This document shows, one piece after another, positions 1 through 64,000 of a DNA stretch of 64,000 nt (position 1 is its first letter; each line of letters opens with the position of its first letter). The translations under genes and the position numbers were made by a program. The notes below the pieces were generated by a model, which worked only from the letters and a program-made list of their open reading frames with translations, was not told the DNA's origin and did no database searches. Source of the DNA: a virus; IMG/VR virus record IMGVR_UViG_3300033156_000439, positions 17,824-81,823 of that record. One strand, written 5' to 3'.

Positions 1-90
1 TAAATGCCCAAATCTGACTATCGCAACATTTTGCTCGTCCTCAGGGATTCCTACTACTTCAGCGGGGGATGAAATAATAATTTCATTCAT
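1..90 (-). CDS. 5' part of an array paralog, running off the window
   Basis: Manual translation MNEIIISSPAEVVGIPEDEQNVAIVRFGHL closely matches the N-terminus of the gene starting at 603 (MKELLIATPAEVVGISKNEENTAIVRFGHL). Confidence 0.8.
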   Translation of the reverse strand, partial: MNEIIISSPAEVVGIPEDEQNVAIVRFGHL

Positions 91-603
91 TACCATATTT
101 CACACATTTCCGGTTCAAGCACCTTTCTAAACATAGTGAGTAATCCAACTCCTATGTTTTTTAAATCTTCCGGTGTTTCATTTGTATGTTTCAGAATTAC
201 TCCATTAAAATTCCAGATTTCCATCGTCTTCCACGATCTCCCGAAACGAGGAATGGTAGAAGCTTTATATAGGGAATGATTATACATCCAATACAGCTTA
301 CTGAAATCCTTCTCTGAGATAGACAACAAAAGACCTGCTCCTTTAGTAGAATAATTTCGAAAAAGATTATAAGTTTCAATTTCCTCTATTTTTCCCATGA
401 TATAGTCGATCTTTTTCTTGAGCTTGACTTCGAAGACAATATAGTAGGTATCGTTTTCGATAAAAGACACTAATTCTATTATTGACTTGATATATTTTTT
501 TTGGAAACTTGAACAAATGCCCGAATCTTACGATTGCAGTATTTTCTTCATTTTTAGAAATCCCCACTACTTCAGCAGGAGTAGCTATCAGAAGCTCCTT
601 CAT
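90..603 (-). pseudogene. Array paralog split by a frameshift at an A8 tract (ORFs 376..603 + 90..470)
   Basis: Removing one A from the A8 run (495-502) gives ...FPKKYIKSIIELVSFIENDTYY..., a ~170 aa protein ending in the family motif GVILK..EDLKNIGVGLLT. Confidence 0.75.
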
Positions 604-606
604 TTC

Positions 607-858
607 CTACGGCTCAATTCGTTCCGGCTCTCCCCATTCTGTTGCTGAAAATCCTTTCTCGCATTTTAATCGTTTCAAAATAACCGTCATCATGTCTAAA
701 AGTTGTGTTTCGCTTAGACAAGTGAATTCTCGTCCAATGGTAAATTGAATACAGTGTCCGTATTTCCGTCCTCCCACGAAGGCTGTTAAGAGTAAGTCTT
801 TACCGCCTCTGAGATCTTTCTCATCAATTGATTCGTATATCCTTATATTCTTGCTCAT
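607..858 (-). CDS. Hypothetical viral protein interrupting the array
   Basis: 83 aa ORF, co-oriented and tightly packed, lacks the family motif. Confidence 0.6.
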   Translation of the reverse strand: MSKNIRIYESIDEKDLRGGKDLLLTAFVGGRKYGHCIQFTIGREFTCLSETQLLDMMTVILKRLKCEKGFSATEWGEPERIEP

Positions 859-1030
859 CTTTCCCTCTTATCTTAATCTCATTGCCATAGGAGTATTCGA
901 GTGTAAGACCACCTTAAAATCTTGCATGATTCGCATATATTTCGCTTCTATGCAAATTTTTCTTCGACCTTAATATTTTCTATGTGCTGACTTCAAAATT
1001 TTGTTATATCACATTTATGTTGATCTGACA

Positions 1031-1510
1031 TCACATAAGGTAATCATAGTCTGCTGGAGAGAGAAGACTCAATACACCAACGCCTGTTTCGATGAGTTCC
1101 TCTTTCTTTTCGCTATCAGAAACCAAAATTACTCCTACAGTGAGAGGACTAATGCGCATTTCTCCTTTCATTCCTCCTAAATAATAATTGGTAAGACAGG
1201 ACAGATAAACGTGCAATTTGTAATCATAAGAGGCTACGAACTCAATCTCTTTGTTTACATGAACACGTATTTCTTGCAGATTAAGGGAAACTATTTCTTT
1301 CTCCAAATTGAGAAGCAAGAGGATGTTCTCATTCCTTATGCTAAATCTTGAAGGAAAGGACTTAGTTTTTGGAGAGAGACGCAAAGTATAGATTTTAGCT
1401 AAGAACTTCTCTGAGCGAGGAAGAGTAAGTCTATTTAAAATTATCAATTTAGTACTATCTTTCTCGAAGAAGAATTTGAGAGAATCTGAAACGAAAGGTA
1501 TTAGCTTCAT
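1031..1510 (-). CDS. Array paralog (MxLIPF subfamily)
   Basis: N-term MKLIPFVSDSL; C-term GVILVSDSEKKEELIETGVGVLSLLSP. Confidence 0.8.
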   Translation of the reverse strand: MKLIPFVSDSLKFFFEKDSTKLIILNRLTLPRSEKFLAKIYTLRLSPKTKSFPSRFSIRNENILLLLNLEKEIVSLNLQEIRVHVNKEIEFVASYDYKLHVYLSCLTNYYLGGMKGEMRISPLTVGVILVSDSEKKEELIETGVGVLSLLSPADYDYLM

Positions 1511-2017
1511 TTACATATACTTTTGAAGAATTTCGTCAGGTGAATAAACGCTCAACATTCCGGTACCAACTTCGATGACCTCTTCTTCATTTTCATCTTC
1601 ATCGTAAAAGACGACCATACCTGTTAGAGGAGGACTAACATGCAATTCCCCATTTCCCGCCTTATATAATTTATTATTATTATTATTATTAGTTATATTT
1701 ATTATATTATTATATATTTTATTATTATACGTACTGTGTAAGACAAACTTCATTCTTTTTTGGGCACATATCTTGAATATAGGAATAGAGACAATTGTGT
1801 AGTCTTTATTAAGAATCAACATGATCTTCTTATCTTCAATACAAAACGTTAAAGGGAGAGAGACATTGTTGATAGTCAACTTTCTTCTATAATAATAAAC
1901 TTTTCCTAAAAATCTAAAAGAATAGGAAAGATAAGTTTTGTCGATAATCTCCAGTGAAGGACTCTCTCTTGCAAAGAAGAACCTGAGTGATCTCGAAAAG
2001 AATGGTATTAATCTCAT
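1511..2017 (-). CDS. Array paralog (MxLIPF subfamily) with poly-Asn insert
   Basis: N-term MRLIPFFSRSL; C-term GMVVFYDEDENEEEVIEVGTGMLSVYSP. Confidence 0.8.
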   Translation of the reverse strand: MRLIPFFSRSLRFFFARESPSLEIIDKTYLSYSFRFLGKVYYYRRKLTINNVSLPLTFCIEDKKIMLILNKDYTIVSIPIFKICAQKRMKFVLHSTYNNKIYNNIINITNNNNNNKLYKAGNGELHVSPPLTGMVVFYDEDENEEEVIEVGTGMLSVYSPDEILQKYM

Positions 2018-2494
2018 TTATTTGTTCTCCATTACAAACTCGTATGCCTTTCGTCTTATCTCTCCTTTTGATAGTAAACAAAGATAAGCTACTCCTATCT
2101 CCTTCAGTTCTCCAGAGTTAAGCCCCTCCTCTGAAATAATGAAGACTCCCGTGATATCCAAGGCTATTGCAGCACGATAGATAGGAAAATCAAAGAGTTC
2201 TTTAAAATCTGCAAGCTTCTTTCCATACGTTTCCAAAGTCATATATAAGTAATCACGTCTGGAAGTCGAGTATTTCAATAAATCTAAATGACAAACTCTG
2301 AATAAGCACAATTTCTTTCTGAATCGAATTAGAAAGTATATATTTTTATGTTTATCTGAAATTATGCACTTTGCTTTTCTTACAAGAATCGAAGGATATT
2401 CTGGAAGAAGCGGATTGGTCTCAATCCAGAACGTAATACTTTCGTTTTCTACTTCTATCTTTACTGTGTCCGAAAAGAAGGGTATTAGTTCCAT
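2018..2494 (-). CDS. Array paralog (MxLIPF subfamily)
   Basis: N-term MELIPFFSDTV; C-term GVFIISEEGLNSGELKEIGVAYLCLLS. Confidence 0.8.
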   Translation of the reverse strand: MELIPFFSDTVKIEVENESITFWIETNPLLPEYPSILVRKAKCIISDKHKNIYFLIRFRKKLCLFRVCHLDLLKYSTSRRDYLYMTLETYGKKLADFKELFDFPIYRAAIALDITGVFIISEEGLNSGELKEIGVAYLCLLSKGEIRRKAYEFVMENK

Positions 2495-2506
2495 CTTTCT
2501 CCAGAT

Positions 2507-3025
2507 CTATTCATCTTTTCCTGAAAGAGTCAAGTATGAAACTGCTAATTCATACACTTCTCTTTCATTCTTTATCTCACTACTCGAATAGACCAATATC
2601 AATCCTTTTAGAGGATAAGTTTGTGTGAAGTCATAGAGGTACGGATATTTCCAATTTTCAAACGGGGAAAGGGTTAGTATTAAATAACGAGTGATATCAA
2701 CGTAGCTTGGAGGAAAATTGTTATGCGCAGAAGTCGAATTAGGATTGACAACATAATAAACGTTCTCTGGAAATCCTTTTAGTGATGATGAATATTCTGC
2801 ATTTACAACACTTCTAAATTCAAAGCTATGGAGATGAAATGGCACATATCTTCCTTTCAAAATGAAGATACACGCAGCTCGTTTGTCTTTATCGATTAAA
2901 CTAATTGGCAGTTCAGGATCGGACTGATCCAATTCAAACTTAAATTGAAGACGCTGGGATGAAAAATCGAGGGATATATCGGTAGTATTCTCTTTCAATA
3001 CGCCATTAATTTTATAGGCTTCCAT
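2507..3025 (-). CDS. Array paralog
   Basis: C-term GLILVYSSSEIKNEREVYELAVSYLTL. Confidence 0.75.
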   Translation of the reverse strand: MEAYKINGVLKENTTDISLDFSSQRLQFKFELDQSDPELPISLIDKDKRAACIFILKGRYVPFHLHSFEFRSVVNAEYSSSLKGFPENVYYVVNPNSTSAHNNFPPSYVDITRYLILTLSPFENWKYPYLYDFTQTYPLKGLILVYSSSEIKNEREVYELAVSYLTLSGKDE

Positions 3026-3029
3026 TGTA

Positions 3030-3482
3030 TTACCTCACAATGGTTAAATAGGCTATTCCTAAGTTGATCAGATCCTCTTCAATCTCTTCTTCACAACTCA
3101 AGACTATTCCTTCGAATCCCCATAGCGAGAAAAGTCCTTTGATTTCAAGATCTTTATAGTTTAGAGGGGATCTGATCACTAATTCTTCTATCAATCTACT
3201 ATACTCTTCAAATTGTTTCTTTTGGAGTGGTGAAAATTCGATCCAGATGCTATACGGAAAGTGTGCAATTCCATTATGTTTGAAGCGTATAGAAGTTATT
3301 TTTCCTATTAATACTTTTTCGTTTGATAATGTAAATATTAGATAAGAGGGGACGGGTTGAGAAAGCATGTCTCTTAATTGTCTAAGGAAAGCTCTTGACA
3401 CACTCCAATTTATCGAGAACGTTTGTTTTGAATCATCCTTTCTCACTAAGACTCTAAATTCTGAAATTCGTAGAATATTCAT
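3030..3482 (-). CDS. Array paralog
   Basis: YLIF..LIGKI core; C-term GIVLSCEEEIEEDLINLGIAYLTIVR. Confidence 0.8.
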   Translation of the reverse strand: MNILRISEFRVLVRKDDSKQTFSINWSVSRAFLRQLRDMLSQPVPSYLIFTLSNEKVLIGKITSIRFKHNGIAHFPYSIWIEFSPLQKKQFEEYSRLIEELVIRSPLNYKDLEIKGLFSLWGFEGIVLSCEEEIEEDLINLGIAYLTIVR

Positions 3483-3985
3483 ATTAAGACTCCTCCATCA
3501 AGAAATAGATAAGCTGATCCGATTTCTTTTATCTCGTTAGGATTTGCTTTTCTGTGAGACTTTAAAACCAATCCACATACGTGCCAAAACTGTTGCTTAT
3601 TAAGAATGTTCTCCATTTCCGTATAGTCTATGACGTCTAACATAGAACACTTTAGGTTTATTAAGTAATACTCTTTTGATGATACTCTTGTCCATACATC
3701 TTCAAGACGGCACAAATAGAAACTGTGTGTAGAAGGTACCGCGAAGGGATGTATTAAAGAAAATAGAAAATAATGAGGGTATTTCTTGTTATTGAGATCA
3801 CTACTTATATCTAAGAGAGTTTCAAATTCACTCTTAGAGAGAATTGGTACATCAAAAGAAATTTCTTGTTCCCAAAACTTTCCTGTTTCTACTAAAGCAC
3901 TCCAGCCTTTCTTTGTTCGAAACTCGAAGATTACTTCTATTTTCCCTTTTTCTTTCTCTTTTTCTTTCTTAAAAATGTTAAACAT
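3479..3985 (-). CDS. Array paralog
   Basis: C-term GLVLKSHRKANPNEIKEIGSAYLFL. Confidence 0.8.
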   Translation of the reverse strand: MFNIFKKEKEKEKGKIEVIFEFRTKKGWSALVETGKFWEQEISFDVPILSKSEFETLLDISSDLNNKKYPHYFLFSLIHPFAVPSTHSFYLCRLEDVWTRVSSKEYYLINLKCSMLDVIDYTEMENILNKQQFWHVCGLVLKSHRKANPNEIKEIGSAYLFLDGGVLI

Positions 3986-3997
3986 ACTAATTGAGAG

Positions 3998-4609
3998 TTA
4001 TTCAAAATTTTCTTTGAGTCTTTTAAGCACAATTTGTTTTCCTAATCTTCGAGCATACACATAGAGTTCTGAAGTCTTTACTTTCTCATCTTGCAATCCC
4101 TCTTTTATACACTCTAAGCCTCCGCAATACTGGGGTTTATCGAGGCAATCAATTAAAGTCTTTTCTCGATTAGTAATCCATATTCTCGTTTCGTTTATGA
4201 AGCCACTCTGTAAGCCAAACATTTCATTTGCATGAACAATCCAAAAATCTAATCCGAGTATCTTGAGCCTCCTACTTCTCTCCGTAGTTTGAATGAATAC
4301 TGTATTCGGGATTTGACTGGTTAGACCCAAATAGCTCAGAGCGCTCCAATAAGCTATCGCATAAGGCTGAACAATCGAAGACGCTAAAATGTATTCATGT
4401 TCAGTATACTTCCCTTTCTCTGCACCCAAAGGAATTATCATGTACTTACCTCTATAAATTCGTTCTATCCATCCTGCTTTCTCAAGCTCTTGAAGGAACC
4501 TCACTATTTTCTTTCTGTTTCTCGACTCATCAAGTTCGACTGCATCTTCAATCGAAAAGACGCTTTTGTTACTTCTGACTAATTCATCTAATAATTTAAT
4601 TCTTTTCAT
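3998..4609 (-). CDS. AbiEi-family (type IV toxin-antitoxin antitoxin) transcriptional regulator
   Basis: N-terminal wHTH (LEKAGWIERIYRGKY) plus AYWSALSYLGLTSQIP and TNREKTLIDCLDKPQYCGG motifs typical of AbiEi/COG5340. Confidence 0.85.
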   Translation of the reverse strand: MKRIKLLDELVRSNKSVFSIEDAVELDESRNRKKIVRFLQELEKAGWIERIYRGKYMIIPLGAEKGKYTEHEYILASSIVQPYAIAYWSALSYLGLTSQIPNTVFIQTTERSRRLKILGLDFWIVHANEMFGLQSGFINETRIWITNREKTLIDCLDKPQYCGGLECIKEGLQDEKVKTSELYVYARRLGKQIVLKRLKENFE

Positions 4610-4630
4610 TTAAAACTAAATAGGTGTATC

Positions 4631-5014
4631 CTAAACATTTAGCGTCTTCGGGGTCAGTCCCTTGGAGAATAATTCCGTGTACTGTTTCCCATAGTATTCC
4701 TTCCCATAGACCAAGGAGTTTTTTACTGCCTCGTATTCGTTTTGATTTAAAATAGTTCCTTCCAAGTCTGCTATGAGTAATGTTTTCTTCCTTCTTACTA
4801 CGCGAATATCATCCAATTGACAAATAAATAAGTTAATATCTTCTCTTTTTATGTTAAATACGAGATAGTAAATAAATTTTTTAAGTTTTCTTTTTATCTT
4901 CAAGAGTAAATCTCTTTCTGCTTGGCTTATTACGATAGTTATTGCCACTCCCAGAATTTTATTTCTGTTTAAGCCTATTTCTCCATCAAATCTTTCGAAC
5001 TCAAATTCGATCAT
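4631..5014 (-). CDS. Array paralog, C-terminally truncated
   Basis: Has the YYLVFNIK..LFICQL core but lacks the C-terminal motif; ends just before the AbiEi gene. Confidence 0.6.
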   Translation of the reverse strand: MIEFEFERFDGEIGLNRNKILGVAITIVISQAERDLLLKIKRKLKKFIYYLVFNIKREDINLFICQLDDIRVVRRKKTLLIADLEGTILNQNEYEAVKNSLVYGKEYYGKQYTELFSKGLTPKTLNV

Positions 5015-5604
5015 ATCCTGTCATCCTCATTTAAGAGTAAATAAGCATACCCCAAATTTTTAATGTCTTCACGACTCTCTTCCTCCGTCTTAAGTAGTAA
5101 TCCTTTCATGTCCCACGCTTCAACTCTCCATTCTCTTCTGTGATTCCGAGAAGTTTCGGCTATACCAAACGCTGACTGTGACATCGTAGTAGTCATCTCT
5201 TCCATGTAATTGCAACCTGAAAAGTAAATCGAACGCATTGATTTAGTCAGGTCCTCATGTTCTTTTTCTTCCATCTCAAGTGTTAACTCGATGATTGCTA
5301 ATGGATCCAACACGGAGTATCTCGGTTGGGATAATATATTCCCCTTTAATAATTTTCCGACGAAACAATTTTCTTTAAAAAGAAACACTAAATAGTAATT
5401 ATCGATGCCAAACGTAGTTTCATTTATAACTTCCCTTGTATTGTGTAGAAATTTACTGTTGTACTTGTGAATAAAAAATGATATATTAAGATAACTCGTA
5501 TCCTCTTTTATGTATGATTTTAGTAACGCTCTCCATGAGGATATGAATAAAGAGTTCATTTTACAAGCCTTTCCCCAGCAATGTGTATCAATTGCCTCAT
5601 TCAT
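5011..5604 (-). CDS. Array paralog
   Basis: YYLVFLFKENCFVGKL core; C-term GLLLKTEEESREDIKNLGYAYLLL. Confidence 0.8.
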   Translation of the reverse strand: MNEAIDTHCWGKACKMNSLFISSWRALLKSYIKEDTSYLNISFFIHKYNSKFLHNTREVINETTFGIDNYYLVFLFKENCFVGKLLKGNILSQPRYSVLDPLAIIELTLEMEEKEHEDLTKSMRSIYFSGCNYMEEMTTTMSQSAFGIAETSRNHRREWRVEAWDMKGLLLKTEEESREDIKNLGYAYLLLNEDDRI

Positions 5605-6143
5605 TTCAGATAAGTAATATAACCCACCATGAGTCTCTTAATGTCTTCTAACGTTTCATTCTCCTTTTTCTTGATGACTATGCCCATGAATGAGAACATG
5701 TTTGATCGCATCCATCCTTTCTGAATTCTTCGTGTGATTGAATCCCACCACTTTCCTATTCCAGTAACTTCAGAGGAAAAGAAATACGAAGAGGCAGTAA
5801 ATTTAAACATTGCAAGTAACCTCATAAATTTGTCTCGGTCACAAGACGCGAGGAACAATCTTATGATAGCATCGTCCTCGTCAGGATATACTTTACACAT
5901 TTGGAGAGAAGAACTTAGTATTCGAAAGAGCAAGATATGATTTTTAAATCCGTCTGAGATTTCAAGACATAAATACGCATCTGCTGAAGATTTACTGAGA
6001 TCTTTAATTTTTTGTATTATTTCTGGATCAAAAGTCGGAAATGTTAATTCAACATAATTCGGAATACGCTTATCAACGAGGAATACTGCCGTGGCTGTCT
6101 TTATGAGAATTATATCATTATTTATTGGCTCAATCGTTTTCAT
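5601..6143 (-). CDS. Array paralog (closest to 6140..6673)
   Basis: GKWW..I..GWMRS; C-term GIVIKKKENETLEDIKRLMVGYITYL. Confidence 0.8.
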   Translation of the reverse strand: MKTIEPINNDIILIKTATAVFLVDKRIPNYVELTFPTFDPEIIQKIKDLSKSSADAYLCLEISDGFKNHILLFRILSSSLQMCKVYPDEDDAIIRLFLASCDRDKFMRLLAMFKFTASSYFFSSEVTGIGKWWDSITRRIQKGWMRSNMFSFMGIVIKKKENETLEDIKRLMVGYITYLK

Positions 6144-6673
6144 AAGCAGGTAAGATATCCCAATCCTAACCTTCTTAAGTCCTCTAAAGTTTCACTTTGT
6201 TTTTTTCTAATGACTACTGCTTTAAAAGGAAAGATGCTTGATCTTACCCATCCTTTTTTAATCTTATACGATATTAATTCCCACCATTTGCCAGTGGTAG
6301 TCACTGGTGAAAATAAAGGACTTGAGATAGAAAAGGGGAAACTTTTAATCAATTTGGTGAAATCGTCATCATCAAGCGGACTAAGATAAAATCTGACTAT
6401 GGAATCGTCTGTATTGGAATTTATTTCTAAGGGTTGTAGAGTAAAATCTTCTATTTTAAAGAGAAAGTTTAATTCTTTACCTCTCGGATTCTGAAATGCA
6501 GAACTCAAATACAAATCTGAGAAGTTTGAGACATTAAGTAAATTTCGTAATTGGTAAATAGCATTTGGATCATCGCACGGAAAACTCAGATCTATATAGT
6601 CCCTAAAGTGTTCATTGACAAGGAAGAGTGCAACAGAGTTACTCATCTGAATTACGTCCATTTCCTTCGACAC
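6140..6673 (-). CDS. Array paralog (closest to 5601..6143)
   Basis: GKWW..I..GWVRS; C-term AVVIRKKQSETLEDLRRLGLGYLTCL. Confidence 0.8.
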   Translation of the reverse strand: MSKEMDVIQMSNSVALFLVNEHFRDYIDLSFPCDDPNAIYQLRNLLNVSNFSDLYLSSAFQNPRGKELNFLFKIEDFTLQPLEINSNTDDSIVRFYLSPLDDDDFTKLIKSFPFSISSPLFSPVTTTGKWWELISYKIKKGWVRSSIFPFKAVVIRKKQSETLEDLRRLGLGYLTCL

Positions 6674-6681
6674 AGTTATGT

Positions 6682-7119
6682 TTACAATAAAGTGAGGTAT
6701 GCCGTCCCTATGTTTTTGATCTCGTTAGTCTTTTCTCCTTTAATTTCAAATGCTACTCCTTTGAATTCACTTGTGGCAAATGTCCACTCCTTACTGTCGA
6801 AGGGGTTATGGTGACACGATAAAGATTTTACCTCTTCACTGCTAAGAGTTATTTTGAATGATAAACTCAATGGTGGAGTAATAAAGCGAGAATAAAACGG
6901 ATCATATTGAAAATCGGTCTCCACTCCGTTGCGAATCTTCCCAATGTATATTTTCTTCTTCAACTTAAAAACCAGATATTTATTTTGAGATTCTTTTTTC
7001 ATGTACTCTTTGAGTTCCTCAAAGTATTTGCTTCATCCCCAAAAATATATCGTGATCAAACCCTCCCGTTTAATTCGATTGATCCTCAGATGTGCTTTAT
7101 ATCCAGATACACGGATCAT
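6682..7119 (-). pseudogene. Array paralog with an in-frame TGA at codon 29
   Basis: ATG at 7119 with a purine-rich RBS is in frame with ORF 6682..7002: MIRVSGYKAHLRINRIKREGLITIYFWG*SKYFEELKEYMKK...; TGA at 7033-7035; C-term GVAFEIKGEKTNEIKNIGTAYLTLL. Confidence 0.7.
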
Positions 7120-7134
7120 TATTCTTCTCTCCCT

Positions 7135-7589
7135 CTACGTTATAGAACTCTCGATATCCTCAGGTGAAAGGACTGCCAATATTCCCCTGCTCACCTCAAT
7201 CGCTTCTGCCTCTTCGTTTTCACTGTAAAATGTTAATGTGCCAGTAATCACATCAGAAATTCTAATTTCTCCGTCGAACGAGAATCCACACCGGTCTAAG
7301 AGGGATTGTTGACGACTTCTTGCTATGAACATTCTCCATAGACGCCATCGTATACAATCTATTGGGAGAGCAATTATCTTGCGTTTCGTTTTCAGTATAG
7401 CCAAAGCGGGTTCAGGATTGAATTGAAAATGGAGTGGTAGTTTTTGCTTTTCTCTTCGTTTAATAATTCGTAAATTTGAGATAGAAATTTTTCGGTTATT
7501 AAACGATGATAGTCTACAAGATAGAGTTTATCATCATCTTTGAATCTTAACTCCAAATATTCGGTGATAAAAGGGACTATCTTTATCAT
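7135..7589 (-). pseudogene. Array paralog split by a frameshift (ORFs 7392..7589 + 7135..7404)
   Basis: N-term MIKIVPFITEYL. After about 7440 the alternative frame reads KLPLHFQFNPEPALAILKTKRKIIALPI, aligning with SLPLTFCIEDKKIMLILNKDYTIVSIPI of 1511..2017. Confidence 0.7.
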
Positions 7590-8821
7590 GCACTTCTTCC
7601 CTTTCCTCCTTCGTAAAAGACTGTTCTTCCAAACGGAAGTTTCTGATGTCTATCTCTAAGACTGTCCGGAACCAGCCAAATCACTGGAAAATTTGGTGCA
7701 CTGTCTGGAGACGTGCCATACGTATCTGTAACGTATATCAAACCCCTGAGCTCTGGATATTTTTCAATCTCTTTAAAGACTGGTCTAAAGTCCGTGCCTC
7801 CTCCTCCCTTCCACTCAATCTCATCAAGTTCTTCGGGACTGTGTATCCAGTGTTTTACCTGAACTTTAGCATCACATTGAAGCAGTAATACGTTCAGGTC
7901 TCCCTTGAAATATGAGAACAAGAACTGCATTCCTGCCTTGAATTCAGAAAGTAGTTCAGTATCTATTGAGCCACTTGTATCAATGGCTACACATATCTGA
8001 AGTCTGTTCCTTCCTTTGATTTGGGGATATAGCAACGGCGGATACCGCCTTTTGTGTAATCTTTTCCAATTCCGTTTACTATAACTCCTTTCAAGTACAA
8101 AAGAAGATATAATTTCACTGATTGGAAGAGGAGGATGAAGTATGTTTAACACTTCTCTTTTTAAAGAGGCTGGTAACGTACCCTGCATGAAAGAACGTAA
8201 AAGGGACTGTCTTATCGTCCGTCCCAATGCGTCATTCTTGCTGTGTTTCCATATTTTGTGACCTTGAAGACGCTTTTTCCCTTCAGTATTTTTGCCCTTA
8301 CTATTTTCTTCCCCTTGTCTACTTTTAGGTTCTGATTGTCCTCCACTTGCAGACTGCCCACACTGGGATTGTTCTCCAATACCTTGAAAATTCTTCATGA
8401 GTTCTCTATACACTTGCTCAAACGTCTTGCCTGTATATTTTTCATCGAATAGAAAAGAGGACGGTAAATGTCCAAACTCCTCTTTAATTATAGCGTTGGT
8501 AACATAATCCGCTGCCATATTTGCTATTTCCCATTCTACGTCATTGGTTGCGATCTTTAGTCTTGAATCCCATACATGAGATAGAAGTATATGAAGATAC
8601 TCATGGGCTAAGTCGAATGTGAGATCACTTGGAGAAATTCTATCAAGATAATCTTCGTTCAAGTAGAAGGTCTTTCCATCAGTGGCTGCTACTTCAATTG
8701 GCACTCCTCTAAATTCCCTACCTATCTCCACTGGTATGGTAAGCACTCCTGACCAAAATGGCTTCTTCTGTAAGAACATGAATTTTGCTCGTCTTATTTT
8801 CTTGAGATAATTTTCATTCAT
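7586..8821 (-). CDS. Metallopeptidase-like + vWA domain protein (DUF2201-type)
   Basis: AATDG and LAHEYLH (HExxH) in the N-terminal domain, low-complexity linker, then MIDAS DTSGS, GGGGTDFRPVF and YVTDTYG. Confidence 0.9.
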   Translation of the reverse strand: MNENYLKKIRRAKFMFLQKKPFWSGVLTIPVEIGREFRGVPIEVAATDGKTFYLNEDYLDRISPSDLTFDLAHEYLHILLSHVWDSRLKIATNDVEWEIANMAADYVTNAIIKEEFGHLPSSFLFDEKYTGKTFEQVYRELMKNFQGIGEQSQCGQSASGGQSEPKSRQGEENSKGKNTEGKKRLQGHKIWKHSKNDALGRTIRQSLLRSFMQGTLPASLKREVLNILHPPLPISEIISSFVLERSYSKRNWKRLHKRRYPPLLYPQIKGRNRLQICVAIDTSGSIDTELLSEFKAGMQFLFSYFKGDLNVLLLQCDAKVQVKHWIHSPEELDEIEWKGGGGTDFRPVFKEIEKYPELRGLIYVTDTYGTSPDSAPNFPVIWLVPDSLRDRHQKLPFGRTVFYEGGKGRSA

Positions 8822-9072
8822 TTCTCTTCATTCAATAAACATAAAATATAGGAGTAAGAAAGTAATGAAACACGCTATCACTATATCTTCCATTATTTCA
8901 TTCTTTATGATTTCTCGTTTTATTTCTTCTATATCTATTTCTTCTATATCCGAGTCCATCTTGATTATTTCCTCAAATCCACATATATTGCATATATCAA
9001 AATTTGTGTTTATTCACGATAAATTCTATTGGCTTGAGTAAAAAATTTGCGTGAGGGTGAAATATGTGCATC

Positions 9073-9255
9073 TCACACTGAATTCTTTGCTTGTTCTATA
9101 TAGTTTTTCAATCTTTCCCATTCATCCCAGAATAGAAATATATTATCTCCTCCTACATACGTATCTCTCAATCTTAATCCTTCCTCTTCAATTTCTACTA
9201 CTATGTCTTCAAATCCCTCGTGACCTTTTATTCTACCTCGTTTTAGGATGGGCAT
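9073..9255 (-). CDS. Small hypothetical protein
   Basis: 60 aa ORF in the operon. Confidence 0.55.
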   Translation of the reverse strand: MPILKRGRIKGHEGFEDIVVEIEEEGLRLRDTYVGGDNIFLFWDEWERLKNYIEQAKNSV

Positions 9256-9439
9256 TTTGTTCCTCCTGAGTTTCTTCTATGACTTCTTCCTCCCTCTTTC
9301 CGTCCATGTCCATAAGCAGACTTCCTATGATTATAAGCATCATGCCAACAGTAAGCGGGAATTCTGTATCAAAGTACTGAATTGATAGAACTACTCCCCA
9401 AGCCAGTAAGGCTCTACCGATGCACTGAAAAAATGTCAT
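9233..9439 (-). CDS. Small membrane protein
   Basis: Two hydrophobic segments and an acidic tail; ATGA-coupled to the ATPase. Confidence 0.6.
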   Translation of the reverse strand: MTFFQCIGRALLAWGVVLSIQYFDTEFPLTVGMMLIIIGSLLMDMDGKREEEVIEETQEEQNAHPKTR

Positions 9440-10503
9440 TCTCCACTCAGCAATGGCAGTATCTCTTTACCTATGTTCTTCATCAGTTCCCTAAAGTTCT
9501 CATCACCGAGCATCTTTGAAAACATCTCTGAGGGCATTGAGTTCTTGTAATCTACAAGGAACGCTGCTGCCCCCTCAACGAATCCACCATATTCGGGATC
9601 CTTTCCCTTCTCCCAAATCGCTCTTACATATTTAAAGTACGCCTTTGAGTAGCTCATTTGCTTCTTCGAATTCTTCTCTCTACTTATCACGGAAAGAAGA
9701 GTTTGTATTGTGTAGGTTAGGACGTCAAATTCACTCGGTATATCACTAACGTCTCCTTTCAATATCTTTTGTATGTCTGGAAGTTTATCTCTTAAATCTG
9801 TGAAGGCTAAGAACTTGGCTGCCACTGAACCCCCGATCGAACCAGAGAGATCTTCGATGCTTGACAGTCCTTGCTCTAAGAGAAGAGATACTCGTTCCCA
9901 TCCTCTTCCACAAGTTACTTTCTCTCCTCTGTGCTCTGGCAGTATATACAGGTCTTCGGGATGAGCACTCAAGTAGGCTATAATCTCTGGAGCGATGTGA
10001 TTTTTCAATGCCCACGCTTTCCATACTTGTATGTCAGGTTCTACGTAGATCTCATGAAGACGTGCTTCGAGTGGTATCTCAAGATCCCCAACGACTGCTC
10101 CATGTTCTCTCTTGTTTCCCGTTCCACATGGGACTATTCCATCTGGTAGTGGTGTATCTCCGATCATTCTGTCGTAGAATACACGATACAGTGCTTTCTG
10201 CATTTCATTGGAAGCGTGATTCAACTCATCGAACAATAGGAATCCTTGAGCATCATCTGGATACTTTGCCCACTCTGGTGGAAGTTGAAGAACCACTCCG
10301 GAACTTGGATCTGGAACTGTCCAGCCTTCCAAATCAGGGGGTTCCAAGGTTAGCAACGATTTAGAAACGCAAAGCACTCCCATCTCTTGAGCAGTTTGTC
10401 GTATGATCGAAGACTTCCCCACTCCAGTTGGACCCCAAAGAATAAAGGGAATCCTCTTTTCGTATAATTTTTTAATTCTTTCTTTCGTTTCCCGTAGGTT
10501 CAT
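9436..10503 (-). CDS. MoxR-like AAA+ ATPase (probable partner of the DUF2201 vWA protein)
   Basis: Walker A GPTGVGKS, Walker B LLFDELN, DLEG, GTGN, PLEARL and RGWERVS motifs. Confidence 0.9.
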   Translation of the reverse strand: MNLRETKERIKKLYEKRIPFILWGPTGVGKSSIIRQTAQEMGVLCVSKSLLTLEPPDLEGWTVPDPSSGVVLQLPPEWAKYPDDAQGFLLFDELNHASNEMQKALYRVFYDRMIGDTPLPDGIVPCGTGNKREHGAVVGDLEIPLEARLHEIYVEPDIQVWKAWALKNHIAPEIIAYLSAHPEDLYILPEHRGEKVTCGRGWERVSLLLEQGLSSIEDLSGSIGGSVAAKFLAFTDLRDKLPDIQKILKGDVSDIPSEFDVLTYTIQTLLSVISREKNSKKQMSYSKAYFKYVRAIWEKGKDPEYGGFVEGAAAFLVDYKNSMPSEMFSKMLGDENFRELMKNIGKEILPLLSGE

Positions 10504-10735
10504 TCTCTTTCAATACCTCCTTTATTTTTTCTTCTATTTCCCGAACCGCTATCATCAATCCGTCAGACATATAGCTATACTTTAATTGCTCTTCTTGATC
10601 AGTTTCGTTACAAGCTTTTTCTTCGAGTTCTATGGCTTTCTCTAATATTCTAATCCCAATGCTTTTCAATACTGTTACTGACTCTTCATTCATTCTCGTA
10701 TCCTCCTCAATTACACATTCACCTATGAAAGGCAT
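10472..10735 (-). CDS. Hypothetical protein
   Basis: 87 aa ORF with GGTGA RBS. Confidence 0.6.
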   Translation of the reverse strand: MPFIGECVIEEDTRMNEESVTVLKSIGIRILEKAIELEEKACNETDQEEQLKYSYMSDGLMIAVREIEEKIKEVLKENEPTGNERKN

Positions 10736-10776
10736 GCTTCTTCACCTTATTCTTTTATTGGAAGAGTATGTGAGTC

Positions 10777-11955
10777 CTAAATTATGACATATCGCCTCTT
10801 CTTTAATCCCTCCGCGTAATTGTTTAGGGCTTCAAGGATAGTTGTATTTCTCAAGAATTCTGATCCCTCGTATCCTTTCTCAAGAATCTGAGATATATCT
10901 CGTTTCATACCTTCTATAATAAAACTTCTTAAAAGAAAGAGTTGATGATTAAGAATAGCTGGAGCTTCTTCTATTATCCAAGATGAACAGTAAGCATCAT
11001 AAAGACTCATTGATATCATTTCATTAAAACTCTTTAAAAGATGATAATTAATAAACTTTATTATCTTTCCTGCAACAATCTCGAAGTGTTGTGGGAGGCA
11101 CTCAGTGGAGGAACATGATAGGAATGAAGAATGAACTGGTAGACGATAATAAATACGCTCCCGTATCTTGGGATCTCTAATTTTTATGCCCCTATTGAGA
11201 TTAACATAAATTGGAATCGTGTGTATGCTTATCTCGCCTAATATGTCGTGGATGTAAATTGGAGGAAAGTCAGAAATTCTTATAGAGTCCGTTCTCATAC
11301 GATATAATTCACCGTCCGATGATTCATAATCAAACTCTTGTGCCTTTTCCTTCTCTTCAGTATATCGTTCCCTAATCCCCTCCAGTATCCACATCGCCAA
11401 ATAAGGAGTCGCTGAAATATCACTCTTTGCAAGATAGATGATACGATCTACTATATGCCTATTGACAGCCCATTCTGAGTTCGATTCAAATGAAAAGATT
11501 TGCAAAAACTCTTGTCTGTACTCATTTAAGTGTCTTCTCTTCCTTCCTCCACGAAAAAAATGAGAATCTATATCCTCTACGATCTCTCTATTTTTCAACA
11601 ATCGATCATATAATAAATTAGTGAACTTTAATAAATTGATTGGATTGGAAAGGTACGCCTCCGCATCCACTACTTTCCATTGGTTCGTTTCTATCTTGGA
11701 CTCCTTTCCGTTTATGTCTTCGATTACGAAATTACAAGTCCTCGTAAATTGAATCTCTTTCACGAAATATATCTCATCTTCTTTAGGAGGCAGTGAGTGA
11801 GGTGATATCGTTTTTCCAAATAGTCCAAGGATATACCACGCGGGTATATCTTCCCAAAGCTTGGAAACGTTAATTTTCTTCATCGTTATCACCCAGTTCT
11901 TCCTCAAGAAATTGAGACTGTTGAAAGATAAACTCTTGAGCTTCCTGCCATTCAT
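10777..11955 (-). CDS. Hypothetical protein
   Basis: 392 aa ORF, no motif recognised; start may lie further in. Confidence 0.7.
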   Translation of the reverse strand: MNGRKLKSLSFNSLNFLRKNWVITMKKINVSKLWEDIPAWYILGLFGKTISPHSLPPKEDEIYFVKEIQFTRTCNFVIEDINGKESKIETNQWKVVDAEAYLSNPINLLKFTNLLYDRLLKNREIVEDIDSHFFRGGRKRRHLNEYRQEFLQIFSFESNSEWAVNRHIVDRIIYLAKSDISATPYLAMWILEGIRERYTEEKEKAQEFDYESSDGELYRMRTDSIRISDFPPIYIHDILGEISIHTIPIYVNLNRGIKIRDPKIRERIYYRLPVHSSFLSCSSTECLPQHFEIVAGKIIKFINYHLLKSFNEMISMSLYDAYCSSWIIEEAPAILNHQLFLLRSFIIEGMKRDISQILEKGYEGSEFLRNTTILEALNNYAEGLKKRRYVII

Positions 11956-11972
11956 TAGACTTCAGTCTCAAT

Positions 11973-12332
11973 CTAATCATATTTTTTAATTATGGACTTA
12001 ATCTGATACGAAACTTCTGCAAGACTATCGAACTTGCCCCACCAGTATCTTTTGTCTTCACTCTCTGTGGCACAGTCCTCTGCCCAATCTCTTTCCCCTT
12101 TTATGCACACTAATAAGTTTTTCAGTTCTTCAATGATGTCCTTTGACATTTCAGATCTAAGTTGTTCATAAGTTCGATTAGGTAGATTTGAACGAAAAAG
12201 ACTAAGTAATTTTGTTGTATCTTCAGCTATTTCATCATCACTTGGAAAATCTGAAGGAGTCAATTCAATTTTTAGAGGATGACTCGATCTGGCTCCGTGG
12301 ATTTTTATTGTTTTCATTTTATATGTACCCAT
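11973..12332 (-). CDS. Hypothetical protein
   Basis: 119 aa co-oriented ORF. Confidence 0.6.
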   Translation of the reverse strand: MGTYKMKTIKIHGARSSHPLKIELTPSDFPSDDEIAEDTTKLLSLFRSNLPNRTYEQLRSEMSKDIIEELKNLLVCIKGERDWAEDCATESEDKRYWWGKFDSLAEVSYQIKSIIKKYD

Positions 12333-13209
12333 ATAGTTTGGCTAAGATTATAGACTTGTTCCCAGATTTATCTGTACTCTTGATTATTCGTTCTTCCCCA
12401 TCTTCTTCGAAAACAAAAGCACCTCCCCGTGATGTCACATAATTATAGGCTTCTTGTTTATCCCTGAAGGATAGTTTTTTGACCACATCGAGAAACTGTT
12501 CCCCTCTGAAATAAGTGCCCTCAACTCTACCATCCTCTTTACTATCCTTATTTTCTTTCTTTTTCTTGTAGTCTTTTACTTCGTATTTTCCTTTACCTAC
12601 TTTCACTATTTTTCCTCTCTTCCCCCAACCTGTATCTTGATTATAGAAGCTACGCCAGTCCCATTTCCATGTAAGATCTGTAAATCTACGTTTTCCATCT
12701 ACTCGGAAGCTGCCAATCAAGATAGGATCTTTTCTTCGTTCCAACAAAAGCACAAACTTTGATCCTCCGAGCATTTCTTGGAACTCCTTTGATAACATCA
12801 TTAGAATTAACTGCCTCTCTGTTAGTCGAAGAGAAGACAAAAACAAGGTAAATTTCGCTGTATCGCTAAGTTCATCGTAACTATTCCATGACGAAAACGC
12901 CGACATGTGTCCTCTGTGGAATAATATGGCTCTCCTCTTTCCTTTCAGTGTGACTACGAACGGGTGAGTTAGTTTCGGTTTGACCTCCCCAGCACTCGCC
13001 ATCCTCCAGTGTGATACCACCGGATACTTTCCTTGTACCTCATCAAGAACTTGATATGCACCATCTGGATCCATCAAGCCTTTCATTACGTTCCACTTGT
13101 TTCCTTTGAAATACGCAAACCCGAACCCATCAGGATTCTGGTTCCATATTTTCTCGAACTCGTCGTACTCTACTTTTCCGCCCTCTTTAATCACGGCTAT
13201 TTGACACAT
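12319..13209 (-). CDS. Class II glutamine amidotransferase (Ntn hydrolase)
   Basis: Cys2 nucleophile (MCQI), NPDGFG, HWRMASAG, THPF and SDT motifs. Confidence 0.85.
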   Translation of the reverse strand: MCQIAVIKEGGKVEYDEFEKIWNQNPDGFGFAYFKGNKWNVMKGLMDPDGAYQVLDEVQGKYPVVSHWRMASAGEVKPKLTHPFVVTLKGKRRAILFHRGHMSAFSSWNSYDELSDTAKFTLFLSSLRLTERQLILMMLSKEFQEMLGGSKFVLLLERRKDPILIGSFRVDGKRRFTDLTWKWDWRSFYNQDTGWGKRGKIVKVGKGKYEVKDYKKKKENKDSKEDGRVEGTYFRGEQFLDVVKKLSFRDKQEAYNYVTSRGGAFVFEEDGEERIIKSTDKSGNKSIILAKLYGYI

Positions 13210-13210
13210 C

Positions 13211-13567
13211 TTATTTCTTCCTCCTCCTTCTTCTAAATAAACACTCTATTGCTCGTTTCAACCGTTCAGGATCTCTTCGAATCATTTTTTGTCTGAAGGT
13301 ATACGGTAAACCAACAATTATAGTTCTACCATCCATGAATCTGTTTAAACTCTCAGAATTTATGATCCTCAAGTCACAGTCGATTAGATTTTTCTTCACG
13401 ATATTATAGCTCTTCGGATCCCCAACGTATACTCTATCACCGTGAGAATATGACACTCCGAAGACTACTATTCTCTCGATCCCTGGAATATCCACTTCAA
13501 CATCGACCTCCTCTCGTGGGAGATGGTCATCATATCGATTACATACTACTTTCATTGAAACAAACAC
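13211..13567 (-). CDS. Hypothetical protein, paralog of 13552..13860
   Basis: Shared MKV..,(I/V)xRIxVFG and VGLPxxFR..LKxx(I/L)xCLF. Confidence 0.7.
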   Translation of the reverse strand: MFVSMKVVCNRYDDHLPREEVDVEVDIPGIERIVVFGVSYSHGDRVYVGDPKSYNIVKKNLIDCDLRIINSESLNRFMDGRTIIVGLPYTFRQKMIRRDPERLKRAIECLFRRRRRKK

Positions 13568-13860
13568 CTCAGAACTTTTTTCAAAACTTCTGTATCACCT
13601 TTGATATACTGCAATCTAAATAAATGTGGTAGTCCAACACCTATTACACCTTCTTCCTTTTCTCCTCGAAAATCCACTTTGATTATCTTTGCATCAGTTG
13701 TATTTCTTCTGATGTGATCCGCCCACTCGCTTGAAATGAGAATCTCATCTCCACAACTACCGAATACCTCGATTCGTTTAACGTTTTCTAATCCCTTTAT
13801 TTGCATTGGAACTCTTTTTTTAGGCAAGCCCTCAAAATCTCCGATATATGTTACTTTCAT
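13552..13860 (-). CDS. Hypothetical protein, paralog of 13211..13567
   Basis: VKRIEVFG and VGLPHLFRLQYIKGDTEVLKKVLRCLF. Confidence 0.7.
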   Translation of the reverse strand: MKVTYIGDFEGLPKKRVPMQIKGLENVKRIEVFGSCGDEILISSEWADHIRRNTTDAKIIKVDFRGEKEEGVIGVGLPHLFRLQYIKGDTEVLKKVLRCLFQ

Positions 13861-14579
13861 AACTTCCTAACTAATCTTCTTTGAATATCCTCGAATTTAA
13901 AAGGATCTTTTATGAATTTCTTTATGAATAGCGTTACCACGAGTAATTGGCGATACGTAGTTATCTTAGGCAATCTGAATTCGACCGTGCCGAGACCATT
14001 AGTCATTGTATTAACGAAGAAATATCGTTCATTGGGTTCATCTTGATTTGCAAACTCATTTGGATTTCTGCCCCACAGGCGTCTGTCTGTTACAACGTCT
14101 TCGAGATACCCCTGTGCTCTTTCGATTCTTTGCAATTCATCAGAAGACACTCCCACATGAATATGCGATGATACAAGATAAGTCTTTAGATAATCTGAGT
14201 AATCTTCATATATCGGTCTGAGCGACTGAACAAAAGAACGCCTTGACAAATAAATCGGAGATTTCATTTCACAATCGCTCACGGTTGCATCCTCCGTAGG
14301 AAGGAATCCTCTTAATAACAGTCTTGCAAATATTGCAGTTCGAATATGTTTATCTTCTTGATCTGGAGATCGAAACTCGAGTTCGGTGCCCCACGTATAA
14401 TCACCAGTATCCTTGGCTTTTCGTGTGCCTTTTACTATCTCGTTTCTTGATGGGTAAGGATGAGCATTATAGAAGTGGTTATCACAAATATATCCTATTC
14501 CCTTGACGTACACAGAACACGCTCTTTCTCTTTGACACAATCTGCACTTTTTAACATTAAATCCACGGATTCCGATCAT
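13857..14579 (-). CDS. Putative amidoligase (COOH-NH2 ligase fold) with N-terminal Cys cluster
   Basis: WGTELEF, EDATV..CEMKSP, SSHIHVG, RYFFVN and TVEFRL motifs. Confidence 0.8.
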   Translation of the reverse strand: MIGIRGFNVKKCRLCQRERACSVYVKGIGYICDNHFYNAHPYPSRNEIVKGTRKAKDTGDYTWGTELEFRSPDQEDKHIRTAIFARLLLRGFLPTEDATVSDCEMKSPIYLSRRSFVQSLRPIYEDYSDYLKTYLVSSHIHVGVSSDELQRIERAQGYLEDVVTDRRLWGRNPNEFANQDEPNERYFFVNTMTNGLGTVEFRLPKITTYRQLLVVTLFIKKFIKDPFKFEDIQRRLVRKL

Positions 14580-14812
14580 AGAACTATTTTACCTCTCAGT
14601 TCTAATTGGGTTACTGGATCAAAGTACTCCTCTATTTCGTACTTTTCGCTTTTCCTATACAACTCGTATAATTCTCTAAAATTCTTTCCCGGTTTGTGTA
14701 GGTTGCCGTCTGCGTCTCGAAATAGCGTCACCCCGACTCTCCTAAAATATATAAATTTCCCGAGTTTCTCGCCGTTCTTTTTTCGCACTACCAAATTAGA
14801 TACATTGTTCAT
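14576..14812 (-). CDS. Hypothetical protein
   Basis: 78 aa ORF with GGAGGTGA RBS. Confidence 0.6.
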   Translation of the reverse strand: MNNVSNLVVRKKNGEKLGKFIYFRRVGVTLFRDADGNLHKPGKNFRELYELYRKSEKYEIEEYFDPVTQLELRGKIVL

Positions 14813-14959
14813 TCTTTCCTCACCTCCTGTTTCTTTCCAAACTCAAATGCCTCTCGCTTATCATACGAGAGGACGAAAAACCACGAGGAAATGTCCACTC
14901 CTTCTTCTCCATTATAGGTATCACTCATTTTAATCCTCCAAGAATTTATATACGCCAGA

Positions 14960-15250
14960 CTACTCCTTATATTCCCCTATCTTTTCAATCTTCCATCCTC
15001 TTTCCACGAAGTCTATTAGTGTATATCTCACAGCCGGGCACTCTGGATCCTCTACTATAAACCCCAAGTGATAATAATCTGCATAACCCTCTCCGTCGCT
15101 ATATTTCTTGAATCGTACTATACCTTCATGTACAATCTTTCCTTTTTCGTTTGTTGCTCTCAGTATATCCCCAATCTTATACACTTTTCCGTCTATTTCT
15201 ACCCCATCTTTTCTCAATTTAATTGCGTACATTTCTCTTTCCTCCTTCAT
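14960..15250 (-). CDS. Hypothetical protein, weakly YopX-like
   Basis: YKIGDIL...IEKIG resembles the YopX C-terminal pattern. Confidence 0.4.
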   Translation of the reverse strand: MKEEREMYAIKLRKDGVEIDGKVYKIGDILRATNEKGKIVHEGIVRFKKYSDGEGYADYYHLGFIVEDPECPAVRYTLIDFVERGWKIEKIGEYKE

Positions 15251-15500
15251 CCAACAAGCCAGCCTTTGAGAGTTCTTGCGTGATATCCTGGACTGTGATT
15301 TCGAGCCCTTCTTTTCTTATCAACTGTTCAATGACATTTATCATTTCTTCCTCGTATTCAATTTTCGATGGCAGGGTAAAAACACGATCTAATATTTCCT
15401 TTAAGGTATAGTCTTTCAAATCATTTAAATATATAGAATAATAAGATATGAATTTAGTTATGTTGATAGCAACTTCTCTATTGATTGTTATTCTGCACAT
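15219..15500 (-). CDS. Hypothetical protein
   Basis: 93 aa ORF with GGTGG RBS. Confidence 0.55.
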   Translation of the reverse strand: MCRITINREVAINITKFISYYSIYLNDLKDYTLKEILDRVFTLPSKIEYEEEMINVIEQLIRKEGLEITVQDITQELSKAGLLDEGGKRNVRN

Positions 15501-15988
15501 GTAAGATAACCACCCCCAATTTTTCTATATCCTCTAAACTTTCGTTGTCTTTCTCATCTCCTATTAATTATTTCTCTTATTTCCTTTATTTCTTCCCACA
15601 AACTTTCTATCTCCTCGTCAATCATTCTTACGATTTCTCTTTCGGTTACTACTCTCCCTTTTGCGTATTCCTTTGCAATCTTTTCCAGTATTTTCATTTG
15701 TCACCTCCAATCAAATCCGTCACCAAAAAAGTTTTGGCGTTGCTCATTCACACTCTTTAATCTTCTTTCTTCCACTTTCCGATCACCCCCTATATTTGCC
15801 TATATCTATATATCCTCTCTATAATATATAAATATAAAATCAATCTTTTACATATAAATGAATCTTTATATTTCCAGCCTCCCGCCACTCCTCAATCTTA
15901 TAATAATATAATATATAAATATATAAAAATAAAGAGAATAAAAGGAGGGGGACTAAACGTCCTATATTCAATCAATCAATCTAAGCTT

Positions 15989-16036
15989 GATTAGTGCACC
16001 CGTGAGGACTTTCATCCTCAAACGGATGCACCAATC
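15989..16036 (-). ncRNA. RNA hairpin with GAAA tetraloop
   Basis: Minus strand GATTGGTGCATCCGT-TT-GAGGAT-GAAA-GTCCTC-ACGGGTGCACTAATC: 21 bp, fully paired if three G-U wobbles are allowed. Confidence 0.55.
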
Positions 16037-16789
16037 TATTTAGGCAGTGGGGCAGGAGCAAAGGAGGGGCTACTAAAGAGAAGCGTAAATTTTTCATCCG
16101 ATAAAGACAGCATCAATCTAAAAATGAATAGTAGAATCTTAATCTCTTTCCTCTTCTGCGTTCTTTTCTTCTCTCTAATAGAGAGAAGAACAAATAAACA
16201 AATAAAGGTATAAAGCATAAGACAAATAGGATAACATAATATGCTACACATAGGGATAGATTGAAAGATGTGCTTAACATTTTGCTTCTCACCTACCATA
16301 TTCTTCATGTATGCAATTTTTATTCTCATGGGTATATTATTATATTCCCCTCATTGGATATTTTGTTATGCTTCATAATTTTGCCCCTCATGTGATTTTC
16401 CCTCACCCTATCCCACCACATTTTGAGTATGTGAGTACCAAATTACAAAAATCCTAAATTTATCGCACATCATAACACAAAGACACCGGTTGGTGTTAAG
16501 CTTTATGTTGTTGTGAAGGATTCCTGGATGTGTGTTATTCCTTCATAAAGATGGCTTGGGATAACACATGTTCATACACAATTGGTATGAATTCACACCA
16601 CATTTTTATGCCGATCTGCATACATCCTGGCTGATGGGTAACACAAGATATGCTCACCCACAGCTTGCCCTCTTACAAAATGCTAAAATGCACACATGTG
16701 TACATGATATTTGAATTTTTCTTTAAGGGTTCATGAAAATTTTTGTTTATGAAAAATAGGGTTAAATAGGGGTTTAACCATAGGGTTAA

Positions 16790-17764
16790 TTGGTGATAAA
16801 AAGAAAAATGAACAAAACATCACCAAAGAAGGAAGAAAAAGAAGCTAAAGGAAGTAGCGAGCCTTTAGCACAAAAGGAGAAGAACGCTAAGGTAGAGAAG
16901 AAGGAAGAAATAAAGGAGGAGGAAAAAGAGGAAACAAGGGATAGGTACGTCATACAATACAATAAGACAACAGAGGAAGACAATTATGAAACGTTGCGGA
17001 AAGAAGGAAAGATGTGGGTAACAGATAAAAAGGAGAAAGCACAAGAGATCGCGGAGAAGCTTCTGAGTAAACATGTGGATTTAACGATGGTAAGGATATG
17101 CAGAGTGTCCAATAATATCCTTATACCGGAGATAGAATTGACCGGTAAGGATATTGTAATGAAAAACAAGGAAGTGTTGCCCAAAGAGATGCAAGGAGTA
17201 ATTAGCGAGGATATGCTACAATACATGGATGACTCAGAGATATCTTCTATCCGCAATTTGATAGCTGAATACATGAGGAAGAAACAAGAGATAGAAACAT
17301 TCAGCAGGCTTGCAGTGCAAAGGAGTGCTTTTAAGAAGAACAAGCAAAAGATGGAAAAGCTTGCGGAGATAAAGCGAAGTTATCAAGCTGCGAAGGAAGC
17401 TTACGAAGAAGCTAAAAAAGCTTGGGAAGAAGCGAAGGAAGCAGTCAACAGTTTCATTGAAGAAGAAGAAAAGCACCTTCCCGCGATCGGTCGATGGCTA
17501 AGAATAGAGATAACCGGTGTGGGAAGAACAGTGAGAAGAACATCGGGAAGGACACGCACGGCGGGGGGCAAAAGGGAGATAATCCTTAAGTTCCTCCGTG
17601 AACATAAGGGGGAAAGGTTCAAAGAGAGCGAAATAAGAAGGAAGCTTCAGGAGATAAACAAAGAATATTCATGGACTCAGCAGTCAACTTGGAACCCCCT
17701 TAAATCCTTGAGAGAGGAGGGGATAATCAGTCAGGACGACAAGGGAAGATATTATCTTCCCTAA
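16790..17764 (+). CDS. Coiled-coil protein with C-terminal winged-helix DNA-binding domain
   Basis: Lys/Glu-rich N-term, heptad region AKEAYEEAKKAWEEAKEA, C-term KREIILKFLRE..SEIRRKL..LKSLREEGIISQDDKGRYYL; likely start ATG 16808 after GGTGA. Confidence 0.75.
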   Translation: MVIKRKMNKTSPKKEEKEAKGSSEPLAQKEKNAKVEKKEEIKEEEKEETRDRYVIQYNKTTEEDNYETLRKEGKMWVTDKKEKAQEIAEKLLSKHVDLTMVRICRVSNNILIPEIELTGKDIVMKNKEVLPKEMQGVISEDMLQYMDDSEISSIRNLIAEYMRKKQEIETFSRLAVQRSAFKKNKQKMEKLAEIKRSYQAAKEAYEEAKKAWEEAKEAVNSFIEEEEKHLPAIGRWLRIEITGVGRTVRRTSGRTRTAGGKREIILKFLREHKGERFKESEIRRKLQEINKEYSWTQQSTWNPLKSLREEGIISQDDKGRYYLP

Positions 17765-17792
17765 TCTACTTTTCTTTAGGAGGGATAGAGAT

Positions 17793-17897
17793 ATGAGCGA
17801 AAGTGAAGAAATATTAAGCAAACTGGTCAAGGTGATAGCGAAGATAAGAGAAGATGAGGAGAAGCTACGAGAAATAGCGAGGAAACTAAAATGCTAA
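17793..17897 (+). CDS. Small coiled-coil peptide (34 aa)
   Basis: Manual: MSESEEILSKLVKVIAKIREDEEKLREIARKLKC, with GGAGG RBS. Confidence 0.5.
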   Translation: MSESEEILSKLVKVIAKIREDEEKLREIARKLKC

Positions 17898-18043
17898 TCA
17901 TTAAGAAGAATCCACTCCATCCCGAAACTGGAAGCTTATTTCTCAAATACCGGGATGGTGAGGAGGGGTTCATAAGAATGATCCCTGCCAGCGAGATGAG
18001 GGAGATCGAGGAGGGGAAAAGGGAGATAAGGAGGGAGGGATAA
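17891..18043 (+). CDS. Small hypothetical protein (50 aa)
   Basis: Manual: MLIIKKNPLHPETGSLFLKYRDGEEGFIRMIPASEMREIEEGKREIRREG; overlaps the upstream stop. Confidence 0.5.
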   Translation: MLIIKKNPLHPETGSLFLKYRDGEEGFIRMIPASEMREIEEGKREIRREG

Positions 18044-18145
18044 TTTCTTTTCCCTCAATTTTATTTCGCGTTATCTTTAAATTTTATTTGAATGATCGAA
18101 AAGCTTAAGGTTTACCACACCTATATATTAACTGGTGATAGAAAA

Positions 18146-18226
18146 ATGCGAGAAATAGCAATAGCTATGTATGTAGTGGCTTTTGTATTAACAATAAGCT
18201 ATTATGTGGTTATAACAATAACTTGA
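18146..18226 (+). CDS. Single-TM micropeptide (26 aa)
   Basis: Manual: MREIAIAMYVVAFVLTISYYVVITIT; upstream TTAACTGGTGATAGAAAAATG resembles TTAATTGGTGATAAAAAGAAAAATG before 16808. Confidence 0.45.
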   Translation: MREIAIAMYVVAFVLTISYYVVITIT

Positions 18227-18229
18227 TTT

Positions 18230-18690
18230 TTCTTATTCTTTATTATTTTTTGATTTTATGAATTTTTCATATTCTTTCATTATTTTTTCTTAAATTTTGT
18301 TATTCTGAATTCTTCATAAAAAATTTATGAGATTTGTGAAGAATTAAGATTTGTGAATTGTTCATAAAAGTAAAAAAATGAATCTTAAAAAATAAAATTT
18401 TATGAAAAATCCCGATTTTCTTCATAAAAAATAAGAATTCATAAGAAATTATAAAAATTTTCTTGATTTTATGCTCTTGATAGCAATTTTAAATTAATTT
18501 TTCTTATTAAATTTGAATTTTTCATCCAGAAATATCAAAAAATAAAATAAATATCAAGAAAAATAAGACAAAATTATAAGAAGTGAAATGAAATTCATAC
18601 GAAATCATAATATCCTGGGAAAAAATATGAATTTTTAATATGCTGGCATTAGCACACACCCACAGGGGGAGGGGGAGGGGGTGTCCCTAA
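18230..18690. repeat. AT-rich region with repeated TTCATAA/TTATGA motifs followed by a G-string; candidate origin or packaging site
   Basis: TTCATAA at about 18313, 18361, 18421 and 18438; TTTATGA at about 18255, 18324 and 18399; GGGGGAGGGGGAGGGGG at 18665-18681. Confidence 0.5.
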
Positions 18691-19027
18691 CTCTTTCGAA
18701 AATGGTTATTTCGGCGAATAAAATGGTAGGGGCAAATATCTGGGTTTTAAGCCCAACGCTGCCTCCGTTAGGCGATTCTCCGAGGAGTTTGAATAAAAAT
18801 CCTCTGAGAGAGCTTCGTTTAAGAGGCGTCTCGTGATGTTCACTGTAATCGGTTTCGTGTGTTTAACCATTCTCCGCCGCTCTTTTATTCTTTTCTCTTA
18901 CGTAATCGTTTAAGTGTTTTACTCCTTCACTACGTAGTATGAAGGTAGTAAAAATTACCCTTTTATTATTAATATTTATTTAATTATATTTATTTTATTA
19001 TTTTATTATTGGGGGACAAAAATCAGG

Positions 19028-19684
19028 ATGCAAGCTATTGAATACGAAATGCGAAAAAACACATCTCTATTTGTAGGAGTCATCTTTTCTCCTTCCTTCC
19101 CATATTGGCATATAGAGGCTCTTCAGGCTTTCTTAAATACTAAGAAGCCTCTTAGGTGGATGCTTGATATAGAAAGAAATCATGGTATTGCTGCTGCAAG
19201 AAATAAAATAGTTCAGTCTTTTCTTAAGACGACCTATACACATCTTATGCTCCTCGACTCAGACGTGATTTTGTACGAGGATACGGTAACTCGAATGCTC
19301 GAAATAGACGAAGATGTGGTAGTTGCAAACGTACCACAAAAGCCCGACGGAGGTGTTCCATGTGTAGAGCATTCAGAGTTACCATACAAAAGGGGCAAAC
19401 AAATATCCGTAAATGGTGCCCAGCCAGTGAAGAAATTCATGCTCTGTGGTCTTGGATGTATCCTCGTGAAGCGGGAAGTCTTCGAGCAAATGGACTTTCC
19501 TTATTTCCGATATGCTTCACAAGAGTTCGATACTCTTCCTGATTGGTATAGAGTATCGGAGGACTATTTCTTCTTTGTACGTTTAGAAGAGCTTGGTATA
19601 AAGCCAGTTTATCTTCCTAAAGCAAAAACTAAGCATATTACGAGTGCTGCGCTTGAGTGCGGAAAGGGGTTGGTACTTGTATGA
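19028..19684 (+). CDS. Glycosyltransferase, GT-A fold (GT2-like)
   Basis: ARNKIV, HLMLLDSD, CGLGCILVKREVF and SEDYFF motifs. Confidence 0.85.
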   Translation: MQAIEYEMRKNTSLFVGVIFSPSFPYWHIEALQAFLNTKKPLRWMLDIERNHGIAAARNKIVQSFLKTTYTHLMLLDSDVILYEDTVTRMLEIDEDVVVANVPQKPDGGVPCVEHSELPYKRGKQISVNGAQPVKKFMLCGLGCILVKREVFEQMDFPYFRYASQEFDTLPDWYRVSEDYFFFVRLEELGIKPVYLPKAKTKHITSAALECGKGLVLV

Positions 19685-20817
19685 AAGTAGGAGTCATAAC
19701 TTCGGTTTTCTTTCCTCTTATAGACAATGCTTACAAGTTCTATGGAGGAATGGAAATTAGAACTTTGTCCTTGATTGAATATCTAAGCCAGAGAGGGCAT
19801 GATGTACATGTCTTTGCGACCAAGGATTCTTCTCTTCACATAAAGAATGTGACTCTTCATACCGGAAATTACCCTATTTGGGACGGCAAACGTTTATCGT
19901 CCTACGATACAGAAAAAGATATCATAGTGAGCAATTTGGACATCCTAAAGAGTTGTGATGCAGTTATTGAGGATAATCATTTTCATTATTACAATTATCT
20001 CGCTTCGAAGAAAGGCTTCAAACAAAATGTAGCAATGTCTTGGGACTTCTATCCGAATAATCTCAAGGTCTTACCTCCTACACCAAGAAATGTACTTTGT
20101 GTATCGAAGTGGTTACGCAATGAGATTAGGGATAAGTTCGCTCATGCTGGACACAAAATTTATTACGCTTATTCAGGACTAAACTTGGATTACTATAAGC
20201 CTTTTAATAATCACCCCTCCTTTGATGGACCAATTTTGTTCCTCAATAGATTTTCTCACATCAAAGGAGGGCATATATTCCTTCAGTTGGCAAAAGATAT
20301 GCCTGACGAGGGATTCCTAATGATGGGTGACGTTCTCTTTACACAAGAAGGTACTTACGCGTGGAAACTCAAACAAATAGCAGACGATATGCCTAATGTA
20401 AAAGTCATATTCAATGCTTCATGGGAAGAAAAGATTAATGCGTTGCAGACATGTAAATTTCTTGTTCATCCGTGTATAGTTCCAGAGCCTCTTGGGCTTG
20501 ATTGTCTTGAAGCACAATATCTTGGCAAATACGTTATAGGATTTGCGATGGGTGGACTCCTTGAAACAGTTAAAGAAGGTAAAACAGGAAGTTTAGTCTT
20601 TCCTGAGAGAAATTCAGAGGCAAATTACAAGAGGTTGAAAGAGAGAGTCGAAATTTTTACATCAAAGGAACCGAATCCGAAAGTTTGCATTAGGAACGTT
20701 GAAGAAAATTTCAATTTCAAGAAGTTTTCAGCTCCTGTTTATGAAGCAATACTGATGGGCAAAAGTGAAGATGAAATCCACGAATTAGAACGTAAACAAA
20801 ATGCTGTCGCAATATGA
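19681..20817 (+). CDS. Glycosyltransferase family 4 (GT-B)
   Basis: YGGMEIR, GHDVHVFA, RFSHIKG, EPLGLDCLEA and GGLLETVKEGKTG; start probably MKVGV at 19681. Confidence 0.9.
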   Translation: MKVGVITSVFFPLIDNAYKFYGGMEIRTLSLIEYLSQRGHDVHVFATKDSSLHIKNVTLHTGNYPIWDGKRLSSYDTEKDIIVSNLDILKSCDAVIEDNHFHYYNYLASKKGFKQNVAMSWDFYPNNLKVLPPTPRNVLCVSKWLRNEIRDKFAHAGHKIYYAYSGLNLDYYKPFNNHPSFDGPILFLNRFSHIKGGHIFLQLAKDMPDEGFLMMGDVLFTQEGTYAWKLKQIADDMPNVKVIFNASWEEKINALQTCKFLVHPCIVPEPLGLDCLEAQYLGKYVIGFAMGGLLETVKEGKTGSLVFPERNSEANYKRLKERVEIFTSKEPNPKVCIRNVEENFNFKKFSAPVYEAILMGKSEDEIHELERKQNAVAI

Positions 20818-21311
20818 AGGATACGACCCCAATTCTCGTTAAAAGTACAACAAAGCAGAAACTTTCGGAGGCAAAAGAAATACTTCGGAAGACTTGGGAT
20901 GATTTCCTTGTGTACCTTCTCGAGTTTTATATTTCTCATGCAGATGAGGATGATAAGGAGTTAGACAAGGCTGATGTAATGCGCTATTGCATCTCTTCTC
21001 CCGATACGAGTTCACTCGAGTTCCATAGAGATCAGCTTACGAAGATTCTTACAGATTTGGAACACACATACGCAACAACCGGTGATCCAAAAGACAAAGC
21101 GACAATTGCTGAGAAGATTGCTCGTATTAATGCCTCTCTTAAAGACATTTCAAAAACTGATGAAAGTAGTCGAGTACTTGAAGAGATAGCTCAAATAAAA
21201 AAGAACAGATTAAAAATCTTAAAGAATATAGCTCCAACAAAAACTGTAAAACGAAATGAAGATAAAGAAGAGATATCGGAAACTGAGAGTGAACAAGAAG
21301 CAAATAATTAA
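20814..21311 (+). CDS. Putative terminase small subunit
   Basis: Directly upstream of TerL; RHH-like N-term (TTPILVKSTTKQKL..TWDDFLVYLL) and helical C-term. Confidence 0.5.
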   Translation: MKDTTPILVKSTTKQKLSEAKEILRKTWDDFLVYLLEFYISHADEDDKELDKADVMRYCISSPDTSSLEFHRDQLTKILTDLEHTYATTGDPKDKATIAEKIARINASLKDISKTDESSRVLEEIAQIKKNRLKILKNIAPTKTVKRNEDKEEISETESEQEANN

Positions 21312-22881
21312 GGTCATTTGTGATTATTGTGGAAAGGAATACGAGGTCACTGAGCAAGTTTACTATGCTAAGATGCGACAGGGCTTTAGATACTTCTTCT
21401 GTTCGGAGCAATGTTTAGCCCGTGCTCGTGCAGAATACTTATGGAACCGTAAAGCGCCAGTTAACATTCCTGATGAGCTTAAAGAAGAGCCTGAAGTTGA
21501 GGTGTCTCTCATACCGGAGGATATGCAAGGCTTTTGTTACTATTGTCATCGACGAATCCCAAAGTCAGCAATATTTTGTGAAGAACACGCAACCAAAGAA
21601 CATCTTGCAATATTTGAAGCAACTCAGGAATTGCCAGTTCACCCAAGAGGTTGGTGGTCCTACGAAATAATTAAGGATTGGCTTTCAGGTTACAAGAAAA
21701 TTCTTCTAAAAGCTCCGTCTGGAACGGGTAAGAGCGTTCTTGAGGACATTATGGCGTATTTGAATTTGACACTCTTCGATAATTCCTTCACTCTTATAGG
21801 TTCAATTTCAATGCCAATAGCCGTGCAGCACATAGACAGAATTCGTGGATGGGTGGCTATGTCTCCCTTTAGAAACTTCATAGTGTATGACAGTAAAGAA
21901 CAAATAAAACTTAAGAATGGTTCGAGAGTGTTAGCGATAGCGCAAAATGAAAAGACTCGAGGTGGTTACCATCCTGATTTGATTCTGTTGGATGAGCTTG
22001 CTCGTATACGACCTTCTGCCTATTATGGCTTGTTTTATCAGATGGGAAAAACAAAGGGGGCAACTGAAATAGGAGTATCGACTCCATTCCTCAACTCAGG
22101 AGCCTTTCTCAAGCTTTGGCATTCAGGAACGTCCAGAAATTATTCAGTAAAGCTTGAAGATTGTTGGTTTATTACTGAAGAAATGATAAGGGATGCTCAA
22201 AAAGACATGTCCCCCTCCTTTTTTGATCAGGTATTTAAAGCTGAATTTGTAGCAACCTCTAATAGAGTGATTCCAGATGAGCAACTCCTTAACGCTATTA
22301 CGGATACAAGATCGAAATATACAGGAGAAACAATAATGGGTCTCGACTTTGGACGCAAGCGAGATCATACAGCATTGGTAGTTCTTAATGATGAGGGTCA
22401 TGTCATATACACCGAAATTTTGCCTCTCAAGACAACTTGGCGAGAACAATATGCCATAATACGCGATAGAACAAAAAAATTTAATCCTACCACGATATAT
22501 GCGGATCAGACATCGATTGGTGATCCCATACTGGAGGAACTTTCGGACCTTCCGATTGAGCCTGTCCTAATGTCTAACGATAAATTAAAAAAGAAGATTA
22601 TTGACAATTTGGTTTTGTGTTTTGCTTATAATTCGATTCACATACCCAAAGATGAACAAAAGTTGATTGATCAGCTTTCAGCTTTTGTATATTTAGACGA
22701 TAACTTAAGTAAGTGTGGTCCTGAAGGAGGAGCACATGACGACCTTGTGGACGCGTTGGCTCTTGCCTCCTTGGGACTCGAACGACATATTGATGAAGAA
22801 GAAACTGCAGATAGTTGGGGAGCGATTGGTGGAGAACGGTCGCTCGATATGGAAGAAAGTCCTTGGACAATTGTATGGTGA
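21256..22881 (+). CDS. terL: Terminase large subunit with N-terminal Zn fingers
   Basis: Walker A APSGTGKS, RGGYHPDLILLDE (Walker B), nuclease MGLDFGRKRDHTA and HDDLVDALALA; N-term CDYC..FCSEQC and CYYC..FCEEH. Confidence 0.92.
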   Translation: MKIKKRYRKLRVNKKQIIKVICDYCGKEYEVTEQVYYAKMRQGFRYFFCSEQCLARARAEYLWNRKAPVNIPDELKEEPEVEVSLIPEDMQGFCYYCHRRIPKSAIFCEEHATKEHLAIFEATQELPVHPRGWWSYEIIKDWLSGYKKILLKAPSGTGKSVLEDIMAYLNLTLFDNSFTLIGSISMPIAVQHIDRIRGWVAMSPFRNFIVYDSKEQIKLKNGSRVLAIAQNEKTRGGYHPDLILLDELARIRPSAYYGLFYQMGKTKGATEIGVSTPFLNSGAFLKLWHSGTSRNYSVKLEDCWFITEEMIRDAQKDMSPSFFDQVFKAEFVATSNRVIPDEQLLNAITDTRSKYTGETIMGLDFGRKRDHTALVVLNDEGHVIYTEILPLKTTWREQYAIIRDRTKKFNPTTIYADQTSIGDPILEELSDLPIEPVLMSNDKLKKKIIDNLVLCFAYNSIHIPKDEQKLIDQLSAFVYLDDNLSKCGPEGGAHDDLVDALALASLGLERHIDEEETADSWGAIGGERSLDMEESPWTIVW

Positions 22882-23875
22882 TCGGGATACAGATCCTTGG
22901 AAAGTAGGTGCTCCGAGTGGTGAAGACGAGAGTGATGAGTCTTCCAGAACTTTTAAGACTACACACGCGTTAGAGGTGGGTGGACCATCTCAAGAAGACT
23001 GGGAATTGTATTTGACAAGTCCTCCAGCATTTGCAGCAGTTGAAGCCGTCACCTTTGCTGTTCTCTCTGCTGGTTTTGAAATTCATGGTGAGAGTGAGCA
23101 AATTAGGGAAAGATACACACGGCGCTTTGATAAAGTATTTCCAAAGCTTTATTCTGTTATGCGAGACGCTTTAGTATTTGGCGACAGTTATTCGAGAATC
23201 CTCTTCGGGAGGGATAACCATTTTACTGATATTGAAGTTTTATTTCCGCTCAATGTAGTAACTCAGAATGGTAATTACTTTGTACGAGAAGGCGGGAAAC
23301 TTGTTCGCGTCAAAAATATTTGGCACTTTCAAGCTATGGCTCGTACAGATTCCTCATTTGGCATATCAATGATAGGTGTAGCAAGACAACCTCTTAAGTG
23401 GAAGAAGGAAATTGACGAGAGTGTCCACGAGGGTATTATCAGACACGGTTTTGCGAAATATCACATTCAGTGCCTTCCTGACAGACGAGGACTTTATCCC
23501 GATGAAAATAAGCTCAAAGAATTGGAGAGACAATTTAGAAAGATTCACGTTGGTCATGAGTTTGTTTCGACAGATAAGGTTAAAATTGATCCAATTGACA
23601 CGTCTGGATTTCCAGCTCTCTTAGACTATCTGCAATATTACACGAGTCTCGCTGCAACCGGCTTAATGGTTCCGGCTGAAACTCTTGGACAGGGTATAGC
23701 AACTTCACAGTATGCAACTGCTAAAGTAAGGATGGAATTCTTCCTCAAGAATACTATTCCTTATTTCCAAAGAGTCCTTGAATGTTCCATTAATGATAAT
23801 CTCATGGGAGAACGAGCTGAGGGAGCTATATTTAAATTAAATGAGCCTAAAGAAATTTCGTATAAGACAGGATGA
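22715..23875 (+). CDS. Portal protein (start uncertain, probably near 22870)
   Basis: Follows TerL; RDALVFGDSY, FGISMI, GLMVPAETLG and IPYFQRVLE resemble portal motifs. Confidence 0.8.
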   Translation: MVLKEEHMTTLWTRWLLPPWDSNDILMKKKLQIVGERLVENGRSIWKKVLGQLYGDRDTDPWKVGAPSGEDESDESSRTFKTTHALEVGGPSQEDWELYLTSPPAFAAVEAVTFAVLSAGFEIHGESEQIRERYTRRFDKVFPKLYSVMRDALVFGDSYSRILFGRDNHFTDIEVLFPLNVVTQNGNYFVREGGKLVRVKNIWHFQAMARTDSSFGISMIGVARQPLKWKKEIDESVHEGIIRHGFAKYHIQCLPDRRGLYPDENKLKELERQFRKIHVGHEFVSTDKVKIDPIDTSGFPALLDYLQYYTSLAATGLMVPAETLGQGIATSQYATAKVRMEFFLKNTIPYFQRVLECSINDNLMGERAEGAIFKLNEPKEISYKTG

Positions 23876-24303
23876 TTCACGATACATTTACACCTTTAGG
23901 ACGAGAGAAAAAGGATATATTTCACGATAGGATTTTAGTAGAGAGTGGGGACATGTTATATGATTCCACATCCCAAGGTGTTCCCATTTTCATACCCCCT
24001 AATGTTCTGAAAAATGCTCGTATTCCTAAAAAGTTACCATTTCAGATTTTTCACAATGGAAAGGAAGTTGGGGAAGTTAAAAATATTCGATGGGATGGTA
24101 GAGCGCTTAGAGGAGATATTCATGTTTACCCTCAACACAATGAAGAGGTAGTTAGAGAGCTTTTGAGGGGAAATCATGGTTTGTCTATGCGCTTCTCTTC
24201 TATTGATGAGGATTATAAAACCTATACCTTAATTAAGGACTTGACGTTGGAGCATTTAGCTCTTGTTCCAGCTCCAGCGTCGCCGTCTGCAAGAATAGTG
24301 TAA
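23872..24303 (+). CDS. Capsid maturation protease 1 (HK97-type, minimal)
   Basis: FHNGKEVGEV, GLSMRF and LEHLALVPAPASPSARI; lies between portal and MCP. Confidence 0.75.
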   Translation: MIHDTFTPLGREKKDIFHDRILVESGDMLYDSTSQGVPIFIPPNVLKNARIPKKLPFQIFHNGKEVGEVKNIRWDGRALRGDIHVYPQHNEEVVRELLRGNHGLSMRFSSIDEDYKTYTLIKDLTLEHLALVPAPASPSARIV

Positions 24304-24333
24304 AATTCTACGAAAGAGATAAGGAGAAAAGAA

Positions 24334-25188
24334 ATGGGTGAATTAGCTGATAGGTTAAAAGAATACGTCGCTAAGGTGCAGACCCACGAACTCAGTGCGT
24401 CTGATGATATACGACGACTAACGCAGAAAGCCTATTATAACGCTGTCATGGCTGGAGCTAAACGAAGGGAATTCATGAGGAAGATATTACCTGTTGTCAA
24501 AACAAGTTCACATAGAGTGAGAGTATTCACATCTAATGCGAATGGATATGCTTCAAAAGGAGCTTATAAGGGTGAACCTCCTATTTTTCATCCTAAATAC
24601 ACAAGCGTCGATGTGGTCACCGAAAAAGCTTGGACTTTACCTCTCGCTCCAAAAGAATTGGTTGAGGACGCAGAATTTGGCTTAATAGAGAATGAGGTTT
24701 CATTGGCTGGTATGCGATTGGAGAACACTTTAAACCAGGATGCAATTTCTACTTTAATAGATAGTGCTGATCATTCTGTAACATGTAGCATAGCATCTTC
24801 AGTAACGGCAATAAAAGACGCTTGTATTTATGTTGCAAACTCTCAATTTACTCCAACCCATTTGATTGCCAATCCATATTTCTTCTTTTCTGCTATGGCA
24901 ACTGCACAGTCACCTTTAATGTATAATGAGGAACAGGGTGGTCCTCTTGATATGAAATTCCTTGCTGTGACTTCAAATGGCAATAAAAATTGGAGATGGG
25001 AAAACGCAGGAGATGTCGGAGCAGTAGTGTTAGATGCTGAAATGGCAGCACTGATCCTCATGAAGGAGGATATAACAGTGAAAAAATATTCTGATCCTCT
25101 CAATGATTTACGTGGTGCAATAGTAGAAATGAAATACAAAGTTGTAGTAAGAAAACCCAAAGCTATTTGTATAATTAAACATGATTAG
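24334..25188 (+). CDS. HK97-fold major capsid protein 1
   Basis: ELVEDAEFGLIE..RLENTLN, PTHLIANP, C-term DITVKKYSDPLNDLRGAIVEMKY..KPKAI; paralogous to 42012..42998. Confidence 0.8.
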   Translation: MGELADRLKEYVAKVQTHELSASDDIRRLTQKAYYNAVMAGAKRREFMRKILPVVKTSSHRVRVFTSNANGYASKGAYKGEPPIFHPKYTSVDVVTEKAWTLPLAPKELVEDAEFGLIENEVSLAGMRLENTLNQDAISTLIDSADHSVTCSIASSVTAIKDACIYVANSQFTPTHLIANPYFFFSAMATAQSPLMYNEEQGGPLDMKFLAVTSNGNKNWRWENAGDVGAVVLDAEMAALILMKEDITVKKYSDPLNDLRGAIVEMKYKVVVRKPKAICIIKHD

Positions 25189-25197
25189 GGGAGGAAA

Positions 25198-25875
25198 ATG
25201 CGAACAATTGTTCTATTAGTAGCTCTTTTAGTATTATGTCTCGTTCCGCTTTCTCAAGCAGCCCTTTCCAGTGTGGTCACGCTTAACGCTACGGACGCGT
25301 CAGGGATTAATCACGAGTTGTATTACATTGATTTCCGAGAAGACTTGGATGAAGGAGTGATTTATAACTCAGAGAGCACTGCTGATCGTGGAACCGTTTT
25401 ATTCAAACAAGAGGCTATGAGTGCTGGTAATGCCATCATGGTAGCCACAAATTATACCTATTTTGAAGGACGTGCTTTAATATCAGGTGCATCTTTAGTA
25501 GAGAATATGGGCGGAGTCAATGTTCACAGTGCCAATTACACATTAGGTGTGGTAGGTCTAAAAGGAACTTCCAGTTCCAAATTAGCTGTGGCTTCTGCTT
25601 CGAGTATCTCTCCCTACAATGTGCAGTATCAGTATAGCGTTTCGGGAGCAAATGGAGGCGCAGGGATTGGTGCTGCTGAAGTAAGTAACACAGGTAAGAC
25701 CCATGCAAAAACAACAATAAGAGATGCAAAACAATTTGCATTGTCTGGTGAGTTGAGTTGGTCAGTACCAAAACCCGCTGGAGGAATAGAAGTACCAAAT
25801 ACAGACATATCACATTTGTGTGTATGGGCTCAGGAGAGTCCTGCATATCCTATCTTTCCAGGAATAGGAGCGTGA
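25198..25875 (+). CDS. Secreted or surface protein with signal peptide
   Basis: MRTIVLLVALLVLCLVPLSQA signal peptide; Gly/Ser/Ala-rich beta-type body. Confidence 0.7.
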   Translation: MRTIVLLVALLVLCLVPLSQAALSSVVTLNATDASGINHELYYIDFREDLDEGVIYNSESTADRGTVLFKQEAMSAGNAIMVATNYTYFEGRALISGASLVENMGGVNVHSANYTLGVVGLKGTSSSKLAVASASSISPYNVQYQYSVSGANGGAGIGAAEVSNTGKTHAKTTIRDAKQFALSGELSWSVPKPAGGIEVPNTDISHLCVWAQESPAYPIFPGIGA

Positions 25876-25876
25876 A

Positions 25877-26872
25877 ATGAAAACTCCTCTTTCCTCTATT
25901 TTTAATTTTGGAGCAATTCCCTCTCCTTGGGATAAAAGGGACGTTATATACGCGGCTCTTACTTCAAAAGAGAAGCCAGAGGTATTTAGTCTTAAGAAAT
26001 ACCAAGGACCGGTAGTAGATCAAGGTTCTCGACAGATATGCGTTCCTTGTGCGTTGTGTGCAATTGTAGAGTCAAAGCAATTTTACAATACTAATTTGTC
26101 CGAATGTTACATTTACAAGCGTCGTTCCCATAAGGGAGACGGTATGGTGCTGAGGAACGCTCTCAAAATTATGCAAAAGGAAGGCACTTGTCAAGAAATG
26201 TGCTTTCCGTTGTCTACGTGTCAAGAACGATGCAGTGAAAGTTCAATTAAAAAGAATGCTCTGTCTTATAGGATAGGAGAATATCACAGAGTATTCAATG
26301 ACATTATTGGCACAATGTTTACACACAAATTACCAGTGTTTGCAGCCGTTCCCGTGTATGATAATTGGTCCTACGACGCTTGCATACCCATGCCCTCTGG
26401 TGAATTCTTAGGCTTTCACGCTATTACGATTGTAGGATATGACCTCACAAAGAAATATTATGAATTCAAAAACTCTTGGGGAACAGAATGGGGAAACGGG
26501 GGATATGGGGAGTTGCCTCTCAATTATCCGATAGCCGAAGCGTGGATAGTTGAACCAAAACAGGGTAGTGACAATAAAGATTTAATTCCCGACGATGTAA
26601 CTATAAAGAATGCGATATGTGGAATGTCCATTTTCGGACTTGGTATTGAGCTTGAGATTACTGTTCCTTGGGATTGTACCGTAAAACCTAACTTCGGGAT
26701 ATTCCGGTTTCCACGAGCCCTCCATAGAGGGACGAATACGATCATGTTTCGAGTTCCATTCAAGAAGGGTTTACAACCCTTGAGCTTGACCTTTAAACAC
26801 AGAAACTCGTTAATTGAAATGTCTGCTACTCTTTCTAATACAATTCAATTGAGTGAGTGGGAAAGAATTTAA
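25877..26872 (+). CDS. Papain-like (C1) cysteine peptidase
   Basis: DQGSRQICV (Gln/Cys), FHAITIVGY (His), FKNSWGTEWGNGGYG (Asn). Confidence 0.9.
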   Translation: MKTPLSSIFNFGAIPSPWDKRDVIYAALTSKEKPEVFSLKKYQGPVVDQGSRQICVPCALCAIVESKQFYNTNLSECYIYKRRSHKGDGMVLRNALKIMQKEGTCQEMCFPLSTCQERCSESSIKKNALSYRIGEYHRVFNDIIGTMFTHKLPVFAAVPVYDNWSYDACIPMPSGEFLGFHAITIVGYDLTKKYYEFKNSWGTEWGNGGYGELPLNYPIAEAWIVEPKQGSDNKDLIPDDVTIKNAICGMSIFGLGIELEITVPWDCTVKPNFGIFRFPRALHRGTNTIMFRVPFKKGLQPLSLTFKHRNSLIEMSATLSNTIQLSEWERI

Positions 26873-26878
26873 ATTAGA

Positions 26879-29293
26879 ATGAGCCTACGAGTAACATTTC
26901 TCGGAGTGAGTGCAGAAGCAAAGGGACACTCTTGCATATTGATTGAGTCCCCTAAAGCGAAAGTTCTTTTAGAACCCACCCAGCGGGTTAAGGATGTTGA
27001 TGCTGTTATAATTACGGATATAGACAAAGATGAATATAGCGAATGGAAATATTATGCAGACCAAGGAGTTCCAATATATTCAGTAGCAGCAATAAAGAGA
27101 TGGGCAGAAGATGATGAGCTTCGTGAGCACATTCAAGTGATAAGCAACAAGTTCTCAATTAAGGGTCTCCACATGAATTGGCTAAAAGCTAATGTCGCTC
27201 CTCACGAACCAGCAGGCGGAGTTAGAATCCCAAGTTACGATGTAGATATAGTGCCTGAACTTCCACCTTATATTCCTCAAGCTTTAATAAAGGCATTCGG
27301 ACTGCCACCGTCTCACATCATTGTTGGTATTGGCTCTTATAAGAAGTTTGATCACAAAATATCATTTGAGGATTTTCTTCTTCAACTTGAGAAGACTCGG
27401 AGTGGCAAGGAAAAAGGTCTTTTATCTATTACTCTTACAAATTTCAGGAAAGATTTAAAGGAACATAAAAGTGAAGTCCTTAGAAGACTGAAAGAACGAT
27501 GGGATATACCCGTCTTTTGGGCGGAGAAGGACATGATACTTGAGTTCTCTAAGAGTGGACAGGTTGAACGAATAAATGGAACTTCTGGTGAATTAGAAAA
27601 GCTTTACCTTAAAGAATTCCTTTCCAAAGGAGTGGATTATGACATTAAACATGTTAAAACAAGGTGGAAAGAATGCATTGCAGATTTGCGATATTTGGCT
27701 AACAACGCCGTGCCTCGCTTGAAAGCAGGAAAGAAGTGGGGTGAGTGGACTCTTGATGCGTGCTATAAATATTTTGCTGCTTTGATAGATGCTCTTCGCA
27801 GTGTGTATTTTACACTTGTTCCTCCCACTCAACCTGAGCTATACAAAATAGAGCATCCTGATAAAGATCCTAAGGAAGCACTTAAGACTTCTTTCTGGCA
27901 GACATATTTAAAGGCTAAGAAATACATGAAGTCCAAACCTCCCAAGGATGAGGAAGAATTAAAAGAGTGGAATAAGAAGCGAGCAAAAATAATAAGTGCG
28001 TCTGAAGAAACAAAGAACCTTAAAGTTGGATACCTTTCTAAGGCTAAACCATATTTACGATTCTTCCTTCCTACTATTCATGAAGATATTGCGAGTGCTG
28101 GATGGGATGAAAAGAAGCTCCTTATTGATGTTAAAGCTGATGGTCTTAGAATTACTCTTTGGAAGTCAGGCGGTAAAGGGTACGTGTTTGTAGATCCAGA
28201 AGAACTTAAGCACAAGTCTCCATTAATAAACAAATATATTCCTCAGATAGTGAGAGAGATCGAAGAACACTTCCCTGATAACACAGCTCTTGATGGGGAA
28301 CTTTATGCAGCAAAAGGCAATGAGGCTTTACATAGAACTGTCATAAATGGAATTATAAATACTAAGCTTCCTCCCGAAAGATTCATACCTTATGCGTACG
28401 CATTTATATTTGATGTCCTTGTTTATAAAGGGAATGATGTTCGAGATAAATCTCTTGAAGATAGACTGAAACTGCTCCAAACTTTCAAGTCCACTTCACA
28501 TATCAAAATAGAAAAAGTAAGCAAAGTTGCAATACCAAGCTATTCTGGGTACATAGTAGACGGGAATAACAAGAGTATGATAGATAAAGCCATTCATTTG
28601 ATAAAAACTTCAAAACACGGTCTCCATAAGGGATTGCAAGAGGGTGTTATGATTAAAACTTTAGATCATTTCTACGAAGTCCCTACGAATAAAGGAGCAG
28701 CTAAATGTAAGTTTTGGCACGAAGTTGACACTGTGGTGCTGGATAAGAAGTTGGTAAAAGGACAAACTGATGTATGGAATTATTATCTGGGCATTGAAAT
28801 ACCAGCCGGATATGCTAAGATGATGCTTGATGATACTCAGGCGTATAAACGGGTTCGATGTTTGTATAACGGTCATCTTTACAAAAAGAAAGAGTGTCAA
28901 GATTATTTAGACAGGCGAGGTGCTCGATTCTTTATGGAATACGGAAAGTCGGATAACACAAAAATTAAGTGTGATGTTGGAGACGTCCTTAGAGTGTCCT
29001 CTGAAGAAGTCCTTTATAATGCAAACGAAACTCATCCAGAATGCCCCTATTATACAGGATACATAAATAGGGCGATGGAGCCAGTGCCAGAAAGAAAGAC
29101 TTCTGATAATTTAGTCGTGTTGCACCGTCTTGCTTTACTTGAACCTCAGCGGATACCCTTGGAAGTCTTAGCGAAATGGAAAGAAAATATGCCTCCAGAG
29201 ATAAAGAAGTATTGCGACTATATCAGGTCCTTATCTACTCCAAAACTAATTCAATTTTATAATGCACTAAAGAAGGTTCAAAATGAAGAGTGA
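26879..29293 (+). CDS. ATP-dependent DNA ligase with a degenerate N-terminal metallo-beta-lactamase-like domain
   Basis: Ligase motifs I KADGLR, III LDGELY, IIIa FIFDVL, IV EGVMIK, V KCK; N-term LRVTFLGV..HSCILIE..VDAVIIT lacks HxHxDH. Confidence 0.8.
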   Translation: MSLRVTFLGVSAEAKGHSCILIESPKAKVLLEPTQRVKDVDAVIITDIDKDEYSEWKYYADQGVPIYSVAAIKRWAEDDELREHIQVISNKFSIKGLHMNWLKANVAPHEPAGGVRIPSYDVDIVPELPPYIPQALIKAFGLPPSHIIVGIGSYKKFDHKISFEDFLLQLEKTRSGKEKGLLSITLTNFRKDLKEHKSEVLRRLKERWDIPVFWAEKDMILEFSKSGQVERINGTSGELEKLYLKEFLSKGVDYDIKHVKTRWKECIADLRYLANNAVPRLKAGKKWGEWTLDACYKYFAALIDALRSVYFTLVPPTQPELYKIEHPDKDPKEALKTSFWQTYLKAKKYMKSKPPKDEEELKEWNKKRAKIISASEETKNLKVGYLSKAKPYLRFFLPTIHEDIASAGWDEKKLLIDVKADGLRITLWKSGGKGYVFVDPEELKHKSPLINKYIPQIVREIEEHFPDNTALDGELYAAKGNEALHRTVINGIINTKLPPERFIPYAYAFIFDVLVYKGNDVRDKSLEDRLKLLQTFKSTSHIKIEKVSKVAIPSYSGYIVDGNNKSMIDKAIHLIKTSKHGLHKGLQEGVMIKTLDHFYEVPTNKGAAKCKFWHEVDTVVLDKKLVKGQTDVWNYYLGIEIPAGYAKMMLDDTQAYKRVRCLYNGHLYKKKECQDYLDRRGARFFMEYGKSDNTKIKCDVGDVLRVSSEEVLYNANETHPECPYYTGYINRAMEPVPERKTSDNLVVLHRLALLEPQRIPLEVLAKWKENMPPEIKKYCDYIRSLSTPKLIQFYNALKKVQNEE

Positions 29294-31328
29294 ACTCATA
29301 AACACTCAGAATGTAAACACTCTACTCGAATTGGTAGAGTCGGAACTCAATTATAGACATGCGAAGAGATTACACATTCCAAACAGAGGAATATATCTAC
29401 CCTCGCCACACGCTAAGCTTATTCACGACGGTCACAAGACAGTAATCCTCAAGAATAGGAAATTTAAGATAGCAGGTGTCCCATTCCTTTACTGTGACAA
29501 TAAATATGCTTATGGTGTATTAGAACTCAAAGAACCAAAAGAAATTAAGACAGAAGGACAATTTAAGGCTCTCCAGAAATATCACAGAGTAACCAAGAAA
29601 GAGTTTGAAAATTGGAATTGGACCCTACCTCTTTACGCTTATTACATTAAAGAGGTTCACAATTTTAAGAAGCCTGTAAGGATTAACCTTCCTCAAGGTG
29701 TGCAAAACTTTATTAAGAATCCAGTTCAGTATTTAGAAGACAGTGAGTATCCATTTACTGGCAAGCATGATTTGTCTCTTTCTCTACAAGTAAACTGTCC
29801 CAATTGTGGGAGATGGATATACATTCCACACTCTCCAATTCCTTCTAATTGTCCTTACTGTGGTTATCAATTGAAAGAGCGAGAAGAAGAAAAATCACGA
29901 ATGGTTCCTCTTCCAAAAGAAGAATACTCTCGAATAGTTAAGGATTATCCTCTCAAACCCTTACCTAAGAAATATTACAAAGACCAGAGGGGAGGAGTAG
30001 CTTGGTGCTTTGCTTCTCCTCGAACTAAAGTCCTCACGGAAGGTGGCTGGAAACCTTGGAACAAAATTTATCCAGGTGAGAGAGTCTTAACACATAAGGG
30101 CAGGTTCATGCGAGTCACTCGAAAGGACGTGTTTGAAGGCATTTATGACTGGATTAAGGTTCACCTTCAGTTTGATAACATAAAGGTCCTTAAGTACGAT
30201 ATTCGAGTGACTAAGAATCATCCCTTCCTCACGACCGAGGGTTGGAAAGAAACAAAAGACTTAAAGGTTGGTGACAAGATTGTTTCAAAAACACCCAAGC
30301 GTTGCCTCAACTGTCGTGCCCCGATTCCACTTTCATGGAACGCAAAAACAGACTTTATGTTTTGTAGTGATGAATGTGCACGAAACTATGAGTGGACAGA
30401 GGAAAGTTTGCACACTGAGTACATTGACAAACAAATTTATGATAATCCTCTTGCTGATGTTACGGTTACAGTTGTGAAAATCGAAAGGATTAGAATTCCA
30501 AAAGACTCCACTGTATGGACACAAACTCATGCTTGTTCTTTAGAAGTGGAGGAAGATCATTCGTACATGACTCCTTTGGGATTCTCTCACAACTCACAAT
30601 GGCATATAAGAGGCATAAAACCAGAGGATAAGGAAGCGTATGATAAGGGTGAAATTTCCTTCGAGAAGATGATTTTGCATCATAGTCTTCATCAAGACCT
30701 GAGATGGAAATTAAACGGTATATCAGTCCTTCCTCAATGTACAATTACTGAAAGTGACATGAAGTCCTATGTGAGAGGAATGCTTGGACAACTTAACCCA
30801 GAACAGAAGGGTCCTGCCAACGTTCAAAAAGTCAAGGTTATTCCCAAAGTCGAGATTGCTAAACCCACAATGCCAAAGTCCAAAATGAAGGAATTCCTTA
30901 TAGACGAGGAAGGAGCTAAGCTTATTAATAAGATGATAATTCATGAGACCTCTTACTGGATCAGTCCTGGAGAGGTTGGGAGTTTGCCATACACTTGGGC
31001 TTACATGGGAACTATATGGACGGGGAAGGTGGCAACGGGGGTTGAGAGAGGAGATTTTCACGAACTCTTCTTTTATCCAGATAAGGATTTACCTGAGCCA
31101 AATAAAAAATTCTTTGACGGACGGTTCATACTAAGAGCCTTTAGAGGTGAAGCAGCACGAGGGGGCAAAACATGGTGGTTGTGGAAATCCACGAAAAATC
31201 CTTATCCACAAAATCCTTGGTGTTATTGCGATCAGGGTGAACATGAGGTCCTTCCTCTTGACAAGATAAAACACTGGGGTCACGAGAACTATCCTGAATG
31301 GAAAACAAGAAAGGATGATTGTGAATAA
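29283..31328 (+). CDS. ASCH-like + Zn ribbon + intein + LigD-phosphoesterase-like fusion
   Basis: GIYLPSPHAKLIHDGHKT..AYGVLEL (ASCH-like); CPNC..CPYC; intein; spliced SQWHIRG..SLHQDLRW resembles the PE QxH..HxDxR motif. Confidence 0.65.
   Translation: MKSELINTQNVNTLLELVESELNYRHAKRLHIPNRGIYLPSPHAKLIHDGHKTVILKNRKFKIAGVPFLYCDNKYAYGVLELKEPKEIKTEGQFKALQKYHRVTKKEFENWNWTLPLYAYYIKEVHNFKKPVRINLPQGVQNFIKNPVQYLEDSEYPFTGKHDLSLSLQVNCPNCGRWIYIPHSPIPSNCPYCGYQLKEREEEKSRMVPLPKEEYSRIVKDYPLKPLPKKYYKDQRGGVAWCFASPRTKVLTEGGWKPWNKIYPGERVLTHKGRFMRVTRKDVFEGIYDWIKVHLQFDNIKVLKYDIRVTKNHPFLTTEGWKETKDLKVGDKIVSKTPKRCLNCRAPIPLSWNAKTDFMFCSDECARNYEWTEESLHTEYIDKQIYDNPLADVTVTVVKIERIRIPKDSTVWTQTHACSLEVEEDHSYMTPLGFSHNSQWHIRGIKPEDKEAYDKGEISFEKMILHHSLHQDLRWKLNGISVLPQCTITESDMKSYVRGMLGQLNPEQKGPANVQKVKVIPKVEIAKPTMPKSKMKEFLIDEEGAKLINKMIIHETSYWISPGEVGSLPYTWAYMGTIWTGKVATGVERGDFHELFFYPDKDLPEPNKKFFDGRFILRAFRGEAARGGKTWWLWKSTKNPYPQNPWCYCDQGEHEVLPLDKIKHWGHENYPEWKTRKDDCE
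30006..30593 (+). mobile_element. Mini-intein (196 aa) with an internal Zn-finger insert, no homing endonuclease
   Basis: Block A CFASPRTKVLT, block B VTKNHPFLT, block F/G SLEVEEDHSY..FSHN followed by Ser+1; insert CLNC..FCSDEC. Confidence 0.9.
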
Positions 31329-31359
31329 TTTTAGAATTTGACTTTTCTGTTTCGTAGAT

Positions 31360-34300
31360 ATGGGTTGGCTTTCTGGTTATGCTTATCGGAAAAAAGTAAC
31401 CATTTCCGGTTCGAGTGGGGCGGGAGAGAATTACCAAGTTAAGTTATCGATTGGTAGCTCATCTGGTGGGGACTTCCACTTAGAAGGACATTGTGAAGAC
31501 TTTCCTAACGATATTCGATTTACAGATGATGATGGTACTACTCTTTTGGACTACTGGATTGAAGATTCATCGCAGGATCCAATTACTGTTTGGATAAAAG
31601 TTAAAGATAGTTTAGATAACAATGTGGATATTTACATATATTACGGTAATCCTTCGGCGACCTCAGGAAGCGATGGCGATGCAACTTTTGAGTTTTTTGA
31701 TGATTTTGAAGGAACGAGTTTGGATTCAGACAAATGGACCACGAGACAAGGTTCAATAGGGGTTGACGGTAATGGTAATTTGCTTTTAGAAGGGACTTCA
31801 GGTACAAGAGGAATCATTGATGGTAATACTTCATTTAGTATTGGTAGCGCTCTTCGTGTGAAAGCGAAATGTTCTCAAACGGATGCTCGTTTTAATCATT
31901 TTTGTAGCATGAGAAAAAGTGGCGACTGGAATTACAGGGGAGCAGATACTTACGTGGGCAGCTCGAACGAGGACATTTATTTTCTAACAGCAAATGAAGG
32001 CAATACTTCCTCAACCAATTGGACGCCTAATACTCCAACAGATTGGCACATTTATGAGTCCACTTGGAGGAGTGGAGAATCAAAGGTCTTTCAGGATGAT
32101 AATCTTAAAGCAACTCTCACCTCAAACATTCCAACCGTAGATCAAGTAGTAGTTTTTTATGAAGGGAACGTTGTAAATGGTAATATTCATGTTGACTGGG
32201 TTTTCGTCCGCAAATACGTCTCCCCAGAACCCTCATTTAGTAGTGTAGGAAGTGAGGAGAAGGGATATTTTACTTGTTCTGATATGGTCTCTCTGTTAGA
32301 TGAGAGTTTTGGTGGTGGACCAATAACACGAAGCTGCACTGATATTCTCGATTCTATCTCTTCTTCATCTTGTTTCAAATTTGCCACATGGCTTCCAGGT
32401 TTCGCTTATAGGAAGCGATTAACGATTTCAGGTTCAAGTGGCGCTGGTGAAGGCTATCAAATTAAATTAAAGATTGGTTCCTCATCAGGTGGAGATTTTC
32501 ACCTGAATGGTCATTGTGATAATTTCCCTAATGATATTCGTTTCACGAAAGATGATGGTCTTTCCCCTTTAAGCTACTGGATTGAGGATCCAACTCAAGA
32601 TCCAATTACTGTTTGGGTAAAAATCGAAGACGATTTGAGTAACGACGTGGACGTGTACTGCTATTACGGAAGTTCACTCGCAGATTCTTTGAGTAATGGC
32701 GATGCAACTTTTGAGTTTTTTGATGATTTCAGTGAGACAAGTGTTGTGAATTATTTTGCTTCCAATGGTATGTACCGTCCCTTTATGTCAGCCTCAGCAA
32801 CTTATCATAACGGTAAAACTTTTATAGTTTGGCAGGGTACAAATGGAGATCCTTATGCGATAGAGTATAATCATACATCTCATACCTTTAGTTCACAATA
32901 CAAAGTGGGAGATAGTCCTTTAGTGAACGATGGACACGGGGGTCCCGCTTTACTCCGTGACGGTTCTGGCTATTTGCACGTTTTTTATGGTAGTAGAGGA
33001 GGTGGCTGTTCCGGAGAGAATTGTTATGTTCAATATGCTAAATCAACAAATCCGGATGACATTACTTCATGGGTAGACAAAGGGCATATCGGTCCTTCAC
33101 GATGCACTTATCCGAGACCGGTACTTGTTGGTTCTGATATTTATCTCTTTCTGTTCAATAATAGATACGATAAATGTGTAATGCTTTACATTAAGTCCAG
33201 TGATGGTGGCGAAACTTGGAGTTCATCGAAAGATATAATAGATTTTGGGGAGTCTTATAGTATATACTACCGAAATGTAGAGTTGGAAGGAGATTCAAAA
33301 ATTCATATAGTTTGGCGCATTTACGATCATAATGCTGGAAAACGTTTACATGTGTATCATGCTTATTTGAATTTATCTGATTTGCACATGTATAGTATGG
33401 ATGGTACTGATTTGGGAGAAGTAATAAATAAGAGTGAAGCTGATGAACATTGTAAAGTTTTTGATTCTGGAGATAATCAAACTCAAATGATGAAAGTTCA
33501 TTTGGACAGTGATGGTACTCCTTATATTATTTTTAGTCATGATGATAATGGGTGGAAATTTAAATTTACGAAATGGAATGGTTCCTCATGGGACTCTCCC
33601 ATTACAATAACAACCACTGACTACTTTATGAATAATCTCGATTTTATTGTACATTCTTCATCAAACATCGAACTTTATTTAACAGCAAGTGGTTCTTCTT
33701 CTGGTTTGGGTGGAGATATAGAAAAATGGTCTTGGGATGGTTCATCTTGGACCAAGATTGAAACAATACTCAGCGAAGATGATACAGACTTCCCTCCTAA
33801 TGATCCTTATATTGTTCAAAATTTTAATCCAGAACTGAAAGTTGTATTTTCAGAAAACAAATATGACTATTCTACTCCGTTAAAAGTATTCGCGTATGGT
33901 GACAGTGGATTTGTACAGAGTGTTGAATATAACATCGACTGGGATGGTAAATGGCAGTCGGAAAAGCAGTCATACTATGACATCATCGAGGAAAATTCTA
34001 ATCCTGTTTTGAGATTAAAAAGCGTAGGAAGCGGATGGAGTGATGCAATTTATAGCAAAAGTAGTTTTTCTGATCTTAAGGGATTTAGGTACAAAGTTAA
34101 ATTTACAACAACCGATCCCTGTCTCTATACAGGTTTGGCTAAAGATGTTCCTCTGAGCGAGTGGATATTTCTTTTTGACTGTGATAACGGATTAAGGTAC
34201 CTATCAACATCTGGCTCTTCTACTACTATTTGGAATTCTGTTGTTGCGAATAAATGGTATGAAGTAATAGCAATAAAGAAAGACACAAACACATGGCATT

Positions 34301-35817
34301 TCGAGTTATACGAAGATGGTGTTGAAAAGGTAAATGAGGATAGAACGAATGTTACAAGTGAGAGTAGCAAGTATCTTACGCTTTTTAGGTATGATAACGC
34401 TGATGTTGCCTATGCTGATGAGTTCTATGTTCGGAAATACGCCGACCCAGAGCCTTCATTTAATAGTACCCAGGCCGAGGAAGGACCTGTATTCACTTGT
34501 GGAGATACGCTTGCAAATTTGAGTAGAAATTGGTGGGCTGTACATGGAAGTTCTTTCGACATTTTTTCAAGTTCATCTCTTTCTTCAGCCCGAATAGAGT
34601 TTGGTCCAGTATGCTTGGATATTTTAAACGCCTTAGATTCTCCTAATTCCCTTCTTTCGATGATTTCTCGTTCTCAGGACTCATTGGGATTGATAGATTC
34701 GAGTGCTTCTTTAATTATTCTTTTGCTCAATGCAGTTGATTCGATAGATACCAGCGATGGATGTACTCTTTCATTCTCACTCACATCATCTTGTTTGGAT
34801 GTGTTACATGCTATTGATAGTGCATCATATCCCCTTGCAAATGTGGTTAGTTGTTTAGATAGTTTAGGAACTCAAGACTCCATTTCGTCATTCCTCTCAA
34901 TGTTATGCCAAAGTAAGGATAATATTGGAGGAGCGGATGGTGAAACGTCTCAACTTTCAGTCGAGCGAGCATTACTCGATATTCTTGCTTTTCAAGACAC
35001 GTCCGCCTATCTTGCAGGTATTATTGCCTCCGCTTCTGACATCCTTAACACACAAGGTTTAAATAGTGTTCGTTTAATATTTTCTTGTTCAAGTATAGAC
35101 GTTGTTAAGAATGTAGATGGTGGAGGAGTTAATGTTACATTCCACCTGAGTGGAGACGACATACTCAAAGGAGCAGATTATGTCTCCGGTAACCTTCAAG
35201 TCCTTCTTGATTCCTTGGCAGTCTTTAAGAACACAGATCAAAGTGCCTCGTCGCTCTTAGGTTTCATTCTAAGATCAGCCTCTGATGTGCTTGATATGTA
35301 TGATTTGAATACAACTACACTTCAGATATCCTCTTCCTCGATAGACATCTTTAGGACAGAAGATAATTCTTCCATCAACATCACGTTTCACTTAAATAGT
35401 GCAGACGTCTTTAAGAATTCCGATTCAACAATTCTCCATTTACAAGCTCTACTTAGTGCATTGGAGACTCTCAAGGCTAATGACAGTAGCACAGCGTCCG
35501 TGTTTGCTGAGATACTAGCTTCAGCGTCCGATTTGCTTGCTACGTCTGATTACAATACAGTTCGTTTAGAGTTCCTCGGATCTACGATTGATATAGCCGA
35601 GTCGATAGATAGCGTTGCTTCTAATATTACACTACATTTGAATAGCTCGGACCTTTTTGGTGGAACGGACAAAGTCACAGCTAAGCTTGAAGCTCTTCTC
35701 AGTGCTATATCAAAATTCAAAAGTTCAGATGAGTCTCAAACCCATGAGGTTGTATATGGTGTTCCTATAAAAATATTTAAAGCTCAACATAAAGTCTTGG
35801 TGTTTAGAGCAGAATAA
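31360..35817 (+). CDS. Large virion adhesin/fiber: two DUF2341 domains, BNR-like propeller, repetitive C-terminal stalk
   Basis: Two copies of WL.G.AYRK..DIRFT.DDG...YWIE..VWxK; SSDGGETWS Asp-box; S-x-D-x-L periodic repeats. Confidence 0.8.
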   Translation: MGWLSGYAYRKKVTISGSSGAGENYQVKLSIGSSSGGDFHLEGHCEDFPNDIRFTDDDGTTLLDYWIEDSSQDPITVWIKVKDSLDNNVDIYIYYGNPSATSGSDGDATFEFFDDFEGTSLDSDKWTTRQGSIGVDGNGNLLLEGTSGTRGIIDGNTSFSIGSALRVKAKCSQTDARFNHFCSMRKSGDWNYRGADTYVGSSNEDIYFLTANEGNTSSTNWTPNTPTDWHIYESTWRSGESKVFQDDNLKATLTSNIPTVDQVVVFYEGNVVNGNIHVDWVFVRKYVSPEPSFSSVGSEEKGYFTCSDMVSLLDESFGGGPITRSCTDILDSISSSSCFKFATWLPGFAYRKRLTISGSSGAGEGYQIKLKIGSSSGGDFHLNGHCDNFPNDIRFTKDDGLSPLSYWIEDPTQDPITVWVKIEDDLSNDVDVYCYYGSSLADSLSNGDATFEFFDDFSETSVVNYFASNGMYRPFMSASATYHNGKTFIVWQGTNGDPYAIEYNHTSHTFSSQYKVGDSPLVNDGHGGPALLRDGSGYLHVFYGSRGGGCSGENCYVQYAKSTNPDDITSWVDKGHIGPSRCTYPRPVLVGSDIYLFLFNNRYDKCVMLYIKSSDGGETWSSSKDIIDFGESYSIYYRNVELEGDSKIHIVWRIYDHNAGKRLHVYHAYLNLSDLHMYSMDGTDLGEVINKSEADEHCKVFDSGDNQTQMMKVHLDSDGTPYIIFSHDDNGWKFKFTKWNGSSWDSPITITTTDYFMNNLDFIVHSSSNIELYLTASGSSSGLGGDIEKWSWDGSSWTKIETILSEDDTDFPPNDPYIVQNFNPELKVVFSENKYDYSTPLKVFAYGDSGFVQSVEYNIDWDGKWQSEKQSYYDIIEENSNPVLRLKSVGSGWSDAIYSKSSFSDLKGFRYKVKFTTTDPCLYTGLAKDVPLSEWIFLFDCDNGLRYLSTSGSSTTIWNSVVANKWYEVIAIKKDTNTWHFELYEDGVEKVNEDRTNVTSESSKYLTLFRYDNADVAYADEFYVRKYADPEPSFNSTQAEEGPVFTCGDTLANLSRNWWAVHGSSFDIFSSSSLSSARIEFGPVCLDILNALDSPNSLLSMISRSQDSLGLIDSSASLIILLLNAVDSIDTSDGCTLSFSLTSSCLDVLHAIDSASYPLANVVSCLDSLGTQDSISSFLSMLCQSKDNIGGADGETSQLSVERALLDILAFQDTSAYLAGIIASASDILNTQGLNSVRLIFSCSSIDVVKNVDGGGVNVTFHLSGDDILKGADYVSGNLQVLLDSLAVFKNTDQSASSLLGFILRSASDVLDMYDLNTTTLQISSSSIDIFRTEDNSSINITFHLNSADVFKNSDSTILHLQALLSALETLKANDSSTASVFAEILASASDLLATSDYNTVRLEFLGSTIDIAESIDSVASNITLHLNSSDLFGGTDKVTAKLEALLSAISKFKSSDESQTHEVVYGVPIKIFKAQHKVLVFRAE

Positions 35818-35846
35818 TTCTAATCTCAAAGATAGGGTGAAAAAAT

Positions 35847-36356
35847 ATGAGTGGGAAGATAGGTATTGGTGGTGTATTCGAGATTGAATGCTATGACAAG
35901 GATGGTGAGTTGAAGTGGAAAGATGATGCTCACAACATGTGGGTTCAGGAAGGCAGAGACTACATACTGAATGTGATATTCAAGAATGGTACTCGAAATG
36001 ATCCTCTTTACGTTGGTCTCTTTGAGCAGGATACTCCTTCGGATAACTGGACAATGTCTAACAATGGAACAACATGGCATGAGAATGAGAGCTATTCTGA
36101 GTCAACCCGACAGGAGTTTGTAGATGGTAGCATAAGTGGTACCACGACTCGACAGCTCGATAACGATGCCAGCAAAGCTACGTTTAGCATAACCGCAAGT
36201 GCAACTCTTAAGGGCGCATTCTTGACAACAGATAACACGAAGGGTGGAACGTCTGGTACGTTACTATGTGCAGCTACTTTCGATGAGGGTGACAGAAACG
36301 TAACAAACGGTGACACGGTGCAGGTTAAGTATACGGTTGGTTGTCAGGACGCTTAA
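35847..36356 (+). CDS. Virion structural protein (tail/fiber associated)
   Basis: ECYDKDGELKW..HN..EGRDYIL and GTSGTLLCAATF..GDTVQVKYT, a pattern common in phage tail-associated proteins. Confidence 0.65.
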   Translation: MSGKIGIGGVFEIECYDKDGELKWKDDAHNMWVQEGRDYILNVIFKNGTRNDPLYVGLFEQDTPSDNWTMSNNGTTWHENESYSESTRQEFVDGSISGTTTRQLDNDASKATFSITASATLKGAFLTTDNTKGGTSGTLLCAATFDEGDRNVTNGDTVQVKYTVGCQDA

Positions 36357-36673
36357 GCGAGATGGTCTTAATACCAGATCGCTGTTATAAACAACCGAGC
36401 GAGAAAGAGTACCTTCAGATAGATTTCTCTTCTCGACTTGGAGACAATGAAAGAATTTCAGCCATTAATGAATGTAAGTGTTATGACGAGGAGGGCAACG
36501 ATGTGACAAGCGATATAATAGAAGATCCTGTTAAAGATGAAACGTCAGTGAAGTTTTGGTTTAAAGGAGGAGAATCTGGTAAACGTTACAATTTAACAGT
36601 AAAGATCCAAACGACAGAAGCCGCAACACTCGAGGAAGATTTAATATTAATAGTAGAGGAGGTAGGGTACTAA
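36341..36673 (+). CDS. Putative fiber-tail adaptor protein
   Basis: KQPSEKEYLQIDFSSRL..VKFWFKGGESGKRYNLTVKIQT; start probably 36362. Confidence 0.55.
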   Translation: MSGRLSEMVLIPDRCYKQPSEKEYLQIDFSSRLGDNERISAINECKCYDEEGNDVTSDIIEDPVKDETSVKFWFKGGESGKRYNLTVKIQTTEAATLEEDLILIVEEVGY

Positions 36674-36674
36674 A

Positions 36675-36899
36675 ATGAGCATAAAGATTGGAGAGTTTCT
36701 ATCAACCTATACAGAAATTCACTCATTTGTCATGGGAATATACGCAGGACTTACAGAATGGCGTGGTATAGATTCAAATGTCCTAAATAATCCCGACGTT
36801 AAGGAAGAACCCCATTACTGCTACGGTGGTTACGTCTTAGGCACTTTACTTAGATGGGCTATAATTCTTACCGTGGGCTATAAGTTCTTCTTAGGCTGA
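36675..36899 (+). CDS. Small membrane protein
   Basis: Hydrophobic C-terminal segment. Confidence 0.55.
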   Translation: MSIKIGEFLSTYTEIHSFVMGIYAGLTEWRGIDSNVLNNPDVKEEPHYCYGGYVLGTLLRWAIILTVGYKFFLG

Positions 36900-36933
36900 T
36901 ATTTCTATTGTTCCTTCTTTTAGGTGGTGCAAT

Positions 36934-37716
36934 ATGCAATTTTCAATAATAGTTGCGACAAACCGTGGACCTGAACTCTTAAAATATTTATTTGTCTCTA
37001 CACACCCTGAGAGTGAGCTCATAGTAGTTGACTCTTACTATAATGAAAAAACAAAAGACTTCCTCTCTCGCCAAGAGGGATATAGACAGATAGTCTACGC
37101 TCCACCTGAACACTCGCCCTTTAGGTGGCATAGGGACTTTTCTCAGTCTCTTAATACAGCACTATGTCTCGCTGAGCATGAATATATTGTACGTGCAGAC
37201 GACTACATAGAATTCAAGGAGGACTTCTTTGACGTTGCTGAGATGGACATCAAGAGTTACCCAGAGAAGACTCTTATAATAGGTCAAAAAGCGCAGGAGT
37301 ATAACAAGGAAGAGAAGTTCATTGACTACATGTCACAAAAAGGAATAGGCGGAGATTTCAGATATGTGAACATTGAGAATCCAGCATTCACATTCTCTTT
37401 TGGAGTAGCGCCTCTTCAGTTATATCTCGACCTTAATGGTTATGATGAGAGGTACGATTCTGGTTGGGGTTTTGAAGACAGAGACTTTCTTCATAGAGCA
37501 CTAAAAGCTGGCTACGTTGCGATGCTCGATAAGCTACTTATGGGATATGGTCATGCTCATAAGCCAGCTTGGGAGACAATTTCAATGCCTCATATAATTT
37601 ATGAGGTAACAAAGACAGAAATAGAGAGTGGCAAAGTTTGGGCTTATAATCCTTATAAACTCAAGGATAGACGGGAGCAGAAACTGCAGGAGAAAGAGAA
37701 ATGGATAGTAAGATAA
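36934..37716 (+). CDS. Glycosyltransferase family 2
   Basis: FSIIVAT, ELIVVD, ADDY and NGYDERYDSGWGFEDRDF. Confidence 0.88.
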   Translation: MQFSIIVATNRGPELLKYLFVSTHPESELIVVDSYYNEKTKDFLSRQEGYRQIVYAPPEHSPFRWHRDFSQSLNTALCLAEHEYIVRADDYIEFKEDFFDVAEMDIKSYPEKTLIIGQKAQEYNKEEKFIDYMSQKGIGGDFRYVNIENPAFTFSFGVAPLQLYLDLNGYDERYDSGWGFEDRDFLHRALKAGYVAMLDKLLMGYGHAHKPAWETISMPHIIYEVTKTEIESGKVWAYNPYKLKDRREQKLQEKEKWIVR

Positions 37717-38639
37717 GCATGATTCAGATACAGACCACGAGTATTTGTTCCGGGAGGTGTATCATTTGTCCTTACAAAGACAGTTGGCTACGAAAGGCTC
37801 ATGACTATATGAGTGATGAAGATTACGTTCACGTCTTAGAAGAGATTAAGTCCTATCTTGGTGATTACAAAGAAAAGCTTCCACTTTACTTGATGAATGA
37901 TCCGTTTGCAGACAAGAAAATAATTGAGCGAATGGAGTTAGCTTATCAATATTTCCCTAAATGCAAATTAGAGTTGTCCACCAATGGTTTGCTTCTTACT
38001 GAGAAATTGTCAAAGCGAATAGTAGAAACTGTAATTCACTATAATGGCGGGGGTACATTTGAACTCTGGATTTCTTTTCACGGAGCAAGTAAGCAAACAT
38101 GGGAGTTCCTTAATAATTTATCGGGTAAATTTGAAAGAGTCCTCAAGAACATCGTTACGTATCTCAAGATAAACAATGGTCAGCTTAGAACAGTTATTAA
38201 CTCAGCGGGAGGAGCGTCTCGTGATGGTTCTATGTTCTTTTATTCACAAAGTGCTTGGAAGCAATTCTTAAACTCTATATTTCAAACTTATAACCTTCCA
38301 TTGGAGAACGTTCATTTTCGATACTATACCTTTCATAACAGAGCTGGAAATGTGAGACTGTGTAATTGGGATGGAACAGAGTATTATCGAGAAATAGGTC
38401 CCGAGTATCCTTTTGAGTGTTGGCGTTTTAGAAGTGGTATTCACATTCTTTACAATTTAGACGTGATAGCTTGCTGCATGGATTGGAACAGAGAGGCAGT
38501 TTTTGGAAATCTCAAAACCCAAACTCTAAAGGAAATATGGGAGGGTGAAAAACGACGCATTTTTGTCGATATGGCGTCGGGTAGAAAACCTTCTCCTAAA
38601 GACTTTATATGCAAACGTTGTATGTCACCGGGTGGGTGA
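37701..38639 (+). CDS. Radical SAM protein with SPASM/twitch domain
   Basis: CSGRCIIC (CxxxCxxC), LSTNG, C-terminal C..ACCMD..GNL..CKRC. Confidence 0.9.
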   Translation: MDSKISMIQIQTTSICSGRCIICPYKDSWLRKAHDYMSDEDYVHVLEEIKSYLGDYKEKLPLYLMNDPFADKKIIERMELAYQYFPKCKLELSTNGLLLTEKLSKRIVETVIHYNGGGTFELWISFHGASKQTWEFLNNLSGKFERVLKNIVTYLKINNGQLRTVINSAGGASRDGSMFFYSQSAWKQFLNSIFQTYNLPLENVHFRYYTFHNRAGNVRLCNWDGTEYYREIGPEYPFECWRFRSGIHILYNLDVIACCMDWNREAVFGNLKTQTLKEIWEGEKRRIFVDMASGRKPSPKDFICKRCMSPGG

Positions 38640-39547
38640 GTAGTATGGATAACGTAACAGCGATTGTGAAAACCTTTATGCGTCCTGAAAAATTCGAGTT
38701 TTGTTTGAAAAGCTTAGTGTCTGCTGGACTTAAGAAAATCATAGTTTCTTTTGATGGTCCTGAAGATTATCTCGAAAGACACAGAAGGGTAGTGGGTAAA
38801 TATCAGAGAAATGTAACCATTCGTTTCTTAGAGCTTCCTTTCAATGTTGGACTCGCAGCCGCAAGAAATAGAATGATAGAAAGAGTAAACACTGATTACA
38901 TTCTTATGATTGATGATGATAATTACGTTCCGCTTCAAGTCTTAGAGATGGTACATGGATTATCACAACTTCCTGAAGATGTAGGGGGAGTAGCTATGGG
39001 ATGGCTGCCAGCTTTTAATCCTCTTCCACAGATGGATGCTTGGGACTTCGAGATAGTAAACAGGATACTCTTTAAGACATGGCGAAGTGATAAGCAACGT
39101 GCAATTATTAATGGCAACGCTTATATGTTTCCTTTTGATTTTATTCCTAATCAAGTTCTCTTCAGACGAAAGCTCTTTAATGATGTGCAGTGGGATGAAC
39201 ATTATATCATAAGCAGGGAACATGAGGACTTTTATCTGACATGCAAGAAAGAAACAGATTGGAAATTTGGGATATGCACATCTATTTACTCCGTACATGA
39301 CCCAGGTGGAAGCAAAGAGTATATTCGAGAGTATCGTGCTGGAGTGGAGTGTGATAAGTCTGCCGAATATTTCCTCAAGAAGTGGAACCTGAAAGGTATA
39401 GCTCCCCAAAGATATAGTGATGATTATACGTCTTTGTTTTATGATGCTCCTTGGCAAGTAAGACGAAACCTCGATAAGAATAGATATATAAGATGGAAGT
39501 TGGAGACGAATCAGGCTTTACCTGATGACGTCTTCCAAACCCGTTAA
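38609..39547 (+). CDS. Glycosyltransferase family 2
   Basis: VTAIVKTFMRP, NVGLAAARN, MIDDD and EHEDFY; start probably 38645. Confidence 0.88.
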   Translation: MQTLYVTGWVSSMDNVTAIVKTFMRPEKFEFCLKSLVSAGLKKIIVSFDGPEDYLERHRRVVGKYQRNVTIRFLELPFNVGLAAARNRMIERVNTDYILMIDDDNYVPLQVLEMVHGLSQLPEDVGGVAMGWLPAFNPLPQMDAWDFEIVNRILFKTWRSDKQRAIINGNAYMFPFDFIPNQVLFRRKLFNDVQWDEHYIISREHEDFYLTCKKETDWKFGICTSIYSVHDPGGSKEYIREYRAGVECDKSAEYFLKKWNLKGIAPQRYSDDYTSLFYDAPWQVRRNLDKNRYIRWKLETNQALPDDVFQTR

Positions 39548-39549
39548 GT

Positions 39550-40461
39550 ATGTTAGATAAGGAAGAAATAAAAAACTTAACAAAGAAAAGTATGGAGAAG
39601 GCTTATCTCCCAGTGCCTTCTCATGGGGGACTCAAGACTGCAAAGTTCACTCTTGAGGACGTCCAAAGATGTTTTAGGCAGCCCGCTCTTCTTCGAGACC
39701 TCGTATATTTGGTTGGAGGAGTAGCGGTTCACGGCAAGGGTAACGATGTGGACTTAGTAATACGTGGAGATGACTTATCGGAACCTCAACGTGAAGCTCT
39801 TTTGTTCCGTCTTTATCGAGCATTTGGTGATTACTTCAATATACCTTACGATATGACACCTAAGCATTTACACGTAACCTTCAACAACTATGGTCCTTTT
39901 ACAGACCACGTTCTCTTATATCACTTAGCAATTGTTCCTTCTGAAGACCGAAGTGTCCACGAAATGGAAGCCATGAAGTCCGTATCCTCCAATGGTGAAT
40001 GGATAGTTTATGGTTATGGTTCGATAGACGCAATTGACCTTGAAGGTGATGAAATAACCATTGATGCTCTCAAAGGCATGTGGGAGGAAATGCAAAAGAC
40101 CCCGAAGAAGTACTGGAATGTCATGAATGAACATGGTGGTGTACAAGTAGGAGAAATCCTCCCAGAGTGGAATGGGCTCAAAACTCACGTTGACGAAAAA
40201 GGGTTCTTTGTAATAGTGAAGCTCCGTAAGGATATAGACGCAGCACGAAGGATATGGGAAGCAATTCATTCTGACAATGAAGCAGAACGTATCAAGAGTT
40301 TCTCAATTCACATTGAGTATCCTGGAGGTGTGCAAAATTGTACAGAAAAGGTCTGTGACAAAAACAGATGTTGGCGTAAGATAACCAAGGCAAGATTCCT
40401 TGAGTTGAGTTTCACAAGAAATCCTGCTAATCCGTTATGTATTTTTAAACCCGCGTTCTAA
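39550..40461 (+). CDS. Nucleotidyltransferase-like domain fused to capsid maturation protease 2 (HK97-type)
   Basis: N-term YLVGGVAVHGKGNDVDLVI (Pol-beta NTase motif); C-term VYGYGS..DLEGDEI, NEH..VG, KSFSI and ELSFTRNPANP. Confidence 0.8.
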   Translation: MLDKEEIKNLTKKSMEKAYLPVPSHGGLKTAKFTLEDVQRCFRQPALLRDLVYLVGGVAVHGKGNDVDLVIRGDDLSEPQREALLFRLYRAFGDYFNIPYDMTPKHLHVTFNNYGPFTDHVLLYHLAIVPSEDRSVHEMEAMKSVSSNGEWIVYGYGSIDAIDLEGDEITIDALKGMWEEMQKTPKKYWNVMNEHGGVQVGEILPEWNGLKTHVDEKGFFVIVKLRKDIDAARRIWEAIHSDNEAERIKSFSIHIEYPGGVQNCTEKVCDKNRCWRKITKARFLELSFTRNPANPLCIFKPAF

Positions 40462-40482
40462 CTCTAACATTTAAAATTAAAG

Positions 40483-40737
40483 GTGAGCGAGATGCAAGAG
40501 CTTTATATAGGAGAGAAACCTTATGACAATTATTTAAGGGCACTTGGAGATTCCCAGAGTGTTAGCGTGTTGGCAAGAGGCAAAAATATCAAGAAGGCAA
40601 TAGATGTAGCACTCATGGCTCAGAGGCTAAGTCAGTTTGAAATTAGGAATGTGGTTCTTTACGATGAGAAGATGACAAGTGATGATGGTGAACGTGAATA
40701 TTATGTTAGTGCAATAAGGATAGACTTAAGTCGTTAA
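40483..40737 (+). CDS. albA: Alba DNA/RNA-binding chromatin protein
   Basis: YIGEKPYDNYL, VLARGKNIKKAIDVA and VSAIRIDL match the Alba signature. Confidence 0.9.
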   Translation: MSEMQELYIGEKPYDNYLRALGDSQSVSVLARGKNIKKAIDVALMAQRLSQFEIRNVVLYDEKMTSDDGEREYYVSAIRIDLSR

Positions 40738-40760
40738 TTATATTATAGAATATAGAGGAA

Positions 40761-41396
40761 TTGAAAATGGCAACTCAAGAAGAGGAGTTTGAGGAATTCT
40801 TTAAAGAATTGGAAGAGTCGATGAAAGAGGATGCAGAGAACGAGGAAGAGAAGTCAGAGGAGGAACCGACTGAGGGTGAGAGTGAGGGTGAAAAAGCTCT
40901 TACAAAGGCAGATGTGATTAAGATAGTCAGGGACGAAATAAAGACATTTTGGAAAGGTGTCTTAAAGGGCAAATACCCACTTCCAGCAAAGTATCCCTAC
41001 GCCAAGTATCCATACGCAAAGTATCCCTACGCCAAGTATCCTGCTCCAGCTTCAAAGAAGAGCTTAGACGAAGGAGACTTCGTACCAATGTATCCCGCGT
41101 TTGTGGTAGTTCCACAGATGCAGATGCAGACAGATAGTACAAAGAGTAAGGATGTGAAAATTGATTCGACTGAGCAGAAGAATGCACAGACAGACAGCAC
41201 AAAGGATGATGGAAAGGATGACATAATCGAAGAGCAGAAGTCGCAGATAGAAGAGCTCAAAAAGACAGTAGAGGATCTTCAGAAGAAACTCGAAGAGATT
41301 AGTGCTCAGCCAGCTCCTGAGAAAGAGGAGGATGAGGCCAAACCCGATTACGTCTCAGACGTCCTAATTGATGGTGATACAATATCTCGACCTTAA
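40761..41396 (+). CDS. Putative capsid scaffolding protein
   Basis: Acidic, coiled-coil C-term, KYPYA repeats; lies between protease 2 and the decoration/MCP2 genes. Confidence 0.65.
   Translation: MKMATQEEEFEEFFKELEESMKEDAENEEEKSEEEPTEGESEGEKALTKADVIKIVRDEIKTFWKGVLKGKYPLPAKYPYAKYPYAKYPYAKYPAPASKKSLDEGDFVPMYPAFVVVPQMQMQTDSTKSKDVKIDSTEQKNAQTDSTKDDGKDDIIEEQKSQIEELKKTVEDLQKKLEEISAQPAPEKEEDEAKPDYVSDVLIDGDTISRP
40986..41042 (+). repeat. 15-bp tandem repeat encoding (AKYPY)n
   Basis: gcaaagtatccctac gccaagtatccatac gcaaagtatccctac gccaagtatcct. Confidence 0.9.
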
Positions 41397-41570
41397 ATAT
41401 CTCTAAGACAATTCTCAAATTTTACACCATTTGCACATATTTGCGTCTGAGTGCAATTTTACCGTTAAGCATGATAAATTATTCATGGACTTACTTTCAT
41501 TCGCATATAGCGCATATCTGTGCATCTGGTAACATTTCTATTTAAAAGTTTGAAATGAGGTAAATTAAAA

Positions 41571-41975
41571 ATGGCTGAAGTTGAAGATGTGGTTGCTGGT
41601 GCACCAGTCATAGTGACATTCTTGGCTGGTGCAGACATTGAGGCAGGACAGGTGGTGGGCTATGATGTGAGTGCTTCTCCTGATGATATGACCGTCTCTC
41701 CTGCATTACAGGATGGGTATGACACGATACCTGTTGGCGTCGCAGTAGATTCAGTGGCGGAGGATGACCCCGTGCCAGTGGCTATTCCGCCCTCGATAGT
41801 GAGGGTAAGAGCATCAAGTAATGTAACTGCTGGTCAGTTGGTACAGCTCAATGAGAGTGACGCAGGTCAGGTTGAACCTTACAACTCGGGTGATAACACT
41901 TGGGCATTAGGTCAGGCATTAGAAGATATAACTGCAGACTCGACTGGTAGAGTGAGGTTACTCCTCACAAAATAA
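41571..41975 (+). CDS. Capsid decoration/cement protein (DUF2190-like)
   Basis: AGADIEAGQVV, PVGVA, VTAGQLV and LGQALE; immediately upstream of MCP2. Confidence 0.75.
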   Translation: MAEVEDVVAGAPVIVTFLAGADIEAGQVVGYDVSASPDDMTVSPALQDGYDTIPVGVAVDSVAEDDPVPVAIPPSIVRVRASSNVTAGQLVQLNESDAGQVEPYNSGDNTWALGQALEDITADSTGRVRLLLTK

Positions 41976-42011
41976 ATACCTCTATATTAAATTAAAAGAA
42001 GGTAAAGAAAA

Positions 42012-42998
42012 ATGGGTGATTTTGCAAACTTACTCCGGATTGTTAAGGCTGGTGATGATGCTAATCAGAAAAGCTACTGGATGAAAAGACTCAGTAAGGG
42101 TACTCACGAATTGATGCAGGCTTACAACGTGACTGCTGAGCACCTTGTTCGAGAGGAATTATACAAAGAGGTGCTACGTGGCGCTGAGGAAGTGCTCTGT
42201 ATGAGAGAGGTTCTCCCAATTTACAGAATGAAGAGGAATGAACTCAGGTTCGTTCTCACAGATGCTCCAACTGGTATGCTTCCACTTGTAGCACCTGGTT
42301 CAAGCCTTCCTGAGGGTCCAGACGTCAAGTTCAAGAGTGATGTTACATTTGTGGCTCAGAAATATGGTGAGAAAGTTGGCATCCCAGAGGAACTCATAGA
42401 GGAGGAAGAGTTCGATGTGATAGAGCTATTAGTTCACAACGAGGGTCGTCGGGCAGAGAACCGACTAAATGACGTAGCAATGAAGGCGCTATTAAACGCA
42501 AAGAGCAGTGTAGAGAGTACAGACAATGTTTCAATAATAGATAGGATAGTGGCAATGGTAAAGAAAATGCGAAAGAACAAGTTTGAACCAGATACCATCG
42601 TAATGACTCCAGACGCGGAGGCAGAGATACTCAAGTATATGGTGGGTGAAACAAAGGTAGCAAATACAACTGGCGAGGCTGGTTATGGCAAAACTGGTGT
42701 TCCAGAGGTATTCAGGACCAAAGAGATAGGCAGACCAATAGTTGGTCTTAAGCCATACGTGTTGTCAAAGGAGGTAGCTGGTGATTCCCTGAGTTGGGGT
42801 GGTGATGATACCAATGCACACATCTGCATCCTTGATAGAAGGATGGCGGGTGGTATTGGTATGAGAAGCGATATAGCAATAAAGAGGTTCGAGGACCCAC
42901 TTAACGACTTGAGAAACCTGAAGATTACTATGAGAATATGTGCAGAGACATTCTTTGCTAATGCGATTGAACTGGGTGACATAGCGAGCCTCTTGTAA
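42012..42998 (+). CDS. HK97-fold major capsid protein 2
   Basis: KYGEKVGIPEELIEEEEFDVIE, PDTIVMTP and DIAIKRFEDPLNDLRNLKITMR. Confidence 0.85.
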   Translation: MGDFANLLRIVKAGDDANQKSYWMKRLSKGTHELMQAYNVTAEHLVREELYKEVLRGAEEVLCMREVLPIYRMKRNELRFVLTDAPTGMLPLVAPGSSLPEGPDVKFKSDVTFVAQKYGEKVGIPEELIEEEEFDVIELLVHNEGRRAENRLNDVAMKALLNAKSSVESTDNVSIIDRIVAMVKKMRKNKFEPDTIVMTPDAEAEILKYMVGETKVANTTGEAGYGKTGVPEVFRTKEIGRPIVGLKPYVLSKEVAGDSLSWGGDDTNAHICILDRRMAGGIGMRSDIAIKRFEDPLNDLRNLKITMRICAETFFANAIELGDIASLL

Positions 42999-43073
42999 AC
43001 GTAAACTTATATTTCTATTCTTCCTTTTGTTCACTGTTTCAGATTTTTACTAATATTCGAGGAGTAATCGCAA

Positions 43074-43229
43074 ATGTTAGGATTATCATTGATAATAGTA
43101 GGGGTAATAGGGGTTTGGGCTGCTGTAATAATGGAGATAAAGACTCACGCGGATTTGTGGGAAATCCTCATGAAGGTATTTCCAACGTTCTTTGGTGTAG
43201 GTACATTTCTATACTCAATAGGACGTTAG
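43074..43229 (+). CDS. Small two-TM membrane protein (51 aa)
   Basis: Manual: MLGLSLIIVGVIGVWAAVIMEIKTHADLWEILMKVFPTFFGVGTFLYSIGR, with GAGGAG RBS. Confidence 0.5.
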   Translation: MLGLSLIIVGVIGVWAAVIMEIKTHADLWEILMKVFPTFFGVGTFLYSIGR

Positions 43230-43232
43230 GAT

Positions 43233-43403
43233 ATGTGGAGTAAAAAACATTGGCATAAGGAATACTTCGAAATAATAAACAAGGGCTCAATAGATAAGGA
43301 CAGCGTATCAGACTGGGAGTACGAGTGGGCAGGTCTCTCATTCCCAGATGGTTATCATCCACGTAGAATACTTGTAGGTGGACGATTAGATTACAAACCA
43401 TGA
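43233..43403 (+). CDS. Small hypothetical protein (56 aa)
   Basis: Manual: MWSKKHWHKEYFEIINKG...RLDYKP; ATGA overlap with 43400. Confidence 0.5.
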   Translation: MWSKKHWHKEYFEIINKGSIDKDSVSDWEYEWAGLSFPDGYHPRRILVGGRLDYKP

Positions 43404-43906
43404 TTAATCCTACAATTTCTTTCAAGACGGACAAACTGAAAATATTGGGAAAGGATAAAGAATTAGCTTCTCACTTACACACTGCGAGTGAGAAGTCTCT
43501 CACTATAATGTTGAGAACACTCCGTCGAAATTGTCCTGTGGGCAAAAGACCTGCCAGAGAAACTCACCCCGGTGAACCTCGAATGAAGAATGCCATCTTT
43601 GCTAAGAGATATAGAGAACCCGGATTATTTGGTGGAAGCGTTTACATAGACACCAAGATTTGTCCCCACGCGTATTACTACACTTATGGTCGAAGAGGTG
43701 GTACTTTGATATTTCCTAAACAGAAAAAAGCTCTTACAATTGTGAAACATTGGATGACCAAGTCAGAAGCACCATTACGTAAGTGGTCCCGATTGGGTAG
43801 TATGAGAGGACATACAGAGTATCTTCAAAAGACAGTAACTGAGGTCCAACCAAAAATACGTAGCCTATTTAGAGGAGCTGTCAAAGTTTGGATAGGTGAG
43901 TTATAA
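43400..43906 (+). CDS. Neck/tail-completion protein (HK97 gp10-like)
   Basis: Basic protein with CPV..PHAYYYTYG..IFPKQKKAL; position after MCP. Confidence 0.6.
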   Translation: MINPTISFKTDKLKILGKDKELASHLHTASEKSLTIMLRTLRRNCPVGKRPARETHPGEPRMKNAIFAKRYREPGLFGGSVYIDTKICPHAYYYTYGRRGGTLIFPKQKKALTIVKHWMTKSEAPLRKWSRLGSMRGHTEYLQKTVTEVQPKIRSLFRGAVKVWIGEL

Positions 43907-44236
43907 ATGTACGGAAACATTAGAAACCTGAAGCGTCTTTTGGAAATTCCAGAGAATGATGTCACCTACGATTCAACCCTTGAGTATCTTCTTGATCAAG
44001 CCAATGTTTGGTTGAGTACAAGAGAGAGCGTGACTCTTGATGATGATATTAAAAATTCAGCTTGTGAATTCTTCGCAGCTTATCTTTATCGTAGTAGAGC
44101 AGAAATGTTATCTCCCTCAGGTGAAATAAGTGGAGTTGCCTCTCAGTATAAACAGATAGCCAATCAACTCATTGACAGTGGAATAAAACAAGCTACTAAA
44201 GATAGAGACTTTGCATTTAAGAAGGTGAATGAATAA
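43907..44236 (+). CDS. Head-tail adaptor
   Basis: YGNIRNLKRLL..D..LEYLLDQA..ACEFFAAYLY, gp6/gp15-like pattern. Confidence 0.65.
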   Translation: MYGNIRNLKRLLEIPENDVTYDSTLEYLLDQANVWLSTRESVTLDDDIKNSACEFFAAYLYRSRAEMLSPSGEISGVASQYKQIANQLIDSGIKQATKDRDFAFKKVNE

Positions 44237-44667
44237 TGTTCATAGAAGGCGGAAAGAAATATTTGGATGTGATAGTAGATTGCATAAGAGAAGAACTCGA
44301 TAGTGCAAACAAAAACATTCCGGTATTTGTCCAACATTTCCTCAGACCCTCTGATACTGGACGGGTGCCGTTTATATCAGTAATTCTCGATAGGATTGAT
44401 AGAAATTCTACCACCATTGGACGGGCACTTCAACTCGCTAATATTTACTATCTCATAACTCTGGTAGAAAAATACAAAGAAGAAACACTCTTTACAGACC
44501 TTCCTACGATAGAGGACGCCTTGATGAAAGTTCAAGGTAGACTTCCACAGGAAACCGAGAGTGCTTCCATAATTTCCATAGAGGTTGCTTATGAAGAGAT
44601 AGGCAACTTAGTTCTTCAAGCTTCTCAAATTTCTTTTGTGGTAGAAGCTACTTTAGAATACTCTTAA
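44236..44667 (+). CDS. Putative tail terminator
   Basis: Size, position before the tail tube gene, PFISV motif. Confidence 0.55.
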   Translation: MFIEGGKKYLDVIVDCIREELDSANKNIPVFVQHFLRPSDTGRVPFISVILDRIDRNSTTIGRALQLANIYYLITLVEKYKEETLFTDLPTIEDALMKVQGRLPQETESASIISIEVAYEEIGNLVLQASQISFVVEATLEYS

Positions 44668-44700
44668 TAGTTTTATGAATAAATTAAAAGGAGAGTTAAA

Positions 44701-45171
44701 ATGCCAACTCCGATTAAAGGTTGGAAAGGTGAAGTCCGCATTATAGGTGCAGATGATAACAACTCGTGGTTCGACGCTGCTCCTGATCCTCTTTTAGAAC
44801 GAAGCCCATTGAGTACGTCAGTGCCTACTGACAAAGTATATGTGATAGGTAAGAAGAGTCCTGTTGCCATATTGGAAGGTGAGCAGGAGATTACAGGTAC
44901 AGTAGAGAGGGCGTTCTTTGATAATGAGTCTGCAAATTACGTTGCTATGGTTGGCGGAGAGCTGAAGAGGCTCACAGATTTGGCTGGTGTAACAGAGACT
45001 GAGATGATTGAGTGTAAGATGAGGATACGACCAAATGAGTCCTTTGATATTCTGCCAGGTTACATCCTAAAGGGTGTGAAGTTCTCAGACTGGGGTCTTG
45101 ATATGGCTGCTGGTGACATGACAAAAGAGCACGCAGACTACTCGGCAACAGATGTTGAGAAGGAAGAATAA
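44701..45171 (+). CDS. Major tail tube protein
   Basis: Acidic beta-rich 156 aa protein with EITGTVERAF and LKGVKFSDW; upstream of chaperone and tape measure. Confidence 0.7.
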   Translation: MPTPIKGWKGEVRIIGADDNNSWFDAAPDPLLERSPLSTSVPTDKVYVIGKKSPVAILEGEQEITGTVERAFFDNESANYVAMVGGELKRLTDLAGVTETEMIECKMRIRPNESFDILPGYILKGVKFSDWGLDMAAGDMTKEHADYSATDVEKEE

Positions 45172-45230
45172 GCGTAAATTAATATTTCTATTACTTTTCT
45201 TTTCTTGTTATTAAAAGGAGGCTAAAAGCT

Positions 45231-45620
45231 ATGAGCGAAATGAATTTGGAAGAATACCTGAAGAGGCAGAGAGAGGTGGAAGAGATAGCTTTACCTTCGG
45301 GTCTTAAGGTCAAAATACGAAAGCGTCTTTCACCATTACGCTGTCTAAAGATATTGGGAAAAGCTAATGTGAGCTGGGATGAGATGGGTCCTGGTCTCTC
45401 CATAGATAAGTATAATGCGTTTTGTGAAATAGGCTTTTCTGAACTTCTTGTTGAACCTAAAGTTCCCGAAGATATAGCAGCCGAAGACTTTGAGGATAAA
45501 GACTTTAGTGAACTTCACAAGATACTCATTCGAAACTTCCAAGGTAATATCGAAGAGGACGTAAAAGGGTTAGGACCCAAGGAGTTAGATAACAAGGATT
45601 TTACTACACCGTCCGAGTAA
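45231..45620 (+). CDS. Tail assembly chaperone (G-like)
   Basis: Between tail tube and tape measure; LPSGLKVKIR; slippery site at its 3' end. Confidence 0.75.
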   Translation: MSEMNLEEYLKRQREVEEIALPSGLKVKIRKRLSPLRCLKILGKANVSWDEMGPGLSIDKYNAFCEIGFSELLVEPKVPEDIAAEDFEDKDFSELHKILIRNFQGNIEEDVKGLGPKELDNKDFTTPSE

Positions 45621-45817
45621 TCTCGGAGAAATGTCACGTCAGACCATCGGATATTCTCGATCCTTATGACGAACTTCCATTTATAGATAAAATTAAATTA
45701 GATATTGCTGTGCTCACCTCCCGGACCAAGGAGGCGAGTAAGACTATGTCGCCTCAAGACGCTGAGGCCTATTTAGAACAACTGAAGATTAAGAAGAAAA
45801 TTGGTAGAAAAAATTGA
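45596..45817 (+). other. Predicted -1 ribosomal frameshift site and GT-like extension
   Basis: G GAT TTT (45596-45602), hairpin TCCGAG-TAAT-CTCGGA (45612-45627); -1 frame open to TGA 45817: YYTVRVISEKCHVRPSDILDP..LDIAVL.. Confidence 0.75.
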
Positions 45818-48800
45818 AGTTGTATTGGAAGGAGTAGACCGAACACAACAGGCGTTCGCTACTTTCCGTAAGAATTTAGAGAGCTCAGTTAGCGAACTGA
45901 GGAAGGCAAGAGCGGATATATTCGCGTATAGTGCAAGCTTGAAAAATGCCATACAATGGCAACAGATGAGTGCTAAGGAGTATGTCAAAGTAACCTCTCA
46001 ACTTAGACAGTACGATAAATACGTTACGAGATTGACAACCGAGATACCAAAGAATCAACAGGAGCAGGCTCGATGGGTTAAGTCTATAAAAGAAGGACTC
46101 AGTCCCATACGACAGTATATCACCAATTATGAGGATATTGCTCCACTATTGGATAAGGTTGCAGGTAGAGCTCTTAAATATAACAATACCCTCATAGAAA
46201 CAACCGGATTTACAAAGAAGGGGTCTCAATACGTGGAAACTTTGTCCAGTAGATTTCGACGATTAGCTCGTTCCTTCTCAGAGGCTCAAGGTCCCCTTTA
46301 CAAATGGGGACGAGTATTTAACCATTACTTGCCTATCATATTCGTAGGTGTATACGCATTCCGGAATTTAGAACAAAAACTTGAACAAATAACTAAAGCC
46401 TTTGCTGATTTCGAATCTCAACTTGTGGTAGTAGAAAGGACAACAGGAATGGCTCACGATACGGTCGAGCGACTCGGTAAAATCTTCCTCACTCTCGGAG
46501 AACAACTACCTGTGCCTCTTGAAGGGTTAGAGGATATAGCTATCACAGCGGGACGATTAGGAATACGAGGAGAAGCTAACATCCTTGCCTTCACTGATGC
46601 TATAGTCAAGATGTCTAATGCAACTGTGCTTTCTGCCGACTCAGCTTCCAATGCTCTCGCACGTATAGCAAATGCTATGGGAATACCCATCCCTTATGTT
46701 GAGAACCTTGGTTCGAGTATAGACATCTTGGCAAACACATCTGCTGCTAATGCTGAACAGATAGCAACAGTCATGAGAAAGGCTGCTGGTGCAGCTAAAA
46801 CTATGGAACTCCCAGCTTCTGCTCTGGCTGCAATGGGTGCAACTCTTGTGGAAAGTGGTGAAGAGGCAGCACGAGCTGGTACCAGAATTTCGAGAGCTTT
46901 AGTGTATGCTTCAACAAAGACTGGAGTAATGGCAAGACAAATGGGACTCTCAGTAAAAGAACTCAGGAAGAGGATGGAGGAGGATATGCTTGGAGTACTT
47001 CTTGACTATCTAAAGATGCTTAAAGACACTCCTTCCAAGGTAGAACGTCTTTCAAAGGCGCATGAAGTCTTTGGTATGATAGGTACCAAGGCAATAGTAA
47101 AACTCGCAAACAATTATGATTCATTAGCAAAACATATCAAAGATGCTCAAGATGATATGGTGTACAACATTACTCTCGAAAAAGAGTATGCAAAGACTCT
47201 TGATACTACAGCAGCCAAGATGCAAATGTTGGATAACGCGATAGAAAGACAGAGAATTATCTTAGGTGAGAAACTCGCTCCGGTATATTTCAAAATGAAA
47301 GAGATAGTTCTTGCTTTCTATAAAGTTTTAGCAGGACCTGAACCAGTGGAATATGGAAACATAATACTGTCTCTCAGTGAAAACTTAGAAAAAATGCTTG
47401 CGCCCAGCAAGTCTCTGTTGGCTATTTCGGAAAAACAAATTTCCTTATTCGAGAAATCCTTAGAAGACTTGCCTCACCTGATTGGTTATGAAGATGCTTA
47501 CGCCAAGCTCTTAGGCGCCACCTCCGAATATCAATTCTTGGGATATACCAGAGCAAAGTTACGTTACGATCAGATACTCAAGGAGAGAGAGGTTATTGAT
47601 AAATCAAACAAAACTCTGAAACATCACGTTAAGGCGCTAATTGAGGATGCTGCTTTCGCTGGAAGCTCCGCTATCCAACACGCATATCTCAACAGGGTTA
47701 TACAAGATGCCATACATTTCGTGTCTCGTTACGAAACTGGAATTGAAGGCTTAAATAGAGCGAAGGATACTTTATTGAATCTCACGTTAAAGGGTATAGG
47801 CATTCAAGAAACTTGGAACAATGTTCACATGCAAGAGATCAAGAATATTGAAAAGGAGGTTAAGGCTCACCACGGCTCTGTTGTGGAATTTCTTGCGAGA
47901 GCTGATGCTGTCAAAGAAGGTGCTTTTTCTCAAATAGTATTTAACGACGTTCTCAATAGAGGAATGCGAGTGCTCGCAAAATATTCTCCTTCTATGAAAC
48001 GAGCAGTTTCCCTCGCTGCCTCTCTAACTAAGGTTCTTATTGAGGAGGGATTAGCGTCTGACAAGCTTAAAAATGTGTGGGAAGAACTTGGCGAGCTGTT
48101 AGAACAGCGAATGAGGCTCTCTACCGAACTGTCTCAAATTGAACTTCAGTGGAATGCTATTACGCAAGATAAATCAAATCTTGAGTCCCAACTTTCTGAG
48201 ATATTTGAAGATCAATTAGAGATCATTGGCAGATTGTTAGAAGGTAGTGATAGTCTCGCTGAGTCTTATTTCATCCTCAATGATGCTCTTCAGTATCTCA
48301 ATGGAGAGTATCCAACTTTCGAATCTCTCACAAGAGGCATATTAGCAACCATAAATGGGACTATAGTACCCATTAAAGCGTTAGACCTGGGCATAATAAG
48401 ACTGAGTAATATTTTGCCTTCTAAGTACTTTAGTGTTCTTGACGTCCTTCTTGAAAAACATAAGCAGATAGTGGAGAGTTATGAAGAACTAAATGCAGCC
48501 GAACTCGAGTACGGTCCCGGCAGTGAAGAGGTTGTAAAAGCAAGAACTAAAGTGCGAACTAGCATAGAGGAATATAGCAAGTCTTTATCTGACTTCACTC
48601 CTGTATTAATAGAACTGAACAAAAAGGAAAGAGAATGGGGTCTCACGGAGAGTGAGCGGTATAAACAAATTAAGGATGCCGCAATTCTTAATAAAGAAGA
48701 ACTTGAAGTTTATAAAGACTCCATAGACGCTACTTCACAATATTACAGTAACTTAGATCGAATACATGAGATTCGTCAAGAAATACTTTCCCTCTCTGGT

Positions 48801-51266
48801 CTTCAAGTCAAAGCTGAGGAATTGTGGCAGGAGGTATCTAAGGGATCGAGAAACAAGATGGAAGCTTTCATTAAGATCTTAGATAAATTGGGTGTTGCAG
48901 AGGACAAAGAGCGCAAGAAAGCAATTGAGAGAGTAAAAGAAGTGATCAACGGTAAGACTCCTTTGGAAGATCAAAACAGAATTATTATTGATTACATAGC
49001 GGGATTAATGACTGTTTCAGACAAGGAGGGAGAACTCAAGACTATCGAGGCTCGGATTAATCAGTTGCGAGCTGAAAATAATAGACTACTCTACGAAAAT
49101 CTTCGAGTTTTAACTGACACAGGATATATTTCAGGCAAAGTCGCAGATGATCTTCAATTATTTATCAGTGCAGCTCAGGATGTTGGAAAAGTTACAGTAG
49201 AAGACAAGGAAAAACTTAAAGATATGATTATGGGATTCATATACGTTGGTGAGAGCACTGGAACCATTGAAGAGCAAATGAGTCATCTCGGAGATATATT
49301 GAGAGGGTTTGGGTTTACTTTTGAATTTATCCCGGATAAAGCTGAAACGGCTATGGACGAAACAAGGTTAATCATTAAAGACGCGATGGGCGGAATTGTC
49401 TTTGATAGTACTAAAGAATTCCAAAACATAAGAGACATGATAAGTGGATTGCCAGAAGAAACAAAAGAGAATTTAAAGAAGGGAGTCGAAGAGTGGGGTA
49501 CTCTTTTTGAGAGAGCAAAAATACTCAATATTGCATTTAGTGCTCCAATAGAAGAAGTATTCAGAAACCAGTTAGTTGAATTGCATAGCATTAATGAGAA
49601 CACGAAGTTGATGGCACAAAAAGGCATTCCAGTAAGATCAATGCACACTGGTGGTAAAGTAGAATATACAGGACTACACCTTCTGCACAAAGGGGAAATA
49701 GTAGTTCCAGAGAAGATAGCTCGACAGTTGAGTACTTCACACTCACCTATAAGAGAAGGCGTGATATCTCCCGTAATTAAGAATAATGTAGAATTTGGAG
49801 GATTCATTGTTCCTCTTGAAGATCTTAAGAAGCTTCTTTCCTCTTTAATGAATCAACCTGAAGTCCATTCAAGCGTTATTAAGGAGGTTTCAAATAAGGA
49901 AATTCTTAAAGACTTTAGGGAAAGGGAAGTAGGACAACAATACATTAAAAAGGTGATGCACGACTCTAACATCATAAGGAAGTCCTCGGTGGTAACATCC
50001 CTCTTACCAATTCACGTATCTACATCTTCCCCCGTGCTATCCTTATCTCTTCCGAAAGTGGACGTGAAACCAAGTGATATGTCAGCGCGAATTGACACAA
50101 AAATACCAAGAGATAGAATCATCAAGACGCACCTCATAGATTCGCATGAGACATTCATAAATGGTGTACAACGCAATGTAATTGACAAGTCCGATACAAA
50201 TATCATAGAAAGAACATTTAGCACCATATCTTCATATTTGCGTTCTAATGAAATTTATGAAAATAACCGAGAAATACTCAGAGAGGTAAGTCACGTCTTT
50301 GACAACAAAGTAGTAAGAGAGAACAACCTTATTGAGAATCTACAAACATTGAAAGAGGTTATTCTTAAGGACAGAGAGGTGATCAATAATAACATTCAGA
50401 ATGTTCGAGATAACAGTGTGATTACTCGATATTCTGATGTTCAAAAGGAGGTAATTAACAATTTCGTTGAGAAAAATACAACGTCGTTATTAAGAGGAGG
50501 AGGGCTTCCTGCACTCAACAAGGAAGTAGTGAAGGAGGACCATTATAAAGAAAAAATAATCACTCTCCGAGATAACATTCTTAAGAATGTAGAAGCCCTA
50601 AGATACTACAATGAAACTGTGAAACCTCTGATAATTAAAGATCATACGTCTTCGATAAGACAATTTGATGCCGAAAAAGAATTGGTTACGTCACAGGTTA
50701 ATAATTTGATCGAAAGGAGTAAAATCCTAACGTTAAAAGAAGAGGTACTCACTTCTGACAGTGAGAAGATAACAAAGGATCATATTCATGAAAAATTAAA
50801 TGTAATAAAGGATATATACTCTAAGAGTAAAGAATTAATAAAATATAATAATATTGTTAATAATATAAAGGAACAAAGCATTGTACCACAAACAGGGCTG
50901 TTCCAAGTTGAGAAAGGAGACATTGTGATACCAGAACCAAAGGTAAACAATTTGATTGAAAACTCGCTCAACTTGGAAGTATTGAATTCTCTGTTAGCTT
51001 CACTCAAGAGACTCCAAGGTTTTTCTTCAACGACCAACTCCACTCTTAGGGAAATATTGCATAAAGGAGTGCTTGGTTCACTTCAAACAGGAGGAGCAAT
51101 TGGAGAGACAGGTCTTTATCTCTTGCATGAAGGAGAATACGTCGTGCCCAAGTCAGCTCCGTCACAAGTTATGAACATTCACATTGAACACATAAGCTTA
51201 AGTCCTGAATACACAGCAGAGAAATTCCTTAAAGACTTAGAGTCATACAGATTCTCTCCATTATAA
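45801..51266 (+). CDS. Tail tape measure protein
   Basis: 1821 aa helical protein; TP901-type core (FADFESQL..AGRLGI..LGSSIDILANTSAANAEQI..AGTRI); C-terminal TGG..TGL.LLH.GE.VVP motifs. Confidence 0.92.
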   Translation: MVEKIEVVLEGVDRTQQAFATFRKNLESSVSELRKARADIFAYSASLKNAIQWQQMSAKEYVKVTSQLRQYDKYVTRLTTEIPKNQQEQARWVKSIKEGLSPIRQYITNYEDIAPLLDKVAGRALKYNNTLIETTGFTKKGSQYVETLSSRFRRLARSFSEAQGPLYKWGRVFNHYLPIIFVGVYAFRNLEQKLEQITKAFADFESQLVVVERTTGMAHDTVERLGKIFLTLGEQLPVPLEGLEDIAITAGRLGIRGEANILAFTDAIVKMSNATVLSADSASNALARIANAMGIPIPYVENLGSSIDILANTSAANAEQIATVMRKAAGAAKTMELPASALAAMGATLVESGEEAARAGTRISRALVYASTKTGVMARQMGLSVKELRKRMEEDMLGVLLDYLKMLKDTPSKVERLSKAHEVFGMIGTKAIVKLANNYDSLAKHIKDAQDDMVYNITLEKEYAKTLDTTAAKMQMLDNAIERQRIILGEKLAPVYFKMKEIVLAFYKVLAGPEPVEYGNIILSLSENLEKMLAPSKSLLAISEKQISLFEKSLEDLPHLIGYEDAYAKLLGATSEYQFLGYTRAKLRYDQILKEREVIDKSNKTLKHHVKALIEDAAFAGSSAIQHAYLNRVIQDAIHFVSRYETGIEGLNRAKDTLLNLTLKGIGIQETWNNVHMQEIKNIEKEVKAHHGSVVEFLARADAVKEGAFSQIVFNDVLNRGMRVLAKYSPSMKRAVSLAASLTKVLIEEGLASDKLKNVWEELGELLEQRMRLSTELSQIELQWNAITQDKSNLESQLSEIFEDQLEIIGRLLEGSDSLAESYFILNDALQYLNGEYPTFESLTRGILATINGTIVPIKALDLGIIRLSNILPSKYFSVLDVLLEKHKQIVESYEELNAAELEYGPGSEEVVKARTKVRTSIEEYSKSLSDFTPVLIELNKKEREWGLTESERYKQIKDAAILNKEELEVYKDSIDATSQYYSNLDRIHEIRQEILSLSGLQVKAEELWQEVSKGSRNKMEAFIKILDKLGVAEDKERKKAIERVKEVINGKTPLEDQNRIIIDYIAGLMTVSDKEGELKTIEARINQLRAENNRLLYENLRVLTDTGYISGKVADDLQLFISAAQDVGKVTVEDKEKLKDMIMGFIYVGESTGTIEEQMSHLGDILRGFGFTFEFIPDKAETAMDETRLIIKDAMGGIVFDSTKEFQNIRDMISGLPEETKENLKKGVEEWGTLFERAKILNIAFSAPIEEVFRNQLVELHSINENTKLMAQKGIPVRSMHTGGKVEYTGLHLLHKGEIVVPEKIARQLSTSHSPIREGVISPVIKNNVEFGGFIVPLEDLKKLLSSLMNQPEVHSSVIKEVSNKEILKDFREREVGQQYIKKVMHDSNIIRKSSVVTSLLPIHVSTSSPVLSLSLPKVDVKPSDMSARIDTKIPRDRIIKTHLIDSHETFINGVQRNVIDKSDTNIIERTFSTISSYLRSNEIYENNREILREVSHVFDNKVVRENNLIENLQTLKEVILKDREVINNNIQNVRDNSVITRYSDVQKEVINNFVEKNTTSLLRGGGLPALNKEVVKEDHYKEKIITLRDNILKNVEALRYYNETVKPLIIKDHTSSIRQFDAEKELVTSQVNNLIERSKILTLKEEVLTSDSEKITKDHIHEKLNVIKDIYSKSKELIKYNNIVNNIKEQSIVPQTGLFQVEKGDIVIPEPKVNNLIENSLNLEVLNSLLASLKRLQGFSSTTNSTLREILHKGVLGSLQTGGAIGETGLYLLHEGEYVVPKSAPSQVMNIHIEHISLSPEYTAEKFLKDLESYRFSPL

Positions 51267-51267
51267 A

Positions 51268-51618
51268 ATGACATGGAAAGTTAAATTTGGGGATTTGGAA
51301 TTGGAGTATGTTGAGTCTTGGTCTCCAGGAATAGATCCAATGAAGAAAATTTACACGATGTATGATGGGTCTACTGATGTTGCTGCCTTTGGAAAGATAC
51401 GATGGCGACCTAAAATAGTTGGTATATGCGACGAAACCAAAGTCAATGAAATAGCAAATGCCGCTGTAAAATACTCTGACGTTCTCAAGATAAATACAGA
51501 AGAAGGAATGTTTGAATTTGAGAAAGCTTCTATTATTAACGTGAATTTAGATTATTGGCGTCACGCTGAAGGCAAAAATTATTATCGCGTAACAATAGAA
51601 TTTATAGTCTTAGGATGA
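51268..51618 (+). CDS. Putative distal tail protein
   Basis: Position directly after the tape measure; beta-rich 116 aa. Confidence 0.5.
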   Translation: MTWKVKFGDLELEYVESWSPGIDPMKKIYTMYDGSTDVAAFGKIRWRPKIVGICDETKVNEIANAAVKYSDVLKINTEEGMFEFEKASIINVNLDYWRHAEGKNYYRVTIEFIVLG

Positions 51619-51630
51619 TGAGGTGATAGA

Positions 51631-51804
51631 ATGGCAACAAATAACCTTCCGAGTAAAATACGAGCAGAAGTGGTTGTGCATAGAGCAGATGGAACCACTG
51701 AGCGTCAATTACCAATTTCTTTTGATTTGATGGAAGAAGATAGAAAAGCAATAGAGAACCATTTATTGTTAAGAAAAGCTTTAGCTTTAACTCGTATTAT
51801 CTAA
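51631..51804 (+). CDS. Small virion-associated protein (57 aa)
   Basis: Manual: MATINLPSKIRAEVVVHRADGTTERQL...; GAGGTGA RBS. Confidence 0.5.
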   Translation: MATNNLPSKIRAEVVVHRADGTTERQLPISFDLMEEDRKAIENHLLLRKALALTRII

Positions 51805-51834
51805 TTATAACAAACTAAGGAGGTCTTTAATGAA

Positions 51835-52212
51835 ATGGCAGTTACAAGTAGTGCGATAACCAATGTTGCTAAGATCAATTTGGCGTATGCTCTTATAAAC
51901 CAGAATGATTCCTCTTTTGATTATCGATGTATGGGAGTAGGCAATGGTAGTCAGCCAGCAAGCAATGGAGACACAGGGCTATATGGTAACGAAAGTAAAT
52001 ATGTGACGGTAGAGGGGGTATACGAAGCAGATTACACCGCCAAGTGGAGTCATACTTGGGGTTATGATGACCTACCTTCGCACGAATTCCGAGAAGCGGG
52101 AATATTCAAAAACGAGTCAGAACTCGAAATGCTTGGAAGGATTGTCTTTGATCCAATTACTCTCAATGAGAGCGATTATATAGAGATAACAATGCGAGTC
52201 AAGTTCCCATAA
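51835..52212 (+). CDS. Tail fiber/baseplate-associated protein
   Basis: ITNVAK..MGVGNG..DTGL..E..REAGIF..MLGRIVF pattern typical of tail-fiber N-terminal domains. Confidence 0.65.
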   Translation: MAVTSSAITNVAKINLAYALINQNDSSFDYRCMGVGNGSQPASNGDTGLYGNESKYVTVEGVYEADYTAKWSHTWGYDDLPSHEFREAGIFKNESELEMLGRIVFDPITLNESDYIEITMRVKFP

Positions 52213-52216
52213 ACGT

Positions 52217-55200
52217 ATGGCTTGGCTTGATCCTTGGGGAATTAGGCAAGAAGTAAAGGTTACGAATAACACAGGTCGATACCTTTATAACCATCAGATA
52301 CTTATAGAGCTCACCAGCTCCAATTTTGATTTTGAAAATTGTAAATCAGACGGTAGTGATATTAGATTTACTGAGTCTGACGGGATTACAGAACTTCCGT
52401 ACTGGATAGAAGAATGGAATTCGGAAGATAAACACGCTCGTATTTGGGTAAGAGTGTTTTCTTTGGCGCCTCTAAATTCTCACATTTTTCTGTATTATAG
52501 TAATCCAGACGCTGAGAAGAAAAGTAACGGCGAATTAACTTTTAAATTCTTTGATGATTTTGAGGAGGATTCAATTGATTCTGATAAGTGGAATATAGTT
52601 ACCAACGAAGGCACAATTGAGGTTGAGAATGGATATCTTAGGCTATACAGACCGGCTGGTAACAAAACAATACACATAGAATCACTCTCGTCTGTTTCTG
52701 GTCACATAGTAATCGAGTATAAGCAAAAAATATTGCAATCGAACTATTATTTCAGTTCTGTTTATTATGGTTTAATGCCAAACATTTCTTCCATAGGCTA
52801 TAGTTTATTCTCAGGCTATGAATCTGCACTTTATACGGGAGGGAGTTACTATCCCCCCAGAAGCAATATAGGCTCTTCGACAGACGGTGATGTAATTACC
52901 GATCCTCCAGTGAATACTTGGTTTATCGAAAAGTTTGTAGTACCTTCGGAACATTTATCAAGATTTTTAAATGAAGAAATTTTTGAAGCAGCCACCAGAT
53001 ACCAAGGAGTTAACAACGGAAAGATAGGAATTTACGCAGGCTCTGCTTCCTCTTACGCAATGGAGTCTCATACAGATTGGATTCGCGTCCGAAAATATGC
53101 CAATCCGCAACCATCTACTGAATTGGGTACGATAGAGATCAAAAAACATTATATTACGTTTAGATTTGAAGTGAATCCTCTACTTGAAGGGAGGCAGGGG
53201 GGGAAGACCCCCCTATCCTCTCAAGAGAACATAACCTCCGTAATATCATCTTCATTTTTCTGTTCAACTGAATTCCTTCAAAGTTTCGATTCCGAAATAG
53301 AGTCTATTTTTCGATTTTCTCCTCTTCCATCACCACCCTTTCCGTACTCTTTCAGATTTCCAATTTTTATAGAAAATAACACTACTAACACTCTTTATGA
53401 TTTTCAAATACCTGTTGAGATTAACCCCCCCAATTTTGATTATTCTTATTGTAATGAATATGGCAGTGACATAAACTTTTATAATGATGACTATTCACAA
53501 GAATTGCCTTTCTGGTGGGAAGAGTGGAATTACAATGGCAATTCTAAGGTCTGGATCAAAGTACCCGAAATTCCTCCAGGTTTCCATTTGTGTGCCATCT
53601 TAGTTTGTGGACATTCTCAATGGGATTACGTCCGTCCTGAACAACCAAAGGAAGTCTTCCTATTTTATGATGGATTTGAAAGAAGCGATGTTTCGAGTTG
53701 GACTTTTGAATTTTCTCCTTCAGATTCTGGTGAGCCATATTATGGAGTAGCCGATGCTTGTCATGGTGATTATGAACTCAAAGCTGGCTTTAAGGAGAAT
53801 TGTGAGAATCCTCACGTTACTGTCAAACAGACTATCTCGCTTCCTTCAGGAGAAAAAGTATTAAATTGTTGGCAGAAAGAAACGAATACTGGAGTTTCTC
53901 CAACTCATGCAATTTATATTAATGACATAGAGAAATGGTCAGACGTAGCTGACTCTGAATATGAGGATTGCGTTTTCATCCAAACTTCCTCCTTCACTGA
54001 TTCTGGGAATGTGGAAATTAAATTCACGGATTCAAAAGACTCAAACACGAAAGTTGGCATAAGACTTGATAGTATATTCATTCGTAAATACGTGGAGCCA
54101 TTTCCAACAGCTACGTTATTAGGTAAGGACTCTTTAATATTCCGAGTTTATCGTGACTTTCAATTAGATTATTCATTTCCCTTGGAAGACTTCAAAAAGA
54201 ATAATACAATAATGATTAGTGGAAGGCTTGAATCTTTCCCACTTTCAGAATTATCCTTTAGTTGCTCTCAGAATGGTACTCTGCTTGTCTCAAGCTATGT
54301 TCCTGCTTACTTGAAGAGTAATAATTTTCTTTTAATTCCGGGTTCTTGGAAACGTAAAAGAAACATCACAATTGAGAACAATACAGGTCAAACTCTTACT
54401 GATTATCAAATTTGCTTGACTCTTACACCAGAGAATTTCGACTACGAAAATTGTAGATTGGATGGAGGAGACCTAAGATTTACTAATCCTTCTCTCAAAC
54501 TCTTACCATATTGGATTGAAAGATGGGAGTATAATGGAATATCCCGAATATGGGTTAAGGTGGATGAAATACCCACAGGTTCTAATATCTGTTTATTTAT
54601 GTTTTATGATAACCCATTAGCCACATCCGAAAGTAATATTAAAACCACTTTCATACTCGGGGATGACTTCATGGACGATGCACAGTGGATATCCAGTCAT
54701 CCTTCTAAGATGAATATAAAGAATGGTCTACTCAATTTTGGTACTTTCGATAGTTATGAGTATCAAGCTTATCTTAGCACGAAAAATGCTCTCGACATAC
54801 CAGACTCATTTTTCATTCAGTTTAAATGCAAAATTAAGAATTTCTTGAATCCCTTTACTATATCGTACATAGGTGTATCTGATGAAGTTCCTAACACGAC
54901 AAATCTTGTAGCTTTTCAGCCCTTCTATAATGACTACGCTTACTACTTGAGTGTGAAGGACGACGGCGAAGATCATAAAGACAAAATGTATGCACCAGGT
55001 GGAGACAATGAAAAACTTCAAGAAATGTTCTCCGATGACTGCTGGCACGGCGTTAGAATATGGAAAGAAGGGAACACAATACACGGAGAAATATGGAATG
55101 GTGACTTTACAGAACAAATTGGATACGTAGAACCAGGAGGAGAACGAGAGGGTAGAATTACAGACGTGAATCCTTCGGGTTTGAAGAAGTTTGTTATTCT

Positions 55201-57367
55201 AAATCAAGCTCCATCTCCCGACGATAAGGAATTTGGATATGAAGGGTGTTTAGACGATTTGATAGTAGCTAAGTATGCTACTCCAGAACCCGTTGTTACA
55301 CTGGGAGAGCCTCAACATGTAATAATTCACGACTCCTATTGTTATTCGGAGAGTAAAACAGACTTCAGGTTAAATTCTTCTTATTTGATTGGGGAGACAT
55401 TTTCACTCCTTCCTCTACTTTCTCCTGTTGGTTCTACGGGTAATTATTTATCTTTTGGATTAGAAGTGAATCCTGATATTGATGGTTTTTCGGTACCCGT
55501 CTTAGAATATTTGTTGCACGCGGATATTTCAATGGAAGAACCTAATGTTCAAAAAAAGCTTTGGTTAAGCGAAGCTTTGTCCCAACCAATTGATATTTAT
55601 TCTAATTTCCTTATAAGTACAAATCTATCCGTAGTTCCTGAGTTGGAGTTTACAGGATTGCCCGCTGTTCATTGGTTAATAAATGGCGGAAATGTTTCCG
55701 ATCTTATAAGTTTCAAGGTTGTGCAAGAATGGGCAGCTCCTGATATAGCAGAATTAAGATTCAAAGGCTTGCCTCACTTCAAGGCTGGAGACGATATTCA
55801 CATAGTAGAAACTCCCTGTGGAGCTTATCCACAAGTAACATTATTCAGGGGACCCATTCTTTCGGTAGATAAAGAACTCGTTAGAGGAAGAGAAGAAACA
55901 GTCATTCGAGCTGTGTCTAATGAATGGTATCTTACGAAACAGAATTGTTTCTGGGGTATAGAGTCGTCCCTATATAGTCTCGATCCTCATCTTACAACTA
56001 GAACTTTAATAAGTATGTGGTTAGGTAGTTGGGGACAAGAAAGGAGGTATTCTTACGTACCTTGGCTTTGTTTATGGAGTAGAATTCCTGATCCGTTCAA
56101 AACAATTTGCCAGACGTGGAAAAATCAAAGAGGGTGGGGAGATGTTGAATTCTTCATGGGAGATGAAACTGATTGGTGGAACGCCTTTTATGAATGGGCA
56201 GTTGGATCGAATTGGAGATACATATCTGGTGTTTGTCCTCTCTACTTTGATGAAGTACCAGATTGGCAAACTAAATACGTGGAACGAAGTGGCAGATCTG
56301 GCTTCAATTTCTTTTACGGAACGACAAAATGGGACGGCATAATGCAAATTTGTAATGTCTGTGATTGCGTATTCTATTGTTTATATTGGGATAAGAAGGC
56401 TAACAATCCTCGTGCTGATTATGGACCCCAAGAAGAATATCTTTACGGTCCATTTGAAGACGGAAGGAGGTTAGCTGTATTCTTAACTAAAGAGACGGCA
56501 GAAAATCAAGTTAAAATTGAAATTCCTGTACACGATGAAATTCACCTTGGGCACCCTCCTGGAGGGCAGAATCAATGGATGTATTTTTATAATCCTCTTG
56601 CTCGTGATGCTGTATTAATGGTGGACGATGACTGGGAACATGGGAACTATCTTGGTAAATTAATAAGCATACGGACGAGAGAAGAAGGAAGTTCGGAAGA
56701 CACTAAAATTAATAGATTAGCCGTGACTTCTCAAGATTTCCCAGTTGTAACTGCTGAAAAATATAAACACTTGGAGAGGAAACCTGTTGAAGAGTTTATA
56801 GCGATTAATAATATTGATATCGAGGACTTGCAGGACTTGGAGTCTTTCGCGGAAGAGAGGCTCGAAGAATTGCGTAAACCTAATGTAACTTTTGAAGCTC
56901 GTTTTCTCTCACTTGTTGTTTATGAATCCCCGCGTTATGAGTTTGAGTTTCCTTCTCGAATACCCTTACATGTTGGAATGTATATAGGTTTTGATGGAAT
57001 CGAGGGTTTACCACCATCTTCAGACGAGGATGGCTATTATCGAGTCATGAAAATTACCTATGAGAGAGGAGAACAAACAGGTGGCAGACTCATTACTACT
57101 CTCGAGTGTAGAGATACCGATCTCGTTCATCCAGGTAGTCCCAAACTAAACGAAATTGAAAACATAATGCATAGAGAGGCAAAGAAAATTGAAAAGGGTC
57201 CTATACTCCCAGGTCACCCTTGTCCTTCAAATCCAAGATCACCAATGTTGGGAGAAATTCCCTGGATAGAGATAGGAGAGATAGTAAATTATAACGCGGA
57301 AGAACAAACAGTTGACATCAAAATTTATAGGACTGGGCAAGTAGTAAAGGGGATACCGTTATTATGA
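52217..57367 (+). CDS. Tail tip/baseplate hub protein with three DUF2341 domains
   Basis: Three NNT..L..YQI..NFD...G.D.RF..LPYW.E.W..IWVK repeats, then a hub-like C-terminal region. Confidence 0.8.
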   Translation: MAWLDPWGIRQEVKVTNNTGRYLYNHQILIELTSSNFDFENCKSDGSDIRFTESDGITELPYWIEEWNSEDKHARIWVRVFSLAPLNSHIFLYYSNPDAEKKSNGELTFKFFDDFEEDSIDSDKWNIVTNEGTIEVENGYLRLYRPAGNKTIHIESLSSVSGHIVIEYKQKILQSNYYFSSVYYGLMPNISSIGYSLFSGYESALYTGGSYYPPRSNIGSSTDGDVITDPPVNTWFIEKFVVPSEHLSRFLNEEIFEAATRYQGVNNGKIGIYAGSASSYAMESHTDWIRVRKYANPQPSTELGTIEIKKHYITFRFEVNPLLEGRQGGKTPLSSQENITSVISSSFFCSTEFLQSFDSEIESIFRFSPLPSPPFPYSFRFPIFIENNTTNTLYDFQIPVEINPPNFDYSYCNEYGSDINFYNDDYSQELPFWWEEWNYNGNSKVWIKVPEIPPGFHLCAILVCGHSQWDYVRPEQPKEVFLFYDGFERSDVSSWTFEFSPSDSGEPYYGVADACHGDYELKAGFKENCENPHVTVKQTISLPSGEKVLNCWQKETNTGVSPTHAIYINDIEKWSDVADSEYEDCVFIQTSSFTDSGNVEIKFTDSKDSNTKVGIRLDSIFIRKYVEPFPTATLLGKDSLIFRVYRDFQLDYSFPLEDFKKNNTIMISGRLESFPLSELSFSCSQNGTLLVSSYVPAYLKSNNFLLIPGSWKRKRNITIENNTGQTLTDYQICLTLTPENFDYENCRLDGGDLRFTNPSLKLLPYWIERWEYNGISRIWVKVDEIPTGSNICLFMFYDNPLATSESNIKTTFILGDDFMDDAQWISSHPSKMNIKNGLLNFGTFDSYEYQAYLSTKNALDIPDSFFIQFKCKIKNFLNPFTISYIGVSDEVPNTTNLVAFQPFYNDYAYYLSVKDDGEDHKDKMYAPGGDNEKLQEMFSDDCWHGVRIWKEGNTIHGEIWNGDFTEQIGYVEPGGEREGRITDVNPSGLKKFVILNQAPSPDDKEFGYEGCLDDLIVAKYATPEPVVTLGEPQHVIIHDSYCYSESKTDFRLNSSYLIGETFSLLPLLSPVGSTGNYLSFGLEVNPDIDGFSVPVLEYLLHADISMEEPNVQKKLWLSEALSQPIDIYSNFLISTNLSVVPELEFTGLPAVHWLINGGNVSDLISFKVVQEWAAPDIAELRFKGLPHFKAGDDIHIVETPCGAYPQVTLFRGPILSVDKELVRGREETVIRAVSNEWYLTKQNCFWGIESSLYSLDPHLTTRTLISMWLGSWGQERRYSYVPWLCLWSRIPDPFKTICQTWKNQRGWGDVEFFMGDETDWWNAFYEWAVGSNWRYISGVCPLYFDEVPDWQTKYVERSGRSGFNFFYGTTKWDGIMQICNVCDCVFYCLYWDKKANNPRADYGPQEEYLYGPFEDGRRLAVFLTKETAENQVKIEIPVHDEIHLGHPPGGQNQWMYFYNPLARDAVLMVDDDWEHGNYLGKLISIRTREEGSSEDTKINRLAVTSQDFPVVTAEKYKHLERKPVEEFIAINNIDIEDLQDLESFAEERLEELRKPNVTFEARFLSLVVYESPRYEFEFPSRIPLHVGMYIGFDGIEGLPPSSDEDGYYRVMKITYERGEQTGGRLITTLECRDTDLVHPGSPKLNEIENIMHREAKKIEKGPILPGHPCPSNPRSPMLGEIPWIEIGEIVNYNAEEQTVDIKIYRTGQVVKGIPLL

Positions 57368-58830
57368 AGATAGGTGATAACGTCCTTCTCTATAACACAG
57401 GAAGTCGAACTGTTGCAGATGAAACCACAGTAGAAAGCACAATAATCAGTGGAAAGAGAGAAGCTAATGGTGAAATTCATCAAGATGATAACGTGCCCTA
57501 CGTTGCCTATCCTTGGATCGCTTCGGTAGTATCTACCCACACTCCTTATCCTGGATATACCATGTTAACAACAGAAGCCATAGTGGGATGGGGGCGAATC
57601 TTTCGATATGTCAGTAACGACTTTTGGTTCGGATCTGATAGCAAAGATGTGTGGTTAGATGAAGAAGGAACGATTTGGATTGGAGGAAGATGGGGTGTCT
57701 TTCTATACCCTTTTTCGTCTTGGGGTTATACGAAAGGAGAATTGAGGGAGTTTGGAAACGTTGGTCGTTGTTTTCGGCTTGTGCTTGGAAACGATTTATT
57801 CTATCTCTCCAATAGTACGAGTATATTTGCATACGATCGAAAGACTTTTGAGTTTAAATGGAGCAGAAACGTAGGAGGAATATCTAACTTTTATTATGAC
57901 GGAAAAAAGAACTTGTTAGTGATTGCTGGAGGGATGATGGCTAAGTTCCTCGATGGAACTGATGGCTCTATGATTGCGATGATCCCGTTATGGGGAGAAA
58001 GTCCTGATGTTACCAAAGATAAAGACGGCAATTATTGGTTCTTATCTGTATCTCATTTAAGATGTTATGATTACAGTTCTCACTCGTGGCAAGGTTATTA
58101 TTTTCCAGATTGTTTTAATGGAGTAAGCCATTGGAAATATTATAAAGAGTGGTGGGATTATTATCACTATCGCATAAAATACAAGTGCCCATATTCATCC
58201 GGGAAAAATCCCTGTCCCACCAGAATTAAGATAGTTCACAAAGATGAACTCAGCATTATAAACGAAAAAACGATATACGGATTGGGAGAAGAACATACCT
58301 TCCCGCTCGGTAAGAGATATGGTGGAGCCACAAGTATTTCTACTAACGCCAACGGTGATATCGCCGTTGGAGGATGTAATCCTTCAGGCGTTCCTCTTTT
58401 GTTCTTAGCCAAAACGAATTACAGAACTTGCTTGGGTGGAACAAGCACAGATTGTGATTATTATTGCTACAAATACGACTCATACTGGAAGGACTGCCCA
58501 ACCTATTGCAGTAATGTGAAACCGTTAGGAGGACAACACTCCTTTCTTATTGCTCGTACTGTCACAGCTTCTCAAATTTTAGGCAACTCTTCTTGTTGGT
58601 ACAACGCTCGTACTTTTAGTCGTTGCCCACTTGGATTTTATGACTCTCGCTCTCAGGCAATTCAGTGGGCGGGAGAATTTGCTCCCGAACGAACATCGGC
58701 TACTAACTTCAGTCTCGGAATCAATGGAGATGGAGGATTAGTAACACATTTAATTTGGGGAAGGAATTGGAAGCCATTTACTAAGGCAATATACTATTAT
58801 CTATTCGGACCAGATGGGATAGAACAATGA
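57364..58830 (+). CDS. Putative receptor-binding protein A
   Basis: Trp/Tyr/Cys-rich, propeller-like; terminal motifs shared with the next two genes. Confidence 0.6.
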   Translation: MKIGDNVLLYNTGSRTVADETTVESTIISGKREANGEIHQDDNVPYVAYPWIASVVSTHTPYPGYTMLTTEAIVGWGRIFRYVSNDFWFGSDSKDVWLDEEGTIWIGGRWGVFLYPFSSWGYTKGELREFGNVGRCFRLVLGNDLFYLSNSTSIFAYDRKTFEFKWSRNVGGISNFYYDGKKNLLVIAGGMMAKFLDGTDGSMIAMIPLWGESPDVTKDKDGNYWFLSVSHLRCYDYSSHSWQGYYFPDCFNGVSHWKYYKEWWDYYHYRIKYKCPYSSGKNPCPTRIKIVHKDELSIINEKTIYGLGEEHTFPLGKRYGGATSISTNANGDIAVGGCNPSGVPLLFLAKTNYRTCLGGTSTDCDYYCYKYDSYWKDCPTYCSNVKPLGGQHSFLIARTVTASQILGNSSCWYNARTFSRCPLGFYDSRSQAIQWAGEFAPERTSATNFSLGINGDGGLVTHLIWGRNWKPFTKAIYYYLFGPDGIEQ

Positions 58831-59912
58831 TAAAAAGAGGAGAAGGGGTACAACTCATTCATACAAAGGATAGATTGATTGGGATAAAGACGCAAACAGC
58901 GTCAGAAATCATTTACGAAATGGACGAAGACATTCATATTCACACGAACTATTCTTTACATAACTTTCCTTTCTTGTATAAAGACAGTGCGTATAGACTG
59001 TACGTTTCAAACCTTAAATATTCACGAGGATTTCCTCAAGATGAGGAAGATCGACATTCTGGGAGGTATTATTATGTTGATTCTGGAGGGAGGGTTTACA
59101 CTGTTAATCCTGATGGGGATCTCGAAATACGCTCTCCACCGAATTATGAGTTACAAAAATTTTCGTGTATCACAGACAGAAATCAAGATGTGTTTACAAT
59201 GTTTGAAGATGGAAGCCTATATATAGCACTCGCAAGCGATTCTGGGATTCGTGTTTGGAAAAATTATGCACCTTACTTCAGTGTTTCTATGACTACACCG
59301 AGTGAGATGTACTTTGACGGAAAGAGACGGTGCATAATAGCTGCTGACTCACATCAAATTTCCCTAATAAACATAGACCAAAAGAACGTAACAAGCACGA
59401 GCTATGTAACTGAAGAAATTAAAGGTATAGCAATAGATGTATATGGAAGATATTGGGTTCTTACGTCTGATGGCAGTATAAGTGTATATAATGTAATCAA
59501 AAACAGTTTTCAAAAAGTGGATGAAAAATCCGTACCGTCAGAAGAAGCGTGGGGTATTAGTGAGAATGTTCTTTATGACATTCTTATATTAAGCACTAAA
59601 GACGGTAAAGCAAGCTTTGGTCATGTCTGGACTAAATTTAGTGATTATAGTCACTCTGTACGAGCTTCAATAGGTCATAGCTCTCAATCCTGGTCTCAGT
59701 TATTTCCAATGGGAGATTATTCAACTTGGGTCTTCGGATGGGGAAGTATCCTTCAAGTTTGGGATATGTACACTCAAGAATTCTACGCAAGAGAGACAAG
59801 TGTCTATCCACTGAGAGGAGATCCGGGTCTCGCTCGAAGCAAAGCTTGGAAAAATTTATCGCCTAACAAGCAACCCCTAATGGATTACCTCTTAGGAGGA
59901 ATTGTGACATGA
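58827..59912 (+). CDS. Putative receptor-binding protein B
   Basis: Propeller-like (GIAIDVYGRYWV); shared terminal motifs. Confidence 0.6.
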   Translation: MIKRGEGVQLIHTKDRLIGIKTQTASEIIYEMDEDIHIHTNYSLHNFPFLYKDSAYRLYVSNLKYSRGFPQDEEDRHSGRYYYVDSGGRVYTVNPDGDLEIRSPPNYELQKFSCITDRNQDVFTMFEDGSLYIALASDSGIRVWKNYAPYFSVSMTTPSEMYFDGKRRCIIAADSHQISLINIDQKNVTSTSYVTEEIKGIAIDVYGRYWVLTSDGSISVYNVIKNSFQKVDEKSVPSEEAWGISENVLYDILILSTKDGKASFGHVWTKFSDYSHSVRASIGHSSQSWSQLFPMGDYSTWVFGWGSILQVWDMYTQEFYARETSVYPLRGDPGLARSKAWKNLSPNKQPLMDYLLGGIVT

Positions 59913-61120
59913 ATCTAACAGGCACTCGGGTAATAATGGAAAATACAAAATCCCGAATTCGTGTTCACGGATCCAATCTTCCAGCCCTTCACAAATTTAA
60001 AGTTGAATATAATGGAGACATATACATTCATGGAAGAACAGAAGAAATTCCAAATTTAATATACAAGCCTTGGATATCAGCGTCAGGAAGTGGGTTTGTG
60101 GTGCTTGGAGTAGGACCTTTTTGCAGACCCATATTTGTAAATTCAAACAATGATGCATCTGGACATAAGCATATTAATCCTCCCATCTGGCTCGATGGAA
60201 ATGGAGACGTCTGGGCTTCAATTGAAAATCAAATAGTAAAGTTCAGGAAGGAAGATTGGAAAGATAGTCAGCCAACTCCTTATTACAATCCCGGATGTAC
60301 AACGGTCGATGGAGAATTTATAGTTTATAATAATAGAGTCCTCACGTTTAATGTTGAAATCGATTCCTTTTTCAATTTCATAGTTTTCCCTGTGATGTAC
60401 GATCTCGATGGAAATATAATATGGGAAGGAAAAGTAGTAGATAGCATTCCTTACGAAAACTGGTATTACTGTTGGGACATAAAAAGTGGGACAGTTATAG
60501 TTGGTGGTTATGACTTATCATTCGGATCCTTATTAGGTACCATCCAATGGGAAAAAATAGTTGCGTATTCGGATATCAATGGTGCAATTAAAGGAGAATA
60601 CACCGAAGATAGTTTCAATGGTCCACGTCCCATACGTAGACAGGGAGTGACTAAGGGACTATCTGAGGACGGAACGACCGAAGTGTTTTGGTTTTATTAC
60701 AACGAAAATAAACTTTATGCTGAAACTCGTGATTCAAATTTAAACATAAAGGATCTTGGAAGAGGAGCTTGGGGAACCATTCCTATAATAAATACAAATC
60801 TTGATTACGTGATAGGTACAAGCGTATACAGAGCTCACGAATATTATAATAAGGAATATGCCCTTACCCAACCTTGTTGTTTACCCTCATGGGAAAATCC
60901 GTATCCTCTTGGAGATTCTGGAACATGCTGGGTATCAGGAAGCACGCTTGTTGATTTGGCAAGAGGTGAATGTGTTCAAGTATCGGGTGTGACGTTTCAA
61001 GGTAAGGATAGCGGATTGTCGTGGCACAATATCTGGGGAGGAATCTATGAACCCAACGTAGAAAGCATTTACGATTACGTGATACATCCGGATGAAATAG
61101 AAGACATGTTGAAACCTTAA
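59909..61120 (+). CDS. Putative receptor-binding protein C
   Basis: YKPWISAS and IWLDGNGDVW resemble YPWIASV and VWLDEEGTIW of protein A. Confidence 0.6.
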   Translation: MNLTGTRVIMENTKSRIRVHGSNLPALHKFKVEYNGDIYIHGRTEEIPNLIYKPWISASGSGFVVLGVGPFCRPIFVNSNNDASGHKHINPPIWLDGNGDVWASIENQIVKFRKEDWKDSQPTPYYNPGCTTVDGEFIVYNNRVLTFNVEIDSFFNFIVFPVMYDLDGNIIWEGKVVDSIPYENWYYCWDIKSGTVIVGGYDLSFGSLLGTIQWEKIVAYSDINGAIKGEYTEDSFNGPRPIRRQGVTKGLSEDGTTEVFWFYYNENKLYAETRDSNLNIKDLGRGAWGTIPIINTNLDYVIGTSVYRAHEYYNKEYALTQPCCLPSWENPYPLGDSGTCWVSGSTLVDLARGECVQVSGVTFQGKDSGLSWHNIWGGIYEPNVESIYDYVIHPDEIEDMLKP

Positions 61121-61132
61121 AAATTAAAAACA

Positions 61133-61215
61133 CGGGTGGGATTTCTTTTAATTCTTTTCTTATCCCACCGCTTTCGACTTCTTATTTTACTTTTTCGGTT
61201 TCCTTTTCTATTTGC
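61133..61215. terminator. Terminator between convergent late and right-arm genes
   Basis: Inverted repeat GGTGGGAT...ATCCCACC with T-rich tracts. Confidence 0.55.
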
Positions 61216-61224
61216 TCTCATTTC

Positions 61225-61605
61225 CTATTGAAATGAAGGATCAACTTCTTCTCGTTTTGAATTCTTCTTTTCTTCGTCGGCTTTCTTCTTTTCTTTCTCG
61301 TATTGATTTTTGATTTCGTTCCACAGGAGTTTTCCTGATATTATTGTCTTTTGATGTTGGAGTAGGTCTGCGAATATCTTATCAAGGTATTTCTTCATCT
61401 CGTTCATAGCTTCTATGAACTCGTCAGATGCTATCCACCCAAAGTCTGAATTAGCATCTTGTTTAATTTCCAGATACACTGAATAGATTCCCTCAAGGTG
61501 CTCAACTATTGACTTTATGTAGTCTATGTGATTTCTTAGCCACATCAGATAAACGTCGTCAGCGTAACCCATCACTTCCTCTTTTGCTCTCGGCATAATT
61601 ATCAC
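61225..61605 (-). CDS. Hypothetical helical protein
   Basis: 126 aa ORF; GGAGGTGA RBS suggests a start near 61596. Confidence 0.6.
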   Translation of the reverse strand: MIIMPRAKEEVMGYADDVYLMWLRNHIDYIKSIVEHLEGIYSVYLEIKQDANSDFGWIASDEFIEAMNEMKKYLDKIFADLLQHQKTIISGKLLWNEIKNQYEKEKKKADEEKKNSKREEVDPSFQ

Positions 61606-62189
61606 CTCCTAACCAATCCTTTATATTTGTCATCATGAAGTTCGTAGTCCTTCCACATCTTGGGTAACATGTCCTCTGGTTTCCACTCCTCTTGACCATA
61701 CTTGCCTTTGTATTCTCTGAGGACTTTTCCGGTTCTGAAGAATGAGATTTGAGCAACTCGCATTCCAACATGAAGGACTACTGACGTTGAGGGCAAATGA
61801 TTAGTAATCTCCATTGTCCATTTGTTCACGAAGCCCACATCTCCAAAACCAGCACACTTGCACACAGACACGCCGAGTCTTCCAAGCGAGCTTCTCGCGT
61901 TCATCTTGCTCGCTATATTGTTACGACCACCTATTACTTCTTGAGTATGAGCCAGAATCGTTTCCCCTGGACGGACAACTATGTGATCAATAGCTTTCTT
62001 AATTTCCCAATACCTTTCCACAACGTATTTATTATATGGATCAAGAAACCGTGAGTATGGGATCCCCACCGCGTAGTACTCTCCAAGTTTCACATCATAA
62101 CTATTAGGATTTAATTGTTCTTCTCTAAATGGTTCTATTACTATATTTCCTTTCTTTATTTCCTTAAGAATTTCAGCATCTGATAACAT
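61602..62189 (-). CDS. dcd: dCTP deaminase
   Basis: MLSD.EI, NPNSYDVKLG, ARSSLGRLG, DVGF...TMEITN, GMRVAQISF and YKGKY. Confidence 0.92.
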   Translation of the reverse strand: MLSDAEILKEIKKGNIVIEPFREEQLNPNSYDVKLGEYYAVGIPYSRFLDPYNKYVVERYWEIKKAIDHIVVRPGETILAHTQEVIGGRNNIASKMNARSSLGRLGVSVCKCAGFGDVGFVNKWTMEITNHLPSTSVVLHVGMRVAQISFFRTGKVLREYKGKYGQEEWKPEDMLPKMWKDYELHDDKYKGLVRR

Positions 62190-62824
62190 AGTCTCGTTTC
62201 ACTCCTTAAGTTTCTTTATTCATAATAAGTTTTTAATGCACGTTAGGTTCCAGTGAAGTTCTTCTATTTCGTCTTCTATGATTCGTATTTTACCTTCTAA
62301 ATGGCTCTTTCTTTTCTTGAGAGCAGTCAAGTGCGATTCTAAATATTTAATTGCCACTCGAGAGGGGAAGGCTACGCACCTTAGAAATCATTTCTTGGAT
62401 TTTCATTTTTTATTTCCAAAAGAAGTGATTATAGATTAGGATAAGAAGTGGAAGAATTATCACCATAAACGCAAAGACATAGAACGCTATAAACGCCAAA
62501 GTTTCGATCACATCCAGTTTCATGTCCCTCACCGTAGGAAGAAATAATATATTAAAAGACTAAGTGTTGCACCTGCAATCCAACAGACGAACCACACTCT
62601 GAATGATATACAGTTATCGTTTATTACTCTCCACATGTAATTCTTTTTCATTTCTTGACCTCCACCAACCTGAATGTCTTCGTTTCTACGAACCTTTTCT
62701 CTCCAAGTACATTCGTTTCGTAGAGGGTACATATAACGTGTGTGGGATATCTTTCACCTATTAGAAACACGAGTTCACATTCAGGCTCACACAATTTCCA
62801 TTTCAATTTGTTATTTTCCATTTT

Positions 62825-63019
62825 TCACGCCTCCGAATTTAATTTAGTACTGATGAGATAAGTCACAATTTGTTCCCACTCCGTTCGATACAGAAAGATT
62901 TCACCTGATTTATCTCCATCCACGTCTATTGCCGTTATTTCAATGGCATCATCATCGAATAGCTTGACAATTAATTTGTCATCTTCCAAACCATTTAATT
63001 CTAACTTCTTCATGTTCAC
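62825..63019 (-). CDS. Small hypothetical protein
   Basis: 64 aa co-oriented ORF. Confidence 0.5.
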   Translation of the reverse strand: MNMKKLELNGLEDDKLIVKLFDDDAIEITAIDVDGDKSGEIFLYRTEWEQIVTYLISTKLNSEA

Positions 63020-63078
63020 GATAACGAATCTAAAATAACATTATTGTATTCTCTTAGAGATGTGTGCATTAGATTCTT

Positions 63079-63948
63079 CTATTTTGACTTAGTTTCATTG
63101 TTTTCGCTTATCTCTTTTAGTTTCTTTTGGTAGTAAGAATATAATCTTTTAGGTGTAGAATAGTATCTCGCTTTACACTCCGTTGCAATGTACTGAGCTA
63201 TGAGTGACATAGCTACTTTCTTATCTCTGAATTGTTCAGGACCCAACTCTTCCAAAACCTTTTGAATTTCATTCATGATTTCAGCTACCGGTAGTTCAGG
63301 AAGTTTGGGACGTTCTGAATCAATATCGACTTCTACCCTTTTCATGTCTGGAACGTCTAATCTTGCTTTATAAAAGATCTTCTTTCCGCCTTCATACGTC
63401 TTATAGACTACTCCTTCTCTGCCTTCCTCTTTCGCACGATCTAACATTTTTTCAATTTGTTCCTCGAGTTTTTCAATGGTTGAATGAGAAGTTACAGCCC
63501 AGAGTTTAACTATGGGTAACTTCCACTGATAACAGAATTGATAAACCCTATTGTAGTTCCACCATCCGTTTTCAGGGTCATAAATGTCAAAGACTACTAA
63601 GTCGTCCTTCTCGTGTCTTTCCACACGTGTAGGACTAATACCCTTCTGGAGCAACTCAAAGAATATAATAATATCGTGATTCCATTGATATTTTTCGGTT
63701 CGAAGTGCTTCCTTAAGAATGTCAACACGACCAGTCTTGTAAATAGAGGCGAGTATGTCTTGACTTGGAGGAATCAAGTTCCGACTTCCAAATTGAATGT
63801 TGTCGTCCTCATCTAAGAATGCTCTGATGTTGGAACCGTCTCTTTTTTCTTCCCAAAATATTAGTTTGCCAAGGAGTTCTCGACCTCCATAAGGACTCTC
63901 CCTTAAATATTGTAACTTCGGATACTTAATTACATCTTCCACCTTCAT
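63079..63948 (-). CDS. ATP-dependent RNA ligase family protein
   Basis: KYPK, motif I EEKRDGSN, FFEL, VFDI, EGVVYK and YK; no OB domain seen. Confidence 0.8.
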   Translation of the reverse strand: MKVEDVIKYPKLQYLRESPYGGRELLGKLIFWEEKRDGSNIRAFLDEDDNIQFGSRNLIPPSQDILASIYKTGRVDILKEALRTEKYQWNHDIIIFFELLQKGISPTRVERHEKDDLVVFDIYDPENGWWNYNRVYQFCYQWKLPIVKLWAVTSHSTIEKLEEQIEKMLDRAKEEGREGVVYKTYEGGKKIFYKARLDVPDMKRVEVDIDSERPKLPELPVAEIMNEIQKVLEELGPEQFRDKKVAMSLIAQYIATECKARYYSTPKRLYSYYQKKLKEISENNETKSK

Positions 63949-64000
63949 ATTTCGCGTATAACAAAACTTTTATTGTTAAGAAATAGTAATATATACGGAG

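Follow-up and report, generated by a model that had tools for sequence, protein, structure and literature searches.

A tandem family of divergent small proteins with a predicted beta-barrel fold in the accessory arm of an ekchuahvirus genome, a possible host-interaction family

Why does a virus carry 15 divergent copies of one small gene directly downstream of a metallopeptidase-vWA gene, and do their products act together with that protein or on the host? The window analyzed here, meaning the whole stretch of 64,000 nucleotides, is part of the complete 81.8 kb genome of a head-tailed virus in which such an array is found. The virus is near kin to Methanophagales virus GBV302 (Ekchuahviridae). 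Ekchuahviruses are head-tailed viruses, and their hosts are the methane-oxidizing ANME-1 archaea; the host of this virus is uncultured.

The array and its genomic setting

The array lies on the minus strand, in the accessory ("enzymatic") arm of the genome, with at least 15 kb between it and the genes for terminase, portal and capsid. Passages of PMC9894754 describe this arm as a site of metabolic and defense functions. Fourteen family members are located inside the window, and the array extends upstream beyond the window edge (contig positions 16364-17919), giving a whole-genome tally of 15 members and one C-terminal fragment over ~9 kb, roughly 11% of the virus genome. The members are mostly small (about 150-200 aa), with pI values that span 5.0 to 9.7 and no common charge signature. 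The features of the array and its flank are as follows.

1-96 (contig 17701-17919), minus strand: family member cut at the window edge, frame-broken here
Contig 17390-17596, minus strand: C-terminal part of the edge-cut member, same broken copy as 1-96
90-603 (ORFs 376-603 and 90-470), minus strand: broken family member, one additional base in an A8 run near 495
607-858, minus strand: conserved non-member gene of 83 aa inside the array, 49-95% identity in nine related loci
1031-1510, minus strand: family member of a subfamily that begins with M-x-I-P-F and ends in S-P-[DE]...M (BLASTP, profile)
1511-2017, minus strand: family member of the same subfamily (BLASTP, profile; dN/dS 0.14)
2018-2494, minus strand: family member (profile), missing in the GBV302-like genome, found in L006 and L012
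2507-3025, minus strand: family member (profile; dN/dS 0.16)
3030-3482, minus strand: family member, AF2-modelled as a six-stranded beta-barrel with three helices
3479-3985, minus strand: family member (profile; dN/dS 0.30)
3998-4609, minus strand: orphan AbiEi-type antitoxin gene, a non-member within the array (Pfam AbiEi_4)
4631-5014, minus strand: family member with frameshifted C-terminus, motif encoded out of frame
5011-5604, minus strand: family member, start likely at 5559 by comparison with L002 (dN/dS 0.29)
5601-6143, minus strand: family member, 40% identity to the adjoining 6140-6673 (E 8e-43)
6140-6673, minus strand: family member (BLASTP, profile, dN/dS)
6682-7002, minus strand: short family member of 106 aa, missing in the GBV302-like genome
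7135-7589 (ORFs 7392-7589 and 7135-7404), minus strand: frameshift-broken family member, start overlapping the vWA stop (ATGA)
7586-8821, minus strand: DUF2201 metallopeptidase (HExxH) carrying a fused vWA-like domain, DxSxS MIDAS intact (Pfam, PHROG)
9436-10503, minus strand: MoxR-like AAA ATPase (PHROG; weak Pfam AAA/AAA_5 matches)
Motif-ending ORFs, first six (ORF listing), minus strand: 90-470, 1031-1510, 1511-2017, 2018-2494, 2507-3025, 3030-3482
Motif-ending ORFs, other six (ORF listing), minus strand: 3479-3985, 5011-5604, 5601-6143, 6140-6673, 6682-7002, 7135-7404

The first-pass annotation had described a tandem array of 14 members, and this count holds: a strand-loop-helix motif ends 12 minus-strand ORFs in the ORF listing of the window, to which the motif-less 4631-5014 and the edge-cut 1-96 are added. 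The former had been called truncated; it does lack the motif in frame, but the motif remains encoded out of frame. The reported ATGA overlap of the first copy with the vWA stop (7586-7589) is real, and Pfam and PHROG agree with the placement of the array beside a DUF2201 metallopeptidase-vWA gene, with a MoxR AAA gene close by.

The non-member gene at 607-858 gave no match in a PHROG search. The gene at 3998-4609 matched AbiEi_4 with 30.1 bits (Pfam cut-off 25), and an AbiEi gene also lies inside the array in the related loci L002, L006 and L012. The AbiEii toxin partner (PF08843) had no match in the complete viral genome, in a search whose control was positive in 3 of 14 control genomes. An orphan AbiEi antitoxin fits a counter-defense neighborhood.

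Family relationship and predicted fold

All-against-all BLASTP joined the closest pairs at E 8e-43 (5601-6143 and 6140-6673) and 8e-27 (1031-1510 and 1511-2017), and weaker pairs at 6e-9 (3030-3482 and 5011-5604) and 3e-7 (5011-5604 and 6682-7002), while a profile built from 11 window members recovered additional members beyond the window with E values of 1e-10 to 1e-12. Together with a 42-sequence alignment, these searches bore out a shared C-terminal element with the rest highly diverged, and the central Y/F strand motif noted earlier is visible in the alignment consensus as Y-L-x-F. The conserved positions are chiefly alternating hydrophobics in strands, spread over the full protein length and not confined to the C-terminal end.

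The AF2 model of 3030-3482, based on the 42-row alignment, is a beta-barrel of six strands accompanied by three helices (pLDDT 88.2, pTM 0.82). That of 5011-5604 has the same topology (pLDDT 72.9, pTM 0.71), and the two independent models agree in a beta-beta-alpha-beta-beta-beta-alpha-beta-alpha order. The first-pass annotation had suggested a search for a common fold; both members modelled share one, and the fold predicted for the family is a closed beta-barrel of six strands to which three helices are added. In the model, the conserved C-terminal motif forms the sixth and last barrel strand and a largely hydrophobic terminal helix.

The best Foldseek match was the HAS-barrel of HerA (E 2e-3, probability 1.00, 77-80 columns, 22-24% identity). 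In VIA, HerA scored Z 5.0-5.4, below the 1B barrels of Sen1 and Upf1 at 6.4-6.5, and all VIA Z values fall in the tool's stated noise range (best 6.5, none ≥8). At scores in this range, the N-terminal HAS-barrel of HerA, the Upf1/Sen1 1B domain, PilZ and the FAD-binding domain of FNR resemble the array proteins in barrel size and strand order. In contrast to HerA and the other six-stranded barrels, the viral proteins stand alone, have three additional helices and lack an ATPase or helicase core.

The view of the array proteins as an undescribed virus family was upheld, with no convincing match in Pfam, PHROG or PDB. None of the 42 members matched Pfam at E≤0.01, two of them matched PHROG weakly (E>0.002, best E 0.0022), and the best E in a PDB profile search was only 0.17. 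Among 1.84e9 proteins, 53 clusters in total were recovered at E≤1e-3. All 53 are 51-196 aa with a single matched stretch each, and fusions to other domains, including a RecA-like ATPase core, were found in none of them. No name was attached to any of the 10 clusters looked up.

Copy number, frameshifts and selection

The number of copies per genome ranges from five in L018, seven in L004 and ten in L002, the GBV302-like genome, to 15 and the fragment in the window's genome and at least 15 in L006. Five members of the window's genome have no ortholog in L002, while the flanks are 96-99% identical, and array orthologs in L006 are 40-74% identical as against about 90% for the flanks. The L006 comparison indicates that the array proteins evolve faster than their flanks.

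Frameshifts of +/-1 break four of the 15 copies in the window's genome, and broken copies were observed in six assemblies (the window's genome, L002, L004, L006, L010 and L013), with intact orthologs elsewhere. The edge-cut member has an intact 176-aa ortholog in L007, the break being A4 against A5 in L007, and the intact L007 ortholog of 90-603 (170 aa) has an A7 run. Member 4631-5014 differs by 1 nt beside an A6 run from its L002 ortholog, which is 139 aa long and has the motif at its end. The frameshift sites were compared with contigs of the sequencing runs X1, X2 and X7. All three have one base fewer at 495 (member 90-603) and one extra base at 4723/4724 (member 4631-5014); in member 7135-7589 the X1 and X2 contigs have an extra base behind 7453, and the X7 contig agrees with the window.

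Against L002, eight members with nonsynonymous changes gave dN/dS values from 0.12 (1031-1510) to 0.30, and the ninth member compared (3030-3482) had one synonymous and no nonsynonymous change. Reference values in the same comparison were 0.14 for the vWA gene and 0.05 for a RecJ-like gene. Judging from these ratios, the intact copies are kept by purifying selection. Since whole-gene dN/dS was purifying, with no positive selection, an arms race is not demonstrated. In an ML tree, copies from a single genome were scattered and not grouped, the changes needed being 10 for the 10 rows of the window, nine for nine in L002, and five for five in both L018 and L004. This tree shows that at least 10 paralog lineages already existed before the known viruses diverged. 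Orthologous lineages persist across viruses whose flanking proteins differ by 40-60%. The features that define a viral birth-and-death multigene family, namely tandem paralogs, copy-number change, pseudogenes and selection on intact copies, were all found.

Known viral multigene families in variable regions include the AcrID1 anti-CRISPR paralogs of archaeal rudiviruses and lipothrixviruses, the MGF of ASFV and the host-range families of poxviruses. The array resembles these in its tandem paralogs, common scaffold, extreme divergence, copy-number change, pseudogenes and location in a non-core arm. No sequence or fold kinship with them was found, however, and a corresponding role in the array is one that we infer. 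The paralog lineages of the array are also old and under purifying selection and do not represent recent bursts, unlike those families.

The MoxR/peptidase-vWA pair and possible roles of the array

The gene at 7586-8821 matched DUF2201_N (9e-17) and DUF2201 (3e-21) in Pfam and phrog_1314 (9e-65), and H73, E74, H77, D281-S285 (DxSxS), T343 and D366 are invariant among 36 sequences. The gene at 9436-10503 matched phrog_1297 (3e-65) and is 75-76% identical in L004 and L018. Both belong to the phage MoxR AAA+/metallopeptidase-vWA pair (PHROGs 1297 and 1314; DUF2201_N with DUF2201), which is widespread (422 phage records, >3226 protein clusters). Its phage carriers include group 2.2 jumbo phages (according to passages of PMC7824862), Schitoviridae and the Thermus phage phiFa. 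In phiFa and in one Schitoviridae locus the pair has no adjoining paralog array, unlike in the window, and the array proteins are unrelated to either component.

The first-pass annotation had seen in the C-terminal element a module docking on the ATPase/vWA/peptidase machine. The paralogs would then be interchangeable adaptors or clients, whose constant strand-helix and acidic loop would dock on the vWA MIDAS site or on the peptidase while the variable barrel picks targets for remodelling or cleavage. We consider this unlikely. The array does lie directly downstream of the peptidase-vWA gene in all four ekchuahvirus genomes with a visible flank (the window's genome, L002, L004/L019 and L018), the pair is present in every family-bearing genome, and the MIDAS motif and HExxH are both intact. 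The conserved motif also contains acidic residues of the type bound by MIDAS sites, for which binding of acidic ligands is established. However, synteny across the four genomes covers the arm as a whole, amidoligase through RadA, and the adjacency therefore carries little independent weight. The pair is common in phages and cells, whereas the family profile found no member in 21 other DUF2201 loci (2 phages and 19 bacterial genomes); the expected co-occurrence beyond conserved synteny failed, the family being restricted to arm-syntenic ekchuahvirus loci. The overlap of the first copy with the vWA stop counts for little, as ATGA overlaps are frequent in the arm (9 of 56 junctions); the GBV302-like genome has a 45-nt gap after the vWA gene and no such overlap, and the copy adjoining the vWA gene varies between genomes and is broken here. 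The motif itself is an integral strand and hydrophobic helix of the barrel, not a flexible tail, and the docking claim is left unsupported. A related reading, which we think quite unlikely, is that the last strand and C-terminal helix form a common plug for one shared partner of the at least 10 paralog lineages, either the MoxR/peptidase-vWA pair or other paralogs, with the poly-A frameshifts as on/off switches. With the pair as partner, the array would be an archaeal-virus adaptor library that steers the remodelling or proteolytic breakdown of various host proteins; with self-binding, mixed barrel rings would mimic host ring domains such as the HAS-barrel of HerA; and the switches would vary the expressed repertoire within the virus population.

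The barrels could also be assembly accessories or ring-forming subunits (compare tube, Hcp and HAS-barrel) chaperoned by MoxR/vWA. A role in virion assembly is predicted for MoxR and peptidase-vWA in jumbo phages in passages of PMC7824862, where the tail chaperone of Acidianus two-tailed virus (ATV) is cited as a shown case, and the weak structural neighbors of the array proteins include many tail-tube, baseplate, Hcp and HerA HAS-barrel domains (VIA Z 5.0-6.4). Yet these noise-range scores are tied with those of unrelated barrels (Upf1/Sen1 1B, PilZ, the FAD-binding domain of FNR and efflux adaptors), the array belongs to the non-structural arm and is far from the genes for terminase, portal and capsid, and 5 to at least 15 copies, often broken, would be unusual in structural parts; we regard such a role as most improbable. 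That the array consists of functionless decaying duplicates or mis-called ORFs is scarcely credible. The proportion of frame-broken copies in the window's genome speaks for decay, but this reading is largely refuted by the purifying selection on intact copies, the lineages retained across strongly diverged viruses, the confident fold prediction and the intact versions of the broken copies in other samples.

To a host-interaction or counter-defense multigene family, a role proposed from analogies in genome dynamics, we give an even chance. The array would then be a lineage-specific birth-and-death family of small soluble proteins in the accessory arm. Its members would keep one barrel scaffold, closed and capped by the C-terminal strand-loop-helix, with a barrel surface and loops that have diverged almost past recognition. 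Between strains, single copies are gained, lost and frameshifted. The copies may form a battery of binders or inhibitors against different host proteins, serving counter-defense or host takeover, and would probably be transcribed together with the other genes of the arm, acting independently of the MoxR/vWA pair.

This outcome corrects the attractive but unsupported idea that the phage MoxR/peptidase-vWA module acts through the array family. How much methane escapes from marine sediments is controlled by ANME-1 archaea, whose viruses are, to our knowledge, known from metagenomes only. Spending about 11% of a genome on a single orphan family that is selected yet reshuffled is the usual signature of host-facing genes. 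The compact and confidently foldable members are thus candidates for archaeal counter-defense or host-takeover proteins, and the family may represent a new small-barrel binder scaffold.

The tandem array and its genome

The window corresponds to positions 17824-81823 of one contig 81,823 bp long, which carries a direct terminal repeat of ~115 bp (contig 1-115 against 81709-81823, window 63886-64000; the first 100 bases recur at 81709). The repeat indicates a complete genome that is circularly permuted or terminally redundant, and the record itself is classed as viral, 100% complete and bearing direct terminal repeats. Terminase and portal are encoded on the contig, and upstream of the window lie replication and repair genes, named by reading their ORF translations as PolB, anaerobic ribonucleotide reductase, XPF-like, RadA-like and RecJ-like. 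The closest relatives in protein searches were Methanophagales virus GBV302 (vWA protein 96% identical) and then GBV301 (56%). According to the main text of PMC9894754, the Ekchuahviridae consist of these two viruses. They are head-tailed viruses of ANME-1 and have one structural and one 'enzymatic' arm, the latter varying through multigene insertions. That main text, supplements aside, mentions 'paralog', 'vWA' and 'MoxR' zero times, and three other papers retrieved for Kukulkanvirus, GBV301, GBV302 and Nakonvirales do not, judged by titles and the opening of abstracts, deal with the genes of these viruses.

All ORFs named in the first-pass annotation were found on the minus strand in the ORF listing. 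In an all-against-all BLASTP comparison the members starting at 5601 and 6140 shared 40% identity (E 8e-43) and those at 1031 and 1511 shared 37% (E 8e-27), and weaker links, mostly through the C-terminal element, joined all the members. A profile built from 11 window members identified further copies upstream: an intact member (contig 16893-17399), a broken member reaching the window edge (contig 17390-17596 and 17701-17919) and a 52-aa C-terminal remnant (contig 16364-16522). The genome thus holds 15 members and one fragment in total, and the earlier count of 14 was borne out for those touching the window. The array also contains two genes that do not belong to the family:

3998-4609, minus strand, AbiEi_4 protein
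607-858, minus strand, conserved 83-aa gene

The AbiEii partner expected for the former is absent from the complete genome. One subfamily, starting with M-x-I-P-F (window 1031-2017 and relatives), has an additional C-terminal extension, S-P-[DE]-[DE]...[YFL]-M, ending exactly at the C-terminus; its conserved last residues, an aromatic or hydrophobic one plus Met, might serve as a signal for recognition of the terminus.

None of 42 members matched Pfam, two of the 42 matched PHROG weakly, and the best match to PDB sequences had an E value of 0.17. When 1.84 billion representatives were searched exhaustively with a family profile, 53 clusters matched at E<=1e-3, 34 of them at E<=1e-10; all 53 are 51-196 aa long with a single matched stretch each, and there are therefore no fusions among them. 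Ten clusters from among the weakest or most divergent were all unnamed metagenome proteins. In every related locus obtained (L004, L006-L014 and L018) the family forms a tandem array.

Some neighboring genes are noted here as well. The large terminase (window 21256-22881) shows weak N-terminal matches to archaeal TRASH and YHS metal-binding domains (E 0.003-0.006). In window 12319-14579, a pair of small paralogous ORFs (13211-13567 and 13552-13860) is flanked by genes for a class-II glutamine amidotransferase (GATase_4, 3e-7) and for a protein weakly matching Amidoligase_2, and all four are kept in L004 and L018.

Predicted structure of the members

The AF2 model of member 3030-3482 (42-row alignment) reached a pLDDT of 88.2 and a pTM of 0.82. 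Its N-terminal half comprises strands 2-16 and 21-28, helix 30-40 and strands 46-51 and 57-69, and its C-terminal half strand 77-85, helix 88-104, a short helix (110-114), strand 117-129 and helix 135-149; the model of member 5011-5604 (11-row alignment, pTM 0.71) has an identical order of elements. The shared C-terminal motif, called a tag in the first-pass annotation, comprises in the model the final strand, an acidic loop and a mostly hydrophobic terminal helix. Over 42 sequences the conserved positions are mainly alternating hydrophobics and occur in every strand, so conservation extends over the whole protein as a single scaffold, of which the motif is the part kept best and not an added peptide.

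The best Foldseek match was the HAS-barrel of HerA (E 2e-3, 77-80 columns, 22-24% identity), a middling match and one of many closed barrels; against PDB and BFVD, Foldseek gave no match at E<=0.001 with either model. VIA comparisons gave Z values of 6.4-6.5 for a phage tail protein and for the 1B domains of Sen1/Upf1; the FAD-binding domain of a siderophore-interacting (FNR-like) protein scored 6.0-6.2, PilZ (MrkH) 5.9-6.0 and HerA 5.0-5.4. In the wide and second-look VIA searches the best Z was 6.4-6.7, with none >=8. The ESM Atlas returned only unnamed clusters (0.90-0.91, TM <0.5). From these searches the modeled protein could be placed in no fold family, which does not show its fold to be new. 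Among functional candidates, a DNA mimic fails on the pI of the members (5.0-9.7), and a membrane anchor on the hydrophobic helix, which is only ~12 residues long.

Turnover of the array and broken copies

The left flank is visible in four genomes: this one, L002 (GBV302-like), L004/L019 (GBV301-like) and L018. In all four the gene order is amidoligase, GATase, AAA, vWA, array, 83-aa gene, equivalents of the 86-, 159- and 199-aa ORFs of this genome, RecJ-like and RadA-like. The array itself holds 15 members and a fragment here, 10 in L002, seven in L004/L019 and five in L018, and at least 15 members on an 11 kb fragment in L006. Compared with L002, identity is 96-99% in the flanks and 83-100% for array orthologs, with five members of this genome lacking an ortholog; compared with L006, the corresponding values are ~90% and 40-74%. 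In L002 (16575-17160) and L018 (11791-12042 and 12773-13072), the stretch from the array to the 83-aa gene contains two small Cys-rich genes that resemble zinc ribbons; none was seen at the corresponding place in this genome. No inverted repeats were detected at seed 7 in the intergenic stretches 850-1040 and 6995-7140.

In a maximum-likelihood tree of 54 members, strongly supported on 32 of 50 inner branches, copies sort by orthologous lineage and not by genome (changes needed: window rows 10/10, L002 9/9, L018 5/5, L004 5/5, L006 11/12). The paralog lineages therefore predate the split of these viruses, with a few tandem duplications added since. Against L002, dN/dS is 0.12-0.30 for the members; vWA gives 0.14, and the RecJ-like gene and the 199-aa ORF give 0.02-0.05. 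The array members are under purifying selection that is somewhat relaxed.

Four members are broken by single-base length changes. Copy 90-603 has A8 and the window-edge copy A4 where the nearly identical contig L007 has A7 and A5, and the L007 orthologs are intact (170 and 176 aa, respectively). Copy 4631-5014 has one base fewer than L002 next to an A6 run, and its C-terminal motif persists in another frame; copy 7135-7589 changes frame near 7392-7460. Logan contigs from sequencing runs of other samples carry compensating changes, with one base missing at position 495 and one inserted at 4723/4724 in X1, X2 and X7; at 7453 one base is inserted in X1 and X2, and the X7 contig has the form of the window. 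This evidence consists of contigs rather than reads, the X1 and X2 tables are near-identical and possibly represent one data set, and their contigs give no cover at about 1525-1778 and 2541-4572; run X3 contributed no contig. Other assemblies (L002, L004, L006, L010 and L013) have broken copies of their own, with intact orthologs elsewhere. Not every break can be separated into strain-level pseudogene or phase-like switching on the one hand and assembly error on the other; their recurrence across independent assemblies argues that they are at least partly biological. Bearing on the same question, a DNA methyltransferase-like gene upstream of the window (contig 8183-9212) is split into overlapping ORFs of 85 and 274 aa, which may be another frameshift of this assembly. 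An alternative genetic code was rejected, as other long ORFs are intact under table 11.

The AAA/vWA pair and the role of the family

Gene 7586-8821 encodes DUF2201_N and DUF2201 with invariant HExxH and DxSxS motifs, and gene 9436-10503 a MoxR-like AAA protein. Between them, a 68-aa ORF (9233-9439) resembles a small membrane protein with two helices and an acidic tail; residues 1-44 are 64% identical in L004. The first-pass annotation had linked the family to this pair, and one way to read the paralogs is as its adaptors. Wherever the family occurs the pair is present, but all these occurrences lie in a single syntenic virus family. The pair is common: by tblastn the vWA protein matched 422 phage records (among them Schitoviridae, Thermus phage phiFa, phage G and cyanophages), with an AAA gene 1 kb upstream or directly adjoining in both records opened. 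It also matched >3226 protein clusters at E<=1e-10, bacterial and archaeal genomes included; the nearest vWA clade outside the ekchuahviruses (P0104, P0107) is 42% identical. The family profile found no member in any of 21 DUF2201 loci outside the ekchuahviruses (two phages and 19 bacterial genomes), and clearly the pair does not need the family to work. The ATGA overlap between the first copy and the vWA gene is one of nine four-base overlaps at 56 junctions of the arm, and in L002 a different member follows vWA after a 45-nt gap, with no such overlap. When the peptidase-vWA protein (36-row alignment) and member 3030-3482 (42-row) were modeled as a complex, the outcome was 'no answer' (0.00 in both runs), which weighs neither way on binding. 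We regard the adaptor role as unlikely.

A morphogenetic role is less likely still, and we give it little credence; MoxR and peptidase-vWA pairs of jumbo phages have been predicted to be virion-assembly chaperones, with the ATV tail chaperone cited, in PMC7824862. That the family has no function is essentially excluded. We instead read the array as an orphan birth-and-death multigene family on one small-barrel scaffold. Given that the array lies in the variable arm, that its copies turn over, and that it encloses an orphan AbiEi antitoxin gene with no AbiEii in the complete genome, the most likely role of its members, which we put forward with even confidence, would be that of host-protein binders for counter-defence or takeover.

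Follow-up and report, generated by a model that had tools for sequence, protein, structure and literature searches.

The window, a stretch of 64,000 nucleotides, lies within an 81,823-base virus genome of Ekchuahviridae type, and all of the open reading frames discussed here were found at the coordinates given in Table 1, on the + strand. One long + strand late operon encodes, in order, the large terminase subunit (TerL), the portal, protease 1 and MCP1, the last two making up module 1. After MCP1 come some 14 kb of genes for enzymes, surface proteins and glycosylation, followed by protease 2, a candidate scaffold, the cement protein and MCP2 (module 2), and then by connector and tail genes. 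The two MCP genes are spaced 17.7 kb apart, and module 2 borders on the tail genes, as the position of the tape measure-like gene shows.

Table 1. Features of the head-gene region, in window coordinates
Feature	Coordinates	Strand	Basis
Large terminase subunit (TerL), single copy	21256..22881	+	phrog_2 E 8.4e-29; Terminase_6C 25.9 bits vs 22.6-bit cut-off
Portal protein, single copy	22715..23875	+	Phage_portal E 8.7e-9, 35.4 bits, below 39.1-bit cut-off; phrog_9232 2e-7
Protease 1, predicted small prohead protease, S78/assemblin fold, 143 aa	23872..24303	+	Model, fold matches
MCP1, HK97-fold capsid protein, probably accessory, 284 aa	24334..25188	+	Similarity to MCP2; predicted fold
Hypervariable segment of MCP1, codons about 136-225	24739..25008	+	pN
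225-aa ORF with signal-like N-terminus, then papain-family (C1) peptidase; accessory insert	25198..26872	+	Peptidase_C1 E 4.7e-14
804-aa ligase-domain protein and 681-aa Hint-domain protein	26879..31328	+	DNA_ligase_A_M E 4.5e-11; PT-HINT 1.2e-5
1485-aa DUF2341 protein	31360..35817	+	DUF2341 E 2.2e-44
Glycosyltransferase, radical SAM/SPASM enzyme, glycosyltransferase 2	36934..39547	+	Pfam matches
Protease 2, S78 domain (residues about 140-303) after N-terminal domain without assignment	39550..40461	+	Peptidase_S78
Alba-like 84-aa ORF	40483..40737	+	Alba E 6.1e-5, 23.2 bits, below 25-bit cut-off
Candidate scaffold protein, 211 aa	40761..41396	+	Position and composition only
Only long non-coding gap between modules	41397..41570	.	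Sequence
Cement (decoration) protein	41571..41975	+	Phage_cement_2 33.1 bits vs 24-bit cut-off
MCP2, major capsid protein, probably core, 328 aa	42012..42998	+	Phage_capsid_4, PHROG, PF25209 in homologues
Tape measure-like tail protein	45801..51266	+	PhageMin_Tail E 3.7e-20

Single-copy and accessory genes around the capsid modules

The real start of the portal gene probably lies after the TerL stop, and its own stop overlaps the protease 1 start by 4 bases. Only one portal match occurs in the whole genome, and an all-against-all BLASTP of ORFs of at least 60 aa (E 1e-4) returned no TerL or portal paralogue, in agreement with the initial annotation, which had described two capsid modules but one portal and one terminase.

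In the block between the modules, the 225-aa ORF after MCP1 begins with a signal-like hydrophobic segment, and both it and the C1 peptidase are missing from the relative G001. In L067, L073, L043 and L071, the ligase-domain and Hint proteins have homologues encoded between a protease 1-type gene and a protease 2-type one. The 1485-aa DUF2341 protein is paralogous to a 1716-aa protein at 52217-57367 (DUF2341 2.4e-56), with 29% identity over 465 aa. Small ORFs similar to the Alba-like one occur between TerL and the portal in L045, L067 and L073.

Both a scaffold and a decoration gene had been assigned to module 2. The second of these stands by its Phage_cement_2 match, and the protein is also weakly similar to the HRTV-29 capsid stabilizing protein (E 9e-4). 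The first is a putative assignment from position and composition: the 211-aa protein is acidic, with KYPYA repeats and a C-terminal coiled-coil-like stretch, its PHROG matches are weak (E 0.007-0.036), and its gene is the most divergent of module 2 (65-76% identity among close relatives). A TTTAAAA box in the non-coding gap, about 30 bases 5' of the cement gene, may be an archaeal promoter.

Homology and divergence of the two capsid proteins

MCP1 and MCP2 are homologues with the HK97 capsid-protein fold. A full-length alignment of the two gives 26% identity (E 5e-14) and contains both of the motifs first noticed from the sequence, with DPLNDLR common to the two proteins and ELVEDAEF opposite ELIEEEEF (EL.E..EF). 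MCP2 matches Pfam Phage_capsid_4 (E 1.3e-5; 26.1 bits, just below the 27-bit cut-off) and a PHROG major head protein (E 9.7e-5), and PF25209 is the precomputed annotation of all 16 of 16 MCP2 homologues. MCP1 itself matched no Pfam or PHROG family; within its family (n=17), PF25209 is matched by 4/17 members and PF05065 by 4/17. The AlphaFold model of MCP1 (pLDDT 73.5, pTM 0.75) resembles HK97-fold capsid proteins, the top match being the MCP of Haloferax tailed virus 1 (HFTV1; 8qpq, E 1e-10), and encapsulins rank below viral capsids (E about 2e-7 to 1e-6). The HK97 fold holds for both proteins.

HFTV1 is the closest solved capsid. The MCP of HRTV-29, also of the Haloferuviridae, resembles MCP1 (E 5e-13) as well as MCP2 (E 2e-10), and in both viruses a cement gene precedes the MCP gene, as in module 2. 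Unlike the virus studied here, these have genomes of 36-38 kb and, in the passages available, only one MCP, which makes up hexamers as well as pentamers at T=7.

Purifying selection acts on all four MCP and protease genes, with dN/dS of about 0.14 for MCP1, 0.034 for MCP2, 0.04 for protease 1 and 0.013 for protease 2. The MCP1 reading frame is intact in 10/10 sequences compared. Across these 10 sequences, pN reaches 0.23-0.36 in codons 136-225 of MCP1 versus about 0.03 elsewhere in the gene, while MCP2 is uniformly conserved (pN at most 0.05 in each sliding block). A long helix (112-144) of the MCP1 model precedes the hypervariable segment, which, given the known HK97 topology, would correspond to the axial (A) domain. 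In the MCP1 family and the MCP2 family alike, every sequence (27 of 27) starts with MG. AU tests of the MCP phylogeny, for which 22 of 38 rows were used, did not reject a single old duplication (p 0.39 and 0.50), nor did they reject a duplication specific to the L045 lineage (p 0.53).

Distribution of proteases and capsid genes among relatives

The two capsid genes and two proteases first annotated are real, each MCP following a protease of S78/assemblin fold. Protease 2 passes the Peptidase_S78 cut-off (22.2 versus 21 bits). Protease 1 itself has no Pfam match; S78 is matched by 2/9 members of its family (best E 6.5e-5). Its model (pLDDT 81) resembles herpesvirus assemblins, with Z 10.1 to the VZV protease and Z 8.0 to T4 gp21, and against BFVD it returned HK97-family prohead proteases (109 matches at E <=0.001, top E 1.2e-7). 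The protein looks active, and His61 and Ser105 are invariant in 11/11 aligned sequences of relatives.

The layout had been noted as one reported for Ekchuahviridae, and this proved correct: it was published for the Methanophagales viruses GBV301 and GBV302 (Kukulkanvirus; Laso-Perez et al. 2023, PMC9894754), whose family is described in the passages available as having two divergent HK97 MCPs, each beside a capsid maturation protease, with other head genes in single copy. The size of the genome here fits the 70-80 kb range given there. P0020 shares 58% identity with MCP1, and a member of its 90% cluster carries the name of the GBV301 capsid protein in NCBI and UniRef. Three full-length records carry both MCPs, namely G000, G001 (71,922 bases) and G002 (80,678 bases), and many fragments share the layout, with module 1 on nine loci and module 2 on five, the flanking genes in the same order. 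The record studied here has the gene order of G001 and G002 but is distinct from both. Its MCP1 shares 84% identity with the G002 protein and 57% with the G001 protein; for MCP2 the values are 100% and 87%, respectively.

Every relative examined has an MCP at the MCP2 position, after a cement gene; protease 2 orthologues precede the cement and MCP genes in L043, L044, L045, L046, L057, L067, L071, L072 and L073, and the order protease 2, cement, MCP is found in these and in L069. G004, G005, G006 and G007 gave one MCP match each (profile A4 at E <=0.01, profile A2 at E <=1) in searches that recovered two MCP ORFs from the positive control G003. G004, at 98% CheckV completeness, is a firm single-MCP case; completeness is only 59-87% for G005, G006 and G007, and a second MCP may lie beyond those records. 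Each of these four has one match to a protease 1-type gene, placed just 3' of the portal. In L067 and L073, a protease 1-type gene lies directly 3' of the portal and is followed by non-MCP ORFs, and the ORF map of L069, with its single MCP, likewise places one after the portal. No MCP1 counterpart follows protease 1 in the ORF maps of these three loci. Because protease 1-type genes are kept in single-MCP relatives, protease 1 is not private to MCP1, contrary to the initial annotation, in which each capsid protein had a maturation protease of its own, and to the proteases' description as 'cognate' in the passages of PMC9894754. We infer a conserved partnership of protease 1 with the portal, kept also where there is only one MCP.

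In two other lineages, two MCPs occur in tandem. Within 7 kb, L045/G003 encodes, in order, portal, S78, MCPa, S78, cement and MCPb; the matches are above Pfam cut-offs, and no enzyme block separates the modules. In L075, MCPa is followed by a 202-aa ORF, cement and MCPb. The L045 pair shares 14/20 of its first residues versus 32% identity overall. Gene content across the relatives thus suggests that protease 2, cement and MCP2 are core and that MCP1 is a sporadic extra copy.

Possible roles of MCP1 in the capsid

We propose that protease 2, the scaffold, the cement protein and MCP2 would form the core shell-building set, which recurs in the same order throughout the relatives examined, with MCP1 an accessory paralogue of some lineages only, its periphery conserved and its axial domain hypervariable. 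Most likely, MCP1 would be a minor constituent that co-assembles with MCP2 in one capsid; the MG start common to both families and the shared N-terminus of the L045 pair were counted for shared assembly. Our best guess for its place is the vertex pentons, as in T4 and mycobacteriophage Jabs. Since protease 1 is also present with a single MCP, its substrate must be one that all these viruses have in common. The core head proteins would be candidates, as would head-packed proteins, for instance the ligase-like and Hint proteins encoded between the two proteases. We give this reading as a whole, including a protease 1 not reserved for MCP1, an even chance of being right. A hypervariable axial domain fits a homomeric MCP1 shell equally well.

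In T4, the prohead protease gp21 acts on both capsid proteins, whose genes are adjacent; gp23 forms the hexamers and gp24 the vertex pentamers. With one protease sufficing for T4, hexon/penton precedents leave the second protease here unexplained, and the locus further differs from T4 in its MCP spacing. T4 is described in passages of PMC9894754 as having two paralogous HK97-fold capsid proteins, one forming hexamers and the other pentamers. The available description of Jabs gives a T=9 siphophage capsid with two MCPs, in which 80 hexons consist of MCPh (594 aa) and 11 pentons of MCPp (257 aa) (bioRxiv 10.64898/2026.07.24.740622). By that description the accessory copy is the shorter one, as here; unlike here, Jabs is without a cement protein and its MCP genes are adjacent (ORF72, ORF73). 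An extra vertex protein is not needed in principle, given that HFTV1, in the passages available, makes hexamers and pentamers from one MCP.

Instead of forming the eleven pentons, MCP1 might enter mixed MCP1/MCP2 hetero-hexamers or occupy a special site, for example the capsomers that surround the portal. Its gene comes directly after the overlapping portal and protease 1 genes, its periphery is conserved, and the portal vertex of HFTV1 is described as requiring an adaptor protein as well as distinct conformations of the MCP. We nevertheless consider this unlikely, as the experimentally shown cases of two HK97 proteins that we found, in the sources available, are hexon/penton splits (T4, Jabs).

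Alternatively, MCP1 and protease 1 might make a particle of their own, a smaller or alternative capsid, an encapsulin-like shell or a decoy, apart from the DNA-filled MCP2 head. In size, MCP1 is like an encapsulin or a mature HK97 subunit; it has no cement or scaffold genes of its own, an adjoining protease gene and a hypervariable exposed domain, and encapsulins, which share its fold, are among its structural matches. Encapsulins load cargo through targeting peptides and are not known to have a portal, terminase or prohead protease, whereas MCP1 is encoded within a viral head operon and matches viral capsids better. Protease 1 is kept without a second MCP, so the pair is not self-contained; L045 and L075 hold both MCPs in a single head module; and the paralogues share their N-termini. 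The suggestion that MCP1 encloses the enzymes encoded after it also fares poorly, for the L045 tandem has no enzyme block and the genes right after MCP1 are missing in G001 or look exported. A separate shell is thus quite improbable, and the encapsulin-like reading is disfavoured.

Very improbable, in our view, is that one module is a dispensable or decaying leftover of exchange between viruses. Several relatives are without MCP1, and passages of PMC9894754 suggest that one MCP was horizontally acquired from haloferuviruses, but module 1 evolves at dN/dS 0.04-0.14 with intact MCP1 frames and invariant protease 1 His and Ser, and MCP1 is kept in G000, G001 and G002 although MCP1 proteins are only 57% identical. 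An assembly chimera of two viruses, for which we found no supporting point, is refuted by the identical order in these three records, by fragments that bridge module 1 and the middle block (L006, L008, L009, L012) and the middle block and module 2 (L013, L016, L017), by an even GC content of 0.38-0.42 over 20-46 kb, and by the circular alignment of two assemblies with which PMC9894754, in the passages available, excludes an artefact.

A minor shell protein, perhaps that of the vertex, would be the most plausible reading of MCP1. Beyond what the passages of the published account describe, the comparison adds that protease 1 occurs in single-MCP relatives, that MCP1 would be sporadic against a core set of protease 2, cement and MCP2, and that the middle of MCP1 is hypervariable.

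Gene order of the head region

With few exceptions, the heads of tailed viruses are made with a single HK97-fold protein and a single protease. The virus described here encodes two HK97-fold capsid proteins (MCP1 and MCP2) and two S78-type proteases beside one portal and one terminase (TerL), all of them conserved and in one operon. This inventory, proposed in the initial annotation, is confirmed by the MCP alignment, the predicted folds of MCP1 and protease 1, and copy counts. The portal has one match in the genome, and an all-against-all BLASTP of genome ORFs recovered no paralogue of either TerL or portal; the one further paralogous pair comprises two DUF2341 proteins. Nearly all long ORFs between about 19 kb and 61 kb of the window lie on the plus strand, and GC content is even across the head region (0.38-0.42).

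Features of the window in gene order (window coordinates)
Feature	Coordinates	Strand	Remarks
Array of paralogous ORFs of 100-200 aa	90-7600	-	mutual identity 25-60%
Group 1 glycosyltransferase, then 165-aa ORF			upstream of TerL
TerL	21256-22881	+	phrog_2, E 8.4e-29
Portal	22715-23875	+
Protease 1	23872-24303	+
MCP1	24334-25188	+
225-aa ORF and papain-family peptidase	25198-26872		directly downstream of MCP1
804-aa protein with ligase domain and 681-aa Hint-domain protein	26879-31328		after the papain-family peptidase
DUF2341 protein, 1485 aa	31360-35817		three small ORFs follow
Glycosyltransferase, radical SAM/SPASM enzyme, family 2 glycosyltransferase			after the small ORFs, before protease 2
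Protease 2	39550-40461	+
Alba-like ORF	40483-40737		between protease 2 and scaffold candidate
Scaffold candidate, 211 aa, acidic			between Alba-like ORF and cement
Cement protein	41571-41975	+
MCP2	42012-42998	+	followed by small ORFs, then a tape-measure-like protein
Hydrophobic ORF, 51 aa	43074-43229		directly 3' of MCP2; conserved, 94-100% identity in relatives
Second DUF2341 protein	52217-57367		among tail genes

The region's sole long non-coding gap lies directly 5' of the cement gene and contains a TTTAAAA box, and a T-rich stretch lies 3' of MCP2; these signals would fit a cement/MCP2 unit that is driven separately. The N-terminus of TerL (21256-21450) is cysteine-rich, with weak matches to TRASH/YHS-type zinc ribbons (E 0.003-0.006). 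The very large DUF2341 paralogues, one between the capsid modules and one among tail genes, share 29% identity over 465 aa and are strongly variable (46-77% identity in relatives). Head fibres and tail fibres, or adhesins, are possible identities for them. The 225-aa ORF, which has a signal-like N-terminus, and the adjacent papain-family peptidase occur in G000 and G002 relatives and are absent from record G001. With a dN/dS of about 0.13, this ORF evolves as fast as MCP1.

The window covers bases 17824-81823 of a virus record of 81,823 bases, which has an estimated CheckV completeness of 100% and a 114-base terminal repeat. Module 1 (protease 1 and MCP1) was found in nine loci and module 2 (protease 2, scaffold candidate, cement and MCP2) in five, from IMG/VR records with seven different dataset numbers and with the same neighbours throughout. 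Several of these loci extend from one module into the middle block, and both MCPs are present in G001 (71,922 bases) and G002 (80,678 bases). These observations rule out an assembly chimera, which the initial annotation had named as a danger to its reading. The dN/dS values of 0.013-0.14 for both proteases and both MCPs speak against decay of either module.

The two-MCP, two-protease layout is already published. The initial annotation had correctly attributed it to Ekchuahviridae, and the main observation is therefore not new. The description of the ekchuahviruses GBV301 and GBV302 by Laso-Perez et al. 2023 (PMC9894754) gives each of them two MCPs, both accompanied by capsid maturation protease genes, and the other head genes in single copy; it excludes an assembly artefact and leaves open what each of the two MCPs does in the capsid. 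The family definition combines a genome of 70-80 kb with two divergent HK97 MCPs, maturation proteases and otherwise single-copy head genes, and the virus studied here fits it in genome size and in this set of head genes. Its proteins are 55-88% identical to those of G001 and mostly 82-100% identical to those of G002, in the same gene order; MCP1 is 84% identical to its counterpart in G002 and 57% in G001, and MCP2 100% and 87%, respectively. The GBV301 name, given to a capsid protein, is found on one protein cluster only, that of a database homologue (P0020) 58% identical to MCP1, which points to the window as a further genome of the ekchuahvirus group. The HRTV-29 MCP resembles MCP1 and MCP2 to much the same degree and does not tell which of them corresponds to the MCP-1 or the MCP-2 of PMC9894754. 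For two other homologues, P0024 (MCP1-like, 38% identical) and P0049 (MCP2-like, 59% identical), the longest contig has 130,914 bases in both cases.

Two related capsid proteins and two proteases

MCP1 and MCP2 align along their whole length with 26% identity (E 5e-14), and the alignment contains both motifs quoted in the initial annotation (DPLNDLR and EL.E..EF). MCP2 scores 26.1 bits against PF25209, whose cut-off is 27 bits, and all 16 of its database homologues carry a precomputed PF25209 annotation. MCP1 itself matches neither capsid family model (Pfam PF25209 or PF05065), and each model matches 4 of the 17 members of its family. Since a PF25209 scan of the genome missed even MCP2, custom profiles were used for MCP copy counts. 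A model of MCP1 built on a 27-sequence alignment (pLDDT 73.5, pTM 0.75; residues 59-108 of low confidence) has the HK97 fold that the initial annotation requires, with 262 PDB matches at E <= 0.001, headed by HFTV1, HRP29, PhiM1 and HK97. Haloferax tailed virus 1 (HFTV1) is the top match (E 1e-10), ahead of HK97 itself and of encapsulins. For MCP2 we infer the same fold from homology. All 27 sequences of both MCP families start with the residues MG, and in the MCP pair of one relative (L045) 14 of the first 20 residues are shared, versus 32% identity overall, a pattern suggestive of one partner shared by both N-termini.

Protease 2 passes the Peptidase S78 cut-off (22.2 bits against 21). Protease 1 has no Pfam or PHROG match of its own, and only 7 relatives turned up when 1.84 billion representatives were searched in full with HMMER. 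S78 is nevertheless matched by 2 of 9 aligned members of its family (best E 6.5e-5), and the orthologue in L045 reaches 23.9 bits against the 21-bit cut-off. The protease 1 model (pLDDT 81) matches the VZV protease (Z 10.1), T4 gp21 (Z 8.0), herpesvirus assemblins (probability 1.0) and HK97-family prohead proteases (109 matches at E <= 0.001; best E 1.2e-7, TM 0.66). At the sequence level, the family profile gave chance-level matches only against PDB sequences, and its hhalign comparison with protease 2 was not significant. His61 and Ser105, which by the S78 motif pattern would be the catalytic pair, are the same in all 11 aligned sequences, three from single-MCP loci among them, and the His motif lines up with its protease 2 counterpart. 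Both look like active S78-type proteases.

In protease 2, the N-terminal 140 residues (39550-39975) make up a domain of their own, which shows a GG...DVD-type motif. This domain is conserved in five loci of relatives (L043, L067, L071, L072 and L073; 32-36% identity over about 300 aa) and not in four others (L044, L045, L046 and L057), where only about 149 aa align. It has no Pfam match and no PDB sequence match at E <= 0.1, and is a candidate nucleotidyltransferase.

Relatives with one or two capsid genes

Distant relatives were collected by a metagenome scan with a joint MCP alignment and by later IMG/VR scans; their MCPs are 23-31% identical to MCP1. Three layouts occur: tandem MCPs, one MCP with both proteases, and the Ekchuahviridae layout, in which the MCPs are 15.5-17.7 kb apart. 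The window has two paralogous HK97 capsid genes in a single head module, as do L045 and L075, where they stand in tandem. In L045, which lies on an 88,015-base contig and whose stretch is also present in record G003, the order over about 9 kb is TerL, Alba-like ORF, portal, S78 protease, MCPa, S78 protease, cement-like ORF, MCPb. The first S78 protease matches the protease 1 profile (E 7.9e-10) and the second matches protease 2. L075 has the order MCPa, 202-aa ORF, cement, MCPb.

In L067 (record G004, 98% complete) and L073, TerL is followed by the Alba-like ORF, portal, a protease 1-type gene, small ORFs, a ligase-like gene, a protease 2-type gene, a cement-like ORF and one MCP; L067 additionally has a Hint-like protein beside the ligase-like one. 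This is the window's order minus MCP1. Whole-record searches (joint profile E <= 0.01, MCP1 profile E <= 1), for which G003 with its two MCP ORFs served as positive control, found one MCP in each of G004-G007, three of these four records being incomplete. Each of the four also has one protease 1-type match. The initial annotation had assigned each capsid protein its own protease; single-MCP relatives that keep the protease 1-type gene do not support this. Two features stay constant in this clade: a small protease follows the portal, and protease 2, cement and MCP stand as a set ahead of the connector genes. Since a second MCP is only optional, ‘each with its own protease’ reads too much into mere adjacency. 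As the positional counterpart of the relatives' single MCP, MCP2 is taken as the main shell protein.

Protease 2 is often longer in this clade (434-557 aa). In L043, L067, L071, L072 and L073, as in the window, ligase-domain and Hint-domain proteins are encoded within the head module between its protease genes (window 26879-31328; L067 3694-7544; L073 3867-7118); across distant relatives they are conserved at 37-48% identity, and they may be enzymes packaged in the head. The Alba-like ORF occupies the TerL-portal interval in relatives (L045 3471-3788; L067 1232-1477; L073 1211-1468), versus the protease 2-scaffold interval in the window. In some close relatives (L008/L036 2110-4595, L037 and L038), the TerL match ends at residue 280 or residue 411 and the portal is preceded by some 1.6 kb of additional DNA, which may reflect an intein or insertion in TerL. 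The radical SAM gene of one relative (L017 4616-5710; L058 4337-6364) is a 675-aa ORF in which one segment has 34% identity to the Hint-domain protein of the window, and this gene may likewise contain an intein.

The MCP phylogeny called for by the initial annotation yielded a quick tree, with deep nodes that lack resolution. AU tests of three groupings on 22 of 38 rows (16 close relatives dropped) rejected no grouping (p 0.39, 0.50 and 0.53); either gain or loss of MCP1, once or repeatedly, would fit. Megablast of window 21000-45000 against a phage collection, from which near relatives may be missing, gave no match, nor did tblastn of MCP2 and portal against phages. TerL matched only distant T4-like and Thermus phage terminases and thus does not show which MCP partners the packaging genes. 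A profile search of genome contigs with the MCP2 alignment confirmed no relative, and a TerL-alignment scan aimed at a sister family returned close relatives only, plus one match at 22%.

Possible roles of the additional capsid protein

Across the module loci, Nei-Gojobori estimates of dN/dS are 0.04 (protease 1), 0.14 (MCP1), 0.013 (protease 2) and 0.034 (MCP2); glycosyltransferase rows at 19657 and 38609 (dN above 1) were left out as a presumed artefact of misaligned pieces, and the scaffold has no row because its matches covered <90% of the query. Identity among close relatives is 79-90% for MCP1, 87-99% for the adjacent protease 1 and 94-99% for the portal. In sliding windows, MCP1 codons about 136-225 have a pN of 0.23-0.36, compared with about 0.03 elsewhere; pS is raised too, and dN/dS is about 0.2-0.3. 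For MCP2, pN is <= 0.05 in all windows. The variable segment comes after the long helix 112-144 of the MCP1 model. In the HK97 fold, the axial (A) domain lines the capsomer centre and faces outward, and by this topology the hypervariable segment of MCP1 should be the axial domain. This pattern, variable at the centre and conserved at the periphery, suits a subunit that has to dock into a conserved lattice; a homomeric shell would fit too.

We propose that MCP2, the scaffold candidate, cement and protease 2 would build and mature the shell, that MCP1 would enter the same procapsid as a minor component, and that protease 1 would have a role independent of MCP1. We give this picture as a whole an even chance of being correct. 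Speculatively, protease 1 may process head-packed proteins such as the ligase-like and Hint proteins. The most plausible place for MCP1 is the pentons, a tentative assignment by analogy that we hold less firmly than the overall picture. T4 is a precedent for a penton role of a second capsid protein (PMC9894754), and so is the T=9 mycobacteriophage Jabs, whose 11 pentons consist of a short MCP and whose 80 hexons consist of a long one (bioRxiv 10.64898/2026.07.24.740622). The window's virus likewise has two paralogous HK97 capsid genes, a candidate pair of this kind. HFTV1, the closest solved capsid, differs in having a single MCP, which makes hexamers and pentamers alike and is accompanied by stabilizing-protein trimers; the extra MCP would thus be an addition, not a necessity.

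It is improbable, in our estimate, that MCP1 lies outside the DNA-filled head, forming in some lineages a second, small HK97 shell with a fast-diversifying surface that acts as decoy or cargo carrier, and that the two proteases separately divide their work between shell proteins and head-packed enzymes. The initial annotation's suggestion of an encapsulin-like MCP1 particle for the downstream enzymes is disfavoured: tandem-MCP lineages lack the enzyme block between modules, the two genes after MCP1 are missing from G001 and one of them looks exported from its N-terminus, viral capsids match MCP1 better than encapsulins do, the HFTV1 capsid needs only one MCP, and MCP1 sits in an operon of TerL, portal, protease 1 and MCP1, unlike a lone encapsulin shell gene with cargo genes and without portal, terminase or prohead protease.

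Beyond the published passages, our comparison adds that both proteases are kept in single-MCP relatives, a statement found neither in the excerpts of PMC9894754 nor in a non-exhaustive literature search; that two other lineages have tandem MCPs; and that MCP1 has a hypervariable segment, probably the axial one. These three points make the question of what the second set does, left open by that paper, narrower and more testable. What is constant in the clade is the two proteases, not two capsid proteins; the core shell protein would be the cement-linked MCP2, and the extra MCP comes and goes, varying fast in what should be its axial domain.
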